From the IMG/VR virus record IMGVR_UViG_3300022890_000011, positions 102,602-166,601 of that record: DNA of 64,000 nt; one strand, 5' to 3'. A program made the translations under genes and the position numbers. Below, piece after piece: positions 1 to 64,000 of the stretch. The notes below the pieces were generated by a model. That model made no database searches and had not been told where the DNA came from. It worked only from the letters and a program-made list of their open reading frames with translations. This DNA comes from a virus. Within the stretch, counting starts at the first letter, position 1; every line of letters begins with the position of its first letter.

Positions 1-186
1 AGACAAAGTAATATAAACACATTTGCAATTTTAAAAGATGGTGAATGGTATGAAAAAGGTGAAATGGGTTGGTTTGGTATGTATAATGATGAAATGAGTG
101 AAGATGAATGGGGAGAAAAATTTGATGAACTTTTAGTTAATTTAACAGGTGACACATTACTTAGCGTATATGATTGTCATATTTAA
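1..186 (+). CDS. Partial conserved phage hypothetical protein (C-terminus ...DGEWYEKGEMGWFG...VYDCHI)
   Basis: Frame 1 is open from the window edge to TAA at 184-186. Confidence 0.7.
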   Translation, partial: RQSNINTFAILKDGEWYEKGEMGWFGMYNDEMSEDEWGEKFDELLVNLTGDTLLSVYDCHI

Positions 187-251
187 AAATATAAAAATAT
201 GAGAGAAAAAGATTATAAACAAGTATCATTTCAAAATAAGTTAAAATTATA

Positions 252-512
252 ATGGAGATTTATAAATCATTTTGTATAGATAAAATAAGTAGAACTTTGG
301 TTGGTTATAATAAAATTTGTATAGTTCATTTTATGATAGATTCTGTTTTAATAGGTTATTATAAAGGTTGTCATACTTATCCATTTAATGTTGATCAAGG
401 TGCATATGTTATGGAAAAAATGTCATTTCTTGATTTAATACTTAGATTTGAAATTGATGCTAAAGATTATGTACCTGAATTAATTGAAGGCAATAAAATG
501 GATTTATTATGA
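252..512 (+). CDS. Hypothetical protein with C-terminal EGNKMDLL tag
   Basis: ORF; C-terminal motif shared with many ORFs in the window. Confidence 0.65.
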   Translation: MEIYKSFCIDKISRTLVGYNKICIVHFMIDSVLIGYYKGCHTYPFNVDQGAYVMEKMSFLDLILRFEIDAKDYVPELIEGNKMDLL

Positions 513-961
513 AAAGATTATTTATTATAAGACACGGAAAAGCAGAAGATCACGATCAATCAGATTTTGAAAGATCTTTAACAAAAAAAGGCAAAAGGGT
601 TAGTAGAGAAGTGGCTAAATCGTTATATAATGATGGATACCAAATTGATAATTTTATTACGAGTCCTGGTTTTAGATCATTAGAAACTTGTATAATATTT
701 GCAGATGAATTTGGTTATAATGTTGAAGATATAATAATTAATAGTGATTTATATTTTAATGTTACAACTAATGAATATCAAAATATTTTTGACCAATGTC
801 CGGGTTCTGATAATATTGCTATAGTTGGACATAATCCGTTTTTATCATTTTTAGTTCATCATCTAACTGGTAAAATTGTTAATATGATTAAAAGTGGAGT
901 GTCAGTTATAGAATTTAATGATGGTATGACAGAAGCTAAATTAATTTTATATAAAAACTAA
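509..961 (+). CDS. sixA: Histidine phosphatase, SixA-like
   Basis: RHGKA motif, D..R.LT..G, ITSP..R..ET, VGHNP. Confidence 0.85.
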   Translation: MKRLFIIRHGKAEDHDQSDFERSLTKKGKRVSREVAKSLYNDGYQIDNFITSPGFRSLETCIIFADEFGYNVEDIIINSDLYFNVTTNEYQNIFDQCPGSDNIAIVGHNPFLSFLVHHLTGKIVNMIKSGVSVIEFNDGMTEAKLILYKN

Positions 962-1033
962 TGAAAATAACAAAACAAGAAGGTGGAGATATAGAATATC
1001 AAATTGAAGAAGATATAATCGAATTAATTAAAG

Positions 1034-1384
1034 ATGAAAATTAGAAAAGGATTTGTGAGTAACAGCTCATCAAGTAGTTATATTTGTGATATTTGTGGTG
1101 ATGCTTTTGAAATGTGGGATGAGTCTCCTACTTCATGTGAATATGGTCATTATTTTTGTTATGATTGTATTCCAGATAACTGTGAAGGTGAAGGAAGTGT
1201 TGAAGAAAAGGATTGTCCTTATTGTTCATTTGAGAAAATTTCAGAATATGATTTTAATAATTATATTTTAGCTAAATATAATTTAAATAAAGGAGATATT
1301 GAAAATGAAATTTATGAGAGATTTGAGAACTTTTCAGAATTTATAATTTATATTAACGAAAATAAGAATAGAAAATGCGATTAG
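1034..1384 (+). CDS. MKIRxGFVSNSSSSS-leader protein with Cys-rich zinc-finger-like body
   Basis: N-term MKIRKGFVSNSSSSSY; CDIC, CEYGHYFC, CPYC. Confidence 0.8.
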   Translation: MKIRKGFVSNSSSSSYICDICGDAFEMWDESPTSCEYGHYFCYDCIPDNCEGEGSVEEKDCPYCSFEKISEYDFNNYILAKYNLNKGDIENEIYERFENFSEFIIYINENKNRKCD

Positions 1385-1710
1385 AAAATTTAGAAACAAG
1401 AGTAATTGGTTATATTGGTGTAGATGCAGGTATTGTGTGGATTGGAGACCCATGTTATATAATGCATAAAGATAAACCTTATAAATCTATTGGTAAAGAT
1501 TGGGGTGATTTTTGTGATAAACTTGGTGATAGTTATGTTAAATCATTTAATTATGACATGGGGCACGAGGGTTTAGGTGTTTGTACATCTACTAAACACG
1601 GTGATGGTCATTATCCAGTTATCGGGTTTTTTGAACCAGGTGCACAAAGACCATCATGTGTAATGGTTGATTTTGATAACATTTTTAATAACGAAGAAGA
1701 TGAAGATTAG
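1375..1710 (+). CDS. Hypothetical protein, DUF4241-like
   Basis: GVDAG..WIGDPCY and T..GDG.YPV motifs. Confidence 0.55.
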   Translation: MRLENLETRVIGYIGVDAGIVWIGDPCYIMHKDKPYKSIGKDWGDFCDKLGDSYVKSFNYDMGHEGLGVCTSTKHGDGHYPVIGFFEPGAQRPSCVMVDFDNIFNNEEDED

Positions 1711-2152
1711 AAGTGGTTTTGTAAGTAATAGTAGTTCATCATCTTTCTTAATTTTAAAAGAAGGATTAAGTGATGAACAAATTAGTTCTGTGATAGAACA
1801 TAAGAAACATGCTGATAATTATTTTAATAGTAATGATAGATTAACTGATGAATATCATGAGAATGAAGAAGATGGTTATTCACCTTTTCATCAATTGTAT
1901 GGATTTTGGGATATAGATGGTTATGATGTGTGGAATATAGAAGATCATTTAAATTATATATTAACTGAAAATGGTATGGATAATTTTGATTTGATGAGTT
2001 TTTGTATTGATATATTTAATATACCAAAAGATAATATTTATACGGTTGAAAGTGATATGTATTATTATATTAATGATGTAGATAGTTTTGTAAAACAGAC
2101 AATTACAGAAAGTCGTAAAAATAAACTCGAAAGAGTAAAAAATAAAAAATAA
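1700..2152 (+). CDS. MKIRxGFVSNSSSSS-leader protein with RKNKLERV tail
   Basis: True start is probably ATG 1700 (MKIRSGFVSNSSSSSF), not 1667. Confidence 0.8.
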   Translation: MKIRSGFVSNSSSSSFLILKEGLSDEQISSVIEHKKHADNYFNSNDRLTDEYHENEEDGYSPFHQLYGFWDIDGYDVWNIEDHLNYILTENGMDNFDLMSFCIDIFNIPKDNIYTVESDMYYYINDVDSFVKQTITESRKNKLERVKNKK

Positions 2153-2155
2153 AGA

Positions 2156-2641
2156 ATGGGAACGAGAAGTTCAATTGCAATTAAAACAGAAGATGGTACA
2201 TATAAAGGAATATATTGTCATTGGGATGGTTATTTAGACCATAATGGTATTATACTATATGAATCTTATGACACTTATGAAAAAGTACTTGAATTAGTAA
2301 ATTTAGGTGATGCTTCATCTTTAGATCATAGTTCTAAATTAGTTGAAGGACATACATATGATACAAAAAAAGAAGGATGTTCCACATTCTATCATCGAGA
2401 TAGAGGTGAAAAATGGGAGGATGTTGCTCCAAAAGAGTTCGATACATATAAAGAATTGTTAGATTATTTAGGTCAAGGATATGATTATATTTTTGAAGAT
2501 GGTGAATGGTATGATAATGGAAAAGGTAAATTAGAGGATTTACTTATTAATACTGAACATGCTTCAAGAGTAAAGGAATTAAAGAAAAAGAGAATACAAA
2601 CAGATAGAAAACTTAAAATAGAGAGAATAAATGAAGATTAG
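2156..2641 (+). CDS. Conserved phage hypothetical protein (MGTRS..I...YCHWDGY) with RKLKIERI tail
   Basis: ORF with recognisable N-terminal motif. Confidence 0.7.
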   Translation: MGTRSSIAIKTEDGTYKGIYCHWDGYLDHNGIILYESYDTYEKVLELVNLGDASSLDHSSKLVEGHTYDTKKEGCSTFYHRDRGEKWEDVAPKEFDTYKELLDYLGQGYDYIFEDGEWYDNGKGKLEDLLINTEHASRVKELKKKRIQTDRKLKIERINED

Positions 2642-3191
2642 AAGTGGTTTTGTAAGCAATAGTAGTTCATCATCTTTCATATTAAGAAAAGATGATTATT
2701 TTCCTGATTCATATAGCTTAGCGGCTAGCATGATAAAAGTTAGAGAATGGAATAATGATGGTGAACTAGTTGATAAATTAATTAGTAAAGTGGAGGCTGG
2801 TGAAAGTTATCCTAATATTAGTTTTGCATCTTGTAATTATGATACGTTTATAGTTGATGAAGGAGATTATTTATTATGTGAAACTTGTAATAATCATGCA
2901 CATTGGAATATAACTGATTATGGTGATAATATTAGTTTTGCATCTTTACCAGAAGAAATAAGATTAAAATATAGTAGAGATGGTGATATGAATCTTACTG
3001 GAAAATATAGTGAAGAAGAAAAAGATTGTGATGAATTTTGGTTTGTAGAACATGATATAATTGGTAAATTAGCTTCTAAATATACTAATGGAAAATATAA
3101 TAATGATACATATTGTTCTGAATGTTATACTGATTATGTTGTAATTGATGGTGTTGCACAATGTCCAAGATGTAGAAAAGTAGATGAATAA
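2631..3191 (+). CDS. MKIRxGFVSNSSSSS-leader protein with C-terminal zinc ribbon
   Basis: Leader motif; CSEC...CPRC. Confidence 0.8.
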   Translation: MKIRSGFVSNSSSSSFILRKDDYFPDSYSLAASMIKVREWNNDGELVDKLISKVEAGESYPNISFASCNYDTFIVDEGDYLLCETCNNHAHWNITDYGDNISFASLPEEIRLKYSRDGDMNLTGKYSEEEKDCDEFWFVEHDIIGKLASKYTNGKYNNDTYCSECYTDYVVIDGVAQCPRCRKVDE

Positions 3192-3830
3192 GTATTTTAA
3201 AGATATATTAAATAATTCTCAGTTTACAATGATATCAGGAAAAACTAATAGTGGCAAAACTAGATTTTTAATGTGGTTAGCTGCTTTATGTTCAGAAAAT
3301 AACAAGGTCTTATACATTTCTACAGAAATGAGTGAAAGACATGTTATTAATAATTTTTCACCATTATTGAATGTTGATTTACATAAAAAATGGATTAGAA
3401 CTGCTAGAAAACTTAAAATGGATAGAATTAAAGGTAATATCGAATATAAAAATATACCAGGTATTGTTATTAAACATACTCAATATGTTGATGATATTAA
3501 AAAATTGGTTGGTGATTATGATGTTGTTGTTATTGATTCTATATTAATTTAATATTGGAAAAAGATAGAAGGTTATATTCATATAAAGAACAAAATGATT
3601 TTATTAATATATTTACGGGAAAAGTTATTATATCATCTCAATTATATAGAAATGGAGATATTTTAACATCTAGTTTTCCAATGAAATTGTTTACGAATAG
3701 TGATTCTGTATTTTCTATTGAAAAAGAAGATAATTTTTTATTAAGTAAGATTGAATGTCACAAAAATAGATATTTACCTATTGGTTTAGTACCTAAAAAA
3801 TTTGATTTATCAAAAATGAATTTTGTTTAA
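3184..3830 (+). pseudogene. DnaB/RecA-fold ATPase split into two ORFs (3184-3552, 3555-3830)
   Basis: Walker A GKTNSGKT, YISTEMS and Walker B VVVIDS in the first half; SSQL, SD.V and KNR in the second; frame break near 3550. Confidence 0.6.
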
Positions 3831-4029
3831 AAATAAAATATTAGAGATGAGAGAATTTTTATTAGAATTAAAGAATAAATATCCAAATGATCAAGATTTT
3901 GGTGAAAAAATGAGAGAATTGTTATTAGATGAAGAATTATTATATTTTTTATCTGAAATTGAAGAAGATTTTATAATGAATGTTTGGTATGATGATAAAG
4001 TAAATGAATTAAAAAAGAAATATTTATAA
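3823..4029 (+). CDS. Hypothetical protein (YPNDQDFG)
   Basis: ORF tightly packed in the operon. Confidence 0.6.
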   Translation: MFKNKILEMREFLLELKNKYPNDQDFGEKMRELLLDEELLYFLSEIEEDFIMNVWYDDKVNELKKKYL

Positions 4030-4211
4030 TGAAATATTAAAAATTATTTGACGAAGAAGTATTAAAAAATATGATACTTTCAAATTTATATGAATCTTTT
4101 GATAGAGGTGGTATTGAATTAGAAGATTATGTTGATGATCTTGATTTAGAAGTACGTGTTTATATATCAATGATTGAACCATGGAAAACGACAATAAAAT
4201 TCGAAGATTAA
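4029..4211 (+). pseudogene. Small MKYLK-type protein with premature TAA (MKY*KLFDEE...)
   Basis: ATG 4029, TAA 4038-4040, frame then open to 4211. Confidence 0.45.
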
Positions 4212-4256
4212 AAACTTAAAATTTATTTAAGTATAAATAATAAATACAAGAAAAAT

Positions 4257-5006
4257 ATGAAAATTAGAAACGGATTTGTAAGTAATTCAAGTAGTAGTTC
4301 ATTTGTTATAATGTCTACAAATAAAATAGAGTCAAATGATGATATATATGAAAAGTTTTTGATACCTGAAGCATCACCTTTAAGTAGTTTGTCATATGAT
4401 ATATCTCGCACTTTTTTTAATCAAAGTGAAGAAATGTCATATGAAGATATAGTAGATGAATATTATTATGGTGATAAAGAACTTATTCTAGAAGATGTGT
4501 CTCTCTTACATGAAGAATGTAGTTGGTTGTTTAGTTTAGAAGAATTACAAAAAATAAAAGATGAAAAATTATTTGTAAGATATGGTTCTGTTTCTAGTGA
4601 TAGTGGAGAACCAATTGATCAGTTGATATATTATGGTGCAGATATTAATATAGATACAGAAGATTTTAAAATAAATAGAAAATTAATGGAACAATTTACA
4701 ATTATGTTTAATGGAAAAGAATTTAAAATTAAATCACGAGAACATGAATTAATATTCTTTTCTATGTGGAAAGCAATAAGCCAAATATTACCTGAATTTA
4801 TTGGAGAAGAATATTATGCTCAATGCAATAATTCATTTATAAATGTAAATAAAGCAATTAATAAACAAAAACATAATCATGAATTTTTTAACGCCTTCTT
4901 CATGAAAAAAAATATAATCAATGAAAATACTGTAATTTTTATTAAACCTGTAAAAGCGTGTTATGATTGGAAAAAGAAATATGACAAATATATATTTGTA
5001 ATATAA
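4257..5006 (+). CDS. MKIRxGFVSNSSSSS-leader protein, apparently fused in frame to a second gene starting at ATG 4686
   Basis: Leader motif; repeat copy at 5054-5087 preserves the original end TEDFKIKIEN*. Confidence 0.7.
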   Translation: MKIRNGFVSNSSSSSFVIMSTNKIESNDDIYEKFLIPEASPLSSLSYDISRTFFNQSEEMSYEDIVDEYYYGDKELILEDVSLLHEECSWLFSLEELQKIKDEKLFVRYGSVSSDSGEPIDQLIYYGADINIDTEDFKINRKLMEQFTIMFNGKEFKIKSREHELIFFSMWKAISQILPEFIGEEYYAQCNNSFINVNKAINKQKHNHEFFNAFFMKKNIINENTVIFIKPVKACYDWKKKYDKYIFVI

Positions 5007-5087
5007 AAAAAATATTTCCTGAAATGTAGCACCAAAAGAAATAAGATTATTAGACAGAAGATTTTAAAATAAAAATAGAAAATTAAT
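4656..5087 (+). repeat. Direct repeat pair 4656-4687 / 5054-5087
   Basis: acagaagattttaaaata(aa)aatagaaaattaat, differing by a 2-bp indel. Confidence 0.8.
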
Positions 5088-5609
5088 ATGGAAGAAGAAA
5101 TATTAAACGTTATACAGAATTTACCACCAGATAAATTATTAGAATTATCTGAAATGGTAGTAAAAACATTAGAGACTAATATAAAATTTGAATCATTAGA
5201 ATTGAGTGCTAGACATGAAAAATTAGTTGAAACTATTAAAACACATTTAAAGGAGATAAAAGATATTTATGAATCGTCTACTTTATTTGAAAAATATTCA
5301 AAAATATCTGATGATATTAGAACAAGAATCAGTGATTTGAATAGTGATACTTATCATAATATTGAAAACAGATCAGATCAAGTTGAAGATATTAAAGGTA
5401 CTTGTAGTGATATGTATGATATTAAAGAAGAAATAAAAGAGTTAATTTCAGAAATGGATGAACATGATATTGAAATTATAAATGAAATAATGTTAGATTT
5501 AACTGATTTGATGCATGATCTTGAGAGTTATATTGAGAGTGGTGATATAATTGTAAATCAACATGAAATTCTAGAATATAAAATTGAAGATTTTTTAAGA
5601 AATTTTTAA
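5088..5609 (+). CDS. Acidic coiled-coil hypothetical protein
   Basis: ORF. Confidence 0.65.
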   Translation: MEEEILNVIQNLPPDKLLELSEMVVKTLETNIKFESLELSARHEKLVETIKTHLKEIKDIYESSTLFEKYSKISDDIRTRISDLNSDTYHNIENRSDQVEDIKGTCSDMYDIKEEIKELISEMDEHDIEIINEIMLDLTDLMHDLESYIESGDIIVNQHEILEYKIEDFLRNF

Positions 5610-5627
5610 TTAAAATAAATAAATAAT

Positions 5628-7907
5628 ATGAAAATAAGCCAAAAAGACCAACAAGACATTCTTGATAAGAATAAAAGATTAGAATCAATTAAACCAATTC
5701 TTAAATCAGAATTTATTGGAATAGATGATGTTATAGATAATATAATTGAATCTATAAGACCATTTTATGTTTTTCCAAAATCTCTTAAAAGACCTTTAGT
5801 GGTTAACTTATGGGGATTAACTGGAACTGGTAAAACATCTATTGTTGATAGAATAGTTGATTTATTAGAATTAAATAATAGATATTCTAAATTTGATGTT
5901 GGTGAATATTCTTCATCTAATTCAGATTGGAAATTAAAACAAGATTTAGGAGAAGCTACTTCTAATATTGATACCAAAAATATGATATTTGCATTTGATG
6001 AGTTTCAACTAGGTAGAACTATTAATGAGATGGGAGCTGAAGTTGATAGAATTGCTTTAAGACCTATGTGGGAAGTTATTGATCATGGAATTATTTACGA
6101 ATTTAATTACTCATATTCACGTGTATTTGATATACTTAAGAAAATAAAACAATGTGCTGATTCTGGTGTAGAGGTTAAAAAAGGTTATGTTGTTAAAAAT
6201 GAACATGTTTATAATTCAGTTTTTAGACGTGAAGAATTAAGACCTTGTGATTTTAAGGTTTGTACATATCAAGAACAAATAGAAGATGAAGATGAAAATC
6301 ATAATCATCCCGATAGAGAACCACCAATAGTTGTTAGTAGAAGTAATAAAATAACAGAAGAAGCTAAAGAGATTAGAATTAATAAAATAGTCGATCCTGA
6401 TTCAGTTTCATCTTATTATTTTGATATTTCAGATGAAGAAATGAAACATTTTGTACAACCTAGAATGATTAAATATTATCATTATTGTAAATTTTATGAA
6501 GCTAACCCTGCATTTTTTGAAAATGAGTTTAATTTTAAAAAACATATTGATAAGTTTAATTTGCCATTTCCATTGTTAATTGAAATGATTAGTAAAAATT
6601 TCATTATGAATTCATCATTAATGAGAAAGAAAGATTTTTCACAATCATTAGTATTTTGTGTTGGTAATGTTGATGAAGCATATACAATGGCTTTTTCTTC
6701 TGATCCTGATGCGGATGCGGATTTATTTTGGGAACATTCTTTAAAGATTAATATTCCTAAAATGAAAAATGCTTTATCTCATAGATTTAGAATGGAACAA
6801 ATTGGTAGATTAGGTAATAATCATATTGTATATCCAGCTCTCAATAAAAATTCTTATGAAAAGATTATTGAACTTTATTTTAACAAAAGAGTTGAACATT
6901 TTGAAGAACAATTTGGAATTAAATTAGAAGTGGATGAAAGTTTAAAAGATATTATGTATAAAGAATCAGTTTTTCCGTCCCAAGGTGTGAGACCAATTTT
7001 ATCATCTTTTAATACATTAGTAGACTCTTATGTTTCAAGATTGATTTCGGATTTAATTTTCCAAAATCCTACATGTGATAAAGTTAACTGGAAATATAGC
7101 AGAAAAGATGAGAAATATATTATTTCATCAACAGGAGAGAAAGAAGAAGTTATTATTGAATATCCAGTTAAACTTAATATTGAAAATTTAAGAGAATCTG
7201 ATTATTCAGAGAATCAAGCATTTACCGCTGTTCATGAAGCTGGTCATGCAGTTATTTCTGTTGTTGCAGCCGATTTAGTTCCAAAAGAAGTTGTTTCTAA
7301 AACAGCATCTATTGCTGAAGGTTTTTGTAGAATTGAATATCCAGAACAAATGACTAGAGATTTATCTATTAAACAAATCAAAGTATTATTAGCTGGTATT
7401 GAATCTGAAAGATTTCTATTTGGTGATGAATTAATTAGTTCAGGTGCTTTTTCTGATTTATCAAGAGCAACTGATTTAGCTGTGTCTATGATTAAAGAAT
7501 TTGGTATGGGCGAAAGTCTTTGTCAAATAAGAGCGACAACAGATTCCACTATGGTTGGTATGAAAGTAATGAGTGAAGATTATGAAGAAGTTATCGCTAA
7601 GATGATTGATGATCTTCAAAAAGATGTTCAAAAATTATTAAAAGATAATGAAGAGTTTTTATTAGAATTGTCTCATTTTTTATCTAATAATTCTAAGATT
7701 GAGAAGGATGAACTAACTAAAATGGCTAAAAAATATCATACAAAATTCAGAGATAAAGATCATTATTATGATTTTAAAGATACTATTAAAACTCGTATGA
7801 ACAAGATTGATATGTCAGAATCACCAGATTCTATTGTTAAAGAACAGATTTATGAGTTTTCTCAAAATAAGAAGAAGAAAAATAATGGAAACGGAAAATC
7901 AAAATAA
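5628..7907 (+). CDS. Soluble AAA+ ATPase (Clp-D2-like) fused to peptidase M41 (FtsH-type) domain
   Basis: FIGID.VI, GLTGTGKT, FAFDEF, GRLG, QGVRP; C-terminal AVHEAGH and GA.SDL..AT; no TM segment. Confidence 0.8.
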   Translation: MKISQKDQQDILDKNKRLESIKPILKSEFIGIDDVIDNIIESIRPFYVFPKSLKRPLVVNLWGLTGTGKTSIVDRIVDLLELNNRYSKFDVGEYSSSNSDWKLKQDLGEATSNIDTKNMIFAFDEFQLGRTINEMGAEVDRIALRPMWEVIDHGIIYEFNYSYSRVFDILKKIKQCADSGVEVKKGYVVKNEHVYNSVFRREELRPCDFKVCTYQEQIEDEDENHNHPDREPPIVVSRSNKITEEAKEIRINKIVDPDSVSSYYFDISDEEMKHFVQPRMIKYYHYCKFYEANPAFFENEFNFKKHIDKFNLPFPLLIEMISKNFIMNSSLMRKKDFSQSLVFCVGNVDEAYTMAFSSDPDADADLFWEHSLKINIPKMKNALSHRFRMEQIGRLGNNHIVYPALNKNSYEKIIELYFNKRVEHFEEQFGIKLEVDESLKDIMYKESVFPSQGVRPILSSFNTLVDSYVSRLISDLIFQNPTCDKVNWKYSRKDEKYIISSTGEKEEVIIEYPVKLNIENLRESDYSENQAFTAVHEAGHAVISVVAADLVPKEVVSKTASIAEGFCRIEYPEQMTRDLSIKQIKVLLAGIESERFLFGDELISSGAFSDLSRATDLAVSMIKEFGMGESLCQIRATTDSTMVGMKVMSEDYEEVIAKMIDDLQKDVQKLLKDNEEFLLELSHFLSNNSKIEKDELTKMAKKYHTKFRDKDHYYDFKDTIKTRMNKIDMSESPDSIVKEQIYEFSQNKKKKNNGNGKSK

Positions 7908-7949
7908 GTTTGATGAAGAAATGAAACATAATCCTATTATATCATTTGA

Positions 7950-8189
7950 AGATTTGATCCGTCAAGCAAAACATGTTCTAATTGTGGTTCAATCAATAAA
8001 GAATTGACTTTAAAGGATAGGGAATGGATTTGCTCTAAATGTGGAAAAGAACATGATAGAGATATTAATGCTGCTATAAATATAAGAAATTTTGGGTTGA
8101 GGAACCAACCCAGTGTCACCCAAAGTGAATGGTTACATTGTGCTTGTGGCGTATAAACACATTAGTCTTTAGCTAATGTGTAAGTTCAT
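7950..8189 (+). mobile_element. 3' remnant (about 240 bp) of the TnpB element, with right-end hairpin
   Basis: Near-identical to 63761-63999; hairpin acacattag-tctttag-ctaatgtgt; ends in ttcat. Confidence 0.9.
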
Positions 8190-8260
8190 AAGAGGTTATT
8201 TAGTAGTGAAAGCATAAAACAATAAATACGATTGGGAAAAATTAATAAAAAATATTAATA

Positions 8261-8593
8261 ATGAAAGAAAAAGTAGAAAAATTATTAGGTTTAATAGGTA
8301 ATGAAGATCTTTTCAAAAAATTGAGAGATGAATATTTAAAACATTTAAATGAACAGATAGATGATCCTGAGATATTTGAAGAATTTATGTGTCTTATAAT
8401 AAATGAATTTAAATATGAAACATTCAGAGATGAAACTAGTAAGAATTATATGGAAATTTATACAGAGGAAGAAATGGATTATATGTTGAATTATTATAGT
8501 AGTGATATAGGACAAAGTATAATTGAAAAGAATACTATTATGGTAACAAGAAGTATGACATTGAGCCAAAAGATTGTCGTTAATTTCTTCTAA
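8261..8593 (+). CDS. DUF2059-like protein
   Basis: YT.EE...ML.YY.S..GQ.II.K pattern; C-terminus possibly truncated. Confidence 0.55.
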   Translation: MKEKVEKLLGLIGNEDLFKKLRDEYLKHLNEQIDDPEIFEEFMCLIINEFKYETFRDETSKNYMEIYTEEEMDYMLNYYSSDIGQSIIEKNTIMVTRSMTLSQKIVVNFF

Positions 8594-8836
8594 TTTATCT
8601 AATATCTCTTGACTATTATTATCATTTATTCCACCTGGATTTAACATTTCAATTCTAGTTTCACCTTCTTTTATAGGTAAAAAAAATTGAATAATATCAT
8701 GATAATCTTTTTCTAAAGAATAATATTGTTTAAAATAATTAAGACCTTGTCTTGCTTGCTGTTTACTTAAACCATCGACATTTATATAAAATATAAATAT
8801 TATTTTATCTTTGATTGATTGTTTATTTAAATTCAT
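8345..8836 (-). CDS. Hypothetical protein (IFYINVDGLS...FFLP...ETRIE.LNP); genuine part probably 8570-8836
   Basis: The ORF tail runs antisense through the DUF2059-like gene. Confidence 0.5.
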   Translation of the reverse strand: MNLNKQSIKDKIIFIFYINVDGLSKQQARQGLNYFKQYYSLEKDYHDIIQFFLPIKEGETRIEMLNPGGINDNNSQEILDKLEEINDNLLAQCHTSCYHNSILFNYTLSYITTIIIQHIIHFFLCINFHIILTSFISECFIFKFIYYKTHKFFKYLRIIYLFI

Positions 8837-10476
8837 TAATTATGTTTATTTTTATAATAATCATCAATTTTATCAAGAATCATAGCACTAAATATATATT
8901 TGTTACAGGAGGAGTTTCTTCATCATTAGGCAAAGGTATTATTTCTGCATCACTTGCAAAACTTTTACAGGCAAGAGGATATCGGGTTACTATTCAGAAA
9001 CTTGATCCATATATTAATATAGATCCCGGAACTCTTAATCCTTATGAACATGGCGAATGTTTTGTTACTGATGATGGTGCTGAAACAGATCTTGACCTTG
9101 GACATTATGAAAGATTTTTGAATATTAATACTTCACAAGCAAATAATGTTACTACTGGTAGAATTTATCAAACAGTTATTGATAAAGAAAGAAGAGGTGA
9201 TTTTTTAGGAAAAACAGTTCAGATTATACCTCATATTACTGATGAAATAAAAAGAAATATTAAATTTTTAAGTAAAAAACAAAAATATGATTTTATTATT
9301 ACTGAAATAGGTGGTACTGTTGGTGATATTGAATCGTTACCATATATTGAATCATTACGACAGTTAAAATGGGAAATGCCAGGAAATGTCATTACAATAC
9401 ATCTTACTCTTTTACCTTATTTGAATGCAACAGGAGAATTAAAAACAAAACCAACCCAACATTCGGTAAAAACACTTCTCGAAGCAGGGGTACAACCAGA
9501 TATTCTTATATTAAGAACAGAAAAATCGATTAATAATGATATTAGAAAAAAAGTAGCTTTATTTTGCAATGTTGATATTTCTTCTGTAATTGAATCAAAA
9601 GATGTTTCAACTATTTATGAAGTGCCTGTTTTAATGCAAAAAGAAAAATTAGATAGAATAGTACTTTCTAAATTACAAATGCCTTTAAAAGAAGAGCCAA
9701 AACTTACACCATGGAAAGATTTTCTTAAAAAATACAATAACCCAAAAAAAGAAGTTAAAATTGGATTGATTGGTAAATATATTGAACTTGCTGATGCATA
9801 TAAATCAATAATAGAATCTTTTATTCATGCTGGAGCCGAAAATGAATGTCGGGTAAACCTTGAATTAATTAATTCGTCAGATCTAACAAATAACACATAT
9901 TCTAATAAACTAAAAGATTTAAAAGGAATTATAATAGCTCCAGGTTTTGGTCACCGTGGTTTTGAAGGAAAAATCTTAGCTGCAAAATATGCCCGTGAAA
10001 ACAATATTCCTTTTCTTGGTATTTGTTTGGGAATGCAATGTGCAGTTATTGATTTTGCAAGAAATGTGATTGGTTATGAAAAAGCAAACTCTTCTGAAAT
10101 GTCAAGAAATACGTTATATCCGGTTATTGACCTTATGGAAGATCAAAAAGAAATACTTGAGAAAGGTGGAACAATGCGATTAGGATCATTTCCTTGTAAT
10201 ATAAAAAAGAATACAAATGCATATAATGCATATAAAAAGAATAAAATAGTAGAACGTCACCGACATAGATATGAATTTAATAATGCATATTTAAAAGATT
10301 TTGAAAAATCAGGCATGATGTCTACAGGAATAAATCCCGGTACAGGTTTGGTTGAAATTATTGAAATACCAAAACATAAATGGTTTGTTGGTGTTCAGTT
10401 TCACCCAGAATACAGAAGTACGGTTTTAAATCCACATCCATTATTTGTAAATTTTGTAAAAGCAACTTTAAATTGA
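8815..10476 (+). CDS. pyrG: CTP synthase; start uncertain (homology begins near 8884)
   Basis: TKYIFVTGGVSSSLGKG, DPYINIDPGT, GICLGMQ, RHRHRYE, QFHPE. Confidence 0.97.
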   Translation: MIVYLNSLIMFIFIIIINFIKNHSTKYIFVTGGVSSSLGKGIISASLAKLLQARGYRVTIQKLDPYINIDPGTLNPYEHGECFVTDDGAETDLDLGHYERFLNINTSQANNVTTGRIYQTVIDKERRGDFLGKTVQIIPHITDEIKRNIKFLSKKQKYDFIITEIGGTVGDIESLPYIESLRQLKWEMPGNVITIHLTLLPYLNATGELKTKPTQHSVKTLLEAGVQPDILILRTEKSINNDIRKKVALFCNVDISSVIESKDVSTIYEVPVLMQKEKLDRIVLSKLQMPLKEEPKLTPWKDFLKKYNNPKKEVKIGLIGKYIELADAYKSIIESFIHAGAENECRVNLELINSSDLTNNTYSNKLKDLKGIIIAPGFGHRGFEGKILAAKYARENNIPFLGICLGMQCAVIDFARNVIGYEKANSSEMSRNTLYPVIDLMEDQKEILEKGGTMRLGSFPCNIKKNTNAYNAYKKNKIVERHRHRYEFNNAYLKDFEKSGMMSTGINPGTGLVEIIEIPKHKWFVGVQFHPEYRSTVLNPHPLFVNFVKATLN

Positions 10477-10597
10477 TAAGAAAAGGAATTGATAAGAGTT
10501 TTTAAACAATAGTTTAAAATTAATATATAAAATAAATTTTTTTAAATTCTAAAATTTACTATATTGTAATAGTAAATTTTTAAAATTTTATAATAAT

Positions 10598-12604
10598 ATG
10601 GATGATGTAGAAAATAAAAAATCAAATAAAAACAGTAATTCTGATACACCAACATTAGATTCTTATGGTGTTGACTTGACAAAAGCCGCAATGGAAGATA
10701 GGTTAGACCCCATAATTGGTCGTGAAGTTGAAATTGAAAGATTGGCTCAAATTTTGAGTAGACGCAAAAAGAACAACCCAGTATTAATCGGGGAGCCTGG
10801 AGTTGGTAAAAGTGCCATAGTAGAGGCTTTGGCTATTAGAATCATAAATAAAAAAGTGTCAAGAGTTCTTTTTGATAGAAAAGTCATGACTTTAGATTTA
10901 GCTTCAGTTATTGCTGGTACTAAATATAGAGGTCAATTTGAAGAAAGGATGAAGGCTATCTTAGATGAATTATCAAAAAATGAGGATGTAATATTATTTA
11001 TTGATGAAATACATACAATAGTTGGAGCAGGTGGTGCATCTGGTTCACTTGATGCTGCAAATATGTTAAAACCAGCTCTTGCTAGAGGTGATATTCAATG
11101 TATTGGTGCAACGACATTAGATGAATATAGACAACATATTGAAAAAGATGGAGCGTTGGAGAGAAGATTTCAAAAAATAATGGTAGAGCCAACTTCTTCT
11201 GAAGAAACAGTTGAAATACTTCATAAAATTAAAGAAAGATATGAAGATCATCATAATGTAGAATATACTGATGAAGCATTAGAAGCTTGTGTTAAATTAA
11301 CTAATAGGTATATTACAGATAGATGTTTACCTGATAAAGCTATTGATGCTCTTGATGAGGCTGGTTCTAGAGTACATATTTCTAATATTGTTGTTCCTCA
11401 ATCTATTTTGGATCTTGAATCTGAATTAGAAATAGCTAAAAAAGATAAATTAGAAGCAGTTAAAGCTCAGAAGTTTGAAGATGCTGCAGAGGCTCGTGAT
11501 TATGAAAAAGATATTTTAAGTGATATTAAATCTGAAAAAATAGAATGGGAAAAAGAACTTTCAAAAAATAAAGAAAAAGTTGACGAACATGATATTGCTG
11601 AAGTTGTTGCGATGATTACTGGTGTTCCAGTTAATAGAATTGCTCAATCAGAAGGTAATAAACTAGTAAAAATGGATGTAGACCTTAAAGGTAAAATTAT
11701 TGGTCAAGATGAAGCACTAAGTAAAATTGTTAAATCTATTAAGAGAAATAGATCTGGGTTGAAAGATCCAAATAAACCAATTGGTACATTTGTATTCTTA
11801 GGTCCTACAGGGGTTGGGAAAACGTGGTTAGCTAAAGTATTATCTGAATATTTATTTGATAGTAAAGATGCTTTAATTAGAATTGATATGAGTGAATATA
11901 TGGAGAAGTTTGCAGTTTCAAGATTAGTTGGTGCTCCTCCAGGATATGTTGGTTATGAAGAAGGCGGACAATTATCTGAGAAAGTTCGTAGAAAGCCATA
12001 TTCTGTTGTGTTATTAGATGAAATTGAAAAGGCACATCCAGATGTATTTAATATTTTACTTCAAATTTTAGATGAAGGTAGATTAACTGATAGTTCTGGT
12101 AGAAGAATTGATTTTAGAAATACATTGATTATAATGACTTCTAATATTGGTACTAGACAATTAGCTGAACATGAAGGTGGTGGTATCGGTTTTGATACAA
12201 AAGCAAAATTAGAAGGTAAAGAATCACATAATAATAGTGTTGTACAGAGTGCTTTGAAAAAAGCTTTTGCACCAGAATTTCTAAATAGATTAGATGATGT
12301 AGTTGTATTTAATTCATTGGATATAAATAGTATTAAAGATATTATTGAAATTGAATTAGAGGGTTTATATTCTAGAGTTGAAGAACTTGGTTATAAAGTT
12401 AAATTGTCACCGAAAGCAAAAGATTATATTTGTGAAAAAGGATTTGATCCTAAATATGGTGCTAGACCTTTAAAAAGAGCAATACAAAAATATTTAGAAG
12501 ATAAATTAGCAGAAACTCTAATATCTACAAATATTAAGCAAGGTTCTACTATTTCAGTTGGATATAGTAAGAAAAATGATGAAATAACAATTAATGTAAA
12601 GTAG
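10598..12604 (+). CDS. clpC: ClpC-type Clp ATPase lacking the N-terminal Clp repeat domain
   Basis: Two AAA modules (GEPGVGKS, GPTGVGKT), UVR M-domain, GAPPGYVG, GARPL. Confidence 0.95.
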   Translation: MDDVENKKSNKNSNSDTPTLDSYGVDLTKAAMEDRLDPIIGREVEIERLAQILSRRKKNNPVLIGEPGVGKSAIVEALAIRIINKKVSRVLFDRKVMTLDLASVIAGTKYRGQFEERMKAILDELSKNEDVILFIDEIHTIVGAGGASGSLDAANMLKPALARGDIQCIGATTLDEYRQHIEKDGALERRFQKIMVEPTSSEETVEILHKIKERYEDHHNVEYTDEALEACVKLTNRYITDRCLPDKAIDALDEAGSRVHISNIVVPQSILDLESELEIAKKDKLEAVKAQKFEDAAEARDYEKDILSDIKSEKIEWEKELSKNKEKVDEHDIAEVVAMITGVPVNRIAQSEGNKLVKMDVDLKGKIIGQDEALSKIVKSIKRNRSGLKDPNKPIGTFVFLGPTGVGKTWLAKVLSEYLFDSKDALIRIDMSEYMEKFAVSRLVGAPPGYVGYEEGGQLSEKVRRKPYSVVLLDEIEKAHPDVFNILLQILDEGRLTDSSGRRIDFRNTLIIMTSNIGTRQLAEHEGGGIGFDTKAKLEGKESHNNSVVQSALKKAFAPEFLNRLDDVVVFNSLDINSIKDIIEIELEGLYSRVEELGYKVKLSPKAKDYICEKGFDPKYGARPLKRAIQKYLEDKLAETLISTNIKQGSTISVGYSKKNDEITINVK

Positions 12605-13391
12605 GTTAAATATATATAATTAAATGTGGAATAAAGAAAAAGATAAAGAATATAAAAAATTAAAGCGTTCTGGATATACTAAAGAACAATTAAAAAAACA
12701 TTTTGGTGAAGATATATATGATTCAAATTATTTACAAAAATCTGAAAAATTATCATTTTTAAAAGATTATAAATCCTATTTGTTAACTGAAATAAAAATA
12801 ACACCAGAAGAAACAGAATATATTATTAAAAAAGAAAAATCAATATCATATAATGACAAATATGATTATGTTATAAATTTTGAAATAGATGCCAATAAAT
12901 ATGTTTTAATTTTATTTTATGTTATATCTAATAATATTCATTCATATGAATTATTATTTACCACAACACAACAATATATCGAATATACGATAGAAATGGA
13001 TAATATATTATCTTTACCTGGTAAACATTTCACTGATAAAGAACAAGAATTTTTAAAAAAGATTGTTGAAAAAGAAACAAATTTTGATGAAGTAATGAAA
13101 TTGATGAAATCAATTTCATATATTTTACTTGATATTTATACAGATTATACATCTATTGATTGTTTTTCAATTCATTCAACAGATAATCCCACAAAAATAA
13201 AATTATACAGAAATATTATAAAAGATTCTTTTAAGAATATAAAAGAAAAGAAAATTGGTGATATTTTTTATTATGAATTTGATTTAGAAGATTTTGATTA
13301 AAATAAAAACAATAAGGTTATGTTTTAGAATAATGTATAAAAGTTTAGTTGGATATAGTAAGAAAAATAATGAAATAACAATTAATGTAAA
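12556..13391 (+). repeat. 45-bp direct repeat (12556-12600 / 13347-13391) duplicating the clpC 3' end
   Basis: agttggatatagtaagaaaaat(g/a)atgaaataacaattaatgtaaa, 1 mismatch. Confidence 0.9.
12624..13301 (+). CDS. Hypothetical protein (cassette between the clpC-end repeats)
   Basis: ORF preceded by AAATATATA. Confidence 0.7.
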   Translation: MWNKEKDKEYKKLKRSGYTKEQLKKHFGEDIYDSNYLQKSEKLSFLKDYKSYLLTEIKITPEETEYIIKKEKSISYNDKYDYVINFEIDANKYVLILFYVISNNIHSYELLFTTTQQYIEYTIEMDNILSLPGKHFTDKEQEFLKKIVEKETNFDEVMKLMKSISYILLDIYTDYTSIDCFSIHSTDNPTKIKLYRNIIKDSFKNIKEKKIGDIFYYEFDLEDFD

Positions 13392-13396
13392 ATAAT

Positions 13397-13822
13397 ATGG
13401 AAAAATTTATTACAGCATTTGCAACAGATAATGAAAAATCATTTACAAATAATCATTTTGGAGATGCTGATTGTTATATGATTTATGAAATTTCATTATC
13501 TGATGTTAAATTTATAAAAAAAATAAGTAATACATCTGAAGAAGAAGATGAAGAAATTCATGCTGACCCTAAAAAAGCTAAAAGTGTTGCAAAAATGTTA
13601 AAAAATGAAAATGTTAATGTTGTTGTTTCTAGAATTTACGGGCCAAATATAAATCGAATTAAAAAAAAATTTGTTTGTGTTTTAATGGATAATGAAGAAA
13701 TTTCTGAATGTCCAAATATAATTCAAAAAAAATTAAATGTTATAATTGATGAGTGGAATAAGGGAGAAGATAGAAATTATCTTAATTTTAGGGGTGAGAA
13801 AAACGAAGATTTAAATAAATAA
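13397..13822 (+). CDS. NifB/NifX (FeMo-cofactor-binding) family protein
   Basis: AFATD...HFGDA..Y.IYE, V.VVVS..YGPN. Confidence 0.75.
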   Translation: MEKFITAFATDNEKSFTNNHFGDADCYMIYEISLSDVKFIKKISNTSEEEDEEIHADPKKAKSVAKMLKNENVNVVVSRIYGPNINRIKKKFVCVLMDNEEISECPNIIQKKLNVIIDEWNKGEDRNYLNFRGEKNEDLNK

Positions 13823-13831
13823 ATATTTATA

Positions 13832-14218
13832 ATGGAAAAACAAGTAAATAGAGCAATTGAAAATATTTACGGTAATGAATATTGGTTGAATATTGTCATA
13901 AATGTAGATAAAGATTATAGTAAATCTAATAAATAAATTGTAAAAGATATTAATGATACATTTAAAAAAACTTTTGATGTTAATGAAAAAATACCAAAAA
14001 TTTTTGCGTCTTGGGTAGATAATTATACAGGTGGATTTTTTGTTATATCATTATATAAAGAAAAAACTAATTGGGGTAATAATTTTACATGGGCTTCAAC
14101 ATTTTATGATTCAGAAGAAGAATTGAACTCAGATAAAGAATCAAATAAAAATGAGGTTTGGATGAATTATGATGAAATGAATTCACATTTTGATGCTTAT
14201 AAATTAGGATTATTATAA
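13832..14218 (+). pseudogene. Hypothetical protein ending DAYKLGLL, with in-frame TAA at 13934-13936
   Basis: Single frame from ATG 13832 to TAA 14218 with one internal stop. Confidence 0.6.
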
Positions 14219-14314
14219 TTTGATAAAATTTATCAAATTATTGATAAAAAAAGAAGAAATTATCAAGAAAACAAAATAATATGGGAGAACTTAAAATAAA
14301 AAGAATATAAAGAT

Positions 14315-15028
14315 ATGGGAAACAAAATGAATTTTTTATTCGATTATTATAAATATATTAAAAATGTAGATAGTTTAGATACATCAACTGATTTAAAGGT
14401 ATATAATATGTTTAAAAAACACACAAAGAATGATAGTTTAGTTATTGTAGAAGGTTTAATAACTACACATCCTATTAAAAAATCAGTAGATATAATAAAA
14501 AGAAGATTCCCAAAATTAAGTGTTAAAGTTGAAGATGAAGGTGAAATATATATAGAAGGTGAAATGAAAAAATTAAAAAATTACATTCCACTTTTTACAA
14601 ATTTAGGTTACTTTGTTTCACTTTATACCATCAATGGACAAGATTGGATTAAAGAATATAGTGATAATATAAAACCGATTGCACTATATTTAGAACCAAA
14701 ATATGATTTAAAAATAGATGTTATTCCAGAAAAATTATATCATTCTTCTCCAATTAAATTTAAAGACAAAATATCAAAAATTGGATTTATACCGAAAACT
14801 GGTAATAAATTGTCAAACCATCCTGATAGAATTTATCTTACCGATAGTTTAGACACAGCTATTAACTTTGGATATAATATTATAAAATCTGGATTTTGTG
14901 TTTATGAAATTAATGGTTCTAATATAAAAAATTTATATAGTGATATAAATTTAAGAAATAGTGGATATTATACCCAAGAAAATATATCACCAAATAACTT
15001 TAATTTAATTAAAGAAATAGAAAATTAA
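14315..15028 (+). CDS. Putative ADP-ribosyltransferase-fold (Tpt1/KptA/DUF952-like) protein
   Basis: LYHSS...I.K.G.IPK...HPDRIYLT...YEI...YT.ENI.P; paralogue of 60612-61316. Confidence 0.55.
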   Translation: MGNKMNFLFDYYKYIKNVDSLDTSTDLKVYNMFKKHTKNDSLVIVEGLITTHPIKKSVDIIKRRFPKLSVKVEDEGEIYIEGEMKKLKNYIPLFTNLGYFVSLYTINGQDWIKEYSDNIKPIALYLEPKYDLKIDVIPEKLYHSSPIKFKDKISKIGFIPKTGNKLSNHPDRIYLTDSLDTAINFGYNIIKSGFCVYEINGSNIKNLYSDINLRNSGYYTQENISPNNFNLIKEIEN

Positions 15029-15220
15029 ATATTTTTTATTTTGTTAAAATTTTTCTATATTGAAATATGATTAATTTAGATGAAATAAATGAGATACACA
15101 AAGAAATACAAAAGATACTAAGTATATCAACGGTTTTTAAAATGAAGGTTGAGAAATATAAGGACGATATAATCGAATTTGAAAATTTTTTAAAAACTCA
15201 AATTATTAAAAATAAATAGA

Positions 15221-15505
15221 ATGGAAAAAGTTAAAGAACAAGTTAAATTTTGGATGATAGAAGGAATTCAAAAAGTTTTAAATGGCGAAGAAGATAATAT
15301 CAAATTATTATATACTAGACCCTATGATGTAATTGAATATATTGAATCTATAGGAGGCATTGATGAAGATAATGGTGAAGATTTTGATTGTAGGTTGGCA
15401 ATGGGATTACCGGAAACAGATTACATATAAAGATAAAAAATATATGATATCAGGTGATGGATATTATCAAGATTATGCAACATTTGGATTAGATAAATAA
15501 ATAGA
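15221..15505 (+). pseudogene. Small hypothetical protein, probable frameshift near 15391
   Basis: An alternative frame continues GWQWDY...ISGDGYYQDYATF. Confidence 0.4.
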
Positions 15506-15835
15506 ATGTAAGAAAAAAGATAATAGAAAGAAAAACAGGGGAGATGGTGAAATGTTATCATATAATGCAAGGACTCATGAGGAAACGGCATTATGTTTTG
15601 AGTTCGAATCTCAATCTCTTCACTAATTAAAACTATCTCAAATGAAAAAAGAAAGAAAAACATCAAAACGATTTAACAAAGATGAATAGACAAGAAATAA
15701 TTAGAATTGAATCTTTATTACAAGAGTGGTATTGTAAAAATTGTGATAATATTAAAGATCAAGATGATAAAGAAGATTATCTAAAGATATTAGAAGCATT
15801 AAGAGAATATAAAATTAAATTAAACTAAAGACGAT

Positions 15836-17095
15836 ATGCAAAAAGAAAGAATTAAAGTAAAACCTACAATTTATAAAGATAAACCAATTCACGTACACGA
15901 AATAGAAATGTTTGATGGAAATATTGGAATTGTTAAAGACACCGAATTTATTAAAGTTTTTAAATCAGATGATTATAATTTTTATTTTAATAAGATTGAC
16001 GGGGAATTCATAAGATGGGGTACCGGAGATTACACAAAAGAACCACCAAAAAAAGTTTCTAAAAAACAAATTGAATTGTACCAATTATGGACAATTTTCT
16101 GGGGTGAAGATGTAGGGAATTTCAAAGATTTTGTTAGAGACCTGGAAACGGATGGTAGTGTTACAAATACAGTGCCGGAAATCTTAGATTTTGAGGTAAG
16201 TGATAAGTGTGCAGGTGTGAGTATGGCTGGTGGTAAGGCTTCGCCTTGTAAATTTTGTTATAAATCGAATAATAATAATGGATCTTATATGACAACTGAA
16301 GATTTTACTAAAGTTATGGATAAGATGCCAAAATCTTTATGTCAAATAGCTTTGGGAATTGGTAATGTAGATCAACCAAATTTATTTGATCTAATGGATG
16401 TGTGTATTCATCGTGGAATCGTGCCAAACTTGACTTTGAATGGAGATCGAATGACTGATGAGATTTGTGATAAATTATCAGAAAGATGTGGAGCAGTTGC
16501 TGTTAGCTATTATGATAAAGATTTAACATTTAATTCAATTTATGAATTGGCTACTGTTAGAAAAATGTCTCAAATTAATATTCATTACTTTTTATCTGAA
16601 GAGACATACGAACAAGGTTTACAGTTAATTGATGATGTTCAAAATGATCCAAGAACTAAAGATTTAAATGCTATTGTTTTTCTTTCAGCAAAAATTAGAG
16701 GAAATGCCGAAAAAAATAATTATCATATTCTTAGTCAGGATAAATATAATATAATTTCACAAAAAGCTTTACATATTGATGTGGCTGTGGGGATGGATAG
16801 TTGTAGTGCATTCAAGACCCTGATTAGTTTTAAAGATGAACCTAATTTTGATTCTTTACAAAATATGATAGAGAGCTGCGAATCAACTATTTATAGTACC
16901 TATATAAATAAAAAGGGAATTTTTTTTCCATGTAGTTTTGCCCAGGGCATCGGTGATTGGAGTGAAGGTATAAATGTTTTAGAGTGTAATAATTTTTTAA
17001 AAGATGTTTGGCATAACGAAAAAACAAGAAAATTTTCATGTGAAGTTGTAAATTGTAGAAATCAGTGCAAATCTTGTGCTATATTTGAAATTTAA
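15836..17095 (+). CDS. Radical SAM enzyme with C-terminal SPASM/twitch-like domain
   Basis: DFEVSDKC-x12-CKFCY, NLTLNG, AVAVS; C-terminal SCES..PCSF..CRNQCKSC. Confidence 0.85.
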   Translation: MQKERIKVKPTIYKDKPIHVHEIEMFDGNIGIVKDTEFIKVFKSDDYNFYFNKIDGEFIRWGTGDYTKEPPKKVSKKQIELYQLWTIFWGEDVGNFKDFVRDLETDGSVTNTVPEILDFEVSDKCAGVSMAGGKASPCKFCYKSNNNNGSYMTTEDFTKVMDKMPKSLCQIALGIGNVDQPNLFDLMDVCIHRGIVPNLTLNGDRMTDEICDKLSERCGAVAVSYYDKDLTFNSIYELATVRKMSQINIHYFLSEETYEQGLQLIDDVQNDPRTKDLNAIVFLSAKIRGNAEKNNYHILSQDKYNIISQKALHIDVAVGMDSCSAFKTLISFKDEPNFDSLQNMIESCESTIYSTYINKKGIFFPCSFAQGIGDWSEGINVLECNNFLKDVWHNEKTRKFSCEVVNCRNQCKSCAIFEI

Positions 17096-17100
17096 AAAAA

Positions 17101-17928
17101 TTAAGGTTTCCATTCTTTAATATTATCGTCCAATTTTGTTAATATTTTTCTACATTTGTATCCTTTGTAAGTGTTTGTTTTACCAGTTGAACAACTATAA
17201 AGTGCAGTTGCATGTAATTTAATATCAGTATAATCTTTACAAAATTCACTAACTTTTATTTTATATTCCTTTCCATTTGGAAATGTAATAATATAGAATT
17301 TAGTGTTTTTGTAGTAAGGATTATTTTTACCTTTTAAGTGTTTTTCTATATAATTATTTTTTTCATCTTTTGAAGCCTTATTTATCCAACATTTATCTTT
17401 TAATTCCTGTTCTGATAATTTTTTTTGATAATTATTATCACCAGTAATATTATTAAGCCATAATTCCCTTTCTTCTTTTGACATTCTTTTTGAAAAATGT
17501 TTTTCTCCTGAAACAAGGTGACCATTTTTATACATACCATTATTCTCACCATATCTATATTTTATTAACCATTTTTTACGTTCTTCTTCAGATAGCCTTG
17601 ATAGCCAGTGATTTTCGCCAACTGAACCATAATTACACAAACCACCTTCTGTTAAATTGTATCCATTTTTATTAGGTGCATATGAATTATATTTTTTGAT
17701 ATAATAGATTTCTCGTTCTTCTAATATATCACTATCGCATTCTTCTACAACTTCCCATTTAAAATTTTCAACACCATATTTAATTAAAGCTTTATGAAAA
17801 ATAGAAAATTTTACACCACTTTTAGCTTCTTTAATATGTTCCTTTTTTCTGATTTTAAGAGTTCTGCCTGTTAATCCGATATAATGTTTACCGTTAATGT
17901 TATTAATTACTTTATAGATTATTCCCAT
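17101..17928 (-). CDS. GIY-YIG homing endonuclease
   Basis: GIIYKVIN..NGKHYIG, E.E.YYI, GYNLT.GG, G..N.Y repeats, NUMOD-like C-terminus. Confidence 0.9.
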   Translation of the reverse strand: MGIIYKVINNINGKHYIGLTGRTLKIRKKEHIKEAKSGVKFSIFHKALIKYGVENFKWEVVEECDSDILEEREIYYIKKYNSYAPNKNGYNLTEGGLCNYGSVGENHWLSRLSEEERKKWLIKYRYGENNGMYKNGHLVSGEKHFSKRMSKEERELWLNNITGDNNYQKKLSEQELKDKCWINKASKDEKNNYIEKHLKGKNNPYYKNTKFYIITFPNGKEYKIKVSEFCKDYTDIKLHATALYSCSTGKTNTYKGYKCRKILTKLDDNIKEWKP

Positions 17929-17935
17929 AGTTATT

Positions 17936-18100
17936 TTATATGATTATATTTTCAATATTCTCGCCTTTTAATTTCAGGTCTTTGTATATTAACCATTCTA
18001 TATATTTTGATCTGTTATTAAAATTTTCTTTTATAACCTTTGTTAATTTAGGATCTAGTGAGATTGAAATTGTAGTCTTTGATTTTTTAGATTTTTTCAT
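17936..18100 (-). CDS. Ribbon-helix-helix protein (54 aa, not in ORF track)
   Basis: MKKSKKSKTTISISLDPKL...NRSKYIEWLIYKDL; similar to 18683-18865. Confidence 0.65.
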   Translation of the reverse strand: MKKSKKSKTTISISLDPKLTKVIKENFNNRSKYIEWLIYKDLKLKGENIENIII

Positions 18101-18682
18101 ATAGTTATATATTAAAATTTAAAAGTCAAAAAGTAACATTATAGTAACATAATAAAACAAGAAATAACAAGATATATAGTTACTATACATTAAACAATAA
18201 TGTCACCAAATAATATTTATTAATAATAATGATGTATAGAATAATTATAAAAGAAGGCAAAGAATGGGTTCAGTATTGAAGGGATTTCACTCAGACATTT
18301 GAAAAACATTCATTATGCAAATAAAGAACAAGATACAATAAATCAAATAATTGAGTTGTTAAAAGATTTAGAATAAAAGTTTTACAAAAATAGTAATATA
18401 GGTATATATTAAAAAACAAATGTTAAAAATAATAAAAATTATGAATCGTTTTGAACTGAAATCTTGATATAGTTAAGAATTTTTTCTGGACAGATTTTAA
18501 ATATTAATATCCTATTTATGAGATCAAAAAATAATAAAAATTAAATGAAAAACATTAAAATGAAAATTAAAATTAATTTTAAAATTAAAATGAAAGTAAA
18601 TATCATAAAAATTGTAAAAATCATTATTACAATTATTTTAATCTTTGTATAAACATTTTTGAAATTTTCAGATAATTAATTA

Positions 18683-18865
18683 ATGAGAAATAAATTATCA
18701 GAAGAAAAGAAAAAGAAGAAATTTTCGGTTTCAATTAACAAAGATCTTAACATTAAATTGGAGGAATATTTAGAAGATACGAATATTAATAAGTCTAAAT
18801 ATATTGAATCTTTGGTTAGAAAAGACCTAGAAGACAGGGGAGAAGATGTTGAAAAAGAATTTTAA
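18683..18865 (+). CDS. Ribbon-helix-helix DNA-binding protein
   Basis: KFSVSIN..L...L......NKSKYIE.LV. Confidence 0.7.
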   Translation: MRNKLSEEKKKKKFSVSINKDLNIKLEEYLEDTNINKSKYIESLVRKDLEDRGEDVEKEF

Positions 18866-18926
18866 AAAATTTTTTATATTTCTATATTTCCTTATATTCA
18901 CATAATTATAAATTTAAAATAAAAAC

Positions 18927-19878
18927 ATGAAAAAATTAGTAAGTATTATGATAGTACTATTTTTTAGTATTATTTGTGTTTATAGGCAATGCACAAAAAA
19001 ATTATTGTCAAGACCAAATTAAAGATATTGATTATACTTTAGATGAAAAAGGATATCCAGTGTTTAGTTATATAATATATGATGTGGATACATCTTTTAT
19101 AAATTTATTACAATTGAATTCATATAAAACATATAAAATTGATGGTAGTTATAGAATTTATTGTAATATTTCTTATAATTTTGAAGACAAAACTTACAAA
19201 GACTTTCAGGGAATAGAACATTACAATAATCTCATCATTAAATTTACTGTTTCTGATTATATTATTAAATTTTATAAAAAAGATAAAAAAGATATAAGAG
19301 AATTCTATCCTTTAATTGAAAAAGAAAAAAGAATCCAAGCATATAGATTTAATAAAATGAAAAAGGTATTAGATATAAAGTTTGAAATTTTAAAACAACA
19401 AATTATACAACGTCATTTCAACCCCAAAATTGTAAAACCAAATTTGACAAATAATTTAACATTCATACAGGGTTTGAATACATTTGTGATAGATAGTACA
19501 AAGACAATTGACACAATATCAATACCGTTGAGAAATGTTATATTTGCCTTTAATGATAAAATATCAAAATTAGAATCCAAAAATATTCAAGCTGGTAATG
19601 ATTTAATTAATTTTCATGAACAATATTCCTCAGGAATAAGATTAATTGGTCTTGGAATTGTATCAAATATAATTGGAGTAGGAGTTTTATCTGGTGTTTT
19701 ATCAGATGAACCATATATTGAATTAGGTTGTGGTCTTATGGTTGGTGGTAGTATTTTAACTATTGCTGGAGGTGTAATAATGATTGATGCTCATAAACAC
19801 ATTAAAATGGCTGGGAGAGATTTAAAAATGCAAGTTTCACCAAATAAAGTAAGTATTAAAATGAAATTATACCGTTAA
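18927..19878 (+). CDS. Secreted/membrane protein; leader (ATG 18927) separated from the body by a +1 frameshift in a T run
   Basis: MKKLVSIMIVL leader; Gly-rich TM hairpin near the C-terminus. Confidence 0.6.
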
Positions 19879-19890
19879 AAAAGAAAAATT

Positions 19891-20220
19891 ATGAAAAAAT
19901 TATTGATTGTTTTAATTATGATAGGGTTTTTATCATGTGAAAAATCTAACAAAATTCAAACAAAATTTATTTATGGAAAATGGATAAGCCAAAGTGAATG
20001 TGGAACAATATATCTTACTAAAGATAATTGTAAAATTAAAAATGGTTTTTTAATTTTTGAAGATTTAAAAGTTAGAATAATTAATGTAAATGAAAATACA
20101 TTGGCATTGGATTATGAATGTTTAATTTGGAAGAAACCTAAAGTTTTAACTCCATGTTTGATAAGTTTAGGATATATTTTAGACGATAATGGGAATATTA
20201 TACAAGATACTATAAATTAA
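19891..20220 (+). CDS. Lipoprotein
   Basis: MKKLL...FLSC lipobox; GKW lipocalin-like motif. Confidence 0.7.
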   Translation: MKKLLIVLIMIGFLSCEKSNKIQTKFIYGKWISQSECGTIYLTKDNCKIKNGFLIFEDLKVRIINVNENTLALDYECLIWKKPKVLTPCLISLGYILDDNGNIIQDTIN

Positions 20221-20985
20221 AAAGCAAAATAAAAATTATGAAAAAATTATTGATATTGATATTAGGACTAATTATAAGTTTATTATTTACAAGTTGTAAA
20301 AAAGAAGAGTTAAAAAATTTGTCTAATAAACAAGTAATAATAGAAGAGTCAGGTGTTATAAATGAATGGTGTGATATAGTAAAGGTTATACCTGATTTTA
20401 ATTATGGTAATAGATTTACAGAAGAAATATATGATCATTATGGATTAGAATTGGAATCGAGTGGTATATTTAAATCAAGTTTGTTATATTATCCTAAAAC
20501 TGATGGTATTATTTCTTCCAGATATGACACAAATTATATTCATAATTTTGGTAGATTAATACGAGATTTTGATGATGATTTGAATTTTAATATATCAGAA
20601 AATAATTTCTATGATAATACATGCTTACCAGGTACATATAGTATTTCAGAAAATGGTATATTTAGAATTAAATTTAATTTACACTTAGAAAGACAAGTAT
20701 ATGGTCAAGATATAAAAATAATTATATTTAAAATAAATAAAGCTAGTATATTTTTTAACAAATCATCAATTTCATGGCATACACATCAAGGTATAACAGA
20801 ATATACTGAAGAAATATATAAAATGCCTACAAATCTTTTCATTTCTCAACCTTTAGAATTAACTAGTAATGATATTGATTGTATACCAGGTGATATGATA
20901 GGTATAAAAATAACACCATTAGGTAATGCTAATGTTTTTTTAAATTATATTATAATTCAAAAAGCAAAATAAAAATTATGAAAAA
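20219..20985 (+). repeat. 27-bp direct repeat 20219-20245 / 20959-20985
   Basis: aaaaagcaaaataaaaattatgaaaaa, identical in both copies. Confidence 0.75.
20238..20972 (+). CDS. Lipoprotein
   Basis: MKKLL...FTSCKKEE. Confidence 0.7.
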   Translation: MKKLLILILGLIISLLFTSCKKEELKNLSNKQVIIEESGVINEWCDIVKVIPDFNYGNRFTEEIYDHYGLELESSGIFKSSLLYYPKTDGIISSRYDTNYIHNFGRLIRDFDDDLNFNISENNFYDNTCLPGTYSISENGIFRIKFNLHLERQVYGQDIKIIIFKINKASIFFNKSSISWHTHQGITEYTEEIYKMPTNLFISQPLELTSNDIDCIPGDMIGIKITPLGNANVFLNYIIIQKAK

Positions 20986-21619
20986 GTTATTATTAATATT
21001 AAGTTTAATTATGTGTATAACATTTAGTTATTCACAGAAAACAACAGACACATTATATATAGATGAAATATATGAAGATGCATCTAAAAGTTTATTTTCT
21101 ACAAAAATATTAGAATTTGATTCTATTTCCAAGCAAGATTTAATGAATAGATTTGAAGCTTGGGGTGGTCAAAATTTTAGGAATTATAGTGAGGTTAAAA
21201 CAAGTAAAACAGAAAACCAAATAACTCTAATGTATATTGGTGGTCATTTTAATGTTTATAGTGGTATGTATATAAAATTAGTTTCTGAATTTAAAGATAA
21301 TAAAATTAGGTTATCTTTTTATGATGATGGTAATACATATTATTATTATCCAGCATCTAAATACCAACCAGGGTATAAAGTAGAATCTCATAAATATAAA
21401 ATTAAACATTATTTTAATGGATTTGGTTCAGCTAATCCATATTTATCATATGGTAATAAAATTGTATATAAAACTAAAGATGGTTATATTACAAAGTTGT
21501 TTAGTAGGAGAGTTGTACTATATGCTCTTCAATATAAAAAAGATATTAAAAATACTATAATTTCAATTGATAAATTCCTTAAAATTCAAACAGACGCTAA
21601 TACTGATTCTGATTGGTAA
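20978..21619 (+). CDS. Secreted protein, DUF4468-like
   Basis: Signal peptide ending SYSQ; SK..L...F..W, FKDNKIR, terminal DW. Confidence 0.55.
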   Translation: MKKLLLILSLIMCITFSYSQKTTDTLYIDEIYEDASKSLFSTKILEFDSISKQDLMNRFEAWGGQNFRNYSEVKTSKTENQITLMYIGGHFNVYSGMYIKLVSEFKDNKIRLSFYDDGNTYYYYPASKYQPGYKVESHKYKIKHYFNGFGSANPYLSYGNKIVYKTKDGYITKLFSRRVVLYALQYKKDIKNTIISIDKFLKIQTDANTDSDW

Positions 21620-21634
21620 TCTTATATTAAAATT

Positions 21635-22054
21635 ATGAAAAAGTTATTATTAATGCTTATTATTTTTACAATTGGAATTACAAGTTGTAAAAAAATAGAA
21701 ATGGAAAATCAAATTGATGGTATATGGAAAAGCACACCCACCATATACAAATATGATGATAATTATGATGAGTATTATGATTTTTATGAATTTGATGGAG
21801 ATAAAGTAATTTATAAACATATCTCAATACGTGTAGATTCTGATGGTGAAAATGTATGTGAAGATGGTTATGAAGGAACTTTTAAATTAAAGAAAAGATA
21901 TTTAATAATTGAATTGCCTAACGATGCATTTAATATTCCGATAATTAAATTTGAAGACATTATTAGTATAAAATATGAATTAACTGATACAAAATTGATT
22001 TTATATTTTCAAAGTTACGATACTGAATATTCTGCAATATATTTTAAGCAATAA
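21635..22054 (+). CDS. Lipoprotein (lipocalin-like)
   Basis: MKKLL...ITSCKK, I.G.W. Confidence 0.7.
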   Translation: MKKLLLMLIIFTIGITSCKKIEMENQIDGIWKSTPTIYKYDDNYDEYYDFYEFDGDKVIYKHISIRVDSDGENVCEDGYEGTFKLKKRYLIIELPNDAFNIPIIKFEDIISIKYELTDTKLILYFQSYDTEYSAIYFKQ

Positions 22055-22137
22055 TTGTTTTTTATAAAAAAATTTTCTTATATTCTCACAATATTAAAAT
22101 TAAAAATAAAAAAAAAGAAAAATTAAGTAATAAAATT

Positions 22138-22368
22138 ATGAAAAGATTTATGGGTATGATGCCTTCAAGTGAAGTAAAAAAAGAAAAACAATTTAAAGTT
22201 GGTGTAGGACAACTTATAGTAACTGTTCAATCAGGAGAAAATGGATGGACTATATTATATGCTGATAGTTCATCTGAATATAAAGATGTTGTTGATACAA
22301 TTGAAAACAATTTTAATGAAGCATTAGATGTATTAACAACACATTTTTCAAATATAAATGAAATTTAA
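22138..22368 (+). CDS. Hypothetical protein
   Basis: ORF. Confidence 0.6.
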   Translation: MKRFMGMMPSSEVKKEKQFKVGVGQLIVTVQSGENGWTILYADSSSEYKDVVDTIENNFNEALDVLTTHFSNINEI

Positions 22369-22371
22369 AAA

Positions 22372-22590
22372 ATGGAACAACCAAAATTCATACACGATTG
22401 CGATAATTGTATTTTCTTAGGAATATATGAAGAATATGATTTATATTATTGTGATAATGAACCTACTATAATTGCAAGATATGGTGATAATGGACCAGAT
22501 TATATGAGTGGGATGATATTTGCACAGCCAGATAAAAGTGAACCATTATATAAAGCAAAACAATTAGCCATTGAAAAAGGGTTATTATAA
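22372..22590 (+). CDS. Small Cys-containing phage protein (HDCDNCIFLG..YDLYYC)
   Basis: ORF with motif; ends KGLL. Confidence 0.65.
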   Translation: MEQPKFIHDCDNCIFLGIYEEYDLYYCDNEPTIIARYGDNGPDYMSGMIFAQPDKSEPLYKAKQLAIEKGLL

Positions 22591-22619
22591 ATTGTTTTAA
22601 ATTTCCTTATATTAAATGA

Positions 22620-22955
22620 ATGGAAGAATATAGATTTAAAATATTTGATTGTGAATATGGCATTAAATTGTACGATTGTATGAAATTTGATGTATCATAT
22701 TTAAAATCAAATGGAAGAAATGAAATGTCATCTAAAGAGGTGTGGGTTGATTGGATTACTGCTATAACATCAACATGGCCTAAACACCAACTTGTTATAT
22801 ATGCAAGAGGTGAGTCTTTTGATGTTTATGGTTATGATACTGTAGAAGTATTTGAGAGAGATTATGATACAAGTAAAAATTATCTAAATTTTAAAATTAG
22901 TAGTAGAAAAGATTTTAATATGATAATAGAATCAAAAAAATTAAACTTATTATAA
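22620..22955 (+). CDS. Hypothetical protein with ESKKLNLL tail
   Basis: ORF; shared C-terminal tag. Confidence 0.65.
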   Translation: MEEYRFKIFDCEYGIKLYDCMKFDVSYLKSNGRNEMSSKEVWVDWITAITSTWPKHQLVIYARGESFDVYGYDTVEVFERDYDTSKNYLNFKISSRKDFNMIIESKKLNLL

Positions 22956-22978
22956 ATAAATTAAAAAAAAGAAAAAAC

Positions 22979-23350
22979 ATGGAAGCAATTACAATAACAT
23001 CATCACCAAAAACACCTGAAATTAATTTTAAAGAAGGTCTAATAGAAATAAGTGGTAGATCAATACCAGAAAATTCAATTGAGTTTTATAAACCAATGAT
23101 AGAGTGGTTAAAAGAATATGTAAATGAACCTATTAAAACTGAAGTTAATATAAAATTAGAATATTTTAATACAAGTTCATCAAAGTGTCTTTTAGATGTA
23201 TTTAAAAAATTAGAAGATATTAATAAAAAAACCGAAGTAATTATTAACTGGTGTTATGAAGAAGATGATGAAGATATGCTTGAAGCAGGAGAAGATTATG
23301 AATCAATAATTAAAATACCATTTAATATGGTGGAAGTTGAGGAAATTTAA
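22979..23350 (+). CDS. SiaC family (DUF1987) protein
   Basis: TP.I.F..G.I.ISGRSIPEN...FY.P...W; YFNTSSSK; W.YEEDDEDM.EAGEDY. Confidence 0.85.
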   Translation: MEAITITSSPKTPEINFKEGLIEISGRSIPENSIEFYKPMIEWLKEYVNEPIKTEVNIKLEYFNTSSSKCLLDVFKKLEDINKKTEVIINWCYEEDDEDMLEAGEDYESIIKIPFNMVEVEEI

Positions 23351-23370
23351 GAGGTTTCAAAATATTTCAT

Positions 23371-24723
23371 TTATTTTTAGCATAAAACACACAAGTCTTT
23401 AAATTGTATGATATAAGCGTTTTCAAAATGGCAAAAAGCCATTATATTTTATTTATATATATTATTATAAATAAAGTTGTATAAAATGAAAAAATGTTAT
23501 TCTATAAGATTATTTCCTACAAATAAACAGATAAATCAATTAACTGAATTGTCTGTTATAAGAAAAGATATATGGAATAAACTTTTAGAAATTGAACAAA
23601 ACGAATACAAAACCAATAAATTAATTCTAAATAAATTTGACCTAAATAATTTGTTACCTAAATTAAAAGAAAAATACCCAGAATGGAAAAAATTAAACTC
23701 AAAAGCAATACAAACAATTGCAACTGAATTATATGGCTCTTATAGATCATTTTTTAATTTAATAAAAAAAGATAAAAATGCAAGACCACCAAGAGAAATA
23801 TCAATTGAAGATTATCATACAATTGCCTGGAATCAATCTGGTTGGATGATTAAAGAAAATAATAAAATTATAATCAATAAAATACCATTCAATTATAAAT
23901 CAAAAATAGATATAAAAGAATTAAATATAAAAGAAATAAGAGTTAAATATGTTAGAAATAAATGGTTGTGTGATTTAATTGTCGAAGAACCAATAAAATA
24001 TGAAGACAAATTAAATATAAAAACAAGAGTTTTAGCAGTTGATTTAGGTTTAATTAAATTGGGAACAGGTGTTAGTAATGATGGTGAAGTCGTTGTTTTA
24101 AAAAATAAATCAAAGAAAATAAATGATTACTATCAAAAACAAATAGCAAAAATACAAAACAAGAGAAGTAAAACGAAAAAAGAATCAAATAGGAATAAAA
24201 AGTTAAGAAAAGTGTTAAATAAATGTTATCACAAAAAGAATCAACAAATAAAACAAACTCTACATATTCAGAGTAAAAAGTTATCGAATATGAATTACAA
24301 TACAATTGTAATTGGTGATCTGACAGTTAAAAAATTAATGTCTAAAGAAGGCGTAAATAAAAAGAAGAAGGGAATTAGAAAATCATTTCATAAGTCTAAT
24401 ATCACTATGTTTCTTCAATTTCTTGGATATAAATGTCAATCAAAAAATATCAATTTAACAAAAATTGATGAAAAATGGACAACACAATTAAATTGTTTAA
24501 CTGGAAAATTATTCAAGGAAAAAATAAAACTTGGAGACAGAAAAGTTAAACTATCAGACACTATAATAATAGACCGTGATTTAAATTCAGCCATAAATAT
24601 AATGAAAAGATGGTTTGGAAATCATATTGCTTCTATGAACGAGCCACTTGATTTTTCAAGTGTTATTAAAAAGAATAATCTTTTTAATGAAACATATTAG
24701 TCTTTAGCTAATGTGTAGTTCAT
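23371..24723 (+). mobile_element. Non-autonomous IS200/IS605-family (tnpB-only) element A
   Basis: Left end taaaacacacaagtcttt... and right end acatattag-tctttag-ctaatgtgt-agttcat shared with element B. Confidence 0.8.
23486..24700 (+). CDS. tnpB: TnpB-like RNA-guided nuclease with atypical RuvC-II and no intact Zn finger
   Basis: RL.PT..Q HTH, AVDLG, VIGDL, DRDLNSAINI. Confidence 0.85.
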   Translation: MKKCYSIRLFPTNKQINQLTELSVIRKDIWNKLLEIEQNEYKTNKLILNKFDLNNLLPKLKEKYPEWKKLNSKAIQTIATELYGSYRSFFNLIKKDKNARPPREISIEDYHTIAWNQSGWMIKENNKIIINKIPFNYKSKIDIKELNIKEIRVKYVRNKWLCDLIVEEPIKYEDKLNIKTRVLAVDLGLIKLGTGVSNDGEVVVLKNKSKKINDYYQKQIAKIQNKRSKTKKESNRNKKLRKVLNKCYHKKNQQIKQTLHIQSKKLSNMNYNTIVIGDLTVKKLMSKEGVNKKKKGIRKSFHKSNITMFLQFLGYKCQSKNINLTKIDEKWTTQLNCLTGKLFKEKIKLGDRKVKLSDTIIIDRDLNSAINIMKRWFGNHIASMNEPLDFSSVIKKNNLFNETY

Positions 24724-24750
24724 CACAATTTAATAGTATAAGATTGATTA

Positions 24751-24936
24751 ATGTACACAGAATTAGTATTAAAAATAGAACTCATAAAATATATAGTGAA
24801 TAGAGAATATGATATTGAGAATGAATATCATAGGAGTTCACTTATATTAACATTAATAGATGATGTGTTACGGGGATTTATAAAAAATGTAGAAGATATA
24901 GAAGTTTCAATTGATGAATGTAAAGATGGATATTAA
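24751..24936 (+). CDS. Hypothetical protein
   Basis: ORF. Confidence 0.45.
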   Translation: MYTELVLKIELIKYIVNREYDIENEYHRSSLILTLIDDVLRGFIKNVEDIEVSIDECKDGY

Positions 24937-25273
24937 AGAATTAGAAAAATTAATTAGACATGAAATAAGTTGGCTACGGTATTATGCTCTTCGTGAAACT
25001 AGATATGCTTTAACAGAAGATTCTAATATTTATGAAGATTTGATTTCTATTGGATATACAAAAAGAGTGATTCCACTTGATAAAAGATGTTCAGCAGCTA
25101 CATTAACATCAGATAATAAAATTGAACATGGTATTGATTTAAGTGAATTAAGATATGATTATTCTTTGCGTGATGTAGAGAATAATAAATATACTCCTTT
25201 GGAAGTGTATTTAATTTTATTTCCAGAAAAGAAAAATTCTATAATAGAAGAAATTAAAAAGAGTAATAAATAG
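24911..25273 (+). CDS. Hypothetical protein
   Basis: ORF. Confidence 0.6.
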   Translation: MMNVKMDIKELEKLIRHEISWLRYYALRETRYALTEDSNIYEDLISIGYTKRVIPLDKRCSAATLTSDNKIEHGIDLSELRYDYSLRDVENNKYTPLEVYLILFPEKKNSIIEEIKKSNK

Positions 25274-25297
25274 TATAAACAATTAAAATTAGTAAAT

Positions 25298-25474
25298 ATG
25301 TCAAATGAAAGCAAAAATTTAAACAAAAAAAGAAGAATTAATAAAAAAATGGTTAAAAATATGGAAAAAGCTTTAACCAATTTTGGAATTAAAAAAGATG
25401 AAACTGAAGATGAATCAAGAATAAGAAAAGCAAAAATTTCAAAACAATTAAAAGATACTAAAAGAAGGATTTAA
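25298..25474 (+). CDS. Small basic protein (58 aa, not in track) with IRKAKISK motif
   Basis: ATG 25298 to TAA 25474. Confidence 0.5.
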   Translation: MSNESKNLNKKRRINKKMVKNMEKALTNFGIKKDETEDESRIRKAKISKQLKDTKRRI

Positions 25475-25505
25475 AAATATGAAATTAACTTAAAAATAAA
25501 AAATT

Positions 25506-26165
25506 ATGAATAGAGATTTTAAAAAATTTGCAAATAGTAAAGGTATTAATAGTATGGTTTTACATGATTTTCAAAGCACATATAATGGATATATTAATCC
25601 AACTATTATGGAAGAAAGACAATTAAATATTACTCAAATGGATGTATTTTCCAGATTGATGATGGATCGGATCATTTTTCTTGGAACTGCAATTGACGAC
25701 ACCGTTTCTAATATTATAGTTGCTCAGATGTTATATTTAAGTAGTGGTGAAGATGGTGATATTAAATTGTATTTAAATACACCAGGTGGTGGAGTTTACT
25801 CTGGATTAGCAATTAAAGATACTATGGATATTATTGGTTGTGATGTAGAAACTGTTGTTTCTGGTATGGCTGCATCTATGGGATTTATTTTAGCTGTTAG
25901 TGGTGCAGAAGGTAAAAGAAGTGCTTTAAAACATTCAAGATTGATGCAACATCAACCATTGGGTGGTGCTCAAGGTCAAGCATCTGATATTGCTATTGTT
26001 GCTAAACAGATTGATTTGTTAAAAAATGAATTGTATCAAATTATTTCAGAAAGAACTGGACAATCAATGGAAAAAATTATAAAAGATGCTGATAGAGATC
26101 ATTGGATGACTTCAATAGAGGCTAAAGAATATGGTGCAATTGATAATGTAATTGGAATGAAATAA
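25506..26165 (+). CDS. clpP: ATP-dependent Clp protease proteolytic subunit
   Basis: DVFSRLMMDRIIFLG, TPGG, AASMG, HQPLGG, DRD; Bacteroidota-like N-terminus. Confidence 0.97.
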   Translation: MNRDFKKFANSKGINSMVLHDFQSTYNGYINPTIMEERQLNITQMDVFSRLMMDRIIFLGTAIDDTVSNIIVAQMLYLSSGEDGDIKLYLNTPGGGVYSGLAIKDTMDIIGCDVETVVSGMAASMGFILAVSGAEGKRSALKHSRLMQHQPLGGAQGQASDIAIVAKQIDLLKNELYQIISERTGQSMEKIIKDADRDHWMTSIEAKEYGAIDNVIGMK

Positions 26166-26467
26166 TGAATACTAAAGAATTTGTAGAGGATAGTTTGATT
26201 GGTAGAGAATTTTTCTACAGAACAAAATATGGTGGTATAGTAATTGGTGAAGTTGGTGAAGTTAAAACATCATTAATTAATACTTCAGAAGAATTTGAAG
26301 TTAGGGTTTTGGGACCTGAGAATAGACCAGATATTCAAAAAGAATTTAAAGTACCTATTGGTCGAATATATTCAAAATTTGTTATTAAGATTGTTAGTAC
26401 AAATGGCGTAGAATATAATTATGAAGATTTATACTTTTACAATAGTAAAGGTGATAATTTTTTATAA
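26165..26467 (+). CDS. Hypothetical protein
   Basis: ORF. Confidence 0.6.
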   Translation: MNTKEFVEDSLIGREFFYRTKYGGIVIGEVGEVKTSLINTSEEFEVRVLGPENRPDIQKEFKVPIGRIYSKFVIKIVSTNGVEYNYEDLYFYNSKGDNFL

Positions 26468-26484
26468 AAAATGGGAAGAAAAAA

Positions 26485-26829
26485 ATGAGTGAAATTATAA
26501 CAATACCAATACTTTATGATCCGGTTTTACAAAATCTTTCCAGATTTTCTGTTGAATTAGATTTAGATTATTTATATTTATTTACAGATAATTTAAATAG
26601 ATCTAGTGGACATAATTATATTGATGAATATAATGAATATTGTATAATATGGGCAAAAGGTCGACAAATATATTATCCTAATTCATCACAAGCAGTTATT
26701 GAAGGAATAAAATATGTTGATAATGTATTTGGTATTGGTACATATTCTAAAATGAATGTATCTGCTCCAAAATGCTTTGAGTATTTACATTTAAAATTAA
26801 AAGAAATCAATATTGAACAATTAAGATAA
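26485..26829 (+). CDS. Hypothetical protein
   Basis: ORF. Confidence 0.6.
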   Translation: MSEIITIPILYDPVLQNLSRFSVELDLDYLYLFTDNLNRSSGHNYIDEYNEYCIIWAKGRQIYYPNSSQAVIEGIKYVDNVFGIGTYSKMNVSAPKCFEYLHLKLKEINIEQLR

Positions 26830-26940
26830 AATGATGTATTAATAGATATAAGAAATCCTTCAATATTTTTTTATTGTTGGATTTTTTGTATATTGTAAAA
26901 ATAAAAAATTGAAAAGAAAGAAAGCCCTAACTTACAAATT

Positions 26941-29265
26941 ATGATTAGAACAATTCCACACACAAAAAATCCAAAGGTTAAGAATATAAAGGATTTAATA
27001 TATTCTAGAAATAATTTTAATGAATTTAGATTAGATTTAGAGGGTAGAACTTATGACCTTATTGATACAGTTAATGGTAAATCAGGAACACCAAAAAAAT
27101 TGATAGTAGATATTATTCATGTTGAAGTTGTTACTAAAACTGTTGGTGAAGATGAATATTGTGCAAATTCTATAAAAAATAAAACTGTTATAGTTGATAA
27201 TCTTTTATCTCTTTATCAAGATGGTTATGGTGATATTTCATTATCAAGAAAAAATCTTATTAGACTTGAAAATAATATTGAACAAGAAACTGGTTTAAAG
27301 AAAGTTTTAGTTCAATCATGTAAAGGTGCATTTTATTTAACTGATAAAGAAGAATTAAGTTATATAGATGCTAAAAAACAAGACATTCAAAGAGAACTTT
27401 ATACACAAGAAAAACAAAAGAAACTTGACAAATTAATTATAAGTTTGGAAGAGAATGAAGTTACATATAATGTTGAAGATTGGTATATAGGTGATAGTGT
27501 ACAAGTTCAAAATGAATTTTCTGTGGATGAATCAATTTTCAAAGAAGGTTTGATTGGTAAAATTGTACATAAAAAAACTGGTGAAATTGGTATAGAATGG
27601 AATTATAGTAGATATTCATTTAATGGTAGTACTAGTCATGATTGTAATGGTAATGGTAATAGTGGTTATTGTTGGTATATTCCAATTGATGAGATTAAAA
27701 ATCTTATTATAGAACATGATTATGATTATATTATTAGTGTAGTTGAAGAAAAAGTTAACTCATTAGAATTGAGGAAACAGATGTTACTTTCAATTGATAA
27801 TAATATTGAATCAATTAAAATATTCAATAATTATTCTTATCTTAATAATACTAATGAATATAAATTAATGTCTTTGGTTGAATTAGAAGATGAAAATGTA
27901 AGATTAAGTGATATATTAAAGACTTGTGAATATAAAAATGGAGATAGTGGAAGATTTGATAGATTGAAATCAACCCTTTCTAATATCAGTAAGAAATATA
28001 AATTAAATGTGTCTTTTAAAAACTTCAAAATATTAGATTATTCTGAGCTTTCTGAATATATGTTGAAATTAAGTTCTCAAGTAAGTGATTATGAATCTTC
28101 TATTAGAATTGAAAGTGATTTAGATGAATTAGAAGCAGAATTAACCAAATTAGACAAGAATTTTAATAAAAGAATGTATACTCATCTATTCTTTTCATTT
28201 AATGATAATCTTAGTTATAAGGAAACAGTTAAAACCAGAATTACCGAAATTAAAGATAATATTGAATTAGTTGGTAATATTAAGAAATTAGAAGAATATT
28301 TGGGTGATTATGTTGATTATAATAACTATGATCCTAAGATTGGCGATAGAGCTGAGATTAAAAAAGATTTAATTGTTGATAGAATATCATTCAAAAAATC
28401 ACAAGGTGGTAAAATAGTTACATCAAAAGATGATAATTTAGGTATTGAATTTGATGAAAGAATAAATTATAAAGGTAAAAAAGGACACAATTGCCAACAC
28501 AACTGCAAAGATGGCTACGGTTGGTTTATTTACAAAAACCTAGTAGATGTGTTTCCTACATTAAAATCCAAATATTCATACTTAGGAAAACTCAAGGTAT
28601 CTTTTGATGTAGAGCAAAAAATGAATAAAAAGATTGAAAAGATTAAAAATCTTTTAGGTCAAAGAGAATACGATTCCGCTATGTTAGTTATAGACAGACA
28701 TTTTAATTCAATTAACGTTGGTGATAGAGTAATTACTACTTTATCTGATAATGTAGATAATGCCTTATTTGAAATTGGAATGGAAGGAAAAGCTGTTTCT
28801 ATTATTAATAGTGATATTGGTGTAGAATGGGATCAACCTATGATTAATATTGGTGTTGAAGGTAATTCTTGTAGAAATAAATGTAAGCAAGGACATGGTT
28901 GGTTTATACCTGTAAGAATGTTAAAAAGAAAGATATCAATAGATGATAAGATTGAGTATTTAAAAACTAGATTAGATTCTGTTGGGTCTGCGAATCAAGA
29001 GATTGAAGAAATAAATCAGACTATTGACTATGATTTCAATGAAATAAAAGAACAATCGGATATGTTAGAACTTGGTATAAAGGTTAAAATCAAGAACTTA
29101 CCTCCATCATTACCAGATTCAGGTATTATTACTAGATGTAATATAGATAAGAGAACTTATGATATTCATTGTGATAAGATAAATTATAAAGATGTTCCAG
29201 AAAGGAATGTTGAAGAATATAATGGGTTTGATGCACATCGTGACACTACTTCCTATTTCAGGTAG
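26941..29265 (+). CDS. Large protein with three repeated SH3-like/Cys-containing domains separated by coiled coils
   Basis: Three copies of (I/V)GD.V...G.(I/A)V...(I/L)G.E(W/F)...C...C..G.(G/C)W(F/Y)I. Confidence 0.7.
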   Translation: MIRTIPHTKNPKVKNIKDLIYSRNNFNEFRLDLEGRTYDLIDTVNGKSGTPKKLIVDIIHVEVVTKTVGEDEYCANSIKNKTVIVDNLLSLYQDGYGDISLSRKNLIRLENNIEQETGLKKVLVQSCKGAFYLTDKEELSYIDAKKQDIQRELYTQEKQKKLDKLIISLEENEVTYNVEDWYIGDSVQVQNEFSVDESIFKEGLIGKIVHKKTGEIGIEWNYSRYSFNGSTSHDCNGNGNSGYCWYIPIDEIKNLIIEHDYDYIISVVEEKVNSLELRKQMLLSIDNNIESIKIFNNYSYLNNTNEYKLMSLVELEDENVRLSDILKTCEYKNGDSGRFDRLKSTLSNISKKYKLNVSFKNFKILDYSELSEYMLKLSSQVSDYESSIRIESDLDELEAELTKLDKNFNKRMYTHLFFSFNDNLSYKETVKTRITEIKDNIELVGNIKKLEEYLGDYVDYNNYDPKIGDRAEIKKDLIVDRISFKKSQGGKIVTSKDDNLGIEFDERINYKGKKGHNCQHNCKDGYGWFIYKNLVDVFPTLKSKYSYLGKLKVSFDVEQKMNKKIEKIKNLLGQREYDSAMLVIDRHFNSINVGDRVITTLSDNVDNALFEIGMEGKAVSIINSDIGVEWDQPMINIGVEGNSCRNKCKQGHGWFIPVRMLKRKISIDDKIEYLKTRLDSVGSANQEIEEINQTIDYDFNEIKEQSDMLELGIKVKIKNLPPSLPDSGIITRCNIDKRTYDIHCDKINYKDVPERNVEEYNGFDAHRDTTSYFR

Positions 29266-29290
29266 ACTAAGTAAACTAAAACTAAATAAT

Positions 29291-29836
29291 ATGTTTAAGA
29301 AAATTAATTTTAATGCACCAGTAACGCTGAGTTTCTCGGCACTTGCAGCCATAATACTCATGGCTAGTAAGTTTTTGGTTCCCCTATTGATGGGTATACC
29401 AGGTTTTGAGTATATATTGTACCCTTTGGTACATGCAGATTTTGGACACCTATTTGGCAACCTAACATTTTTATTGTTATTGGGGCCTATGATTGAAGAA
29501 AAATATAGTAGTAGAATGACATTATTGATGATAGCCGTCACAACGTTAATAACAGGTGGTATAAATATGTTATTTTTAGGAGATATGATAATTGGTGCGA
29601 GTGGAATTGTGTTTATGATGATAATGTTAGCATCACTGGGAGGTGGCCGAGAAGGAACCATACCTGTAACTTTTTTATTAATCTTCGGATTATATATTGG
29701 TCAAGAAGTTTGGTCAGGTTTTCAAGCCGATAATATTTCACAATTTGGTCATATTGTAGGAGGAATATGTGGTAGTATATTTGGATTGGTTTTAAATAAA
29801 GTTTGGAAAAAGAAAACAACAATAAGTAATAAATAA
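29291..29836 (+). CDS. Rhomboid intramembrane serine protease
   Basis: H....HL.GN, GASG, S..GH..G; multiple TM segments; start ATG 29291. Confidence 0.9.
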   Translation: MFKKINFNAPVTLSFSALAAIILMASKFLVPLLMGIPGFEYILYPLVHADFGHLFGNLTFLLLLGPMIEEKYSSRMTLLMIAVTTLITGGINMLFLGDMIIGASGIVFMMIMLASLGGGREGTIPVTFLLIFGLYIGQEVWSGFQADNISQFGHIVGGICGSIFGLVLNKVWKKKTTISNK

Positions 29837-29849
29837 AATATAAAAGATT

Positions 29850-30035
29850 ATGAAATGTAAAATTTTTAAAAATAGTGATATTATGAAATTAGAGCAAGCT
29901 ATTACAACTTTCTTATCAAAAGATGAAGTTAAGTTTGTTAAAATTAAATATTCTTCTCATGCAATAACTAATGATTCAGGTACTAGTAAATCAGAAAAGG
30001 ATATTTTCACGGCTCTGATTTTGTATAACGAATAA
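29850..30035 (+). CDS. Small hypothetical protein
   Basis: ORF. Confidence 0.55.
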   Translation: MKCKIFKNSDIMKLEQAITTFLSKDEVKFVKIKYSSHAITNDSGTSKSEKDIFTALILYNE

Positions 30036-30539
30036 ATGAAAGAATATTCAGAACATAGGAACCATAAAGGTGATTTACATCGTGTAGTTTTGCCTGCTAT
30101 AGATTTTCCTCATTGTCAAGAATGGTGGATAAATGGAAAGAGACACCGTGATTGTAAACCTGCTGTAATTGAAATATATCCTGATGGAAGTATTAAGAAA
30201 GAAGAATGGTGGTTTAGTGGAAAATTGCATAGAATAGATGGACCTGCGATCATTGAATATGGTCGCGATGGCGAACATTATGTAAGAATGTGGTTAGTTG
30301 AAGGTAGATTACACAATGATTGTAATCCTGCCGTATTATATGGTGATGGAAAACAAATGTGGTATTGGGAAGGAAAGAGACACCGTGATGATGGAAACCC
30401 TGCTATTATAAATGGGCCTAACGATTATGAGTATTGGTTTTATGGTAAAAAGGTTGAAAAAGATAGTTATGAATTTAAACAGGGAATGAGAAAATCACGA
30501 AAGCGTAAATTAGAGAGAGTAAAAGGGAATGGACAATAA
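30036..30539 (+). CDS. LHRxDGPA repeat (MORN/YwqK-like) protein with RKRKLERV tail
   Basis: Repeats W...G(K/R)(L/R)HR.DG.PA. Confidence 0.75.
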   Translation: MKEYSEHRNHKGDLHRVVLPAIDFPHCQEWWINGKRHRDCKPAVIEIYPDGSIKKEEWWFSGKLHRIDGPAIIEYGRDGEHYVRMWLVEGRLHNDCNPAVLYGDGKQMWYWEGKRHRDDGNPAIINGPNDYEYWFYGKKVEKDSYEFKQGMRKSRKRKLERVKGNGQ

Positions 30540-30819
30540 TATTTATATAGATGTGGATGAAATAATGAAATTACCTGATAGTAGCATTAAAGATCCGGAA
30601 ACCATTCGTCAAATATCAATGTATTCGATTGAGAATAATGACAAAGAAATTATTAAAAAGATTGATAAAAGGTTTGAGGTTTGTGGTTTATATCCATATA
30701 TTATGCAAAAACTTGATATATTGCCTGAGGATATGTCTGATGAACAAATAAGTTATATGCAAAAAATATCAGAACAATTAAGAAAAAATTTTAAAGAACC
30801 TAAAAATAAACAGAAATGA
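30529..30819 (+). CDS. Hypothetical protein
   Basis: ORF. Confidence 0.55.
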   Translation: MDNNIYIDVDEIMKLPDSSIKDPETIRQISMYSIENNDKEIIKKIDKRFEVCGLYPYIMQKLDILPEDMSDEQISYMQKISEQLRKNFKEPKNKQK

Positions 30820-31172
30820 TAACATTATTAATAATACATTTTTTGATTGGATATTTCGTTAACCGACCATTTTATAAATGGCAGAATTGCAATAGGCATT
30901 TTAAAGATGAACAAAGAAGAAACATCGTTATACTAGTACTTGGTGGCATATTTTTAACTGCTATTATTTTAGCCGTTGTCGGATTTGATTTAATATCTGA
31001 TTTTAAGACTTTTAAAGAGGATTTTAAAAAAATCAAAGAATATCACAAACAAAGAAAAGAAGATAGTAAAAACTCATATTATAATGATTGGAGAGAAAAT
31101 CTTAAAGGTCATAAGAAATATGTAGAAGAAAACGATTATATAACAAATAATTATAGAGATGAGTTTAAATAA
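30816..31172 (+). CDS. Membrane protein
   Basis: Two hydrophobic segments. Confidence 0.55.
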   Translation: MITLLIIHFLIGYFVNRPFYKWQNCNRHFKDEQRRNIVILVLGGIFLTAIILAVVGFDLISDFKTFKEDFKKIKEYHKQRKEDSKNSYYNDWRENLKGHKKYVEENDYITNNYRDEFK

Positions 31173-31395
31173 ACAAGAAACAGAATTTATAATGTTAGAT
31201 AATGACAATCATCATAGATATATTAAAATTGATGATATAAGTTATTTTAGAATTAGTAAAACTGGAAGAGAAGAAACTGAAATATTTATTATCTTAAAAG
31301 GTCGAACTAATGCGTTAAATTTCCATATTGAATCCAGTAAAGCAATATCATTAGAAGAGTATTTAAAAGATAGATTAGAAATTAAACAATTTTAA
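31159..31395 (+). CDS. Hypothetical protein
   Basis: ORF. Confidence 0.55.
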   Translation: MSLNKQETEFIMLDNDNHHRYIKIDDISYFRISKTGREETEIFIILKGRTNALNFHIESSKAISLEEYLKDRLEIKQF

Positions 31396-32466
31396 ATGAA
31401 ATCAATACAATACATGGGTAGTAAGAAAAAACTACTCGATCACATTTCAAATATAATAAAAGAATTGCCAGTGTATACTGTATTTGACGGTTTTAGTGGT
31501 TCTGTTAGAGTATCAGAACATCTTAAAAAAGACTATATAGTACATTCTAATGATAAACAATATTTTTCTGAATGTCTTGCAAAATGTTATTTATTGAACA
31601 CTAGAAGTAAGGTTTATTATAAGAAATTTATAGATGAATTAAATTCATTAAAAGGTTATCATGGGTGGTATTCTAAACATTATGGTGGTGTTGTTACTAC
31701 AAGTGAAAAGGGAGACGCCATACAAAGTGATGATAAGAAAAGAATATGGCAAATACATAATGCTATTAGGGTAGATGCCATTAGAGACAAAATTGAAAGT
31801 TATGATATAGATGATATAGAAAAATCTGTTTTACTAACTTCTCTTATAGAAGGCTTGAATAAGGTTTCGAGTGTTGTTGGACATCAAAATGGATATTTAA
31901 AGAATTGGTCTAAAAACTCATATAACAATTTTGTTATGGAGATGCCAGAATTTTGTGTTGATGGTGAATCTCATGAAGTTTATAGGGATGATATTTTTAA
32001 TATATTACCACATATTAAATGTGATCTCGCATATTACGATCCACCTTATGGTACCATCAACAAAAATCTCGTAGTTGCTACAAGATATACCGCATTTTAT
32101 CATTTATGGAATACGTTGGTTTTAAATGATAAACCTGATCTTTTTGGTAAAGCTAATAGGAGATTAGATAGTAAGAAGAATACTGATGATTTTGAAAGAA
32201 ATAAGATAGAGATTATTCTACCTTTATTTGAGAGGTTGTTTAAGGAAACTAATTCTAAATATATTTTATTATCTTATTCTAATAAGAGTTTAGTAAGTAA
32301 AGATCAATTTGAAGAAATCTTCAATAGATTGAATTATAAATATACTTTCAATGAAATTGAACACAAAGATAACACACAATCTACTAGTGCTTCTAAGGAT
32401 AGAAAATGGGTTGATTATGACGAAAACATAAAGTTAAAAGAGTACTTAATATTAATAGAGAAATAA
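31396..32466 (+). CDS. DNA adenine methyltransferase (D12 class)
   Basis: YMGSK, FDGFSGS, ND, YYDPPY, LSYS. Confidence 0.9.
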   Translation: MKSIQYMGSKKKLLDHISNIIKELPVYTVFDGFSGSVRVSEHLKKDYIVHSNDKQYFSECLAKCYLLNTRSKVYYKKFIDELNSLKGYHGWYSKHYGGVVTTSEKGDAIQSDDKKRIWQIHNAIRVDAIRDKIESYDIDDIEKSVLLTSLIEGLNKVSSVVGHQNGYLKNWSKNSYNNFVMEMPEFCVDGESHEVYRDDIFNILPHIKCDLAYYDPPYGTINKNLVVATRYTAFYHLWNTLVLNDKPDLFGKANRRLDSKKNTDDFERNKIEIILPLFERLFKETNSKYILLSYSNKSLVSKDQFEEIFNRLNYKYTFNEIEHKDNTQSTSASKDRKWVDYDENIKLKEYLILIEK

Positions 32467-33380
32467 TGGAAGAAAAATTAAAGATACTAAAAAAATGCGT
32501 TTGTCAAGATGGTGAACCTATTATACCTAAAGGTTACAGTGATGAAGAAGTTATGGAAAATCTATACACTTTATTTAACCAAAATCCTATTTCAGAAACA
32601 TTTTTTGATGATTTATATGAGGATTATATTAAAAGAGTTGATATCTCTAAATCTAATAGTGAAATCACAAAAGAAATTAAAGGTGAAATCTATAAAAAAT
32701 TAGGTTGGGATAAACTTAAACCATTTACTATAGTTTTAGATTATGTTGGTTGGGCTTTTGAGACAAAACATATTGCTAGTGAGGCACATAAGAAAAATGG
32801 TGCTATTGGTTTGGTAGATTTTTTCGGTAAAGGTTTCAATACTGATAATTTGAATATTGAGTATAAAATTAGTGTTTGTATTGCGAACATATTTTCTCAA
32901 ATTAATTTAAAACGCGATAAATTAAAATCAAAATCAGAAAAGATAGAACCTTCTAAGTTTAATTCACTTAAAGAAATTGATAAATACTTTGATGTTAGTA
33001 AAGAAATAAAGAAATTCTACAAGGATTCAAATAGATTATTTGAAGAACGTGAACAAGTTTTTAATAAATATGGTGAAACATCTGGTTCTATTCATAGTCC
33101 TATAGACAAAGACCTCAGTAAGATTTTTGATATTTATTGTGAATCTGATTATATTGATAGACACCAAACAGTTGGTTGTGATTATGTTATAAATTCCTGG
33201 ATTGAAAACTTACAATATGATAGATGTAGGATAGATTATTCTGAAAATCAATATCATCCAACAATATCAAAAACAAAAAGAAATTATAAACCTAGTGGTG
33301 CTGCTATTAAAAGGTTATATCAATATTATATGAACAAGGTTATGTTTGAAGAAGTAGCATCATTTGAGTTTGATTGGTAA
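32466..33380 (+). CDS. Hypothetical protein
   Basis: ORF. Confidence 0.65.
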   Translation: MEEKLKILKKCVCQDGEPIIPKGYSDEEVMENLYTLFNQNPISETFFDDLYEDYIKRVDISKSNSEITKEIKGEIYKKLGWDKLKPFTIVLDYVGWAFETKHIASEAHKKNGAIGLVDFFGKGFNTDNLNIEYKISVCIANIFSQINLKRDKLKSKSEKIEPSKFNSLKEIDKYFDVSKEIKKFYKDSNRLFEEREQVFNKYGETSGSIHSPIDKDLSKIFDIYCESDYIDRHQTVGCDYVINSWIENLQYDRCRIDYSENQYHPTISKTKRNYKPSGAAIKRLYQYYMNKVMFEEVASFEFDW

Positions 33381-33395
33381 TAGAAAGGTATAAAA

Positions 33396-33824
33396 ATGGA
33401 TGTAGATAAAATAAAAGAGTGGTTAGATTCACCAGAAGGTAAAAAAGATTTTAAGGAATATATGCTTAAGGCGACTAATAAAGACGAACATAGTCAAAAA
33501 AGGTTTCTTAGAGTTGAAAAATATTTAGAAAATTGTGATTTTGATTCTTTAATGGAAAGATTGAAAGATGAACATGGTGATGAATATCGTGATAAATGTT
33601 ATAAGAAAGGATATGAACCTTATAATAATAGAAAATTAAGTCTTTTAATAAAATGGATATGTGACAGATTTGAATCAATAGAAATATCTAAATTAGACTC
33701 AATGTTTTTAGCTGAGACTTATGTATATAAAAGTTACGTGTTCCAATTATTCCAGGGACAAGGATGTTTTTGGAGAGTATCTAAGAGGGTTGGTGATAGT
33801 TATGAATCATTTTTCCAAGTTTAA
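33396..33824 (+). CDS. Conserved phage hypothetical protein (C-terminal GQG)
   Basis: ORF. Confidence 0.6.
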   Translation: MDVDKIKEWLDSPEGKKDFKEYMLKATNKDEHSQKRFLRVEKYLENCDFDSLMERLKDEHGDEYRDKCYKKGYEPYNNRKLSLLIKWICDRFESIEISKLDSMFLAETYVYKSYVFQLFQGQGCFWRVSKRVGDSYESFFQV

Positions 33825-34150
33825 ATTAACCCCAATTTATTACCTTGAATTATACTTAACATACCTTCCACATCACTATCATCAAAATCTATGTGTATAA
33901 CATCAGGCCATTTTTTAGTATGATGTATCCATGCGTATGCCTCTGATTTACCAGCCGAATTCTTATTGAATATATAAACATACAATTCACCAAATTTATC
34001 AAAGAATTGGTGCATTGTGGGTGGTATATTTAGATTACAACCGACCTTTTCTAGATTTATTTTTAATTCTTGTAGTTGTTCTAAGTTATGTGTAATTACA
34101 CAAAATTGAGCATTAGAATCTTTTTCATTATATGTTTTTAAATACTTCAT
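33821..34150 (-). CDS. MKYLKTYNE...GNKLGLI tagged protein
   Basis: Carries both terminal tags; last gene of the fibre operon. Confidence 0.75.
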   Translation of the reverse strand: MKYLKTYNEKDSNAQFCVITHNLEQLQELKINLEKVGCNLNIPPTMHQFFDKFGELYVYIFNKNSAGKSEAYAWIHHTKKWPDVIHIDFDDSDVEGMLSIIQGNKLGLI

Positions 34151-34488
34151 TAAATATCATCAAAGATTTTTCCACTCCAACCGTCAATTGTTTCAAGTTG
34201 AGTTTTTAATTTACCATAAAATACCACAAATATATCATCTTCAGTTAATTCCTCGTCTGTACATGCGATACTATAGTTATTTGTTATTTCACTACATTTA
34301 ATTGAATCGAAATTTAATTCTCTATCTTCTTTTGATTTGTATAATGTCAGACTTAATTTGATATTATTCTGATCTTTAATTTTATAATATTCTGTGATAT
34401 GACAATATCCACTGTTTGTTGTAAACCCACCGTTTACATTTAAAGTTATACCATTTTCCGTGGTGCTGTTTCCCATAAAAAGTCCCAT
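34150..34488 (-). CDS. Tail-fibre-associated small protein
   Basis: Position downstream of fibre genes; LY.SKE.R and Y..LK patterns. Confidence 0.5.
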   Translation of the reverse strand: MGLFMGNSTTENGITLNVNGGFTTNSGYCHITEYYKIKDQNNIKLSLTLYKSKEDRELNFDSIKCSEITNNYSIACTDEELTEDDIFVVFYGKLKTQLETIDGWSGKIFDDI

Positions 34489-34505
34489 TATTTATTTTTA
34501 TTTTT

Positions 34506-36011
34506 TTAGAAATTTTCTAATATATACCAAGTTTTTTCATCACTACAAACTTTAATTGATTCTCCTGCTAAAATATCAACATCAGTAACACCATCTATTA
34601 GATCTACTGATTGAAGTGAGACGACATTTGATTCTGATATATTCTTTACTATATATACATGTCCTGAAATTCTATTTGATGGTAAAGTTATTGTTAATGT
34701 CTCCTCGGATGAAGAAGCTATTATGATATAATCACTTTCGTTTTCTGTGCTACCAATAGTATAATCGGCAACAATACTTCTGTTTTTGTGAATAATTCCT
34801 CCATTTGAAATATCAAAATTTCTACCTGTGTCTTTTAAAGTTACTTCACCTAAATAAACAGTTGATCCACTTACCACGACATCATCACAAGAAATAGTTG
34901 TAGCTGTTAAATTACCTGTAACATCTATATCATTGTCTATCACAACATCACCTAAAGTATTAACTGTGAATATTTCATCATCATTAGAATTAGTTAAGAT
35001 TAAAGGATAATATACCCCTAAAGTATCTTCACCCTTTACATGTATTGTAGAATCAATAGAAGCCGTTCTAATTCCCCATTGGCCTTGACTATTTCTACTT
35101 CCATCTCCACCTGTAATCCAGGTAGTGGGTTCGCTAGAATTGGATCCGAAAGCTGTTGAAAAATGTATATCATTATTTTGAAGTAAAGTACCTCCGCTAT
35201 TTATGCCGAAACCTATTATACCACCGTAGCCTATGTCATTTCTAGTATACATACCCAAAGTAAAACTTTTAGTTTGGTTGTTAGCTCTCCAATTTTGATT
35301 GGATATACCCACATCTAATAATTCTTTTCCATATCTAGCATAATTACTTATTCCTAAGGAAAATCTTCTAGAACCTGAAGTGGAATTAGGTAAAGTTGTT
35401 CCACTATAACCAAAGTTTAAATCAACGTAACCAGATTGTAAAGATTTTCCAAAAGATGTAGTATGGCCTACAGATGTTATATTATCTCCATAATAATTGG
35501 CCTTGACTATTGTTCCTGCATCGGATAAATTATTTCCTGTCCAAATTCCTACCCCTCCGGCATGGTTGGCGCCGATAGACATTTTTAATTTAGTATTAAG
35601 GTCCTGTATAATATTATATCCAATGCAGAAGTCCCATTGACAACCACCAACAACACTATTTACTGCTATAATATGTCCTGGGTTATAAACGATTGTTACT
35701 GCTGTTAGTGCTCTAAAAATTCCATCATTCCAATAAAAACCAGAACTACCAGTTATTTGACTGTCATCATTACCATAAGCTATTTGATTGTCTGTAAGAT
35801 CACCTGAATAAATTGAAGTGGAAGCACTTAAGAAAGCATTTTCATATTGACTTGGTGTATATTTATCATTAACATTCCAAGTACCACTCTCATTTTTATA
35901 ATGTAAATCTTTATCGGAAGATAAAACGTAGAGTGAACCATGACCACCATAAACAATAGGTTCATATGTTTCTTTTAATTGTAAATAATCTTGTATTCTA
36001 AAATAACTCAT
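34506..36011 (-). CDS. Tail fibre/virion protein, paralogue of 36037-37554
   Basis: Gly/Ser/Thr-rich; C-terminal LTITLP...G.VYIVKN...IDG...W domain. Confidence 0.7.
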   Translation of the reverse strand: MSYFRIQDYLQLKETYEPIVYGGHGSLYVLSSDKDLHYKNESGTWNVNDKYTPSQYENAFLSASTSIYSGDLTDNQIAYGNDDSQITGSSGFYWNDGIFRALTAVTIVYNPGHIIAVNSVVGGCQWDFCIGYNIIQDLNTKLKMSIGANHAGGVGIWTGNNLSDAGTIVKANYYGDNITSVGHTTSFGKSLQSGYVDLNFGYSGTTLPNSTSGSRRFSLGISNYARYGKELLDVGISNQNWRANNQTKSFTLGMYTRNDIGYGGIIGFGINSGGTLLQNNDIHFSTAFGSNSSEPTTWITGGDGSRNSQGQWGIRTASIDSTIHVKGEDTLGVYYPLILTNSNDDEIFTVNTLGDVVIDNDIDVTGNLTATTISCDDVVVSGSTVYLGEVTLKDTGRNFDISNGGIIHKNRSIVADYTIGSTENESDYIIIASSSEETLTITLPSNRISGHVYIVKNISESNVVSLQSVDLIDGVTDVDILAGESIKVCSDEKTWYILENF

Positions 36012-36036
36012 TATATAAAATATTTTCCGTTGTGAT

Positions 36037-37554
36037 TTAAACTACTATATAATCTCCTATTATGTACCAAGTAGTACCATTATTGGTCACTGTGACAGAT
36101 GTGTTAAATGCTAATTCATAGGAAGAAGCACCATCAATATTAGCACTGGAATCAAGGTTCATTTGTGATTCAGTTTCAGATACATTTTTAATTATATAAA
36201 TTTGACCAGTTCTTAAACTAGTACCGGTTAATGTTAAAGTTACTCCATCTTCTCCAGTAAATAAAACAATCATATCTTCATCATTTGAGCCTATAGTATA
36301 ATCTAAAGTTATACCAGTTAATTTATAAATAACACCACCAGAAGATAGATCTAAATTCCTACCATTATCAGATAAAGTTAGATCTCCTAGATGTAAACTA
36401 GAACCACTAGTATATAGATCATCACAATAAACAGTAGTAGCAGTTAAACTACCTGTTACATCAACATCTCCAGCTATAAAAGTAGTACCATCATCAGTTA
36501 CGGAAAAAACCTCACTACTAGAACTATTATCTAATATTAAAACATCAGTAGCGCCAGCTGTTCCTTCTCCTTTCACATGTAAAGTTCCAGTAGGTGTATT
36601 TTCTCGAACACCAACTCTACCTTGGCTACCAACTGTACCATCTCCTCCTGTAATCCACATAGTAGGAGTATCAGAATAAGAACCAATAGCTATAGAATTA
36701 TAAGTATCATTAGTTAAAGATGTATTAGCATCCACTCCATATCCTATAATACCACAAAATTCATTAGAAGCTACTGTATAATTACCAAAACAAAAATTAA
36801 AATCAAGGTTGGTGTTTATGTTATTGTAGTAACCAAGACACATACTATAGGAACTACCACTTATAGTATTAGACACTCCAAAGACAACCCTTTTTTGAGA
36901 ATTGGTGTCATCTTGAACTAAAACATTATAAGTCCCAAAAACAACATCTTTCCATCCTAATGTATTATCAGAACCACAACAAACACATCCTCCTACTACA
37001 TCTAAAGTTTCTCCATATAAAATAGAAGTTTCACTACTATTAGATTGAGTAAAATTATATCCAACCCAAATACCACTGGCATTAGTAAAAGTATGTCCAA
37101 TTGATAATTTATATTCAGGGTGTGTTGTTTGAGTTATACTAGTACCTATCGTAATATTATAATTACTACTATTAGAATTAATCGTAGAATTATTAGCTAT
37201 AATAATAGCTTCATCACTATCATTAATAGTATTATTGTAACTAGCTCTAAAGTCACCAGTCGTAGGATTCCAAGTTAAACTACTATCACCACTTATCTTA
37301 TTAGTAGCATCGCCATAAGCAATATTATATTGATCCATTTGACCATCATAATATTCAGTACTAGCAGATAGGAAATTATTGTTAGCTTGAGTTGTACTGT
37401 AACTATCGGTTAAATTCCAAGATGTACCACTTTCATTAACATAATGAATATGTTTAGTAATATCTGAAGCATATATAGTACCATATGTTAAAGCAGTATT
37501 AACATTAGTAACATATTTCATTTGAAAACAATCTTTTAATCTAAAATATCCCAT
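36037..37554 (-). CDS. Tail fibre/virion protein
   Basis: Same architecture as its neighbour; beta-roll-like G-repeats. Confidence 0.7.
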   Translation of the reverse strand: MGYFRLKDCFQMKYVTNVNTALTYGTIYASDITKHIHYVNESGTSWNLTDSYSTTQANNNFLSASTEYYDGQMDQYNIAYGDATNKISGDSSLTWNPTTGDFRASYNNTINDSDEAIIIANNSTINSNSSNYNITIGTSITQTTHPEYKLSIGHTFTNASGIWVGYNFTQSNSSETSILYGETLDVVGGCVCCGSDNTLGWKDVVFGTYNVLVQDDTNSQKRVVFGVSNTISGSSYSMCLGYYNNINTNLDFNFCFGNYTVASNEFCGIIGYGVDANTSLTNDTYNSIAIGSYSDTPTMWITGGDGTVGSQGRVGVRENTPTGTLHVKGEGTAGATDVLILDNSSSSEVFSVTDDGTTFIAGDVDVTGSLTATTVYCDDLYTSGSSLHLGDLTLSDNGRNLDLSSGGVIYKLTGITLDYTIGSNDEDMIVLFTGEDGVTLTLTGTSLRTGQIYIIKNVSETESQMNLDSSANIDGASSYELAFNTSVTVTNNGTTWYIIGDYIVV

Positions 37555-40500
37555 TTAAGCATTATATCTTGTTTTTTCTACCCAAGTTCCACCTGAATAA
37601 ACCTCTACGACTAAATCTCTACCAGGCTCTTGGTGATCTATGCCTTGTCTCCAACTACCTTCTGTATTAGTAGGTCCCCAATAAATAAAACCATCTTCAT
37701 CTATATATACATTATCTGAAAATATAGTGGTAGCGCTCAAAGCGGTTATGTCAATATTAGTGGTTGATAGTGTTTCTGTTCCATAATCCCAAGTTAAACC
37801 GCTTTCTGATGTTGCTGTATTTCCACTACCAAACAATATTTCTTTGTCGGTAGCTGTTACACTACCACCAGAACTTCCACTATTAGTTAAATCCCATGTT
37901 GTTCCACTTTCATTCACAAAATAAATGTGACTATCATCTTCGCTAACATAAAGTCCACCATATCCTGTTTGTTCTGTTGGTGTTGCTATATGTGGAAGGA
38001 ATAAAGTGTTATGCACTTTAATAAAATCGTTGTCAAATTCACCATAAATTAAAGGAGTTGTTGTGTTTGAATTTGCGATATATAATTTGTTTGAATAATA
38101 CTCACTATATCCAGCACTATGTCCAATAAACACGTTGCCTGTTCCTCCTGTGTTTATGTATCCTGCACTTCTACCTAAATATGTATTATTATAACCTTCT
38201 TTATTAAATTTACCAGCATAAGCACCAATGAAAGTATTATCTATACCAGTACTAACATATGCAACATGTGTACCTATAAGAACACAATTATTCCCAGCAT
38301 TCTGATAGCCTGCTTGGTAACCTATTGCAACTGTGTAATCAGCGTCTGTAGTATTAGAAGTTGTACCTATAGCTACTAATCCTACACTTTCGGTACCGAT
38401 ACTACCTGCACCTGCACCAATTAACACATTATTGTTACCACTTGTTAATCTACCACCAGTACTATTTCCAATAGCAGTATTATTACCTCCTGTTAATGCG
38501 TCATCTAAAGCATTTGAACCTATAGCAACATTAGCTGTACCTGTATTGTTTGTTAGTGCTAAATAACCTATACCGACACAATAACTTTGTGTATTTGTCT
38601 TTAATGCCCGATAACCTATACCAACATTATATGTTCCACTATTCACATCTCCTGCTTCATAACCAAAATGGACATTGCCTATACCAACACCTTCTATTTC
38701 CATTAGGTTATTTGTACCATCAGAAAATAAGAAATATCCATTATCAGCAATTGTTAAAATACCATTACTTGAACTATTTTGAAATTCTAAAATGTTTGTA
38801 GAACCTGCTGCACCAGAACCTTTAGCAAAAAATGTTGTTCCATCCCAAGTTAAATTACTTGAACCAGTTATTGTATTAGAACCATTTCCAAATGCTATAT
38901 GATCTGTTTCTAAGGATATTGTATTAGCACTTAAAAAATAATCACTTGTTTGTGCAGATGTATAATAATCACTCAAATCAGTTGAACCTGTATCAGTTAA
39001 ATTAAAAGTATTTCCACTTTCATCAACAAAATATGGTAGTGCATTTATTGCATTTACATAAAACCCACCATATCCTGTTTGTTCTGTTGGTGTAGAAATT
39101 AAAGGTAAGAATAAACTATTGTGTATTCTAATATGATTACTTGAAAAATCACCATGAATTAAAGGTGTAGTAGTATTTGTATTTGCAATATAAAGTTTAC
39201 TGCTTCCTAATTCATCACTACCAGCATCATAACCAATAAAGACATTTGATGAACCAGTTGTATTGTTACCGGTATGATATCCAATTGCGGTATTTTTTTC
39301 TCCAGTCACCACGTCCTCCAATGCACCTATACCTAAAGCAACATTATATTGAGCACTTACAACTTTGTAAAGTGATCTAGTACCAATCCCTATATTATAT
39401 GAACCATCTGTACAAGCGTTTCCAGATTCTCTTCCTGTAAAAAAATTAAAGAAACCTGATCTTAAATTGGCTCCTGCATTATCTCCAATACAAATATTTT
39501 CATCACCATCAATTAAATCATAACCTGATTGGTAACCAATTAAAATGTTTTTAAATCCTTCCGTTACTTTATAACCCGCAAGATTTCCAATTAAAACATT
39601 GTTATATCCAGTTGTTATCGCCGAACCAGTATTGTGTCCTAATATAACATTATTAGCACCTGTAAAACCAACGGCATCACCTGATTTATAACCAATGGCT
39701 AAATTACTTGCACCATAACAATTTTTAAGTGAATCTGTTCCAATTCCTATACCATTGGTAGCACCTGTAGTACTTTGACCCGCACCATGACCGATATAAA
39801 TAGTCTCACTAGCAAGATTATTATATCCAGCCAAATATCCTATCGATATATTATAATCACCTGATATATTCTCGTATCCAGAAGCATAACCAAATGCAAG
39901 ATTACCAAGACCATCTGAATTTGAGTAACCTGCTTCATAACCAAAAAAATTGTTGTAATTAGCAATATTTGAATATCCTGCTTGATAACCAATAATAACA
40001 TTATTTATACCATCTACATTTGAATATCCTGCACTATTACCAATAAACGTATTATTTTCACCTCCCTCAGTATATACTCCTGCATATGCACCTATAAATG
40101 TATTTGATGCACCATCTGTAAGAGCATTTCCAGCCGCAGCACCAAAAATAGCGTTATACAATCCAGTCATTGTGAGGTTTCCAGCATTTAATCCAATTGC
40201 TGCCGATGTTGCAACACCACTTTGTATATTTAATCTACCATTAATATATAAAGATTCATCATTGTATGATAAATTACTTGAGCCACTTATTTCATTTGAA
40301 CCAGAACCGAATGCAATTTGGTCTGTAGCCAAAGATATTGTTGTCGCTGATAAAAAGTTAGCACTTGTTTGTGCAGATGTATAATAACCACTTAAATCAG
40401 TTGTTCCCGTATCAGTTAAATCCCATGTACTACCACTTTCGTTTATGAAATAAATATGACTGTTAGCTGTATCAACATATAAACCACCATAACCAACTTG

Positions 40501-42351
40501 TTGTGTTGGTGCTGCAATATGTGGTAAGAATAAACTATTATGTATTCTTAAGTAATTTGATGTAAAATCACCATATATTAAAGGAGTTGATGTACTACTA
40601 TTATCAATATATAATTTACTATTACTTGTTTCAGTTCTTCCAACATTATAACCAATAAATACACAACTACTAGCGGCACCACTATCATAACCTGCTGTAC
40701 TTCCAAGAAAAGTATTATTATTTCCAGTATTTTTTTGTCCTGTATATTTACCTATCATGACATTATATGTTCCTGGATTTTCATAACCAGAAGCACTACC
40801 AAGAAAAGTATTATAAGAACCTGTGGAATTACCACCAGCTAAAATTCCAATAAATGTATTTTCTCTTTGAGTCGTCATTTGTGAACCCGCTGAATATCCC
40901 ATGATAGTATTCTGATCACCACTTGTTATTTTATAACCTGCTTGATAACCAAATAATGAATTACCTATACCACTAAATACAGCAAATGATGCTGCAAGAG
41001 AACCGACTATAGTATTTTGAGTTCCACCTGATGATTGATATCCAGCACGATAACCAATCAATGTATTATCAACTCCTGTCATTGTTGTATTTCCAGCACT
41101 TTGACCTATTATAGTAGATCTTGATGTAACACTTCTTAAATCAATTCTACCATTTATGAATAAAGACTCATCATCCCAAGTCAAATTACTTGAACCTGTT
41201 ATCTTATTTGAACCATTTCCAAATGCAATTTGATCAGTTTCTAAAGATATTGTAGTTGCTGATAAAAAATTATTATCTACTTCAGTTTGTGTATAATAAC
41301 TTGTATTAGCACTTAAAAAGTTGTTATCAAAATATGTGTCTAATGATGAACCATCAATTAATATCTCATCATTAACCTGTGTAATTACGCTATCTGTTAA
41401 TCTTCCATTGGTTGTTGCAACTGGTAAATATGTTTCTGTTAAATTTGCACCATCATTTAGAATTATTCCCCTTCTTGTATTAATGTCACCTGATTGTAGT
41501 TCAACTCTACGAAGTTGTGAATATGTACCACCCCAATTATCAGCAAACTTAAATGCATAATATCTATATCCAGTTGTATTAGTTACATAAACATATTTTG
41601 GGTCTACTTGATTTAAAGCAACGTGCTCTTCAAATAAAGAAACATCAGTTGATAATTCAACCCAAGTTCCGTCATTAGCATAAATTAAATCATCAAAATC
41701 AGCTTGTGTATTTGAACCCCACAAGGTAAAGTTTTTAACACCACGGTCAGTAGTATTACCAATATTGTGACCATTTTCATAATATACTTTTGTTATTATT
41801 TTTGTTGAACCTAAATCAATATGAAATCGTTGGTCAGCAATAACACCGTTGTTTGACGACCATTGATTATTACCAAGAGAACCAATTAATGATTTTGTTG
41901 GGTCAGTTGCAAAATGAGGATAATAATCACTAGATAAAAAAGTTGTTGCTTTAACCGTTGTCACATCTTGAGGTGATGGGTATTCGCTTGTATATATTAT
42001 AGATGGTATTGGTGTTTTAATGCTAAAATATAAATCATTATCAACATATTCAACAGCACCTTGTTCTGTTGTATTTAGTAAACTACCACTTTGAAATTTT
42101 AATGGGAAATTTGCTGTTGTGCCAGAAGATAAAGTCAATCCACCAGTCATAGTATCACCAGTGATATTAACATACCTATCATCTGATTCTACTTTAGTAT
42201 ATTTATCTGCTAAATCATAAGAATTTCCTAATTCATTGATCATATAGTAAGATGTACCACTAGCATATAAATTCACGTATCCGCTTTGAGGTGTAATAAC
42301 TGAACTAACAGATGTAGGTATCGCTGTTTGTGGATATGATTTTCTTAACAT
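37555..42351 (-). CDS. Long tail fibre/adhesin with discoidin (F5/8-C)-like domain and three blocks of N.xIGY.AG repeats
   Basis: GDTMTG.L; IDLG..K.I..V...GSN...YRYY; about 14-aa G-rich repeats; repeated linkers. Confidence 0.8.
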   Translation of the reverse strand: MLRKSYPQTAIPTSVSSVITPQSGYVNLYASGTSYYMINELGNSYDLADKYTKVESDDRYVNITGDTMTGGLTLSSGTTANFPLKFQSGSLLNTTEQGAVEYVDNDLYFSIKTPIPSIIYTSEYPSPQDVTTVKATTFLSSDYYPHFATDPTKSLIGSLGNNQWSSNNGVIADQRFHIDLGSTKIITKVYYENGHNIGNTTDRGVKNFTLWGSNTQADFDDLIYANDGTWVELSTDVSLFEEHVALNQVDPKYVYVTNTTGYRYYAFKFADNWGGTYSQLRRVELQSGDINTRRGIILNDGANLTETYLPVATTNGRLTDSVITQVNDEILIDGSSLDTYFDNNFLSANTSYYTQTEVDNNFLSATTISLETDQIAFGNGSNKITGSSNLTWDDESLFINGRIDLRSVTSRSTIIGQSAGNTTMTGVDNTLIGYRAGYQSSGGTQNTIVGSLAASFAVFSGIGNSLFGYQAGYKITSGDQNTIMGYSAGSQMTTQRENTFIGILAGGNSTGSYNTFLGSASGYENPGTYNVMIGKYTGQKNTGNNNTFLGSTAGYDSGAASSCVFIGYNVGRTETSNSKLYIDNSSTSTPLIYGDFTSNYLRIHNSLFLPHIAAPTQQVGYGGLYVDTANSHIYFINESGSTWDLTDTGTTDLSGYYTSAQTSANFLSATTISLATDQIAFGSGSNEISGSSNLSYNDESLYINGRLNIQSGVATSAAIGLNAGNLTMTGLYNAIFGAAAGNALTDGASNTFIGAYAGVYTEGGENNTFIGNSAGYSNVDGINNVIIGYQAGYSNIANYNNFFGYEAGYSNSDGLGNLAFGYASGYENISGDYNISIGYLAGYNNLASETIYIGHGAGQSTTGATNGIGIGTDSLKNCYGASNLAIGYKSGDAVGFTGANNVILGHNTGSAITTGYNNVLIGNLAGYKVTEGFKNILIGYQSGYDLIDGDENICIGDNAGANLRSGFFNFFTGRESGNACTDGSYNIGIGTRSLYKVVSAQYNVALGIGALEDVVTGEKNTAIGYHTGNNTTGSSNVFIGYDAGSDELGSSKLYIANTNTTTPLIHGDFSSNHIRIHNSLFLPLISTPTEQTGYGGFYVNAINALPYFVDESGNTFNLTDTGSTDLSDYYTSAQTSDYFLSANTISLETDHIAFGNGSNTITGSSNLTWDGTTFFAKGSGAAGSTNILEFQNSSSNGILTIADNGYFLFSDGTNNLMEIEGVGIGNVHFGYEAGDVNSGTYNVGIGYRALKTNTQSYCVGIGYLALTNNTGTANVAIGSNALDDALTGGNNTAIGNSTGGRLTSGNNNVLIGAGAGSIGTESVGLVAIGTTSNTTDADYTVAIGYQAGYQNAGNNCVLIGTHVAYVSTGIDNTFIGAYAGKFNKEGYNNTYLGRSAGYINTGGTGNVFIGHSAGYSEYYSNKLYIANSNTTTPLIYGEFDNDFIKVHNTLFLPHIATPTEQTGYGGLYVSEDDSHIYFVNESGTTWDLTNSGSSGGSVTATDKEILFGSGNTATSESGLTWDYGTETLSTTNIDITALSATTIFSDNVYIDEDGFIYWGPTNTEGSWRQGIDHQEPGRDLVVEVYSGGTWVEKTRYNA

Positions 42352-42440
42352 TTACAATTATTTTTCTTGTTGGTATATATATTATTTTTATATGGTAGGA
42401 ATTTAAAATAATCGCATTGTAAAAATAAATATATAATAAT

Positions 42441-42794
42441 ATGAATTTTGAAACAATGAAAGAAAATCTTGACATTTTAATTAAATCAGTTAAGAGGGAC
42501 ATTGAATTAACATACGAAAGTGTTTTGAATAATCCACATTCTAGTGAAGTGCAAAAACATTTATTGAGATATGCTGAATTAAATAATTTTTTATCAATAT
42601 ACCAAAATCTTTACGAAATAAAAGATGAAAAAGAATTTCAAGAAGTTTTAACAACATATGTAGATTTATCTATTAATACACTAACCGATCAACTAGACAA
42701 ACACATAGATAACGAAAATTATGAAAAATGTGCAGAGATTAAAAGTGAAATTGATTTAATCAACAACTTGAAATATAAGGAAAAAGAAAATTAG
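42441..42794 (+). CDS. Protein with C-terminal UVR (UvrB/C) motif
   Basis: LDKHIDNENYEKCAEIKSEI. Confidence 0.65.
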   Translation: MNFETMKENLDILIKSVKRDIELTYESVLNNPHSSEVQKHLLRYAELNNFLSIYQNLYEIKDEKEFQEVLTTYVDLSINTLTDQLDKHIDNENYEKCAEIKSEIDLINNLKYKEKEN

Positions 42795-42826
42795 AAATAT
42801 CCAAAAAAAATCCGTATCTTGGTAAG

Positions 42827-44038
42827 ATGAAAAAACTTAAACACTTAAAGACATACGAAGGTTTCACAGTGAAAAATTCATACATTCCTACTTACGAGGA
42901 AGCAGTAGAAATATGCGAAGTTAATAAAAATTTCTATGAGAACACACACGAAGTCAACGGATATAAAGTGTCTACGTTTAATTATAGAATCGCAGGTTAT
43001 GAAGATTTTATAAACCCACTACCAGATAAACCAAATGTTAATGCTAGAGAATTAAGAGGTTTAACCTTCATTTTTAATGAAGATGGTTCTTTATATAAAA
43101 AATATTTACATTTGCAAAAGTTTTGGAATATAAATCAAGTAGAAGAAACATTCTACCAAAATATTAAAGATTATAAAATCGTCGGCGTGGCTGATAAATT
43201 AGATGGTTCTTTGGTTACATTCGTTAAATTTCCAAATGGTGATGTTCTAAGTAAAACTCAAAACTCATTCGATAACGAACAAACAGAAGTAGTAAATAAA
43301 TTGTACAAAGATAATGAAAGTATTCAAAACTTTATCAAATGGTGTGAAAAGAAAAATTATGTAGCATTATTTGAATATGTTTCATTTATGAATAAAATTG
43401 TACTAGATTATGACGAACCTCAATTAATACTATTGAGAGTTAGAGATAATGATACTGGTGAATACATTGAATTTAAAAATCTAAAAGATTTGGGTGAAAT
43501 ACCAATCGCTGAATCAGAAGAATTTGATAATTTAGAAGATATAATAGAACTCGCTAAAAATATAGAAGATAAAGAAGGATGGGTTATAACATTACAAGAT
43601 GAAAATGGTCAATATACCATGGTTAAACAAAAGACTGATTGGTACTTTATTAGACATAGATTAAATGATAAAGTTGAAAGGGAGAATGATATTATTGAAT
43701 TAATATTGGATAATACTATTGATGATATTTTATCACAATTAGACCCTGAGAGGGATGCTAGTAAGATTAAATTTATTAATGATATTACAAAGGTGGTTTC
43801 TGATTGGGTTAATGGAAGAGTTATAGAAGTTCAAGAATTAGTAGATAAATTTGATGGTGATATAAGAGATTTTGCTATTAGATATAAAAAAGATAAAAAC
43901 TTTGGTATGGCTATGATGGTTGTTAGAGGTTATGATACTAATGTATTTAATATTGTAAAAGAATTTTTAAAGAAAAATACAAATAAATTAGAACAAGCTA
44001 GAAGTTTTATAAAAAGAAAAGATTTTAAAAGAAAATGA
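42827..44038 (+). CDS. RNA ligase, T4 Rnl1-like, with LKHLKTYE leader
   Basis: E.RGL.F, KFWN..Q, KLDGSL, FEY....IV..Y, EGWV, K.K..WY. Confidence 0.88.
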   Translation: MKKLKHLKTYEGFTVKNSYIPTYEEAVEICEVNKNFYENTHEVNGYKVSTFNYRIAGYEDFINPLPDKPNVNARELRGLTFIFNEDGSLYKKYLHLQKFWNINQVEETFYQNIKDYKIVGVADKLDGSLVTFVKFPNGDVLSKTQNSFDNEQTEVVNKLYKDNESIQNFIKWCEKKNYVALFEYVSFMNKIVLDYDEPQLILLRVRDNDTGEYIEFKNLKDLGEIPIAESEEFDNLEDIIELAKNIEDKEGWVITLQDENGQYTMVKQKTDWYFIRHRLNDKVERENDIIELILDNTIDDILSQLDPERDASKIKFINDITKVVSDWVNGRVIEVQELVDKFDGDIRDFAIRYKKDKNFGMAMMVVRGYDTNVFNIVKEFLKKNTNKLEQARSFIKRKDFKRK

Positions 44039-44933
44039 TAAGAAATTATGATAATTTTTTGTTTGAGAAATATGGTTCAAATGAGTTAGTTAGAAAACTT
44101 ACTTTTTATTTGGAAGATGTTATAAATAAAAATATTGGTAAATTGATTTTAAATAAAAAAATTGTATTAAATGGTAGTTTAAAAAATTTCACTGATATTA
44201 ATTTTCTAAATGATGAAATTGAGATTGTTTTGTCAAATGAGACACATGGTGGTGTATATCTAAAATTATTATTAATTGATAATAATAAAATAGAAAATCT
44301 TAAATTGGTATTTAAGATGGTTTTATCACCAGTTGAAAAAACATCTAAAAAATTGAATCGAGATAATAAAATTATAAATATTATTTCTCATGAATTTTTA
44401 CATGTTGTTGAATTATTTTTGACAAAATTAAACAATAATTTAGAATCTAGATCATGGGAATATGGAGATAGATTAAAAATATTAAAGAAAAAATATTTAA
44501 ATAGTTGTGAATTTCAAAAAGTAGAATATTTAATATATTTGTCTTTGCCTCATGAAATAAGAGCCAGAATTGAACAATTGAATAAAAATGTGGAACAAAA
44601 GAATATAATTGGTATAAAAAAAACTCAAGAATATATAAAAACAACTAAAATATATAAAGATGTTGATTTTTTATCTACCATTAATATAGATAAGATTTTA
44701 CTAAAATTAAAGAAGTTGATTATGATTTAATCATAAAAGATTTTAATCATTTGTTTTTGCAGAATAATGCAACGAATATAAAACAATATGAAAATAATTT
44801 TAAAAATTATTTTAATACTTTATTAAAAAGAAACAATAACACGATTAAAAAATTGCTTAAAGTATCATATAATTTTCAGGATGGTTTAATGTTAGAAGAA
44901 GATATAAATATAAATTATTCTGAATATAAATAA
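44035..44933 (+). CDS. HExxH putative metallopeptidase; frameshift near 44712 splits off 44751-44933
   Basis: ISHEFLHVVE, Y...PHEIRAR; N-term MIRNYDNFLFE. Confidence 0.55.
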
Positions 44934-44947
44934 AATAAAATAAAAAT

Positions 44948-45592
44948 ATGAAAATAAGACAAGGATTTGTAAGTAATAGTAGTTCGTCATCTTTTATAGT
45001 GACGTTTCCAAAAGAAATGAAAAACGTAAGAGATGTTAAAGAATCATTATTTCCTGATGGAAAAACATTTAGTATAGAAACAACATCCTCATGGAATGGG
45101 ACAGGAACTATAATTGATTCAGATGAAATAGCTGAACACGTATGGAAAGATATACAAAATTCAGGTGATAAGACTGTATTTGAATTGATTTTTTTGCTTG
45201 GTGAAGATTATTTAGATGGTTTTTATAATGATTGGGGTGAGCCAAAAATGTGGAGATATGTTCCATATTGGAGAGAAGAAGGTTTTGAAAAAGAAGGCAC
45301 CAAACTTGGGTTATTGGATGAATTTGAAGGTTATACTAATTTGAAAGACTTAGAAGAAGATATTAAAATTAATGATTCTATAATAGATCAGGATGATTGG
45401 GATAAATATCCACAAGGAGCTGATTCTGGTTTAGAATCAGTTAAAGAATATATTGAAAAAGCAAAAAAGATTATCGAAGGTGATGAACAATTATATTTCT
45501 TTACATGGTCTGATGATTCTTCTTATGATGCAGCTTTTGAACATGGTGATGTATTTAGAAATCTTCCATGTAAAATAGAATCACATCATTAA
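44948..45592 (+). CDS. MKIRxGFVSNSSSSS-leader protein
   Basis: MKIRQGFVSNSSSSSF; ends EHGDVFRNLP...SHH. Confidence 0.8.
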   Translation: MKIRQGFVSNSSSSSFIVTFPKEMKNVRDVKESLFPDGKTFSIETTSSWNGTGTIIDSDEIAEHVWKDIQNSGDKTVFELIFLLGEDYLDGFYNDWGEPKMWRYVPYWREEGFEKEGTKLGLLDEFEGYTNLKDLEEDIKINDSIIDQDDWDKYPQGADSGLESVKEYIEKAKKIIEGDEQLYFFTWSDDSSYDAAFEHGDVFRNLPCKIESHH

Positions 45593-45606
45593 AAATAATA
45601 ATAATT

Positions 45607-46068
45607 ATGAAAGTTAAGAAAGTATCAGAATTGTTTACAAATCAAAATTTAAAAAATGAAGAAAAATTTGTTGATATTATTGAAAAACTCAATAAAGATT
45701 ATTATGAAGTGAATTTATTTGCTAGAGTTGAATATGAAAATGGGTATTATTCTAAAGGTAAAGTAGAATATAAAAAGAAAAAAGACCATATCTATTTTTC
45801 TTATGGATATATGATGTATGAAGATCATGGTGATTATCATGAATTTGAAATACATGAAAATGAAGCTACTCTTAACCAAAGAATGGAATTTTGTATTGAA
45901 AAAGGTATAAAAAAAGTTAATCTTAGTGATGTTTGTATAGTTTATAAATTTGGTGATCATATTGATGCTGTTCAGGAAATTTATGAATATGATGATACTA
46001 TAAAGAGTATTATTAAAGAGATCATTGATACTGTTAATGAACTCCGAAAATATAAAATAAAAGAATGA
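45607..46068 (+). CDS. Hypothetical protein
   Basis: ORF. Confidence 0.6.
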   Translation: MKVKKVSELFTNQNLKNEEKFVDIIEKLNKDYYEVNLFARVEYENGYYSKGKVEYKKKKDHIYFSYGYMMYEDHGDYHEFEIHENEATLNQRMEFCIEKGIKKVNLSDVCIVYKFGDHIDAVQEIYEYDDTIKSIIKEIIDTVNELRKYKIKE

Positions 46069-46241
46069 GAAAAATAATAATATTATTAATTTTACTGGGT
46101 TTTTGCTCGTGTTCTTTAAAAAAAGATTTAGTAATAAGTCAGGATGAAAATAAAATTTTAAAAGAGCAAGTAGTAAAATTAAAAGAGATAAATAAAAGAC
46201 TCATAGATTTACTTGATGAATGTGAAGCAGAGAGAAAATGA
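46065..46241 (+). CDS. Small lipoprotein (58 aa, not in track)
   Basis: MRKIIILLILLGFCSC followed by coiled coil. Confidence 0.55.
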   Translation: MRKIIILLILLGFCSCSLKKDLVISQDENKILKEQVVKLKEINKRLIDLLDECEAERK

Positions 46242-46315
46242 AGATTAAGAAATAATAATTTTTTTATTTTGAATAAATTTTGTATTTTTACTTAAATTAA
46301 TAAACTAAAAAACTT

Positions 46316-46957
46316 ATGAGTAAAAAATACACAAAATTTCGTTATTTGTATCCCCCCAGACCTGAGCAGACTATACCTTTTGACGCTATCGACGAATATG
46401 ACAATGGTGAATATATTGGACAAGCCAAATTAAACGGTGATTGTGCTGAATTTTATTTTGATGGTGAGAAAGTTAGATATTTTAATAGACATAAGAAAGA
46501 AGGAATTAAGTTGTTTAAACTTGAGGATTCTGAAGTATTAAAACTTCATAAATCTGAATCTTTTATGGTATTGTCTGGAGAATATATGAATAAAAATAAG
46601 AAAGGTATTGATGGAAAACCATGGAATCATAAATTTGTTATTTGGGATATTCTTGTTTATAATGGCGAACATTTAATTGGAACAACTTATGAAGAAAGAG
46701 TTAAGTTATTAGATGAATTGTATGGTGTTAATGAGTATAATGATTATTTATATGAGGTTAGTGAAAATATTTTCAGAGTAAAAACATTTTATAAAAATTT
46801 TTCTAAAATATGGAATCAAATTGTTGAAATAGATATGTTAGAAGGTTTCGTTTTTAAAAGAAAATCTGGAAAGTTAACTGACGGGACTCGTAACGAAAAA
46901 AATGGTCAGTTAAATTCGATTAAGTGCCGTAAATCTACAAAGAATTATAAATTTTAA
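46316..46957 (+). CDS. ATP-dependent ligase adenylation-domain-only protein
   Basis: Q.KLNG, NRH, LSGE, FVIWDIL, Y.ER..LL, EGFVFK; no OB domain. Confidence 0.75.
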   Translation: MSKKYTKFRYLYPPRPEQTIPFDAIDEYDNGEYIGQAKLNGDCAEFYFDGEKVRYFNRHKKEGIKLFKLEDSEVLKLHKSESFMVLSGEYMNKNKKGIDGKPWNHKFVIWDILVYNGEHLIGTTYEERVKLLDELYGVNEYNDYLYEVSENIFRVKTFYKNFSKIWNQIVEIDMLEGFVFKRKSGKLTDGTRNEKNGQLNSIKCRKSTKNYKF

Positions 46958-46958
46958 G

Positions 46959-47234
46959 ATGATACACAAAACTAGACAACAGGTTATAGATGAATGGAAT
47001 GAATGGAATGATGTCGAACGGTGGAGTCATATTATTTTAGGAATATTTTTCAAAGGTGATATTATTATATATTTAGATAATGATAATACATCAATTTTCA
47101 TTGAAAAATCAATTTTCATAACAGATTTAGATCCTGAAGATGGTATTTGTTTATATTTTGATGATTATATTGGTAATGCTCAAGGTGTTTATGATTTATG
47201 TGAAGCTGTTGGAATAAAATGTGAAGGAGTTTAA
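46959..47234 (+). CDS. Hypothetical protein
   Basis: ORF. Confidence 0.55.
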   Translation: MIHKTRQQVIDEWNEWNDVERWSHIILGIFFKGDIIIYLDNDNTSIFIEKSIFITDLDPEDGICLYFDDYIGNAQGVYDLCEAVGIKCEGV

Positions 47235-47522
47235 ATGGACATGAAATATAAAATAGGAATAGTAGAATATGATTTAAATGAACTTATAGATAAATGGGTT
47301 GCAAAAGAATTTAGAGAAGAAGCTAAAGAAATAGTTTTTAAATATCTTGATTGGAATGATTTTGGTTCTCATTATATGATTGTTGAGTTAATCATTTATC
47401 ATGAAAGAGATATGGGTAATATATTTTGTTTACATTTAGATAAAATGAAACTTGATTTAGTAAAACAGAATATTATGGAAAAGGGTGGTAATTTTGGGAA
47501 TCATTTAGAAATGGGCGATTAG
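47235..47522 (+). CDS. Hypothetical protein whose 3' end overlaps the tRNA
   Basis: ORF. Confidence 0.5.
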   Translation: MDMKYKIGIVEYDLNELIDKWVAKEFREEAKEIVFKYLDWNDFGSHYMIVELIIYHERDMGNIFCLHLDKMKLDLVKQNIMEKGGNFGNHLEMGD

Positions 47523-47586
47523 TGTTACTGGCTTAGCACGGAGACTTCTAAACTCTTCAGAGTGGGTTCGAATCCCATATCGCCTA
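47513..47586 (+). tRNA. tRNA; canonical register gives anticodon CTA (amber suppressor), alternative reading Arg-TCT
   Basis: Acceptor GGGCGAT/ATCGCCT, D-stem GTGT/GCAC, T-arm GTGGG-TTCGAAT-CCCAT, anticodon arm GGAGA-CTTCTAAAC-TCTTC. Confidence 0.85.
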
Positions 47587-47602
47587 CAAATTTAAAATTA
47601 AT

Positions 47603-48361
47603 ATGAAATTAAAAATATTAAAAGATAAAATAGTTGTTGAGGAATGGAATGAGAATTTAGAAATTAATCAAGAGGTCGATATTAAAAAATATCAAAGACC
47701 ATTTTCTTATTATTTTCAACATTTAGTTGAATTTGATGAAAATGTGACAATTAAAGATTTCATGAATCATTTATTTGATTATGAAGATTTAATTGATTTG
47801 TGTTTTTATGGGTTTACTTATGGATTTAAATTAAAACCATATTTAAAAGAATTAAAAAAACCATTAAAAGAAGAAACAGAGTGGTCAAGATTAAAACATA
47901 TTGAATTTAGTTGGATTTGTGAAATTATGAATAATAATAATATAAATGAACTAGAGTTTGATGCCTTTGTTACTGGTATTTCTAAAGATTCAAAAATATT
48001 ACATGGTTATTCTATTAGTTTAACACCTATTAATGAATGGAAACATTTACCGATCTTTTTAAATAAAGAAGTTGTTGTAACTGAATATAAAGATGGTGAA
48101 ATGGTCGAACATTTAAAAGTAAGAAAGGAGTGGATATTATATGATATTATTGGAACTTTTTTATATGAATTATCATTTCATGGGGACCCTGAGGATAAAG
48201 AAAATTTTAGTTGTGAATTGAATGACTTAAAAGAAGAGGTTTCTATAGAAGAACTTGAATTGATGCGTTTAGAAAAAGAGTTAACTGAAGCAATTGAAAA
48301 TGAAGATTATGAAAATGCTAGAAAACTTAATAAGGAAATAAAAAAAAGACGTGATTCTTAA
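47603..48361 (+). CDS. Protein with C-terminal UVR motif
   Basis: LEKELTEAIENEDYENARKLNKEI. Confidence 0.7.
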   Translation: MKLKILKDKIVVEEWNENLEINQEVDIKKYQRPFSYYFQHLVEFDENVTIKDFMNHLFDYEDLIDLCFYGFTYGFKLKPYLKELKKPLKEETEWSRLKHIEFSWICEIMNNNNINELEFDAFVTGISKDSKILHGYSISLTPINEWKHLPIFLNKEVVVTEYKDGEMVEHLKVRKEWILYDIIGTFLYELSFHGDPEDKENFSCELNDLKEEVSIEELELMRLEKELTEAIENEDYENARKLNKEIKKRRDS

Positions 48362-48410
48362 TATTTTTTGGGTTGAATGTAAAATAATATATAAATGGAA
48401 ATAATGACCT

Positions 48411-48635
48411 ATGATATTTAGAATGTGGAAAAGAAAAAAGCTGAAAAAGAAAATTACTGGTTTAGAAATGGAACTTGGTCAGGTTAAGGCTGTTATATCT
48501 GCTAATAAAAAAATGTTAATTAAAATGTACGATGAATATAATATATCAAAAGTGCAAATGGAGATTGAATCAAAAGAAATAGAAAAAATATTATTAGAAA
48601 ATAAATTAGAACAACTTAAAAACAAACTAACATGA
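48411..48635 (+). CDS. Small coiled-coil protein
   Basis: ORF. Confidence 0.55.
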   Translation: MIFRMWKRKKLKKKITGLEMELGQVKAVISANKKMLIKMYDEYNISKVQMEIESKEIEKILLENKLEQLKNKLT

Positions 48636-48827
48636 TGGTAAAAAAATGTAAATATCACTTAATCATAGAAAATCCTAAAGATGAAGTTTTAGGTATTTAT
48701 TTTCATATTGAAGATGGTGAAGAAATAGAAAAAGCATCTAAAAGATTAGCTAAACAATATAAATTTAAAAAGTATAAAATAGAATTAAATCCATTTTATA
48801 TGAATTGACAATTGTATAATTCATTAT

Positions 48828-48836
48828 TAATATATA
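48828..48836 (+). promoter_or_regulatory. Putative late promoter TAATATATA (representative copy)
   Basis: Recurs upstream of tagged and structural genes: 10521, 48385, 54041, 60597, 61325 (+); 18106, 42376, 56848 (-). Confidence 0.5.
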
Positions 48837-48842
48837 AGTATA

Positions 48843-49211
48843 ATGAAATATTTAAAAACATTTGAAAATGATCAATTGAATTTATCCTTTAATATTTGGT
48901 TTGATTTAATCGAAATATCTAATAAATTATATAATAAATATTGGAAATATGATTCAGTTGAAGATATTGATATGGTTAAAATCAAACTTGAAAATACAAT
49001 TTTTGTAAATATTTTTAAATTCAATGAAATAGAATTATGGAAATGGAAACATACTGACCCAGAATTATATATAAATATAACCAATGATGGTACTAATTCT
49101 ACCACTATAAGTAATGTTGATGATCTTGAATTAAATGATAAAATACATGATGTTTTGAAAGATCCAAATACAATAATAAAACTAGAAGCAAATAAAATGG
49201 GTTTATTATAA
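48843..49211 (+). CDS. MKYLKTFE...EANKMGLL tagged protein
   Basis: Both terminal tags. Confidence 0.75.
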   Translation: MKYLKTFENDQLNLSFNIWFDLIEISNKLYNKYWKYDSVEDIDMVKIKLENTIFVNIFKFNEIELWKWKHTDPELYINITNDGTNSTTISNVDDLELNDKIHDVLKDPNTIIKLEANKMGLL

Positions 49212-49237
49212 AGAACTTCCCAAGAAAATTTAAATTA

Positions 49238-49900
49238 ATGAATAAATATTATTGTCCTAATTGCAAAACTCAACTTATTAGCAATGAAATAATTATTGTT
49301 GAAGATTGTCTGGAACATGAAAGGCAAACTCCTAAAATGATATGTCCAAATAAAGATTGTGAATGTTGTAAATATAATATGTTTTGGAATGACTATGGTG
49401 AGTTTTATTCTGGAGCTAATTTTCGTATTTCTAATAAAATATTTCCAGATCGCAGATATGCTGCATTAAACTCAAATGCTAAAAAATCAGAGGTAGAAAT
49501 ATTTAAAAATGGATTAAAGAGTAAAACTTATTTATCCCCTGTTTTTTGTTTTTATTTGTTACAACCGTTAATTGAACATAATTATAAAGGTGATAATTGG
49601 GGTAATGTGTTAAAAAAGTCATATAGTTTAAAATTTCTAAAGAGAGATGATGGTAGAGGATTTTGTACATATTATACTTTTCCAATAAAGTCTTTATATT
49701 CAAGTATTAGATATTTTCATAGTAATGTTAAATTTTATAAAAAGAATAAGACTAAATATGGTTTAGATCAAGTTCATGATCAATTTAAACCTTTAGGTGA
49801 ATGGGATAAAAGATGGTGGAGAAAGTTATCAAAGTTTTATTCTAAAACATTTTTCAAAAGTTTAAGAAATGAAGTTATAATTAAAAAATTATATGAATAA
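49238..49900 (+). CDS. Zinc-ribbon-containing hypothetical protein
   Basis: CPNC...CPNKDC. Confidence 0.6.
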   Translation: MNKYYCPNCKTQLISNEIIIVEDCLEHERQTPKMICPNKDCECCKYNMFWNDYGEFYSGANFRISNKIFPDRRYAALNSNAKKSEVEIFKNGLKSKTYLSPVFCFYLLQPLIEHNYKGDNWGNVLKKSYSLKFLKRDDGRGFCTYYTFPIKSLYSSIRYFHSNVKFYKKNKTKYGLDQVHDQFKPLGEWDKRWWRKLSKFYSKTFFKSLRNEVIIKKLYE

Positions 49901-49967
49901 CAAATTTTGTTAATTGTCATTTTCTGACATTTTGTTTTAGATATATAATAAAAACAAAAATTTTAAA

Positions 49968-51017
49968 ATGACTGATAAAAAGAAAATAACTAAGACATAT
50001 TCAATAGAAGAACAAATCTTCAATAGATTTGATGAGATTTGTAGACAAAAAAACATCAATCGCTCTAAGTTCATAGAGAAAAAAATCAACGAATTCATAT
50101 TGGAAAATTGGTCAGTAGATCAAAATAAAATGTACTCATTACCTGGGTCAGATGATTATGTCAAAATTGTCGACACTAATATTGAAAATGGTAATGGTTA
50201 TGTTAAGTTAAATAATGGTAACAAATTAAAATTGGCTGACTTTGAATTAATGTATACTGAAGAAGTAATAGATCCAGATAATTTTTTGAATTTGGGCGCA
50301 TTTAATGAATCACTTATAAGTGCTACTAATGAAATAGAAGTTGATGATTATATTAAAAATGATCATGTGGAAATATTGGCTGAAAATCTTAATAAATCAT
50401 ATTTAAATTCTGACTCATTACCACCAATTAGTGAATTGAATAAAATCAACGATATTAATGTTGAATTGGGTGGTGTTATATTAAATGACGATATTGATCA
50501 AATTGATCCTTCATTTTTAAATAAATCTATGATGTCTATTAATGATATTGAGAAAGTTAAAGAAATTATTGATAAAGTAGATATTAAAGAACATTTAGAA
50601 AATCACGATTATAATGTTAAGATAAAAGTTAATGGTCAAGAAGAATCAGAAAATAATCCATTATTTTATAAAGGTGATTCTGATACAACTTTTGAAGAAT
50701 GGATAAAAGAAAAAAATGAGAATACAATTTTTCCAACACCAACAAATAATATTAAAGAATTGGAAGTTCGTAAGAATAGTGAACCAAAGGAAGAATTGAT
50801 GGATAAATATGAATTCACAGAAGATTTAAAATCTATTTATGTTAAAGATAAAAATAGTAAATATTTTGGAATAGAATATAAATTAGTTGATTTATATAAT
50901 ATTGATGATTTTACTGATCTTACTAAGTTTGAAATGGTGAAATTTGCAATGACACATCCAAAAATAAGAGATAGTTATTTTACTGATTCAAATGGTAGAA
51001 TATTATTTCAAGGATAA
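49968..51017 (+). CDS. Protein with N-terminal ribbon-helix-helix domain
   Basis: TKTYSIE....RF...C....INRSKFIE. Confidence 0.65.
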   Translation: MTDKKKITKTYSIEEQIFNRFDEICRQKNINRSKFIEKKINEFILENWSVDQNKMYSLPGSDDYVKIVDTNIENGNGYVKLNNGNKLKLADFELMYTEEVIDPDNFLNLGAFNESLISATNEIEVDDYIKNDHVEILAENLNKSYLNSDSLPPISELNKINDINVELGGVILNDDIDQIDPSFLNKSMMSINDIEKVKEIIDKVDIKEHLENHDYNVKIKVNGQEESENNPLFYKGDSDTTFEEWIKEKNENTIFPTPTNNIKELEVRKNSEPKEELMDKYEFTEDLKSIYVKDKNSKYFGIEYKLVDLYNIDDFTDLTKFEMVKFAMTHPKIRDSYFTDSNGRILFQG

Positions 51018-51144
51018 ATAATTTGATTTTTTATTTTTAGAAAAATTTTGTATATTTAAATAATCAAAAAGATAAATTTTAACTATAAAAGAAAAAGATG
51101 TTTGTCTGAATTGTGAAATTATAAACCCTAAAAAAATTGAAAAT

Positions 51145-51396
51145 ATGTTTACTTTAAGCTCCTTATGGATATTGTTAATAGGAATAATCCCTTTCATTAT
51201 CGCTGTATTTAATAAAAAATCACCTTTTCCAAAAGCTAAAATTTGGAAAATGTTAAAATGGAACTCTGTCATCGGCGTAGGTTACTGGGTACTAGGCTCA
51301 TTACCATTTATTGGTAGTTTGTTTGGACTCGGGTGGATCTTCTTATTAGGATGGGCATTGTTTCCTAATTGGATATTGTTTAAATGGTTAAATTAA
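51145..51396 (+). CDS. Small membrane protein
   Basis: Hydrophobic segments. Confidence 0.55.
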   Translation: MFTLSSLWILLIGIIPFIIAVFNKKSPFPKAKIWKMLKWNSVIGVGYWVLGSLPFIGSLFGLGWIFLLGWALFPNWILFKWLN

Positions 51397-52082
51397 CTAA
51401 TATTATCTAAGTGTTTTAAATACTCTCTGAGTGTTTTAAACACTTTTCCTTTTTTTGCTCTTTTATTATTTTGCTTTATTGCATTATTAATATCATTATA
51501 TTTTCCCGCCAAAGATTCCAATAAATTTAATTTATTTGCACTAATAACGTGAGATTTAATAAATTCATCAACGGTATCATATATTTCCGATAAATATCCT
51601 GTAGATTTTAATTTAGATAATGATATAATAGTATTTTGATAATATAATTGTGATGGTATTATTGATAGATATTTAATTGATGGGTTATATGTAGAACCTC
51701 TTATTTGATCAATATCTAAAGATTCGTAATTATTATTTTTTAAGAATTTAATTAAAGTATCATATTCCTCTTTGTTATTTATTTTAACAACATAGTTATT
51801 CCAACTTGTTGATTCCAATAATCCCATATTTATTCCTTGAAATAATGACTCCAATTCTTCAATTGTTGTAAATGAATCAATTATATTAAAAAGAGCACCT
51901 ATTTTATATTCTGTGAGGAATGTATAATAAAACCATTTTTCAGAAGGTATAATTACAATATAATGTGCATAATCATAATACTTAGAAGACTCATTATTTT
52001 GATAATCTTGTTTTAATAAATAATCTGTGTATAAAACAAGATCTTTTTTATTATCTATTTTTATTAAATATGCACTTTTCAT
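51393..52082 (-). CDS. Two-module protein with internal GINMGLLE and ANKLNLLE tags
   Basis: Duplicated Y.(I/V)KI.NK module, each ending in the tag. Confidence 0.7.
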   Translation of the reverse strand: MKSAYLIKIDNKKDLVLYTDYLLKQDYQNNESSKYYDYAHYIVIIPSEKWFYYTFLTEYKIGALFNIIDSFTTIEELESLFQGINMGLLESTSWNNYVVKINNKEEYDTLIKFLKNNNYESLDIDQIRGSTYNPSIKYLSIIPSQLYYQNTIISLSKLKSTGYLSEIYDTVDEFIKSHVISANKLNLLESLAGKYNDINNAIKQNNKRAKKGKVFKTLREYLKHLDNIS

Positions 52083-52453
52083 TAAAATAATCCTAAGTTA
52101 ATTTTTGATTTTAATTCTTCGTCAAATTTGATAGTTAATTCAAATATTATTCTATTATCACCTTCTTCATAATCATTTTTTGAAAAACCCATTACTTTTA
52201 AAGATAATTCATATGTTTCAGATATATTTTCGAATCTTTCTTTAATATCAAATAATTCTGATAGTTCATATTCACCGTCTATTTTCCATACAAAATCTAA
52301 TTTTTCTATATCAGAAATTGAGTCAAAAAAATCATAATCTTCTTCATCTTCATAATAGACTGGATAATTTAATAATTGATTTTCAATTATTTTGATAAAT
52401 TTTTTTAAAATTTGTTCGTCTATTTTTTCGTTATATGACTTTAAATATTTCAT
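52082..52453 (-). CDS. MKYLKSYNE...KINLGLF tagged protein
   Basis: Both tags. Confidence 0.75.
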   Translation of the reverse strand: MKYLKSYNEKIDEQILKKFIKIIENQLLNYPVYYEDEEDYDFFDSISDIEKLDFVWKIDGEYELSELFDIKERFENISETYELSLKVMGFSKNDYEEGDNRIIFELTIKFDEELKSKINLGLF

Positions 52454-52861
52454 TATATTAAACCCATTTTATTTCCTTCTACTTGAGATTTACAATCATC
52501 TGATATTAAAAATTCATATATATCATAAGCATATTCTAATAAATTGTATTGTCTAATATCACCTAAACTATATAGTTCACCTTCATCTTCTACTATTGTT
52601 ATATCAGTGTTTTTACGATCTTTATTAATTGTTAATTTGTTAAAATGTTCAATATCTATTAATAAAGTTAAATGTGTTCCCTCACCTATATATTTCTCAC
52701 ATAATGATTGGATATTTTCTATTAAATCTTCAAGTAATTCTGATCTTTCTTGTATATTGTCGATATTTGAATTCATGTTTAATTATATTGGATTGTAAAT
52801 CTTCAATCTTTTTATCATTCCAATCCTTAAAATCTTCGTTATATTTCTTTAAGTGTTTCAT
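52453..52861 (-). CDS. MKHLKKYNE...EGNKMGLI tagged protein with a 1-nt frameshift near 52778
   Basis: ATG at 52861 gives MKHLKKYNEDF; joins ORF 52453-52776 if one A is removed. Confidence 0.65.
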
Positions 52862-53184
52862 AATAGTCCCATCTTTAAAGATTCTATCATATCTTTATTT
52901 ATTTTTGATAAAGAAAAAATTAATATTAGATAAATTGCTTCAAGACCAACATCAATTTCAATTTCAACATTAAAAATTTCACGTAAATTATTTAGTTTAT
53001 TTAAATAATCATCCTTTGTTAAATAAATAATATCAGGATCTCTAAAATTAATAGATATAACAAAATTATCATTAGAATTTAAATAACTATTAAAACCTTT
53101 ATTAAATATCTTTTTAACGTAATTTTTAAGAGGTTCTTGAAAATAATCCCAACTAGATTCATTGTATTTATTTAAGTGTTTCAA
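52858..53184 (-). CDS. MKHLNKYNE...SLKMGLL tagged protein (TTG start)
   Basis: Both tags. Confidence 0.75.
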   Translation of the reverse strand: MKHLNKYNESSWDYFQEPLKNYVKKIFNKGFNSYLNSNDNFVISINFRDPDIIYLTKDDYLNKLNNLREIFNVEIEIDVGLEAIYLILIFSLSKINKDMIESLKMGLL

Positions 53185-53250
53185 AAACTGATACTATTTT
53201 TTGGTATATATAAATTTTTAAATGTAAAAGAAAATTCTTATATTACTTGG

Positions 53251-54000
53251 ATGAATAAAAATGCAAAAATATTAATAATCCCTGATTGCCACGGTCATGA
53301 TACATTCAAGCAATCACTTAAAAATAATAATATTGATAAGTATGATTTAGTTATTTTTCTTGGTGATTATTGTGATAGTTTTACTCTTGATAATATTACA
53401 ATTAAGAATAATTTATTAGATATAATTCAACTTAAAAAAGATTATCCAGATAAAGTAGTTCTTTTATGGGGTAATCATGAGATGCATTATTATTTAGGTA
53501 GAAGTTTTAAATGCACAGGTTTTAGATCTGAGGCTTATTTTGATTTGAATGAAATATTTGTTAAAAATAGTGATTTATTTCAAACTGCTTTTCAGTTAGA
53601 CACAAAAGATGGTGACAAATATTTGTTTAGTCATGCAGGTGTTGAACAGGGGTGGTATGATGAACATATAAAAGAACATTTCACATATGATATGGCATTT
53701 ACATTAAATATGTTATTTGAACAAAATTATAAACCAATTTTTGATGTTGGTCGAGGAAGAGGCGGTTTCAAAAGAGTTGGTGGTGTGTTATGGGCTGATT
53801 ATCATGAATTATATCAAAGTCCCATTAAGGGTTATAATCAAATAGTTGGACATACTTATTTAAAAGATGGTTTTAGATTGATGAAATGGGATGATGGTAG
53901 ATTTGTTCATTTTATTGATGGTCCACCATATTATTTAGAAATGGAAATTGAGAATGTTATCTCTTGGGAATTGTTTAATGACCAGGAAATCCAAGATTAA
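53251..54000 (+). CDS. Calcineurin-like metallophosphoesterase
   Basis: DCHG, GDYCD, GNHE, SHAG, GHT. Confidence 0.9.
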   Translation: MNKNAKILIIPDCHGHDTFKQSLKNNNIDKYDLVIFLGDYCDSFTLDNITIKNNLLDIIQLKKDYPDKVVLLWGNHEMHYYLGRSFKCTGFRSEAYFDLNEIFVKNSDLFQTAFQLDTKDGDKYLFSHAGVEQGWYDEHIKEHFTYDMAFTLNMLFEQNYKPIFDVGRGRGGFKRVGGVLWADYHELYQSPIKGYNQIVGHTYLKDGFRLMKWDDGRFVHFIDGPPYYLEMEIENVISWELFNDQEIQD

Positions 54001-54017
54001 AAAGTCTTGGATTTTTT
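53987..54017 (+). terminator. Intrinsic terminator-like hairpin
   Basis: aaatccaagat / gtcttggattt followed by a T run. Confidence 0.6.
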
Positions 54018-54063
54018 GTTTATATTTGAATTTTAGTTTTTAATATATAAAATAAATGATTGA

Positions 54064-55566
54064 ATGAACATGTTGAAACACAAGTTATTTCAAATATTAT
54101 TAGGATTAACTACATTATTATTAGCTTCTTGTGTTGCATATATTTCGGTTATAGGATTGGTAAAAATATATGCTGGTGTTGGAATTTTAGGTATTGTTAT
54201 ATTTTCAATAATTGAGTTATCAAAAATTGTTGGTGTTACTTATATTCAGAGGTATTGGAAATATTTAACAAATATTAAGAAGTTTATATATATATTACTA
54301 GTTGTTGGTGTTATGGCTATAACATCCTTTAGTGTTTATGGGTTTCTTATGGGTTCTTATCAAGCTACATCAACTAATTTAAATCATATTAATAGTAAAG
54401 TTCAAGTAATAGAAACAAAGAAAGAATATTTAAATAAAGAAATTGGAGGTTTTGAAAAACAGATTAATTTTAGAGATAAGAGAATTAATAGTTTATCAGA
54501 ATTAAGATCACAACAAGAAGTCAGACTTGATACGTTATACCAAAGAAAAGATTGGAAATCTTATCAACAAGCCAAAGATGTAGAAAAAACTATTAAAGAA
54601 GCAAATAATGATATTGATTTATTAAATGTTGAAATTAGTAAATTTAATGGTAAAATTAGTTTATTAACGGATTCTATTTCTAATTATGAAATTCAAATTA
54701 TTGATCTTCAAGATAATGATTATATTTCTGATTTAGGGCCATTGTTATATTTATCTAAAATGACTGGAAAAGACATGGATAAGTTAATAAATATACCAAC
54801 AATTGTTATGATATTTTTATTAGACCCATTTGCTATAGCATTATTAATAGCATTCAACCATATAGGTATAATTGTTGTGAGGTTAAAAAGAGGTGAGAAA
54901 GATGAATTTAAAAAGAAAAAGCCTAAGAAACAAACTGTTGAGATTGTTGAAGAAGATGTATTTGAAGAAGAACCTAAACCAGAAAGAATACCAGAAGACA
55001 TTGAAGAGGAAAATGAAGTTGATATTTTTATAAAGGAGATAGAAAATACACCTGATTTGAATGATATGCTTAATAAGTTATGTGAAAACCCTAGTAATAT
55101 AAATGAACATTTATTGACATTAAAGAAATATGCCAGTAATAGTGATCATATAACAGAATTGAGAACTGACTCTCCAAATTCAATATTTGCTTTATTAGCT
55201 GGTAAACCAAATAAACTTATAAGTTATGATAAGATTTATCATAGAAATATTATAAAGGCAGAAGAAATTGCAAAATTAGAGGGTATAGAATTTGTTTTTG
55301 TACAAAAGAGTGTTATAGAAGATGATATAAAAGATTTTGAACAAACAGATTTATTATTTATTGATGTAGGTTATGATTATAATCAATTAATTAGAAAATT
55401 GTCTATTTTACAAGAAAAAGTTAATAAATTTATTATAATTCATGATACAGAAACAGAAGATATTTGGAAAGCAATAGAAGAGTTTATAAAAACAAATGAT
55501 TCATGGGTTATTAATAAGATTTATAAAAATAATAATGGATTGGTAATTTTAAAAAATAAGAAATAA
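54064..55566 (+). CDS. Membrane/coiled-coil protein fused to a degenerate class I SAM-methyltransferase-like domain
   Basis: N-terminal TMs, coiled coil, DP.AI.L TM; C-terminal INEHL..L, DLLFID, IIHDT, NNNGL. Confidence 0.6.
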   Translation: MNMLKHKLFQILLGLTTLLLASCVAYISVIGLVKIYAGVGILGIVIFSIIELSKIVGVTYIQRYWKYLTNIKKFIYILLVVGVMAITSFSVYGFLMGSYQATSTNLNHINSKVQVIETKKEYLNKEIGGFEKQINFRDKRINSLSELRSQQEVRLDTLYQRKDWKSYQQAKDVEKTIKEANNDIDLLNVEISKFNGKISLLTDSISNYEIQIIDLQDNDYISDLGPLLYLSKMTGKDMDKLINIPTIVMIFLLDPFAIALLIAFNHIGIIVVRLKRGEKDEFKKKKPKKQTVEIVEEDVFEEEPKPERIPEDIEEENEVDIFIKEIENTPDLNDMLNKLCENPSNINEHLLTLKKYASNSDHITELRTDSPNSIFALLAGKPNKLISYDKIYHRNIIKAEEIAKLEGIEFVFVQKSVIEDDIKDFEQTDLLFIDVGYDYNQLIRKLSILQEKVNKFIIIHDTETEDIWKAIEEFIKTNDSWVINKIYKNNNGLVILKNKK

Positions 55567-55577
55567 TCAAGATCTAA

Positions 55578-55955
55578 TTATAATAATCCCATTTTTTTAG
55601 ATTCTATAAACGTTGTTACATCTTCACTTGTTAAATAATTATAAAAATCTTGCATACCTTTTTTATCATTAAATAAAGGATTTTTATAATCTAATGATTT
55701 AAATTTACCATGATATCTTAAAAGTTCAACTAAAAATATTTGATTGTGTTCAATTGTAATATATATATTATATATAATACCAGAGAATGGTTCACTGAAA
55801 TATATTAAACAAGTATCAAATTTTGTAGTTAAAATATTACCTGGAACATTTATTTCATATTTTTCAATTTGTGTTAATTTACTTATTTCATCTAATTTAG
55901 ATAGAATCTTGTTTAAAACTTCTGATTCGTTTATAAAATTGTTATAGTTTTTCAT
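55578..55955 (-). CDS. MKNYNNFINE...ESKKMGLL tagged protein
   Basis: Both tags. Confidence 0.75.
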   Translation of the reverse strand: MKNYNNFINESEVLNKILSKLDEISKLTQIEKYEINVPGNILTTKFDTCLIYFSEPFSGIIYNIYITIEHNQIFLVELLRYHGKFKSLDYKNPLFNDKKGMQDFYNYLTSEDVTTFIESKKMGLL

Positions 55956-56395
55956 TATAATAATCCTAAATTTTCCCCTTCTATATAATGAATGTTTTCT
56001 TCATTAAATGTTTTAAATTTATCTTTATCATACTCTATAATTATATCAAGTTCTGGATGTGTTTCTAAATCTAAATAATAGTCAAGGTTAGTATCATCTA
56101 ATATTTTCTTGAATTTATTTAATTCATTTAAAAAATATGAAAATTCTGTCTTGATGATTCCAGTTTTCTCCCACTCTGTATTAAATTCATTAAAACTAAT
56201 TCTTATTTCGATACCACCTTTGAATAATCCTTCGATAGTTACATTGTAATTATTTATAAGAAAATATTTATAAAGTATTTTAATAGTTAGTTTAGTATCA
56301 GCACCATGTTCTATTGAAAATTTTTTAATAGAGTTTTTAAATGAGGATATCATGCTTTTATATGTTACTTCGTTATATTTTTTAATATATTTCAT
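55955..56395 (-). CDS. MKYIKKYNE...EGENLGLL tagged protein
   Basis: Both tags. Confidence 0.75.
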   Translation of the reverse strand: MKYIKKYNEVTYKSMISSFKNSIKKFSIEHGADTKLTIKILYKYFLINNYNVTIEGLFKGGIEIRISFNEFNTEWEKTGIIKTEFSYFLNELNKFKKILDDTNLDYYLDLETHPELDIIIEYDKDKFKTFNEENIHYIEGENLGLL

Positions 56396-56408
56396 AAATT
56401 ATTATTTT

Positions 56409-56804
56409 CTATTTGGGTGTGCTTCTGCTGTGTGTATTGAATGTTTTAAATTTAATTATTTTTTTTTCATCAACATCTTGAACTATTAAATCTTCTTTAC
56501 CTTCTTCATCAAATTTTCTACCAGTTCCATCTTCTGATTTTCTATTTTTCATTCCTTTTTCCCAGTTTGGTAAACCAAATGTTGGATTATAATAATCTTC
56601 TATTTCTTCTTCATGATCAGAAGCTATTGATTTATATACGTAATCTTTTGGTGGTAATTCGCCGTTTTCATCAAAATATTTTTTGATAAGATCATAAGTT
56701 GGTTTGTGTTCAGATTGAATTTCAGCACCTGATTCTAATTCTTCTTGATTTTCAAATTCATCGAATCTTTCTTCAAAGTCTTGGTATTTTTTAATATTTG
56801 ACAT
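56409..56804 (-). CDS. Acidic protein with IKKYQDFEE leader and IIKFKTF near the C-terminus
   Basis: ORF. Confidence 0.7.
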   Translation of the reverse strand: MSNIKKYQDFEERFDEFENQEELESGAEIQSEHKPTYDLIKKYFDENGELPPKDYVYKSIASDHEEEIEDYYNPTFGLPNWEKGMKNRKSEDGTGRKFDEEGKEDLIVQDVDEKKIIKFKTFNTHSRSTPK

Positions 56805-56879
56805 TATGTAAATTTTAATTTTTTTAAAATATTTATGTTATATTGTGTATATATTAAAATAAATTCTTTAATCTAAAAA

Positions 56880-57620
56880 ATGACAAAACAAATCGTAATT
56901 ATTGGAGATTCTCATGCTAGACCAATAGCCATTGAGATAATAGAATTACATCTAAAAAGCGCTCATAAAATAATACTACTTGGAGATTACGTAGATCCAT
57001 ATATTCTCTCACCAATATCAGATAAGAAGGTAGTTAGTCACCTAAAAAAGATTATTAAATATAAAAAAGATTATCCAGATAAATTTGTTTTATTGATAGG
57101 CAATCATGATATACATTATGTTCATCCTTCAATAAGATGTAGTAGATATAATTATAAAATTGCTACTGAATTAAGAGAATTATACACAGAAAATTGGGAT
57201 TTATTTGATATATCACACCAAATAGAAAATTATCTTTTTACACACGCTGGTGTTTGTATGAAATGGTTAGATAAACATTGGTCACATTTTGAATCTTTTG
57301 GTCTTAAACCTGATTATTCTAATATAGATCAAGTTTTGAAAGATGTTCATAAAAGTAAATTGTTTTATATTTTACATGAAGTTGGTTCTTTTAGATCTAA
57401 TCCGGAAGAATATCCTAAAGTAAGCGGTGCTGTTACCTGGTGTGACAAAAGTGAAGGTAAAAATGATTATATACCTGGATTTCATCAGTATGTTGGTCAT
57501 AGTCAAGGTGGTATTTTAGAAACATTTGGTGATGATGAGTCTTCAATAACATATTGTGATACATTGGGATTGTCAGGCGAATATGTAGTATTAAAATTAA
57601 AAGATGATGAAAGTATTTAG
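56880..57620 (+). CDS. Calcineurin-like metallophosphoesterase (paralogue of 53251)
   Basis: GDSH, GDYVD, GNHD, THAG, GHS. Confidence 0.9.
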   Translation: MTKQIVIIGDSHARPIAIEIIELHLKSAHKIILLGDYVDPYILSPISDKKVVSHLKKIIKYKKDYPDKFVLLIGNHDIHYVHPSIRCSRYNYKIATELRELYTENWDLFDISHQIENYLFTHAGVCMKWLDKHWSHFESFGLKPDYSNIDQVLKDVHKSKLFYILHEVGSFRSNPEEYPKVSGAVTWCDKSEGKNDYIPGFHQYVGHSQGGILETFGDDESSITYCDTLGLSGEYVVLKLKDDESI

Positions 57621-57927
57621 ATTAAATATAATTAATGAAGATTTTTCTGAATTACAAGAGAAATTATTTAATATTAAAATATATTGGAGTAATGTTGGAA
57701 AATATTCACATAGTTCAAAATATGGTGATTATATTTATATTTTTAAACCAACTGATACATGTTTCCATGGAAAAAATTGTGATGCTGTGTTTGCTTTTGT
57801 TCATCATGAATCTGGGATTATGGATCATTATAAATGTGATTATGATTATATTGATTTTAAAAGTTTTAAAGATTTTGAAGAAAAACATAAATGGTTATTT
57901 GAATCTAGTAAAATGGATTTAATATAA
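57604..57927 (+). CDS. Hypothetical protein with ESSKMDLI tail
   Basis: C-terminal tag. Confidence 0.65.
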   Translation: MMKVFRLNIINEDFSELQEKLFNIKIYWSNVGKYSHSSKYGDYIYIFKPTDTCFHGKNCDAVFAFVHHESGIMDHYKCDYDYIDFKSFKDFEEKHKWLFESSKMDLI

Positions 57928-58458
57928 TCCCATTTTATTTGCATTATGTAGGTCTGGGTTTTCTTTCCAAAACCATTTCCAATAACCTTCTAAATTATCA
58001 TAAGGTAATTGGTTATTTTCACAATATAATTCTTTTAATCTTTTAGATAATTCAGGTAATTCAGTTAATTGGTTATTATAACAATATAATTCTTTTAATC
58101 CTTTTGGTAATTCAGGTAATTCAGTTAATTTATTATTAAAACAATATAAATATTTTAATCCTTTAGGTAATTCAAGTAATTTAGTTAATTGATTATTATA
58201 ACAATATAATATTTTTAACCCTTTAGGTAATCCAGGCAATTCAGTTAAATAGTTATCATAACAATATAATCTTTCTAATCCTTCAGGTAATTCAGGTAAT
58301 TCAGTTAATTTGTTATTACCACAATATAAATATTTTAATCCTTTAGGTAATTCAGGTAATTTAGTTAAATTTAAATTAAATAAATTTAATGTTTTACCAT
58401 TATTACTTAAATTGTCTTTAATTAATTGATTTTCATTGTATGTCTTTAAATACTTCAT
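57919..58458 (-). CDS. Leucine-rich repeat protein (20-aa IpaH/YopM-type repeats) with both terminal tags
   Basis: About 6 x LPELP.GLK.LYC.NN.LT; MKYLKTYNE...NANKMGLY; 60-bp DNA repeats. Confidence 0.85.
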   Translation of the reverse strand: MKYLKTYNENQLIKDNLSNNGKTLNLFNLNLTKLPELPKGLKYLYCGNNKLTELPELPEGLERLYCYDNYLTELPGLPKGLKILYCYNNQLTKLLELPKGLKYLYCFNNKLTELPELPKGLKELYCYNNQLTELPELSKRLKELYCENNQLPYDNLEGYWKWFWKENPDLHNANKMGLY

Positions 58459-59199
58459 TTAACCATATTTTTTAATATATTGATTCCAGTCCATTGTATT
58501 AACATGTCCTTTTTCTAATTCAGTTAAACATTTATATGGTTTTGGGTTTTTATAATCTTCTATGTCAACCTCTTGTGTTTGTGTATAATTGAATGGTCTA
58601 TTACCAATTGGTTTTTCTTTTGATACTAAAAGGTTATGATTTTTGATAATCATTTTACCATTTTTATATGTTTCTGTATTACTTTCTTGATATAATTTTT
58701 GTCTATCAGCAATATTCATAGATTTATTATAAGGTACAGTTTTATCTTTTTTTGATGGTGATTTTATATGTTCTTTCCATTCTTCATTTGGTGTATGTTT
58801 ACTTTCTATATAGTCTTCTAGTGATATTGCATGACCATGAAGCATATCATTTTCTATAACTTCTATTTTATATTCATTATATAATATTTTTATATCTTCA
58901 TTCCATACATTTCTAAAACATATTTCTAAACTGTTTAATATGGGATATAATTCTTCTGGTTCAGGATAATTCCAAAATGATATTAGTTTTTTATCTGTCC
59001 ATATTCTTCCAGAATAATTATATTCTAATAATCCATACATTTCTATCATTGATGCGTGAGTTGCACTAGGTTCTCCTATATATGATCTACCATCAACAAT
59101 CCAAAATGGCCTCGCATCTTTATCTTTATATTCTGCTTCTTCCCATGGGATCGCGTCAGGATTTTCCGTAAATAATTTAAATGATTTTATGTGTTTCAT
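58459..59199 (-). CDS. MKHIKSFKLFTE-leader hypothetical protein
   Basis: Leader; SGRIW..KK.ISFW.YP. Confidence 0.7.
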   Translation of the reverse strand: MKHIKSFKLFTENPDAIPWEEAEYKDKDARPFWIVDGRSYIGEPSATHASMIEMYGLLEYNYSGRIWTDKKLISFWNYPEPEELYPILNSLEICFRNVWNEDIKILYNEYKIEVIENDMLHGHAISLEDYIESKHTPNEEWKEHIKSPSKKDKTVPYNKSMNIADRQKLYQESNTETYKNGKMIIKNHNLLVSKEKPIGNRPFNYTQTQEVDIEDYKNPKPYKCLTELEKGHVNTMDWNQYIKKYG

Positions 59200-59226
59200 A
59201 GTTTATAGTTTATAGTTTATTTTTTA

Positions 59227-59604
59227 TCATACTAATAATGCCATTTTATTTATTTCGAGTAAACGATTAATGTTTTTCTCTGAAATACGTATTTGATGAT
59301 AACAACCACCACTTTTTTCAAGTTGACTAGTTGTTTTAAAACCATATTCTTCTAATAATTCAAATTTACTTAGCAATTCATCATATTCTTCTTTTATATC
59401 ATATTCATTAAAATTAAGAGCATAACCTACATATAAATCATCAGGGCCATTTATGACAAATGAATATGAACTATCAATGTGAAGATATGATTTACTATCA
59501 CTAAATATTTTATCAATAATTTTTTTCACTAATCTTGATTTATCATGAAATGTTGTTCCTTTATCTGGATTGATATGATCTTCATATGTTTTAATATATT
59601 TCAT
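59227..59604 (-). CDS. MKYIKTYE...INKMALLV tagged protein
   Basis: Both tags. Confidence 0.7.
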   Translation of the reverse strand: MKYIKTYEDHINPDKGTTFHDKSRLVKKIIDKIFSDSKSYLHIDSSYSFVINGPDDLYVGYALNFNEYDIKEEYDELLSKFELLEEYGFKTTSQLEKSGGCYHQIRISEKNINRLLEINKMALLV

Positions 59605-60530
59605 TATTTTTGATTTTGTATATCTTGTACAATCTGTACAATTTTATCTTTATTTATTGCAAAACCACCTTGATTTTTATCTGTCTTTAATTTAATTGAA
59701 CCTTGTGCAACTCCTTCTTGATCTTGAACAACTTGTGCTGTATTTTCATCACCGTCTTTTTTAGTATATTTAATTTTTTGACCTGATTTATATTCTTTTT
59801 GTGTTTGTGTATCTTCGTTTTTATTTTTAATCATACCTTGTAATTCTTTAGCTGATTGTTGATATTCTTTTTCAATTTTAGCTCTAGCTTCTTGTACTTT
59901 CAATAGAGTTTCTTTATTACCTGTAGATTTATAATATTCTTCTTTTTTCATAAAAGTGTAATCTTGAAATTCTAGTTTCTTTGTAGTTACATATTTTTGT
60001 AGAGTTTTTGAAGGATTTTTCTCATTTAATCTTTTACCTACTTCTTCGATTTGTGTAATTGCGTCTTTTATGACTTTATTAACCTGATCTGTATATAATT
60101 TGTCAAGTTTTTGAATAGAATCTGCATCATTTTGACTTAAATCTGTTTGAGTTTGAGTTTCTTCCTGTTCTTTTATATAAGAAACATTTTCTTGTTTAAC
60201 TGCTGTTTGTGGTTGTGTTTGTGGTTGTGTTTGTGGTTGTTTTTTGTTTGTTTGTACTGGTATTTTACCCTCAGGAGTTTCAACTTGTTCCATTCCTTGT
60301 TTAACATTGGATTTAGATGCTTTAAATTGTTTTGAAGACTCAGCCCATTTATTAAATAGTGTTTCTATATTTGCTCTGTAAGTATCATATACCTTATCTA
60401 CTTCTTGACTGCCTTTAATATTTTTCCCAATCTTGTCTAACCAATTGAATAATTTTTTGAAGATGCCTTCATTTAGTTGATCTTTATCGTAGCCATTCTT
60501 TTCTAGGAATTTATTATACTTTGTAATCAT
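59604..60530 (-). CDS. Gln/Lys-rich protein with MITKYNKFLE leader (putative head internal protein)
   Basis: Leader, LNE-G site, QPQT repeats, SH3-like C-terminus. Confidence 0.65.
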   Translation of the reverse strand: MITKYNKFLEKNGYDKDQLNEGIFKKLFNWLDKIGKNIKGSQEVDKVYDTYRANIETLFNKWAESSKQFKASKSNVKQGMEQVETPEGKIPVQTNKKQPQTQPQTQPQTAVKQENVSYIKEQEETQTQTDLSQNDADSIQKLDKLYTDQVNKVIKDAITQIEEVGKRLNEKNPSKTLQKYVTTKKLEFQDYTFMKKEEYYKSTGNKETLLKVQEARAKIEKEYQQSAKELQGMIKNKNEDTQTQKEYKSGQKIKYTKKDGDENTAQVVQDQEGVAQGSIKLKTDKNQGGFAINKDKIVQIVQDIQNQK

Positions 60531-60575
60531 CGCATAGATTTTTCTTTTATATATTTAATTTTGTTATTGAAAAAA

Positions 60576-61347
60576 AATTAATCTTTAGAAAATTTTTAAT
60601 ATATAAGATATATGGAAAAATATCTTGAATTCATATCAGAAAGTAGATATAAGACACATGGTCTAAATACGATAAAAAGACAGTTGAAAAGAATTCTAGG
60701 TTTTATGTTGGCTAAATATAAAATTCACTATAATTATGATACAGATGATTTTGGTATTTATTTTACAAAAATTGATATGAAAACTAAAAATCTTTTAATT
60801 CTTACTTGTGAAACAATAGGCTATTTTCCATCTATTTTTGAAGTAGATGATGATGTACAAAAACCTAATTCAATAAAAACCATTGATGATTTTATTGAAT
60901 TTGTAAAAGAATATGAAATACCACAAAACTACAAAATAATATATTTTCAATTCGAATCATGGTTAGATAATTCTGTACAAACACCAGAGTTATTATATCA
61001 TGTTTGTAGATTAATTAGTATTGATAAAATAAATAGATATGGTCTTTATCCAAAGGCTAAACATAAAATATCATATCACCCAGATAGAGTGTATTTTACA
61101 TCATCTTTAATAGATGCTAAAAATATCATAGAACAATTTAAAAATATTAATAATATTGATTATTCAATTGTCGAAATTGATATTAGTAAAAATGATTTTA
61201 ATGATGTACCTGTCCATAAAAATTTATTAGTTAGAAAAGACCCAAATTTTGAATCAGGTTATTATACTTGTCAAAATATACCACCATCATGGATTTCAAA
61301 AATAATTAATCTTTAGAAAATTTTTAATATATAAGATATATGGAAAA
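60576..61347 (+). repeat. Perfect 44-bp direct repeat 60576-60619 / 61304-61347
   Basis: aattaatctttagaaaatttttaatatataagatatatggaaaa in both copies. Confidence 0.92.
60612..61316 (+). CDS. Putative ADP-ribosyltransferase-fold protein with MEKYLEFISE leader
   Basis: LYHV...I.RYGL.PK...HPDRVYFT...DP...GYYT.QNIPP. Confidence 0.6.
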   Translation: MEKYLEFISESRYKTHGLNTIKRQLKRILGFMLAKYKIHYNYDTDDFGIYFTKIDMKTKNLLILTCETIGYFPSIFEVDDDVQKPNSIKTIDDFIEFVKEYEIPQNYKIIYFQFESWLDNSVQTPELLYHVCRLISIDKINRYGLYPKAKHKISYHPDRVYFTSSLIDAKNIIEQFKNINNIDYSIVEIDISKNDFNDVPVHKNLLVRKDPNFESGYYTCQNIPPSWISKIINL

Positions 61348-61618
61348 GGTATATATAAACATAGGAACGAAAGATGAGCCAAATTTCAAAAAGGGAAAAA
61401 TTATAAACTTCAATAATATCAATAAAATATGCGATGTTCAGATAATGCTCGACAATAAATCGTATGCTAAGGATGATAATGGAATTTTATTATTTACTGT
61501 GTCATTAGATATGATAACTGAAGAAAAGCCAAAAATTTTGAGGAAAGTGTTAATTAGAGAACCTAGACCAATAGAAGATAGAATAGACATTGATAAATTG
61601 TTAAAAGAATTAGAATAA
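61340..61618 (+). CDS. Hypothetical protein
   Basis: ORF. Confidence 0.6.
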   Translation: MEKVYINIGTKDEPNFKKGKIINFNNINKICDVQIMLDNKSYAKDDNGILLFTVSLDMITEEKPKILRKVLIREPRPIEDRIDIDKLLKELE

Positions 61619-61724
61619 TTTTTTTATTTTGAACAAATTTATTATATTTAAAAACTTTTACAATAAATCACTTTATAAAAGTAACTACACAAATTTAAAT
61701 TCAAAACAAAATAATTTTAAAAAT

Positions 61725-62255
61725 ATGAAATGGTACACTTTACGGGTCGCTACCGGGAAAGAGCGAAAGTTAAAAGAAATAATAGAAAAAGAAATTGCTA
61801 ATCATGGTTTAGACAAATACTTCGGTCAAGCACTTATTCCAAAAGAGAAAATATACAAAATAAAAAATGGTAAAAGAGTTAAGTTTGAAAGAGCTTATTT
61901 ACCTGGATATGTTTTAATTGAAGCCAATCTTATTGGAGAATTACCACATCTTATTAAAAATATTAAATATGTTAGTGGTTTTTTAGGTGGTGATAAACCA
62001 ACACCATTAAGAGAATCTGAAGTTAATAGAATTTTAGGTAAGATGGACGAATTAGAAGAATCAGAAGATGTAATGGATAATATTTTTACAGTTGGGGAAA
62101 AAGTACGTATAATTAATGGCCCTTTTAATTCCTTTATAGGAGAGGTAAAGAAAGTCGATGAGCCAAAACAGAGAATTATATTGGATGTAAAGGTGTTCAA
62201 TAGAAGTACACCTGTAGAGATTAAATTTAATCAGGTTGATAGAAATTTAGGTTAA
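61725..62255 (+). CDS. nusG: Transcription termination/antitermination factor NusG
   Basis: KWYTLRV..G.E, LPGYVLIE, V.GFLG, GE.V.I..GPF..F.G KOW motif; start ATG 61725. Confidence 0.95.
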   Translation: MKWYTLRVATGKERKLKEIIEKEIANHGLDKYFGQALIPKEKIYKIKNGKRVKFERAYLPGYVLIEANLIGELPHLIKNIKYVSGFLGGDKPTPLRESEVNRILGKMDELEESEDVMDNIFTVGEKVRIINGPFNSFIGEVKKVDEPKQRIILDVKVFNRSTPVEIKFNQVDRNLG

Positions 62256-62706
62256 ATTCTTCAATTTCTTAAGAGTATTTTCATCATATTTAATCCTTAA
62301 TAACTCAATATTGTTATCTTTACAGTATTGAGTTTTTATTTGATCATTAATTTGTGTTTTACGAAAACCTTCTTCACCATCGAAGAATTCAATTGGTTTA
62401 AAATGTTGTATACCATCATATTCAATGCAAAGATTTAAATTTGGTATGTAGAAATCAAAATGTAGAGGATTAGTATTTCTACAATTATCAAATGTTTTCT
62501 GTGGTATATCTTTTTTTAATACGGCTTCGCCTCCCTCAGTTACTCGAATATAATATTATTTTCAACTAGATATTTATCTATAATTAATTCTCCTTTGCTT
62601 GAATTACATTTTGGACAACCAGAACCTTTTAAATGATTATTTGGTGTTTGTTCAAAAACACCATGTTTAGTACATATAATTTTAACTTTTGTTATATTAT
62701 TTTTAT
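62247..62706 (-). pseudogene. Zinc-finger (DUF723-like) plus PD-(D/E)XK/Vsr-like homing endonuclease, disrupted
   Basis: KVKIICTKHGVFEQTPNNHLKGSGCPKC..SKGE...FDFYIP...CIEYDGIQHF; about 40-bp insert at 62510-62550; cut by the IS at 62706. Confidence 0.75.
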
Positions 62707-63999
62707 ATATTTGTTAGTGTAAAACACACAAGTCTTTAGCTTGTGTGATGTAAGCGATTAAAATGGTAAAAAAACCATTATATTTTAATTATATATACTT
62801 ACAGAAGAAAAAAGTTTTTTGTAAAAAATGTTAAAATCATATAAATATAGATTATATCCAAATCAAGATCAAAAAGAATTAATGTCAAAAATTTTTGGTC
62901 AAGTAAGATTTGTATATAACCTTGGTTTAGAAACAAAAACATTAGCATATGTTGGAAATAAAACCAATTATACTTGTTTTGATTTAAATAAACAAATAAC
63001 TGAACTTAAAAAAACAGATGCCCCTTGGCTTAAAGAAAGTCCATCACAGGCATTACAAATGTCTATGAGAAACCTGGATAATGCTTATACAAATTTTTTT
63101 AAAGGTGCCGGGTTTCCTAAATTCAAGTCAAAATATACAAAACAATCATTCCAATTACCACAAGGTGTATTTTTAAGTGAAAATAATAAACAAATTTATA
63201 TACCTAAACTAAAACTGGTTGATATTGATTTACACAGAGAATTTAAAGGTGACATAAAGACAATAACAGTAAGCAAAACAACAACAAACAAATATTATAT
63301 CAGCATTTTAGTTGATAATAAAAAAGAATTACCTGAAAAGAAACCAATTAAATTAGAAACAACAGTTGGAATTGATTTGGGTATTAAAGATTTTGCTATC
63401 ACTTCAGATGGAAAGAAATTCAAGAACCACGATTTCTTTAAATCTTCAATGAAAAAGTTAAGGGTGGAACAGCGATCCCTTAGTAGAAAACAAAAAGGAT
63501 CAAACCATTACAACAAACAAAAATTAAAGGTTGCCTTGTTACACGAACACACTAGAAACCAACGAAAAGATTATTTACATAAAATAAGTAAATATTTGGT
63601 AGATAATTATGACACAATTTGTATCGAAAATCTTGGTGTAAGTAATATGGTTAAAAACCATAACCTTGCTCGTGCTATAAGTGATATGGGTTGGGGTGAA
63701 TTTAAATCAATGGTTGATTATAAATGTGAATGGTATGGTAAAAATTTAAGTATAATTGGTAGATTTGATCCATCAAGCAAAACATGCTCTAATTGTGGTT
63801 CAATCAATAAAGAATTGACTTTGAAAGATAGGGAATGGATTTGCTCTAAATGTGGAATAGAACATGACAGGGATATAAATGCTGCAATAAATATAAGAAA
63901 TTTTGGGTTGAGGAACCAACCCAGCGTCACCCAAAGTGAATGGTTACATTGTGCTTGTGGCGTAGAAACACATCAGTCTTTAGCTGATGTGTAGTTCAT
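62707..63999 (+). mobile_element. Non-autonomous IS200/IS605-family (tnpB-only) element B inserted 3' of TTTAT
   Basis: Left hairpin cacacaag-tctttag-cttgtgtg (62725-62747); right hairpin acacatcag-tctttag-ctgatgtgt (63968-63992); ends in ttcat. Confidence 0.85.
62828..63994 (+). CDS. tnpB: TnpB RNA-guided endonuclease, intact
   Basis: [30 protein letters not shown]...[16 protein letters not shown]. Confidence 0.95.
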   Translation: MLKSYKYRLYPNQDQKELMSKIFGQVRFVYNLGLETKTLAYVGNKTNYTCFDLNKQITELKKTDAPWLKESPSQALQMSMRNLDNAYTNFFKGAGFPKFKSKYTKQSFQLPQGVFLSENNKQIYIPKLKLVDIDLHREFKGDIKTITVSKTTTNKYYISILVDNKKELPEKKPIKLETTVGIDLGIKDFAITSDGKKFKNHDFFKSSMKKLRVEQRSLSRKQKGSNHYNKQKLKVALLHEHTRNQRKDYLHKISKYLVDNYDTICIENLGVSNMVKNHNLARAISDMGWGEFKSMVDYKCEWYGKNLSIIGRFDPSSKTCSNCGSINKELTLKDREWICSKCGIEHDRDINAAINIRNFGLRNQPSVTQSEWLHCACGVETHQSLADV

Positions 64000-64000
64000 A

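What the first reader, a model, noticed from the sequence alone, without database searches (positions are those of the whole stretch)
252..59604. Conserved C-terminal tag (E/N)xxK(M/L)(G/D/N)L(L/I) on about 14 otherwise unrelated small proteins
Seen: EGNKMDLL (512), DAYKLGLL (14218), ESKKLNLL (22955), QGNKLGLI (33821), EANKMGLL (49211), SKINLGLF, EGNKMGLI, ESLKMGLL, ESKKMGLL, EGENLGLL, ESSKMDLI (57927), NANKMGLY and EINKMALLV. Most, but not all, also carry the MKYLK leader, so the two tags are separable. Inference: a docking or sorting signal for a phage structure (scaffold, portal, ejection machinery), or a C-terminal degron for the phage-encoded ClpC/ClpP or AAA-M41 protease, by analogy with hydrophobic C-terminal degrons such as ssrA tags.
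Basis: partly seen in the sequence, partly recalled or inferred. Interest (0 to 1): 0.78.

Follow-up and report, generated by a model that had tools for sequence, protein, structure and literature searches.

The report
Shared C-terminal tag on megaphage proteins
About one gene in eight of this large uncultured T4-like phage encodes a small, otherwise unrelated protein that ends in the same short peptide (…E-G-x-K-M/L-G-L-L); it behaves like an address label found only in this phage lineage, and what reads it is still unknown.

Summary
All 13 listed endings are in the window. Across the 166.6-kb contig, 32 of about 262 genes end in h-h-[EQ]-[GAS]-x-K-[ML]-G-L-[LIMFY]. Residue shuffles give 0.09 per genome, and a complete related phage of the same GC content has 0 of 282.

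The tag acts at the protein level. Orthologues at 33-54% identity keep it through synonymous codon changes. It is also portable: 80 tagged proteins fall into 55 sequence-unrelated clusters. Of two bodies modelled, one is an LRR solenoid and one a small alpha/beta domain.

It occurs only in a narrow lineage: this contig and three IMG/VR megaphage fragments carrying 23-63 copies each. It is absent from 20 phages with related capsid proteins and from 17 that encode ClpC.

I favour cargo sorting into the T4-type prohead (about 0.35), because the tag co-occurs with a leader resembling the T4 capsid-targeting sequence. A degron or adaptor tail for an AAA+ protease comes next (about 0.2), but the tag does not track the phage ClpC, ClpP or AAA-M41. 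A sliding-clamp-type docking peptide is third.

This scan already reported the same tag elsewhere on this genome (e1-5660053), and different end tags in other megaphages.

The parts
252..512 (+). Tagged gene, 86 aa, ends LIEGNKMDLL; no MKYLK leader
13832..14218 (+). Tagged gene broken by one in-frame TAA (13934-13936); the 3' part, 14123-14218, ends DAYKLGLL
22372..22590 (+). Possible degenerate tag: 72 aa ending AIEKGLL, next to a tagged gene
   Evidence: resemblance only
22620..22955 (+). Tagged gene, 111 aa, ends IIESKKLNLL; has a remote homologue in relative G001 that is also tagged
33821..34150 (-). Tagged gene, 109 aa, with MKYLKTYNE leader, ends IIQGNKLGLI. Four orthologues keep both ends. 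The AF2 model is an alpha/beta domain; its first 9 and last 5 residues score pLDDT below 50
48843..49211 (+). Tagged gene, 122 aa, with leader, ends KLEANKMGLL
51393..52082 (-). 229-aa protein made of two repeated ~95-aa modules. Each module ends in an internal copy of the tag (QGINMGLL, SANKLNLL), followed by a basic extension
52082..52453 (-). Tagged gene, 123 aa, with leader, ends KSKINLGLF
52453..52776 (-). Tagged gene, 107 aa, no leader, ends QVEGNKMGLI; its stop overlaps the next gene's start (TAATG)
52858..53184 (-). Tagged gene, 108 aa, MKHLNKYNE leader, ends MIESLKMGLL
55578..55955 (-). Tagged gene, 125 aa, ends FIESKKMGLL; no homologue other than itself among 5.8 billion proteins
55955..56395 (-). 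Tagged gene, 146 aa, with leader, ends YIEGENLGLL
57604..57927 (+). Tagged gene, 107 aa, ends LFESSKMDLI; converges on the next tagged gene and overlaps it by 9 nt
57919..58458 (-). Tagged LRR protein, 179 aa: leader, seven 20-residue LRRs, and a cap ending NANKMGLY. One of four paralogues in this genome
59227..59604 (-). Off-pattern tagged gene, 125 aa, with leader, ends EINKMALLV
10598..12604 (+). Context only (candidate reader, not supported): ClpC without its N-domain, keeping the ClpP-docking IGF loop
25506..26165 (+). Context only (candidate reader, not supported): ClpP
5628..7907 (+). Context only (candidate reader, not supported): fusion of a ClpC-D2-like AAA+ module to an M41 (FtsH-type) peptidase

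Best explanation
The tag is a portable C-terminal address label that works at the protein level. It consists of the end of an amphipathic helix (acidic, h, x, x, h, h, [EQ], [GAS], x, K), then [ML]-G-L-[LIMFY]-COOH, that is a Gly helix cap followed by a hydrophobic dipeptide. It sits on dozens of fast-evolving, unrelated small accessory proteins and brings them all to one common partner. I rate this general statement at about 0.8.

My preferred destination is the T4-type prohead. In this reading the tagged proteins are virion cargo, functional analogues of the T4 internal proteins. They are loaded onto the scaffolding core or capsid interior and later injected with the DNA. The tag may be clipped after the conserved h-h-E, just before the small residue, by the prohead protease, as the N-terminal CTS is in T4.

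What is shown: the tag's reality, portability, protein-level selection, lineage restriction, association with a CTS-like leader, and T4-type head genes in a relative. What is inferred: binding to a head component, packaging, cleavage and injection.
For: - Enrichment: 32 of 262 genes carry the tag, against 0.09 expected from shuffles and 0 of 282 in a related genome of matching composition.
- Portability: 80 tagged proteins form 55 unrelated clusters. One modelled body is an LRR solenoid and one an alpha/beta domain with no PDB or viral fold match.
- Protein-level selection: orthologues at 33-54% identity keep the tag while Gly, Leu, Ser and Ile codons differ. The last residue varies only among hydrophobic residues, encoded by unrelated codons.
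- Exposure: in the alpha/beta domain model the last 5 residues score pLDDT below 50, after helix 94-105.
- Link to a capsid-targeting-like leader: 15 of 32 tagged genes also start MK[YH][LI][KN], against 8 of 230 untagged genes (odds ratio 24, p = 2e-10). One protein on the contig starts MKTYIEFLNE, close to the T4 CTS MKTYQEFIAE (PMC8442874).
- Head genes: relative G001 encodes a gp23-type capsid protein and a weak prohead-protease hit in an 816-aa frame. Metagenome contigs with a close capsid protein show a T4-type portal and an ~815-aa gene directly upstream of the capsid gene.
- Expression signal: tagged arrays carry the same upstream motif, TTTAATATATA(A/G), as the tail-spike gene.
- Capacity: giant phage heads can hold about 50 different proteins (abstract of PMC7411985).
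Against: - The CTS-like leader alone could do the sorting, which would make a second tag redundant. Many tagged proteins in the relatives lack the leader.
- The tag is absent from 20 phage records whose capsid protein is 58-68% identical to G001's, four of them complete or nearly so. A conserved head protein is therefore an unlikely reader unless the docking site is a lineage novelty.
- Tagged proteins are acidic (median pI 5.3), whereas T4 internal proteins are described as highly basic (PMC8442874).
- Position -8 is N or Q in 9 of 31 tags, which fits poorly with a strict Glu-specific cleavage site.
- The upstream motif also precedes replication and nuclease genes, so it does not show late expression.
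- No head gene was recognised on this contig, and there are no proteomic data.
Confidence: 0.35

Rival explanations
1. The tag is a C-terminal degron, or the docking tail of a family of adaptors, for an AAA+ protease: the phage's N-domain-less ClpC with ClpP, its AAA-M41 fusion, or a host protease. Either tagged early proteins are cleared on schedule, or each variable body binds a host target and the constant tail delivers it for destruction.
For: - The tag sits at the exact C-terminus in 31 of 32 cases, with a hydrophobic end, as in ssrA-type degrons (own knowledge).
- The last five residues are predicted flexible.
- The window encodes ClpC with an intact IGF loop, ClpP and an AAA-M41 fusion.
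- A ClpC-like gene is also present in the tag-rich relatives G001 and G002.
- The bodies include LRR domains, which are typical protein binders.
Against: - ClpP and M41 were not found in G001, G002 or G005, although these are fragments.
- G001's ClpC is only 43% identical to this one, while the tag is nearly invariant.
- At least 19 T4-like jumbo phages with the same kind of ClpC have no tag.
- Conservation spans 8-14 residues including a helix, more than pore-read degrons usually need.
- The internal copies in the 229-aa protein are still intact.
- The LRR family's tag is predicted ordered, as part of the cap.
- No phage tmRNA with a matching tag peptide was found.
Confidence: 0.2
2. The tag is a hub-docking peptide of the sliding-clamp type. 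It would tether many accessory proteins to a ring or hub on DNA, either the host beta clamp or an unrecognised phage clamp. This is how the C-termini of T4 gp43, gp33 and gp55 all bind gp45.
For: - The last five residues, K-[ML]-[GND]-L-[LIMFY], match the bacterial clamp-binding motif Q-phi-x-[LM]-[FL] at four of five positions (PMC11139829).
- Variants with Gln at the first position exist: KQLGLF in P0011 and KQLGLI in G001.
- Several clamp-binding motifs lie in C-terminal tails, and the free carboxylate contributes to binding.
- In T4, highly similar, interchangeable C-terminal motifs on unrelated proteins bind the clamp (PMC2988020).
- This phage has a T4-like family B polymerase and a weak clamp-loader match.
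Against: - The defining Gln is Lys in about 80% of tags, and the review states that replacing Gln lowers affinity.
- No gp45-type or DnaN-type clamp gene was detected in any genome of the lineage.
- None of the recognisable replication proteins on the contig carries the tag.
- It is hard to see why 30-60 unrelated small proteins would need a clamp.
Confidence: 0.12
3. The tag is only a structural element: the closing helix and hydrophobic plug of an ancestral module. On this view the tagged genes are very divergent paralogues whose ends have stayed recognisable.
For: - In the LRR family the ending is predicted ordered (helix 168-175, pLDDT about 90) and forms part of the cap.
- LRR homologues in the tag-less phage G025 end in the similar AAKKYNL.
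- G, N and D at position -3 suit a helix C-cap (own knowledge).
- Several bodies share a 'beta-strand, N/D, helix' beginning, and 33821 and 57604 look like remote relatives (by eye).
- Internal copies sit at module ends.
Against: - Two clearly different architectures carry the tag.
- There are 55 sequence-unrelated clusters, with no link found even by iterated HMM searches at E < 0.01.
- Lengths range from 86 to 295 aa.
- In the alpha/beta domain model the last five residues are not packed.
- A structural cap would not be expected to keep eight near-identical residues across unrelated cores.
Confidence: 0.1
4. The conservation is at the nucleic-acid level. The tag's codons would serve as the translation-initiation region of the next, overlapping gene, or as a junction repeat for cassette shuffling.
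For: - In about half the cases the tag's stop overlaps or abuts the next gene's ATG (ATGA, TAATG, TAAATG).
- The Gly codon is GGA in 76% of tags against 32% genome-wide (chi-square 22.9, 3 df), which places A at -6 and -3 of the next start.
Against: - The tag is kept on convergent gene pairs and where no gene follows.
- Orthologues differ at synonymous sites throughout the tag.
- Substitutions are conservative at the amino-acid level across unrelated codons (ATG/TTA/TTG at -4; TTA/ATA/ATG/TAT/TTT at -1).
Confidence: 0.03

Closest known systems
Capsid targeting sequence (CTS) of T4 internal proteins IPI-III (PMC8442874, PMC3012670)
   Same: A short conserved terminal peptide is the only shared feature of a diverse, fast-evolving set of small phage proteins. 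The phage lineage has T4-type head genes, and a CTS-like leader co-occurs with the tag.
   Different: The CTS is N-terminal, and its loading and cleavage are proven. This tag is C-terminal, has a different sequence, sits on acidic proteins, and has no demonstrated packaging or cleavage.
Encapsulin family 1 cargo-loading peptides
   Different: No encapsulin shell gene is involved. The motif differs (GSLxIGSL-type versus K[ML]GL[L]). Here the number of tagged genes per genome is tens, not one to a few.
Clamp-binding C-terminal peptides: T4 gp43/gp33/gp55 with gp45 (PMC2988020) and the bacterial motif Q-phi-x-[LM]-[FL] (PMC11139829)
   Same: A portable, interchangeable hydrophobic C-terminal pentapeptide on unrelated proteins. 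Four of the five positions of the bacterial motif are matched, and a free C-terminus is used.
   Different: The key Gln is usually Lys. No clamp gene was recognised. Carriers are small accessory proteins of no known family rather than replication or transcription factors.
ssrA-type C-terminal degrons and the SspB C-terminal ClpX-docking tail
   Same: Exact C-terminal position, a nonpolar end, a flexible context, and Clp components encoded nearby (own knowledge for the degron rules).
   Different: The tag is gene-encoded on about 12% of genes rather than added by tmRNA. The conserved stretch is longer. The tag's distribution does not follow phage ClpC, ClpP or M41.

Membership tests
Bacterial beta-clamp-binding motif (Q-phi-x-[LM]-[FL], PMC11139829) | Gln at position 1 | tested here: not met
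   Position -5 is K in 25, E in 3 and N in 3 of 31 tags. Q occurs only in rare variants.
Bacterial beta-clamp-binding motif (Q-phi-x-[LM]-[FL], PMC11139829) | Aliphatic residue at position 2, L/M at position 4, F/L(/I) at position 5 | tested here: met
   Position -4 is M in 17 and L in 14; -2 is L in 31 of 31; -1 is L 16, I 5, M 4, Y 4, F 2.
Bacterial beta-clamp-binding motif (Q-phi-x-[LM]-[FL], PMC11139829) | Physical binding to the clamp pocket | not testable with these tools
   Needs a binding assay with the host clamp or the phage clamp. No clamp gene was recognised in the lineage.
T4-type capsid targeting sequence | N-terminal ~10-residue peptide resembling MKTYQEFIAE | tested here: not met
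   The tag is C-terminal and unrelated in sequence. A separate CTS-like leader exists on 23 genes, 15 of which also carry the tag.
T4-type capsid targeting sequence | The only conserved element on otherwise diverse small proteins of a phage with a T4-type head | tested here: met
   55 unrelated clusters; gp23-type capsid protein in relative G001, with a T4-type portal beside the capsid gene on contigs carrying a close capsid protein.
T4-type capsid targeting sequence | Directs packaging into the prohead and is removed by the prohead protease | not testable with these tools
   Needs virion proteomics or a reporter-fusion experiment.
ssrA-like C-degron read by a Clp or FtsH protease | Nonpolar residues at the exact C-terminus | tested here: met
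   31 of 32 tags end exactly at ...L-[LIMFY].
ssrA-like C-degron read by a Clp or FtsH protease | Co-occurrence with its protease | tested here: inconclusive
   ClpC-like genes are in all three large tag-bearing records, but also in at least 19 tag-less phages. ClpP and M41 were found only on this contig. The related records are 32-49% complete.
   LRR solenoid (pLDDT 94) versus alpha/beta domain (pLDDT 77). No sequence link among 55 clusters. Only two bodies were modelled.
Encapsulin family 1 cargo-loading peptide | Cargo gene next to an encapsulin shell gene, with a GSLxIGSL-type motif | tested here: not met
   No encapsulin shell gene was recognised among the large ORFs scanned; the lineage's capsid protein is gp23-type. 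The motif differs.

The most novel reading that the evidence does not exclude
The tagged proteins form a phage-encoded arsenal of modular adaptors. Each fast-evolving body (LRR or other small binder) would seize a different host protein, for example a defence factor. The constant C-terminal tail would plug the complex into one phage-controlled machine, a Clp-type unfoldase/protease, for destruction. This would be a bacterial-virus counterpart of the ankyrin/F-box and BTB/kelch families of large eukaryotic viruses.
Probability: 0.07. Interest if true: 0.9.

Novelty: new variant of a known kind. Interest (0 to 1): 0.6.

Why it matters
If one short peptide sends 30-60 different accessory proteins to a single destination, it acts as a sorting code for a large share of the unannotated genes in huge phages. 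It would mark which unknown genes act together. Because the tag is portable, it would also give a handle for pull-downs and reporter fusions. If the destination is the capsid, it would be a ready-made tag for loading foreign proteins into phage particles.

Notes from this scan (AI notes, unchecked) suggest that other megaphage lineages carry their own, different end tags. If so, the phenomenon may be general, and I did not find it described in the papers I searched.

Tried and rejected
- Profile search with the tails. A profile of 73 tails, searched against 5.8 billion proteins and restricted to longer proteins, returned only 4 hits, all from the same phages. A 14-residue motif cannot reach significance at that database size (some searches were parameter errors).
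- Family scans of ten tagged proteins. Pfam and PHROGs gave nothing.
- Homologue search for 55578-55955. Only the protein itself was found.
- Fold searches of the alpha/beta model. PDB Foldseek gave no match at E <= 0.001, VIA-align gave best Z 3.9, and BFVD gave only weak matches to unnamed small phage proteins.
- Complex prediction. The 33821-34150 protein with the E. coli beta clamp as a stand-in scored 0.00; the verdict was 'no answer', so it counts neither way.
- Clamp genes. The gp45 families (PF09116, PF02916) and DnaN (PF02768) gave no hit in any genome of the lineage.
- Polymerase C-terminus. It could not be located. The polymerase gene is split by homing endonuclease genes here and in G001, where an intein-like insert also follows the DTDS motif.
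- A false lead. A G025 protein ending KLKGLI looked like a polymerase tail but proved to be a class II aminoacyl-tRNA-synthetase-like protein.
- Phage tmRNA carrying the tag. None was found.
I dropped this idea because the family is just as expanded in tag-less G025 and the LRR's own ending models as part of its cap.
This was tested by distribution, not by binding, and does not co-vary with the tag.
- AAA-M41. It is unique to this contig among 16 genomes.
- Differential genomics of tag-bearing versus tag-less genomes. This was not feasible because only fragments of the relatives could be held. Of the 262 proteins on this contig, 29 have a hit in G025.
- Prohead-protease family. It is absent from this contig and gives only a weak hit in G001.

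Full report
**What the window is.** The window is the last 64 kb of a 166,601-bp viral contig of 25.5% GC, which CheckV rates 58% complete. The contig is a T4-like phage of a Bacteroidota-type host. It encodes:
- a tail-spike-like protein and an RnlA-type RNA ligase;
- a family B polymerase N-terminal part and a Mre11/Rad50 fusion;
- two large proteins with SprB repeats and a CHU_C type IX secretion domain.

The window also holds a ClpC, a ClpP, an AAA-M41 fusion, a CTP synthase and a TnpB-like gene.

**The observation.**
- Genome-wide, 32 of 262 non-overlapping ORFs end in the motif. Only 6 internal matches occur in 52,701 residues.
- Shuffling each protein gives 0.09 C-terminal hits per genome. 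A complete related phage of the same base composition (G025, 243 kb) has 0 of 282.
- The consensus runs over about 14 residues: acidic (-14), hydrophobic (-13), hydrophobic (-10, -9), E/Q/N (-8), G/A/S (-7), x, K (-5), M/L (-4), G (-3; rarely N or D), L (-2, invariant), L/I/M/Y/F (-1).
- The ORF at 14123-14218 is the tail end of a gene broken by one stop codon.
- 51393-52082 holds two internal copies at the ends of two repeated modules.

**Protein level, not DNA level.** The tag often abuts or overlaps the next gene's start. Its Gly codon is biased to GGA, 76% against 32% genome-wide. So the tag's codons also carry some translation-initiation context for the next gene. This cannot explain the conservation, for three reasons.
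- Convergent gene pairs and genes with nothing downstream keep the tag.
- Substitutions stay hydrophobic across unrelated codons.
- Three orthologues of 33821-34150, from this window and two metagenome contigs, differ at synonymous sites throughout the tag while the peptide stays the same.

**Portable, not one fold.** With both ends trimmed, only the four LRR paralogues are related by BLAST. Eighty distinct tagged proteins from this phage and its relatives form 55 phmmer-unrelated clusters, 46 of them singletons. Iterated HMM searches do not merge them.
- AlphaFold2 models the 33821-34150 protein as a small beta-alpha-alpha-beta-beta-beta-alpha domain (pLDDT 77). Helix 94-105 carries the h-h-Q-G part of the tag. 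The last five and first nine residues score pLDDT below 50. No PDB or viral fold match was found.
- The 57919-58458 protein is a seven-repeat LRR solenoid (pLDDT 94) whose ending NANKMGLY is modelled as the ordered end of the cap helix.
- A 295-aa tagged protein has a 46%-identical orthologue in tag-less G025 that ends differently.

**Distribution.**
- Exact and degenerate DNA patterns for the tag found it in only three other IMG/VR records. These are 3300022868_000009 (G001, 344 kb), 3300023257_000007 (G002, 348 kb) and 3300022868_000015 (G005, 88 kb). There it sits in long tandem arrays of small genes, many without the MKYLK leader.
- A strict 18-nt pattern gives 18, 45, 63 and 23 hits in G000, G001, G002 and G005, against 0-1 for the reversed-pattern control.
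- The relatives are not close. Their ClpC is 43% identical to this one, and apart from the LRR family almost no tagged body is shared. They do share an IS-type transposase at 100% identity.
- Seventeen other jumbo phages that encode ClpC give 0-2 pattern hits each. The ten of these I checked all have gp23-type capsid proteins.
- Twenty phages whose capsid protein is 58-68% identical to G001's give none. These include complete or near-complete genomes of 640, 676, 243 and 130 kb.

The tag is therefore an innovation of one narrow lineage.

**Who reads it?**

- The ClpC aligns with B. subtilis ClpC from residue 151 onward, so it lacks the N-domain. It keeps the M-domain and an IGF loop.
- ClpP and the AAA-M41 fusion are on this contig only.
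- ClpC is patchily present in tag-less relatives.
- No phage tmRNA was found.

The proteolysis reading stays possible, especially with a host protease as reader, but nothing ties the tag to these genes.

- Tagged genes are strongly enriched for an N-terminal leader, MK[YH][LI][KN] (odds ratio 24, p = 2e-10). This leader resembles the T4 capsid-targeting sequence MKTYQEFIAE (PMC8442874).
- One protein on the contig begins MKTYIEFLNE.
- G001 has a gp23-type capsid protein and a weak prohead-protease hit in an 816-aa frame.
- Contigs with a close capsid protein place a T4-type portal nearby and an ~815-aa gene directly upstream of the capsid gene.
- T-even internal proteins are the textbook case of diverse anti-defence proteins that share only a terminal tag (PMC3012670).
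- Against this reading: the leader is also present in tag-less G025, so the head machinery does not need the tail. Conserved head proteins also exist in many tag-less phages.

*Clamp-type docking.* The last five residues match the bacterial clamp-binding motif at four of five positions, but not at the key Gln (PMC11139829). T4 uses interchangeable C-terminal peptides on gp43, gp33 and gp55 (PMC2988020). No clamp gene was recognised.

**Verdict.** The tag is a real, portable, lineage-specific C-terminal label selected at the protein level (about 0.8). Its reader is unknown. My ranking is:

| Reading | Probability |
|---|---|
| Prohead/virion cargo sorting | 0.35 |
| Degron or adaptor tail for an AAA+ protease | 0.20 |
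| Clamp-like hub docking | 0.12 |
| Structural closing helix of an old module | 0.10 |
| Nucleic-acid-level constraint | 0.03 |
| Something else | remainder |

**Relation to earlier notes.** Its notes also describe different end tags in other megaphage lineages. Those are unchecked AI notes. My own control genome G025 shows that not every relative has such a tag. I found no description of this tag in the papers searched.

Noticed in passing
window 13294-13395 and 12563-12604: The last 14 residues of ClpC (GYSKKNDEITINVK) are repeated almost exactly (GYSKKNNEITINVK) at the end of a 33-aa ORF just after the 225-aa gene 12624-13301. It looks as if that gene was inserted behind ClpC with a duplication of ClpC's 3' end.
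   Followed up: no
window 62828-63994 (and 7937-8119): A 388-aa IS-type transposase is 100% identical to a copy in the related megaphage record G002 (locus L035:3592-4755). A 60-aa ORF at 7937-8119 is 92% identical to part of the same element. The same mobile element is moving between these otherwise distant phages.
   Followed up: partly
window 5628-7907: A 759-aa soluble fusion of a ClpC-D2-like AAA+ module to an FtsH-type M41 peptidase. It was found in none of 15 other jumbo-phage genomes checked.
   Followed up: partly
window 19891-22054: Four consecutive genes (109-244 aa) all begin MKKLL followed by a hydrophobic stretch, like signal or lipoprotein leaders.
   Followed up: no
window 1034, 2631, 4257, 44948 (gene starts): Four proteins start MKIR-x-GFVSNSS, a second shared leader. 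A radical-SAM-like gene lies at 15836-17095. The one at 44948-45592 also holds an internal KLGLL.
   Followed up: no
whole contig; in the window e.g. upstream of 37555-42351(-), 48843(+), 54064(+), 59604-60530(-), 60612(+): A promoter-like motif, TTTAATATATA(A/G), lies 8-52 nt upstream of 37 genes. Its core, AATATATA, is 12.5-fold enriched in intergenic regions. It precedes both structural genes and tagged arrays.
   Followed up: partly
window 57919-58458 and relatives G002, G005, G025: The 20-residue-repeat LRR family (LTELPELPxGLxxLxCxxNxL) is greatly expanded. Match counts are 4 here, 20 or more in each of G002 and G005, and 27 in the complete tag-less phage G025.
   Followed up: partly
contig 66601-74159 (outside the window; loci L031:9601-17159): Two phage proteins of 1350 and 1160 aa carry SprB repeats, PKD domains and a CHU_C type IX secretion sorting domain. 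This points to a gliding Bacteroidota host.
   Followed up: no
locus L210 (G001:129035-132268): In the relative, the family B polymerase reading frame continues after the DTDS motif into an intein-like insert and is flanked by homing-endonuclease-like genes. On this contig the polymerase N-terminal part is likewise followed by a DUF7487 endonuclease gene.
   Followed up: no
window, tagged genes with an overlapping downstream start: The tag's Gly codon is GGA in 76% of cases against 32% genome-wide. With the TTA Leu codons, this puts A at -3 and -6 of the next gene's ATG in the ATGA overlaps. This looks like a translation-initiation context layered on the protein tag.
   Followed up: partly

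Follow-up and report, generated by a model that had tools for sequence, protein, structure and literature searches.

A 16-residue sequence at the N terminus of otherwise unrelated phage proteins is, with moderate probability, recognized and, most likely, also modified by a radical SAM enzyme with a twitch/SPASM-type tail encoded by the same phage. The idea behind this reading, that the leader is a portable tag linked to the co-encoded enzyme, is strongly supported by comparative genomics. No published description of such a tag-enzyme system was found in the literature. The window analyzed here is a stretch of 64,000 nucleotides that forms the 3' portion of a 166,601-bp viral contig. Its relevant features are as follows (positions in the window).

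1034 to 1384, plus strand: tagged protein of 116 aa; the tag (codons 1 to 16) directly joins a Cys/His zinc-finger body
1700 to 2152, plus strand: tagged protein of 150 aa; acidic body with C-terminal RKxKLxRV
2631 to 3191, plus strand: tagged protein of 186 aa; zinc-ribbon-like C-terminal end, CxxC...CxxC
4257 to 5006, plus strand: tagged protein of 249 aa; body cluster 4, which has 11 members
44948 to 45592, plus strand: tagged protein of 214 aa; phrog_7397 family, which includes RB16p111
15836 to 17095, plus strand: radical SAM enzyme of 419 aa, the predicted partner of the tag; phrog_7293, E value of 2.5e-76

The shared leader and its carriers

The motif M-K-I-R-x-G-F-V-S-N-S-S-S-S-S-[F/Y] makes up the first 16 residues of five ORFs in the window, all on the plus strand. 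A six-frame scan of the window placed it at these five sites, each immediately 3' of an ATG, and at no other, confirming the leader noted on five ORFs in an earlier, sequence-only reading of this DNA. Four further copies lie just upstream of the window (contig positions 99067, 99438, 99800, and 100296) and raise the total for the contig to nine, eight of which fall within about 8.5 kb. The bodies of the five window proteins showed no mutual relation by BLASTP, as that reading had held; two of the upstream copies are paralogs of the zinc-finger body at 1034. The contig also has separate T4-like N termini (MK..KTY(I/E)(E/G)F), and the C-terminal motif of the protein at 1700 recurs in it.

The peptide itself is under selection, because the codon differences among all leader pairs comprise 204 synonymous and 48 nonsynonymous changes, the latter restricted to positions 5 and 16. 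The leader DNAs at 1700 and 2631 differ by 1 nucleotide in 48, other pairs range down to 62.5% nucleotide identity, and the Ser codons swap between the AGY and TCN boxes. Both the near identity of the copies at 1700 and 2631 and the selection on the peptide, as claimed before, were borne out by this comparison.

Among 211 to 541 tagged proteins, conservation ended at residue 18; therefore, nothing is conserved in the bodies, and no common target site is found there. Positions 17 and 18 were hydrophobic in every case. The median tagged protein is 130 aa long (range, 20 to 305), and the bodies form at least 74 clusters as defined by BLASTP. The tag lacks Cys, Trp, and Glu; Ser9 is replaced by Ala or Thr in some lineages, and some lineages that retain the adjacent enzyme have Ser, Phe, Tyr, or Asp in place of Gly6. 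A profile of the tag matched 26,978 clusters at 50% identity, a count by profile match alone, irrespective of enzyme linkage.

In the alignment of the 1034 family, C18, C35, H39, C61, and C64 are invariant; the match of this protein to phrog_7397 is limited to the leader, and its RING-type Pfam matches were all subthreshold. The protein at 2631 has orthologs in other phages (body cluster 5). The 44948 family has an invariant C terminus of its own (...SD...EHG..F...H-COOH), and a structure search with its AF2 model (pLDDT, 71.6) returned no PDB neighbor.

The radical SAM enzyme and its linkage to the tag

The enzyme at 15836 to 17095 consists of an N-terminal beta-rich domain (five strands and two helices in the AF2 model), a partial TIM barrel with a CX12CX2C motif, and a twitch/SPASM-type tail. 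The three-Cys motif and the partial TIM barrel place it in the radical SAM superfamily, and the family match, cluster cysteines, and fold agree with its earlier description as a radical SAM protein with a SPASM/twitch-like tail. Across 32 orthologs, the cluster cysteines C125, C138, and C141 vary little or not at all, and C323, C348, C366, and C414 in the tail are invariant. The cluster motif of the window enzyme is atypical; many orthologs keep the canonical CX3CX2C, and in others insertions of 5 to 17 residues lengthen the loop. Within the tail, C348-x12-G361-x4-C366 fits the SPASM/twitch pattern CX9-15GX4C. Because four tail cysteines are invariant, we count one auxiliary cluster (twitch-like), a full SPASM domain having seven or eight cysteines. 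The window enzyme shows an extra terminal run, C-x4-C-x3-C-x2-C, which, judging from its sequence, may hold a second auxiliary cluster in this copy.

PF04055 gave no match to the window enzyme at an E value of ≤1, and the L. bovis ortholog scored 55.6 bits against a cutoff of 29.5; for Pfam SPASM, the window enzyme scored 10.7 bits (below the cutoff of 21.5) and the L. bovis ortholog 27 bits (above it). The best NCBIfam matches had E values of about 1e-3, far under the cutoffs, and no PqqD/RRE match was found in the Pfam and NCBIfam profile searches. The AF2 model (pLDDT, 90.1; pTM, 0.89) had 105 PDB matches at an E value of ≤0.001, and the top matches listed were all radical SAM enzymes. The nearest folds were those of SuiB (Z, 22.3; rmsd, 5.2 over 330 aligned residues; model residues 16 to 418), SkfB (Z, 22.0), and CteB (Z, 19.7), with Foldseek E values of 2e-10 to 5e-9 for matches of this type. 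The model suggests a RiPP-maturase architecture, including a putative N-terminal leader-binding domain. The short precursor and nearby protease or exporter of RiPP maturases were not found (the median partner is 130 aa long, and no such family recurs).

Leader and enzyme co-occur in both directions. The enzyme family was present in 39 of 49 leader-bearing viral records, including 15 of the 15 that were at least 90% complete; the 10 records without it were all 40% complete or less. The notion that leader-bearing genomes commonly lack the enzyme is therefore false. The family was found in 0 of 14 control genomes and in 172 of 50,697 GenBank phage records. Conversely, 70 of 80 enzyme-anchored loci had a tag core within 10 kb, two more had variant tags, and four had a tag elsewhere in the record (about 76 of 80 altogether). 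One complete record of 356 kb has the enzyme and no recognizable tag. The co-occurrence and synteny survey proposed in the sequence-only reading thus revealed a two-way linkage. The pair was found in some bacterial genomes as well as in hundreds of phage genomes, and its cultured carriers include RB16, RB43, KP15, and Vibrio phage D479.

The linkage extends to operon-level synteny. Tag genes near the enzyme gene were on its strand in 36 of 36 and 195 of 195 cases (strict leader genes), with a median gap of 318 nt and, in 10 loci, a gap of ≤50 nt; in one locus the enzyme is followed by five tagged genes with spacers of 8 to 12 nt, and in another by at least 11 tagged genes. In the window, 10 to 29 kb separates the enzyme from the tagged genes, and the separation in RB16 is similar, so the lack of adjacency noted earlier holds for this DNA, yet adjacency is the rule elsewhere. 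A tag gene was found in the short locus of 113 of 124 unique enzymes. A neighborhood survey detected no third gene family recurring near the enzyme, protease and transporter families included. The window contains genes for AAA+ proteases (FtsH-like at 5628 to 7907 and ClpB-like at 10598 to 12604), the FtsH-like AAA+/M41 gene being directly 3' of the tagged-gene cluster.

Tag and enzyme also vary together. The enzyme tree splits deeply into two clades (support, 100) that differ in arrangement and in tag variant (GFVTNSSSTSF versus GFVSNSSSSSF); the phage-type clade has many clients, and the bacterial-type clade has a single client in a four-gene cassette. Such cassettes, which carry the tag-enzyme pair without virion genes, occur on bacterial chromosomes of six phyla, and the one in L. 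bovis adjoins an Avs2-like STAND NTPase. The position of a single-client cassette beside defense genes suggests a role in phage-host conflict. Neither deep divergence nor rearrangement, which has left the enzyme upstream, downstream, or distant, has broken the linkage.

Predicted binding, proposed mechanism, and alternatives

Cofolding of leader and enzyme, another check suggested earlier, passed its controls: with the 1034 family as the partner, the median ipSAE was 0.67 (runs of 0.40, 0.67, and 0.74), compared with 0.10 for the best of three controls. Of 80 solved complexes, 58 attained the cofold mark, as did 2 of 110 mismatched pairs; this calibration is only rough because the cofold used custom alignments and carried-along ligands. 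Contact agreement among runs was at least 46%, and partner pLDDT was at least 59. The structure predictor may owe this result to having memorized solved complexes of maturase and leader (SuiB-SuiA and CteB-CteA). The confident predicted interface comprises partner residues 1 to 10 only, and the predicted pose pairs tag residues 2 to 6 with enzyme strand 55 to 61. Ser11 to Ser15 are conserved as strongly as residues 1 to 10 yet lie outside this interface, so part of the constraint on the tag is not accounted for.

We envisage the following mechanism. In an enzyme with the layout of a RiPP maturase (leader-binding N-terminal domain, radical SAM barrel, and auxiliary Fe-S tail), tag residues 2 to 6 (K-I-R-x-G) would be added as a beta-strand to the edge strand at 55 to 61, the terminal Met-Lys would sit in a pocket (residues 103 to 107), and residues 7 to 10 (F-V-S-N) would be threaded into the barrel, whose lining residues are invariant in the family. 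A 5'-deoxyadenosyl radical would then take a hydrogen from the tag, and the auxiliary cluster would accept an electron, leaving a covalent change within the tag (a cross-link, an oxidation, or similar). One enzyme would thereby serve many clients of unrelated fold, nine of them in this phage, which are probably early proteins acting on the host.

The genomic evidence of partnership would be identical if the tag were only a docking handle, with the enzyme modifying the variable body, as with a RiPP leader, or with the tagged proteins acting as adaptors that deliver other molecules (host proteins or nucleic acids) to the enzyme, in the manner of F-box proteins and their ligase. An adaptor role would suit a single enzyme that has many variable partners, and RiPP maturases normally modify the core and not the leader, as the closest folds, SuiB and CteB, do. 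We nevertheless consider this unlikely: conservation does not extend past residue 18, the bodies (60 to 290 aa) are folded domains and not peptides, and tag residues 7 to 10 fill the barrel in the cofold, where they would be expected to block another substrate. A single, very divergent fold common to all tagged proteins, with the tag as one of its strands or loops and the Ser-rich loop as the proteins' own functional site, is improbable. The AF2 model of the 44948 family does show a confident core beta-strand at residues 13 to 20, paired with the C-terminal strands, and positions 17 and 18 are always hydrophobic; residues 1 to 9, however, are unstructured in that monomer model (pLDDT below 50). 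With 74 BLASTP body clusters, and with the tag directly abutting a zinc knuckle in the zinc-finger family, a different structural context, the idea of an integral strand of one shared fold, which the sequence-only reading had raised against itself, proved mostly false, and it leaves the two-way linkage to the enzyme unexplained.

T4 internal proteins are unrelated phage proteins that share an N-terminal sorting peptide, a precedent for a tag whose purpose has nothing to do with the enzyme (a capsid-targeting or injection signal, a degron for phage AAA+ proteases, or an export signal) and whose co-occurrence with it reflects common descent. The FtsH-like gene directly after the tagged-gene cluster would fit a degron, but proteases are not conserved neighbors, and RB16 has an unrelated vWA protein at the matching position. 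Such a purpose is likewise improbable given that no third family recurs near the enzyme, that the pair also occurs in bacterial cassettes of six phyla without virion genes, that the tag has no (L/I)xE-type cleavage site, that the contig has separate T4-like N termini, and that the linkage outlasts rearrangement and deep divergence. The I-R-x-G-F of the tag resembles the glycyl-radical motif R-V-x-G-[FY], and the PFL-activating enzyme is a structural neighbor of the barrel (Z, 14), yet an activase placing a stable glycyl radical on Gly6 is the least credible of these possibilities: the tag Arg is at G-2 and not G-3 (the spacing in R-x-G-F differs), Gly6 is replaceable where the enzyme stays next door, and SPASM/twitch maturases are far closer (Z, 18 to 22). 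Sequences likewise disfavor a thioether within the tag, which has no Cys, and formylglycine formation of the anSME type. The earlier analogy to Ser-to-formylglycine conversion is not supported, as no (C/S)-x-(P/A)-x-R occurs in the tag consensus and Ser9 gives way to Ala or Thr in certain lineages.

If the enzyme does modify the tag, the pair would constitute a large, unrecognized viral system of posttranslational modification (PTM) whose tag can be placed on any protein. More tentatively, we propose that a single radical SAM enzyme installs a novel covalent modification on a portable 16-residue tag of tens of thousands of unrelated folded proteins (the 26,978 clusters), a virus-wide system and a new PTM class for whole proteins, which probably switches on or stabilizes phage early effectors and has a single-client version in bacterial conflict loci. 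This would give a first functional handle on early phage proteins now labeled "hypothetical," thousands in number, among them ORFans of T4-like phages (RB16, RB43, KP15, and KP27), could reveal new radical chemistry on a Ser/Asn/Phe-rich sequence, and would offer a compact enzyme-tag pair for protein engineering. The cultured carrier phages put the system within experimental reach in E. coli.

Comparison with known systems

T4-type capsid-targeting sequences, which head proteins internal to the virion, are about 10 aa long and end in an (L/I)-x-E prohead-protease site, whereas the tag contains no Glu. In bacterial conflict systems, radical SAM/SPASM modules come with a co-encoded protein or peptide that they are predicted to modify and that bears a short conserved motif (Kaur, Burroughs, Iyer, Aravind 2020, PMC7159879). 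They resemble the present system in pairing a radical SAM enzyme with a short-motif partner in conflict-type loci, and the L. bovis cassette lies beside an Avs2-like STAND NTPase. Their motifs, however, lie at the C terminus (FxSxx and others) and belong to vWA-MoxR/VMAP ternary systems, and neither the N-terminal MKIRxGFVSNSSSSSF tag nor its phage distribution is described in that work (PMC7159879).

SuiB/StrB (which forms the Lys-Trp cross-link of streptide), SkfB, and CteB match the three-part architecture and fold predicted for the enzyme described here, with almost no sequence similarity to it. Their genes likewise lie beside genes with a common conserved N-terminal sequence, and the predicted binding of the tag by strand addition is alike. 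Their substrates are short peptides, whereas the partners here are folded proteins of 60 to 300 aa in at least 74 unrelated body clusters; the conserved element is just 16 residues at the extreme N terminus, with nothing conserved after it. The tag also differs in having no Cys or Trp, and the system in having no linked protease or exporter and in being mainly phage encoded. The anaerobic sulfatase-maturating enzyme anSME/AtsB, which converts Ser or Cys to formylglycine, is also a radical SAM enzyme with auxiliary clusters that acts on a short motif in a full-size protein, and its barrel and tail are structural neighbors of the enzyme (Z, 19.8; model residues 113 to 419). It lacks an N-terminal domain for leader binding and carries two auxiliary clusters, compared with only four invariant auxiliary cysteines here, and its substrate motif is missing from the tag.

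ProcM, the lanthionine synthetase of the prochlorosins, acts on many precursors whose leader is conserved and whose cores are hypervariable. It differs in enzyme class and chemistry, and its products are peptides modified in the core. The organization is nonetheless alike, with one enzyme for many genes whose products have an invariant N terminus and a hypervariable remainder, some of these genes being scattered in the genome.

Tagged genes in the window and beyond

With a GC content of 25.9%, the window is the 3' terminal 64 kb of a 166,601-bp IMG/VR viral contig (CheckV completeness estimate, 58%). The five ORFs in which a sequence-only reading had recognized a shared 16-residue leader (the tag) were all present, each starting with M-K-I-R-x-G-F-V-S-N-S-S-S-S-S-[F/Y]. 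They are listed here with the enzyme discussed below.

1034-1384 (+), tagged protein with a Zn-finger body
1700-2152 (+), tagged protein
2631-3191 (+), tagged protein
4257-5006 (+), tagged protein
15836-17095 (+), radical-SAM protein of 419 aa, predicted partner of the tag (the enzyme)
44948-45592 (+), tagged protein of the phrog_7397 family, which includes RB16p111

In a six-frame scan, the motif occurred exactly five times in the window, every copy lying immediately 3' of an ATG. The whole contig holds nine copies, including four further tagged genes in tandem 2.3 to 3.5 kb upstream of the window start (contig positions 99067, 99438, 99800, and 100296), two of which are paralogues of the 1034 Zn-finger body. 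The five window bodies were mutually unrelated by BLASTP, as the reading had held. Across the nine copies, 15 of the 16 tag positions are invariant and leader DNA identity ranges from 62.5 to 97.9%; the 1700 and 2631 leaders, described earlier as nearly identical, are a single base apart. Codon differences among the leaders comprised 204 synonymous versus 48 nonsynonymous changes, the latter at positions 5 and 16 only, and Ser codons switched between AGY and TCN. The synonymous excess and this alternation therefore bear out the earlier claim that selection acts on the peptide itself.

The exact tag, searched as a degenerate DNA pattern, matched at least 119 stretches in viral contigs, often as tandem multicopy arrays, and 78 stretches in genome assemblies. 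From the fetched loci, we obtained 211 unique complete tagged ORFs (median, 130 aa), in which M1, K2, R4, F7, N10, S11, S12, and S15 were invariant, G6, V8, S9, S13, and F16 were nearly so, positions 17 and 18 were hydrophobic, and conservation was absent beyond them. BLASTP sorted the bodies of these tagged proteins (clients) into 74 clusters, of which 51 had a single member; for every window body there were orthologues in other phages. A 32-position tag profile matched 26,978 cluster representatives among 1.84 billion (E ≤ 0.001), and among the top 150 of the 26,978, almost every match began at residue 1. No Pfam or NCBIfam model matched the tag, and its PHROGs entry is phrog_7397 ("unknown function"). 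A tblastn search of GenBank phages with the 44948 protein found nothing, the tag probably being masked by the low-complexity filter. In a few predicted proteins (P0008-P0016), two tagged proteins are joined in frame, which leaves the second tag inside the chain; such joins may be genuine or reflect lost or recoded stop codons.

Some neighboring ORFs carry another shared element. A motif near the stop codon (within a few residues), R-K-x-K-[LIM]-x-[RK]-[IVL], recurs in 19 small ORFs of the contig, including tagged 1700-2152 (...RKNKLERVKNKK), so that one protein bears both the N-terminal Ser tag and the C-terminal motif. The motif also occurs in the untagged 161-aa ORF 2156-2641 (MGTRS...YCHWDGY...), which sits among the tagged genes and has relatives at the same position in five other loci anchored on the enzyme (cluster 37).

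The radical-SAM enzyme and its linkage to the tag

The ORF at 15836-17095 matched phrog_7293 (E, 2.5e-76). It had no match to Pfam Radical_SAM, an E value of 0.69 for Pfam SPASM, and weak NCBIfam matches to MftC, NirJ2, and PapB; judged by these profiles, its sequence is very divergent. A bacterial orthologue passed both Pfam thresholds. In an alignment of 32 orthologues, the three radical-SAM cluster cysteines were invariant or nearly so, in a CX12CX2C motif in the window copy, the canonical CX3CX2C in many orthologues, and with loop insertions in others. Exactly four other cysteines were invariant (C323, C348, C366, and C414, including CX12GX4C), and these would match a single twitch/SPASM-type auxiliary cluster. 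The radical-SAM enzyme with a SPASM/twitch-like tail recognized earlier at this position is thus upheld. Its AlphaFold2 model (pLDDT, 90.1; pTM, 0.89) consists of a beta-rich N-terminal domain, a barrel, and a tail. The alignment with SuiB spans model residues 16 to 418, so that the N-terminal domain is covered.

Structural neighbors of the enzyme model (protein, Z score, part of the model aligned)
SuiB, Z 22.3 (330 residues), model 16-418
SkfB, Z 22.0, model 37-409
anSME, Z 19.8, barrel and tail only
CteB, Z 19.7, barrel and tail only
ChlB, Z 18.6, barrel and tail only
PqqE, Z 18.4, barrel and tail only
EpeE, Z 18.0, barrel and tail only
PFL activase, Z 14, part of the barrel only (model 56-320)

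Searched by sequence against PDB chains, the enzyme gave chance matches only. PADLOC returned no match for the window enzyme and only generic viperin-like radical-SAM matches for the bacterial one.

The enzyme family was found in 39 of 49 leader-bearing viral records and in all 15 that were at least 90% complete; the ten records without it were all at most 40% complete. It occurred in 0 of 14 control genomes and, as background, in 172 of 50,697 GenBank phage records. Leader-bearing genomes thus do not commonly lack the radical SAM, the outcome named earlier as counting against a link. In the reverse direction, 80 loci were chosen by the presence of the enzyme only and examined to 10 kb on either side: strict tagged ORFs were present in 61 and the tag core in 70 (at most 13 copies in one locus), and all 195 strict tagged ORFs lay on the enzyme's strand. 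The ten loci without a tag core within 10 kb included four with the tag elsewhere in the record, two with variant tags immediately after the enzyme (MK[TIV]RQSFVANSSSSSF and MKSRN[FY]FVSNSSSSSF), three fragments (9 to 28% complete), and one complete 356-kb record (G052) with no recognizable tag. The G052 homologue (L180; 481 aa) has a long N-terminal extension, and after it come several ORFs of 670 to 695 aa and a pair of small paralogues; it may represent a derived system with other partners. No third recurrent gene family was found near the enzyme in the 80 loci. Among 105 short loci from the tag scan, the enzyme lay within 36, always on the same strand, at a median gap of 318 nt (≤50 nt in ten loci). 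In G024 (248 kb), the enzyme is followed by five tagged genes with spacers of 8 to 12 nt, and in G039 (548 kb) by a small Zn-ribbon ORF and then at least 11 tagged genes.

As a control for kinship, an enzyme tree of 124 unique sequences was built, and it resolved two deep clades (support, 100). Clade I comprises enzymes of bacterial chromosomes from six phyla, with a single tagged gene (GFVTNSSSTSF) approximately 400 nt upstream of the enzyme; clade II, the phage type, has many tagged genes (GFVSNSSSSSF), mostly downstream. A tag gene was present in the short locus of 113 of the 124 enzymes. Enzyme and tag have thus stayed paired through deep divergence and rearrangement, and the tag sequence covaries with the enzyme. 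In the window enzyme's subclade (with homologue loci L089, L138, and L139), the enzyme and the tagged genes have drifted apart. The bacterial cassette, conserved in Veillonella parvula, Acetatifactor muris, Lachnobacterium bovis, and others, runs from a small ORF (136 to 143 aa) through a tagged protein (137 aa) and the enzyme to an ORF of ~305 aa with a PF21648-like end; that of L. bovis adjoins an Avs2-like STAND NTPase. Many "cellular" matches, on metagenome-assembled contigs with phage-type arrays, may be misbinned phages. Cultured carriers include RB16, RB43, KP15, KP27, Citrobacter phage Miller, and Vibrio phage D479. RB16 encodes the enzyme (RB16p156) and two tagged proteins (RB16p106 and RB16p111), all annotated as hypothetical, and in D479 five tagged genes share the strand of the enzyme.

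Other genes of the contig

An ORF on the strand opposite the enzyme gene, at 17101-17928 (-), directly adjoins the 3' end of that gene; its N terminus looks GIY-YIG-like by eye, and it had no Pfam match at E ≤ 1e-4. D479 has a gene annotated as a homing endonuclease in the same position relative to its enzyme. In RB43 record AY967407 (L132, 92715-93864), an interruption close to the 3' end of the enzyme gene puts the region of the last auxiliary-cluster cysteine in another frame, and RB43 record HE981739 gives an uninterrupted match (residues 43 to 419); the break reflects a difference between strains or else a sequencing error.

A soluble FtsH-like protein at 5628-7907 (AAA+ and Peptidase_M41, HEAGH motif, no obvious membrane anchor) and a two-ring ClpB/ClpA-like AAA+ protein at 10598-12604 do not track with the tag system. 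The former was considered as a third partner and rejected: it is unrelated to the RB16 neighbor (a vWA protein), and no third family recurs. Two TnpB/OrfB_IS605-type genes (Cas12f-like TNB domain) lie at 23477-24700 and 62828-63994. An RNA ligase (PF09511; 42827-44038) begins with MKKLKHLKTYEGF, and the ORFs at contig positions 34846 and 85502 have similar N termini, resembling the T4 capsid-targeting type, M..KTY(I/E)(E/G)F; this class, with only three members by strict pattern, is distinct from the Ser tag. The 1,598-aa ORF at 37555-42351 (-) matched no Pfam or PHROG entry. It carries KLYI(A/D)N(S/T)(N/S)T(T/S)TPLI(H/Y)G(D/E)F three times in one minus-strand frame (near 38070, 39180, and 40599), which makes a fiber or tail protein probable.

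Predicted binding, candidate chemistry, and comparison with known systems

The co-folding of leader and enzyme proposed earlier was run with the enzyme (alignment A2), two 4Fe-4S clusters, SAM, and the ORF 1034 Zn-finger family (alignment A3), and it predicted an interface with a median ipSAE of 0.67 (runs, 0.40, 0.67, and 0.74) versus 0.10 for the best of three controls. As calibrated, 58 of 80 solved complexes reach the mark passed here, as do 2 of 110 mismatched pairs; our own alignments and the accompanying ligands depart from that calibration. Because maturase-leader complexes have been solved, the model may owe part of this pass to known structures. The runs shared at least 46% of contacts, with a partner pLDDT of at least 59, and the confident interface was limited to partner residues 1 to 10. 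In the predicted pose, tag residues 1 to 6 lie against enzyme strand 55-61 and residues 103 to 107, and the interface includes the family-invariant barrel residues Q170, A172, N198, T200, G219-A222, Q246, N248, H250, and E346.

That the leader is an integral strand of one shared fold, another outcome named earlier as counting against the proposal, holds in part for the 44948 family, where residues 13 to 20 form a core strand in the AlphaFold2 model (a model with no neighbor in a fold search; best E, 0.27), but residues 1 to 9 have pLDDT values of <50, and the context differs in the Zn-finger family, where no gap separates the tag from the first Zn knuckle. In these two families, the first ten residues of the tag thus seem to be free and portable, and its end merges with whichever fold comes next.

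Of the earlier proposal of a portable tag acted on by the enzyme, the partnership is well founded: co-occurrence, synteny, and covariation make it very likely that the two are functional partners. What the enzyme does to the tag is less settled; covalent modification of the tag itself is the best explanation, and we favor it, by a modest degree, as a putative activity. The analogy with Ser-to-formylglycine conversion did not hold, since the anSME (anaerobic sulfatase maturase) motif is absent from the tag and position 9 is Ala or Thr in some lineages, which disfavors Ser9 as the site. A sactionine or other thioether is disfavored by the lack of Cys in the tag, a Lys-Trp link by the lack of Trp, and a glycyl radical by the replacement of Gly6 with S, F, Y, or D in enzyme-bearing lineages. 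A Cys-dependent epimerase (EpeE/YydG type) appears less likely because the enzyme has no invariant noncluster Cys. If the enzyme does modify the tag, candidate sites would be the invariant F7, N10, S11, S12, and S15 with the aromatic residue at position 16, where an aromatic-to-C-beta cross-link or an oxidation, for example, might be formed.

A full-text search of open-access papers and preprints found no published description of the tag or of the enzyme-tag pair. The nearest in print are the radical-SAM/peptide modules of conflict systems (PMC7159879), whose motifs are C-terminal, whereas the tag described here is N-terminal. We read the system as a variation on the theme of radical-SAM maturases with leaders, in which a single enzyme is predicted to act on whole proteins and to serve many clients.

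Follow-up and report, generated by a model that had tools for sequence, protein, structure and literature searches.

A recurrent N-terminal leader on diverse megaphage proteins is a candidate capsid-loading tag of the T4 kind

In bacteriophage T4 and at the polymorphic T-even internal-protein loci, the unrelated proteins IPI, IPII and IPIII share an N-terminal peptide of about 10 residues, the capsid targeting sequence (CTS; PMC3012670, PMC9026906), in which targeting depends on positions 4 and 7 and processing on positions 8 and 10 (PMC9026906). In the T4 genome (NC_000866), ipII and ipIII begin MKTYQEFIAE, while ipI begins MKTFKEF...TITE. The T4 lineage combines a gp21-type protease with a scaffold core and a gp23-type capsid protein. 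T4 Alt, an ADP-ribosyltransferase, is likewise packaged in the head, trimmed at both termini by gp21 and injected (PMC9026906). Giant phages of the phiKZ type (201phi2-1, phiKZ, SPN3US) load tens of proteins into a large head and possess a diverged gp21-type protease that cuts after Glu with few other determinants (PMC9026906, PMC5694885, PMC10052503). Encapsulins offer a more distant parallel, in that their cargo-loading peptide binds the inner face of an HK97-fold shell, but that peptide is C-terminal, whereas the leader described here is N-terminal.

The window analysed here, a 64,000-nucleotide stretch of a 166.6-kb contig from an uncultured giant phage (IMG/VR record IMGVR_UViG_3300022890_000011, positions 102,602 to 166,601), contains 14 intact genes that begin with a short recurrent leader, together with one frameshifted and one nonsense copy. 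Across the contig, 42 of 251 open reading frames (ORFs) bear a leader, about one gene in six, giving tens of tagged genes per 166 kb compared with three or four in T4. We distinguish form A, MK[YH][LI]K[TK][YF], which makes up the majority of leaders in the window, from the T4-type form B, [YF]xx[FY][IL]xE. Every N-terminus listed in an earlier sequence-only reading of this DNA was present where that reading had put it. Its description of the leaders as ending in Glu at about residue 8-12 fits most of them, with exceptions; of 29 form A leaders, 25 have their first Glu at residue 8 or 9.

Form A opens a 109-residue protein (33821..34150, minus strand; MKYLKTYNE start) that is closed by the C-terminal tag NKLGLI; tail-fibre genes lie immediately upstream of this gene. 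It is also found on proteins of 122 residues (48843..49211, plus strand; MKYLKTFE start, NKMGLL end), 123 residues (52082..52453, minus; very acidic, MKYLKSYNE start, INLGLF end), 108 residues (52858..53184, minus; TTG start codon, MKHLNKYNE start, LKMGLL end), 146 residues (55955..56395, minus; MKYIKKYNE start, ENLGLL end) and 125 residues (59227..59604, minus; MKYIKTYE start). The leader MKHLKKYNE, which had been listed with these, is indeed present, but on a frameshifted rather than an intact gene (52453..52861, minus): it opens a 43-codon ORF running from 52861, while the body of the protein, with the C-terminal tag NKMGLI, lies in another frame (52453-52776). The predicted pseudogene copy at 4029 (4029..4211, plus) was also recovered, reading M-K-Y-TAA-K-L-F-D-E-E with the in-frame stop at codon 4 in place of a Leu codon (TTA), and may be either a pseudogene or a sequencing error. 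Form B starts a 125-residue protein (55578..55955, minus; MKNYNNFINE start, KKMGLL end) and, in relaxed versions, a 131-residue protein beginning MSNIKKYQDFEE (56409..56804, minus) and a 308-residue Gln/Lys-rich protein of low complexity beginning MITKYNKFLE (59604..60530, minus).

Several of the remaining leaders are attached to recognizable enzymes or folds. As the sequence-only reading had proposed, one tagged gene encodes an RNA ligase (42827..44038, plus; 403 residues; PF09511 3.9e-18; phrog_562 5.4e-61, with the match starting at residue 23) of the T4 Rnl1 type. Its form A leader, LKHLKTYE at residues 4-11, lies within an extension of ~18-22 residues before the ligase domain, and the LR756501 homologue starts at the domain, without a leader. 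The leucine-rich-repeat (LRR) assignment of the 179-residue, form A protein at 57919..58458 (minus; NKMGLY end) was likewise borne out (PF12799 4.8e-29), and this protein is one of four paralogues in the contig. For the form B protein at 60612..61316 (plus; 234 residues, MEKYLEFISE start), an ART fold is supported in the C-terminal domain, the best Foldseek matches being Tpt1/KptA, DarT1 and toxin A subunits (E 6e-5). AlphaFold2 models of the LRR protein (mean pLDDT 92; residues 1-6 below 50) and the ART-fold protein (mean pLDDT 79; residues 1-13 below 50) place the leader outside the fold, since the leader residues score under 50 in both. The claim of an HExxH peptidase concerns a 231-residue form B protein (44035..44730, plus; MIRNYDNFLFE start, HExxHxxE at residues 119-126). 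All 14 homologues compared retain H119, E120, H123 and E126. The peptidase activity itself is putative, and a weak SprT-like match was the sole lead to its function. A PPK2-like kinase and an AAA+-like protein are also tagged.

These leaders are far more frequent than base composition predicts. A degenerate DNA pattern matched eight times in the window against 0.18 expected, and none of 100 shuffles reached eight. Across the whole contig, 31 of the 251 ORFs carried a strict peptide pattern within their first 20 residues, and the pattern recurred only once in the remaining ~47,000 residues. Form A was found at 26 of 251 N-termini and at none of 726 internal Met pseudo-starts (Fisher 2e-16), and form B at 11 of 251 N-termini and two of 726 pseudo-starts (1e-5). 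Chance is thus excluded as the origin of the motif. Nor does the sharing reflect paralogy, since the 42 proteins, once trimmed at their ends, fall into 39 families unrelated by BLAST. The leader is conserved as a peptide signal and not as a DNA signal: conservation begins exactly at the ATG and stops at about codon 9-13, the DNA 5' of the genes is unconserved (about 0.1 bit per base), and synonymous codons within the leader are at least as variable as in the genome at large (Lys AAG 25% versus 12%; His CAC 40% versus 16%). About 24 of the 42 leader proteins in the contig carry, in addition, a C-terminal tag of the K[ML]GLL type, which does not accompany the leaders in the related genome LR756502.

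The resemblance to the T4 CTS asserted by the sequence-only reading holds for form B. Both peptides share a layout in which an aromatic pair three residues apart is followed by an aliphatic residue and then, two positions further on, by Glu, and form B keeps all four T4 determinants while the residues between them vary among homologues of two cargo families. In 14 homologues of 44035..44730 the leader core is aromatic in 14, aromatic again in 13, Ile or Leu in 14 and Glu in 14; in 17 homologues of 60612..61316 the corresponding counts are 16 (Tyr), 16 (aromatic), 17 and 17. The leader MEKYLEFISE matches the T4 sequence YQEFIAE at five of seven residues. When the form B regular expression was applied to T4, the only matches at ORF starts were ipII, ipIII and gp61.1; the one further match was weak and lay 23 residues into another ORF. 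Form A, by contrast, lacks the aliphatic residue three positions before the Glu (P3), which is Tyr, Thr or Lys and not Ile, Leu or Met. It is tied to form B only indirectly, through hybrids and through homologues that exchange one form for the other.

The two forms are halves of one tag, since LR756500 has them fused and homologues swap them. In 400 kb of LR756500, 19 leaders were found, every one of the fused type MKYIKxYxxF[IL]xE, and its LRR homologue carries the hybrid leader MKYIKEYEDFINE. In the window, MSNIKKYQDFEE has aromatics at residues 7 and 10, like the hybrid leaders of LR756500, and the 246-residue protein at 58459..59199 (minus), counted with form A, starts MKHIKSFKLFTE, where an aromatic pair and then Glu follow the form A prefix; its homologue in a related contig starts MKYLKTYKLFEN. 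The PPK2-like homologues begin MKHLKTYDDLINE in this contig, MISNYDNFMNE in LR756501 and MINNFIKFINE in LR756502. Form A has Leu or Ile at residue 4 and Tyr or Phe at residue 7; in an alternative register, seen in the PPK2-like alignment, its Tyr7 pairs with the first aromatic of form B. The pattern [ILMV]xE within the first 30 residues of form A proteins is not enriched in the contig (38% versus 43%), whereas in LR756502 it is (70% versus 40%).

No capsid, portal or protease gene was found in the contig, which CheckV estimates to be 58% complete, and the link to a phage head therefore runs through its relatives. These are Mahaphage-type megaphages of 460-735 kb with a T4-type head module; one shared unfoldase gene is 43-64% identical between them and the contig, and 46 of the 251 contig proteins have a BLAST match in the compared sequence of three relatives. 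The gp21-like protease that the sequence-only reading proposed to locate in the rest of the genome was not found in the contig but is present in four related megaphages, where, as in Tenacibaculum phage PTm1 (AP019524), the genes are ordered portal, protease::scaffold, capsid protein. PF03420 matches the relatives' protease, which belongs with the gp21/Peptidase S77 enzymes, at E 5.7e-6, under the curated cut-off. A profile built from five of the protease domains matches T4 gp21 (PDB 5JBL) at E 9e-8 over 146 residues, and the motifs GE(F/L/M)(D/E)HP and (V/I)SSR(A/G) hold the invariant His and Ser. The scaffold fused to this serine protease consists of 11-13 tandem repeats spaced exactly 14 residues apart, with the core YSEYIAE, and the N-terminal extension of the capsid protein is closed by a conserved [MIL]-x-E|N motif, also describable by the tighter pattern [MI]NE|N. 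In their protease, scaffold core and gp23-type capsid protein, the relatives resemble the T4 lineage.

A profile built from the scaffold repeats alone recovered N-termini more often than chance, with these accounting for eight of its top 50 matches in this contig versus 2.2 expected (p 0.0016), and for 15 of its top 100 in two relatives versus about four; it does not pick up form A. Leader genes flank the head module in one related contig, and in LR756501 they precede the portal gene by about 6 kb. In LR756500, no co-variation between scaffold repeats and leaders was visible. PTm1, one of the nearest cultured phages, whose gene is annotated 'prohead core scaffolding protein and protease', shares the gene order and likewise has a gp21-like domain fused to a repeat-rich scaffold, but has its own repeat sequence and a proteome without a shared N-terminal leader: form A is absent and form B occurs once among its 321 ORFs. 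MA9V-1, also cultured and with the same protease::scaffold arrangement, gave no match to the form A DNA pattern, the sole pattern applied to it.

Given the relatives' T4-type head module, their CTS-like scaffold repeats and the Glu|Asn site of their capsid protein, capsid loading is the best reading of these leaders, and we put the probability that they are a capsid-loading tag of the T4 CTS kind at about 0.5. By analogy with T4, the phage probably injects the tagged proteins, which include several enzymes, along with its DNA. The leader would fold into a short amphipathic helix and bind the repeat scaffold during assembly of the prohead core. Once the shell closes, the fused protease would cleave behind each ...IAE of the scaffold, behind ...NE in the capsid protein and behind the Glu of each leader, leaving the freed proteins in the head to enter the next cell with the DNA. 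Among the proteins delivered in this way would be the RNA ligase, LRR proteins, the ART-fold enzyme and the HExxH protein, together with numerous small acidic ones. Cleavage at leaders of the [IL]-x-E form is well motivated. Cleavage of MKYLKTY(N)E is uncertain, and such proteins may be targeted without trimming or processed under a looser rule.

Such cargo would share with the T4 internal proteins its diversity and fast turnover, but would differ in composition. T4 internal proteins are basic, whereas the leader proteins are more acidic than the rest of the proteome (median pI 5.1 versus 5.9; p 0.008), include enzymes and are in many cases also tagged at the C-terminus. As with Alt, an ART-fold enzyme is among them, and many tagged proteins have conserved peptides at both ends, often with a Glu about seven residues from the C-terminus; C-terminal trimming is a guess. 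The ART-fold protein has no sequence homology to Alt, its fold matching Tpt1/KptA and DarT-like proteins instead. The phiKZ-like phages resemble this case in loading tens of different proteins into a large head with a gp21-type protease, but they use long propeptides, have no shared short N-terminal tag and belong to another lineage with another head architecture. To our knowledge, a cargo of 10-17% of all genes would go far beyond the number of cargo species in any known phage. A literature search found no virion proteome for any tag-bearing phage.

Other readings of the leader have to be weighed against capsid loading. The conserved ends might act as nucleic acid, as borders of recombination cassettes or as an A/U-rich translation start: many tagged genes stand in tandem arrays with the C-terminal tag abutting the next gene's leader, leader codons are very A/T-rich, and Thr at codon 6 is encoded by ACA in 20 of 21 cases versus 54% genome-wide (p 7e-5). 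However, conservation is confined to the stretch from the ATG to about codon 9, synonymous sites of Tyr and Leu, like those of Lys and His, vary at least as much as the genome average, and junction and stop codons differ between arrays. Composition-preserving shuffles and the internal-Met control gave near-zero matches, and the order of residues is much too specific for a composition effect; we regard this reading as very improbable. It is easier to imagine, if still quite unlikely, that the leader docks its protein to some other shared partner or location, for example a compartment built by the phage, a chaperone or host machinery, and that its likeness to T4 reflects convergence among short amphipathic helices. 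A protein-level, terminal peptide outside the fold of unrelated bodies suits any address label, cytoplasmic action would be expected of the RNA ligase, the PPK2-like kinase and the AAA+-like protein, and the second, C-terminal tag fits this reading too. No candidate docking partner was found, however, and this reading would make coincidences of the agreement with all four T4 determinants, of the CTS-like repeats in the scaffold and of the matching ...NE site in the capsid protein.

We also consider it possible, though unlikely, that the leader, and above all its MK[YH][LI]K prefix, is a degradation or unfolding tag for the phage's own AAA+ protease, which might read the C-terminal K[ML]GLL tail as well and serve timed removal or the removal of unpackaged copies. 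Clp and FtsH enzymes read terminal tags, and one class of ClpX N-terminal motif starts with Met followed by a basic and two hydrophobic residues. Candidate readers are encoded in the window: a double AAA+ unfoldase of the ClpC/ClpA type that lacks an N-domain (10598..12604, plus) and bears a ClpP-docking IGF loop at residues 530-532, a canonical ClpP peptidase (25506..26165, plus; PF00574 E 6.5e-65) and a soluble FtsH-like AAA+/M41 protein. ClpP and the prefix occur together in LR756502, LR745206, LR756504 and LR756500, and both are absent from LR756501, PTm1 and MA9V-1. Against this, Lak-A1 has ClpP without the prefix, so that seven of eight complete genomes agree with the co-occurrence, which is confounded by descent because three of the four positives are sister genomes. 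Two prefix-rich contigs, both probably incomplete, lack ClpP in 434 kb and 348 kb. The FtsH-like gene was not found in any relative searched, and its product therefore cannot be a general reader. Furthermore, homologues trade the prefix form for the T4-type form, which LR756501 has without ClpP, and we know of no system in which one sixth of the proteome is tagged for the organism's own protease.

Capsid loading and degradation could also be combined. In a bipartite leader of 13 residues, the Y-x-x-F-[IL]-x-E part would be responsible for loading onto the repeat scaffold and would be the target of the head protease, while MK[YH][LI]K would serve as a degron for ClpC-ClpP, a proposal to which we give very little credence. 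If it were true, copies that missed the capsid would be destroyed in the producing cell, whereas packaging and trimming would remove the degron and leave the injected protein stable in the next host, so that the leader would provide both quality control and a safety switch for a very large set of effectors.

The window is the terminal 64 kb of a linear 166.6-kb IMG/VR virus contig with a G+C content of 25%, in which simple ORF calling yields 251 ORFs that cover 94% of the sequence. Its nearest public genomes are the 'huge phages' LR756501 (735 kb), LR756502 (642 kb), LR745206, LR756504 and LR756500 (462 kb); further off lie the Lak phages and two cultured Bacteroidota jumbo phages, Tenacibaculum phage PTm1 and Chryseobacterium phage MA9V-1. 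The group of these 'huge phages' holds the 735-kb record genome, and we call it Mahaphage-type. Three paralogous TnpB/IS605-type ORFs are scattered on the contig (window 23477-24700 and 62828-63994, and G000:C1:5783-6982).

All the N-termini that the sequence-only reading had listed as resembling the T4 capsid targeting sequence (CTS) were found in the window. Nine intact genes there carry form A of the leader, MK[YH][LI]K[TK][YF], three carry form B, in which Met and a few residues precede [YF]xx[FY][IL]xE, and two have relaxed forms; a further form A gene is frameshifted (52453-52861), and the 'pseudogene copy' reported at 4029 is indeed a leader copy, with TAA where a Leu codon is expected. 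In the contig as a whole, residues 1-20 of 31 ORFs contain the strict form A pattern, which occurs once elsewhere; form B adds 11 leader ORFs. When internal Met residues were taken as mock starts, form A was seen at 26 of 251 N-termini versus 0 of 726 internal Met residues in the contig, and form B at 11 of 251 versus 2 of 726; a degenerate DNA pattern matched the window 8 times, where shuffles gave 0.18. These two controls show the leader to be more frequent than composition predicts, and rule out base composition or an A/U-rich start as its cause. The leader is a solid observation, and a literature search found no paper on such a tag in megaphages.

Paralogy was also ruled out as the cause, since the 42 tagged proteins, once trimmed at both ends, form 39 BLAST families, which means that the leader is borne by unrelated bodies. 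Conservation begins at the ATG and fades past codon 9, the DNA upstream is unconserved, and the synonymous codons for Lys, His, Tyr and Leu within the leader vary at the genome rate or above, ruling out a DNA-level signal and implying that selection acts on the peptide. The only synonymous site that looks constrained is Thr6 of the form A leaders, where, oddly, ACA is used in 20 of 21 cases across the contig versus 54% genome-wide. In AlphaFold2 models, residues 1-6 of the LRR protein have a pLDDT below 50 (mean for the model, 92), as do residues 1-13 of the 234-residue protein at 60612-61316, which form a loose helix; because of these low values, the leader is predicted to be an appendage outside the fold. 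RNA ligase 1 agrees with this: its ligase domain begins at about residue 19-23, and its LR756501 homologue starts there, without a leader.

Comparison of homologues indicates that forms A and B are one system. The leader of a PPK2-like protein encoded outside the window (G000:C1:61603-62817; labelled by eye alone from FEGRDAAGKGS and DRSWYNR) is MKHLKTYDDLINE in this contig, MISNYDNFMNE in LR756501 and MINNFIKFINE in LR756502, and in the alignment Tyr7 of form A matches the first aromatic residue of form B. This protein is extended by about 180 residues at its N-terminus and bears the leader in three megaphages. In the LRR family, form A in this contig stands against MKYIKEYEDFINE in LR756500, where all 19 leaders in the 400 kb searched are a fused 13-residue MKYI[KLQ]xYxxF[IL]xE. 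Form A in LR756502 mostly runs on as ...[LI]FE, with an aromatic residue at position 10 in 28 of 44 leaders, and the first 400 kb of LR756501 has 28 form B leaders and no form A.

In the T4 record, ipII and ipIII start with MKTYQEFIAE and ipI with MKTFKEF, followed downstream by ...TITE. Residues 1-10 of the T4 CTS are enough for loading, with targeting dependent on residues 4 and 7 and processing on residues 8 and 10; T4 Alt is trimmed at both ends, and the related proteases of giant phages cleave behind Glu and need little else in the sequence (PMC9026906). Form B retains all four determinant positions. Among 14 homologues of the HExxH protein, the two aromatic residues are kept in 14 and 13, and the I/L and Glu in all 14; for 17 homologues of the ART-fold protein the corresponding counts are 16, 16, 17 and 17, and in both families the residues in between vary. 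Used as a search expression at T4 ORF starts, form B finds ipII, ipIII and gp61.1 only, with one further weak match that lies 23 residues into another ORF. The uncharacterised, 54-residue gp61.1 (NC_000866 18966-19130) starts with MKTFKEFIKE and fits the CTS pattern as ipII and ipIII do. Two ART-fold homologues (P0021 and P0027) have a tandem double leader, MKTFENFIKT followed by SYLEFISE. The likeness to the T4 tag thus holds for form B in respect of these determinants. Form A differs from the T4 CTS in having no aliphatic residue at P3, and in this contig [ILMV]xE is not enriched in it, both of which weaken a capsid-loading role.

Pfam models and purpose-built profiles detected no capsid, portal or protease genes in the contig; the gp21-like prohead protease sought elsewhere in the genome was not found in these 166.6 kb, which CheckV estimates to be 58% complete, and mini-ORFs alone match a capsid-protein piece. 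Small ORFs at G000:C1:76939-77709 and 77735-78232, outside the window, match the capsid-protein N-terminal arm. A 348-kb IMG/VR contig labelled complete was considered for an independent negative control, but it proved to be related and to have no detectable head genes; it is therefore probably incomplete, and uninformative. The head genes are found in a 344-kb related contig, LR756500, LR756501, LR756502 and PTm1, in the order portal, protease::scaffold fusion, capsid protein. The profile of the fusion's N-terminal domain matches T4 gp21 (PDB 5JBL; E 9e-8), and the motifs with the invariant His and Ser are kept in the relatives' gp21-like domains. The scaffold part is built of 11-13 repeats at an exact spacing of 14 residues, whose core, Y-[SA]-E-Y-[IL]-A-E, agrees with the T4 Y-Q-E-F-I-A-E at 5 of 7 positions. 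The relatives' capsid protein has a conserved segment, WM[AS]EYAE..[MI]NE|N, at the place where T4 gp23 gets trimmed.

N-termini made up 8 of the 50 best matches to a profile built solely from the scaffold repeats, against 2.2 expected (p 0.0016), and the leaders that this profile picks up are of form B rather than form A. In the related contig the head module has leader genes on both sides, and in LR756501 such genes lie directly upstream of the portal gene; co-variation between leader and scaffold repeat was looked for in LR756500, and none was seen. Two small ORFs outside the window (G000:C1:8689-8970 and 95316-95723) contain one or two near-perfect scaffold repeats (YIEYIAE, YANYLAE, YNEYIVE). 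A promoter-like TAATATATAA lies about 15 or 30 nt ahead of the start codons of many genes (for example, window 42441, 48843, 54064 and 60612), among them large structural-looking genes and some leader genes. It does not discriminate when used to test for late expression, since besides the capsid and portal genes of the related contig it precedes many others.

On the evidence of the relatives and by analogy with T4, capsid loading is the best supported reading of the leader, and we give it a probability of about 0.5. So many tagged genes are without precedent, which weighs against it. PTm1, which is cultured and shares the head plan, has no such leaders and was dropped as a cultured model with proteomics, and the form A DNA pattern, the sole check applied to MA9V-1, had no match there. 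A live, if rather unlikely, rival is that the leader serves as a degron for a phage Clp protease. The window does encode a ClpC/ClpA-like unfoldase that lacks the N-domain, has an IGF loop and is conserved across the clade (10598-12604), a canonical ClpP that is patchy among relatives (25506-26165) and a soluble FtsH-like AAA+/M41 protein (5628-7907). Although ClpP and the MK[YH][LI]K prefix track together in 7 of 8 complete genomes, this pattern is confounded by descent and contradicted by the Lak phage Lak-A1 and two partial genomes, while the FtsH-like protein is ruled out as a general reader of the leader by its absence from all relatives searched.

As for the cargo, the RNA ligase proved to be RNA ligase 1 and the LRR protein was confirmed, while the ART fold is supported by Foldseek matches to Tpt1/KptA, DarT1 and toxin A subunits (E 6e-5); HExxHxxE is invariant in the family of the putative peptidase. 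Outside the window, the contig's tagged proteins include the PPK2-like protein and an AAA+-like protein. PHROGs and Pfam gave no matches for most tagged proteins, most lack detectable relatives, sister genomes included, and as a set they are more acidic than the remaining proteome. About 24 of the 42 also end in a tag, K[ML]GL[LIMY] (for example, window 48843-49211, 52858-53184, 55578-55955 and 55955-56395), often preceded by [ILV]-E-[GAS]; since a Glu then stands about 7 residues before the C-terminus, the tag could be a propeptide comparable to the C-terminal one of T4 Alt. The tag was found in one related contig and is absent from LR756502. That the two terminal peptides pair as one fold element was not supported, the leader being disordered in the model with pLDDT 92. 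Another shared N-terminal peptide, MKIRxGFVSNSSSSS (window 1034-1384, 1667-2152, 2631-3191, 4257-5006 and 44948-45592), never occurs on one protein with the leader.

The T4 targeting sequence was defined in 1996, and a scaffold of repeated CTS-like units offers what is, to our knowledge, the first concrete, testable idea of its binding partner or of the model it imitates. If the capsid-loading reading is true, phage-based protein delivery would have a practical interest in a short tag by which arbitrary proteins enter a very large capsid. Mahaphage-type megaphages would then pre-load tens to more than 100 different proteins by means of one short portable tag, among them an enzyme for RNA repair, one with an ADP-ribosyltransferase fold and many small acidic proteins. 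The 'unknown' half of their giant genomes would accordingly be read as an arsenal delivered on infection, rather than one expressed later.
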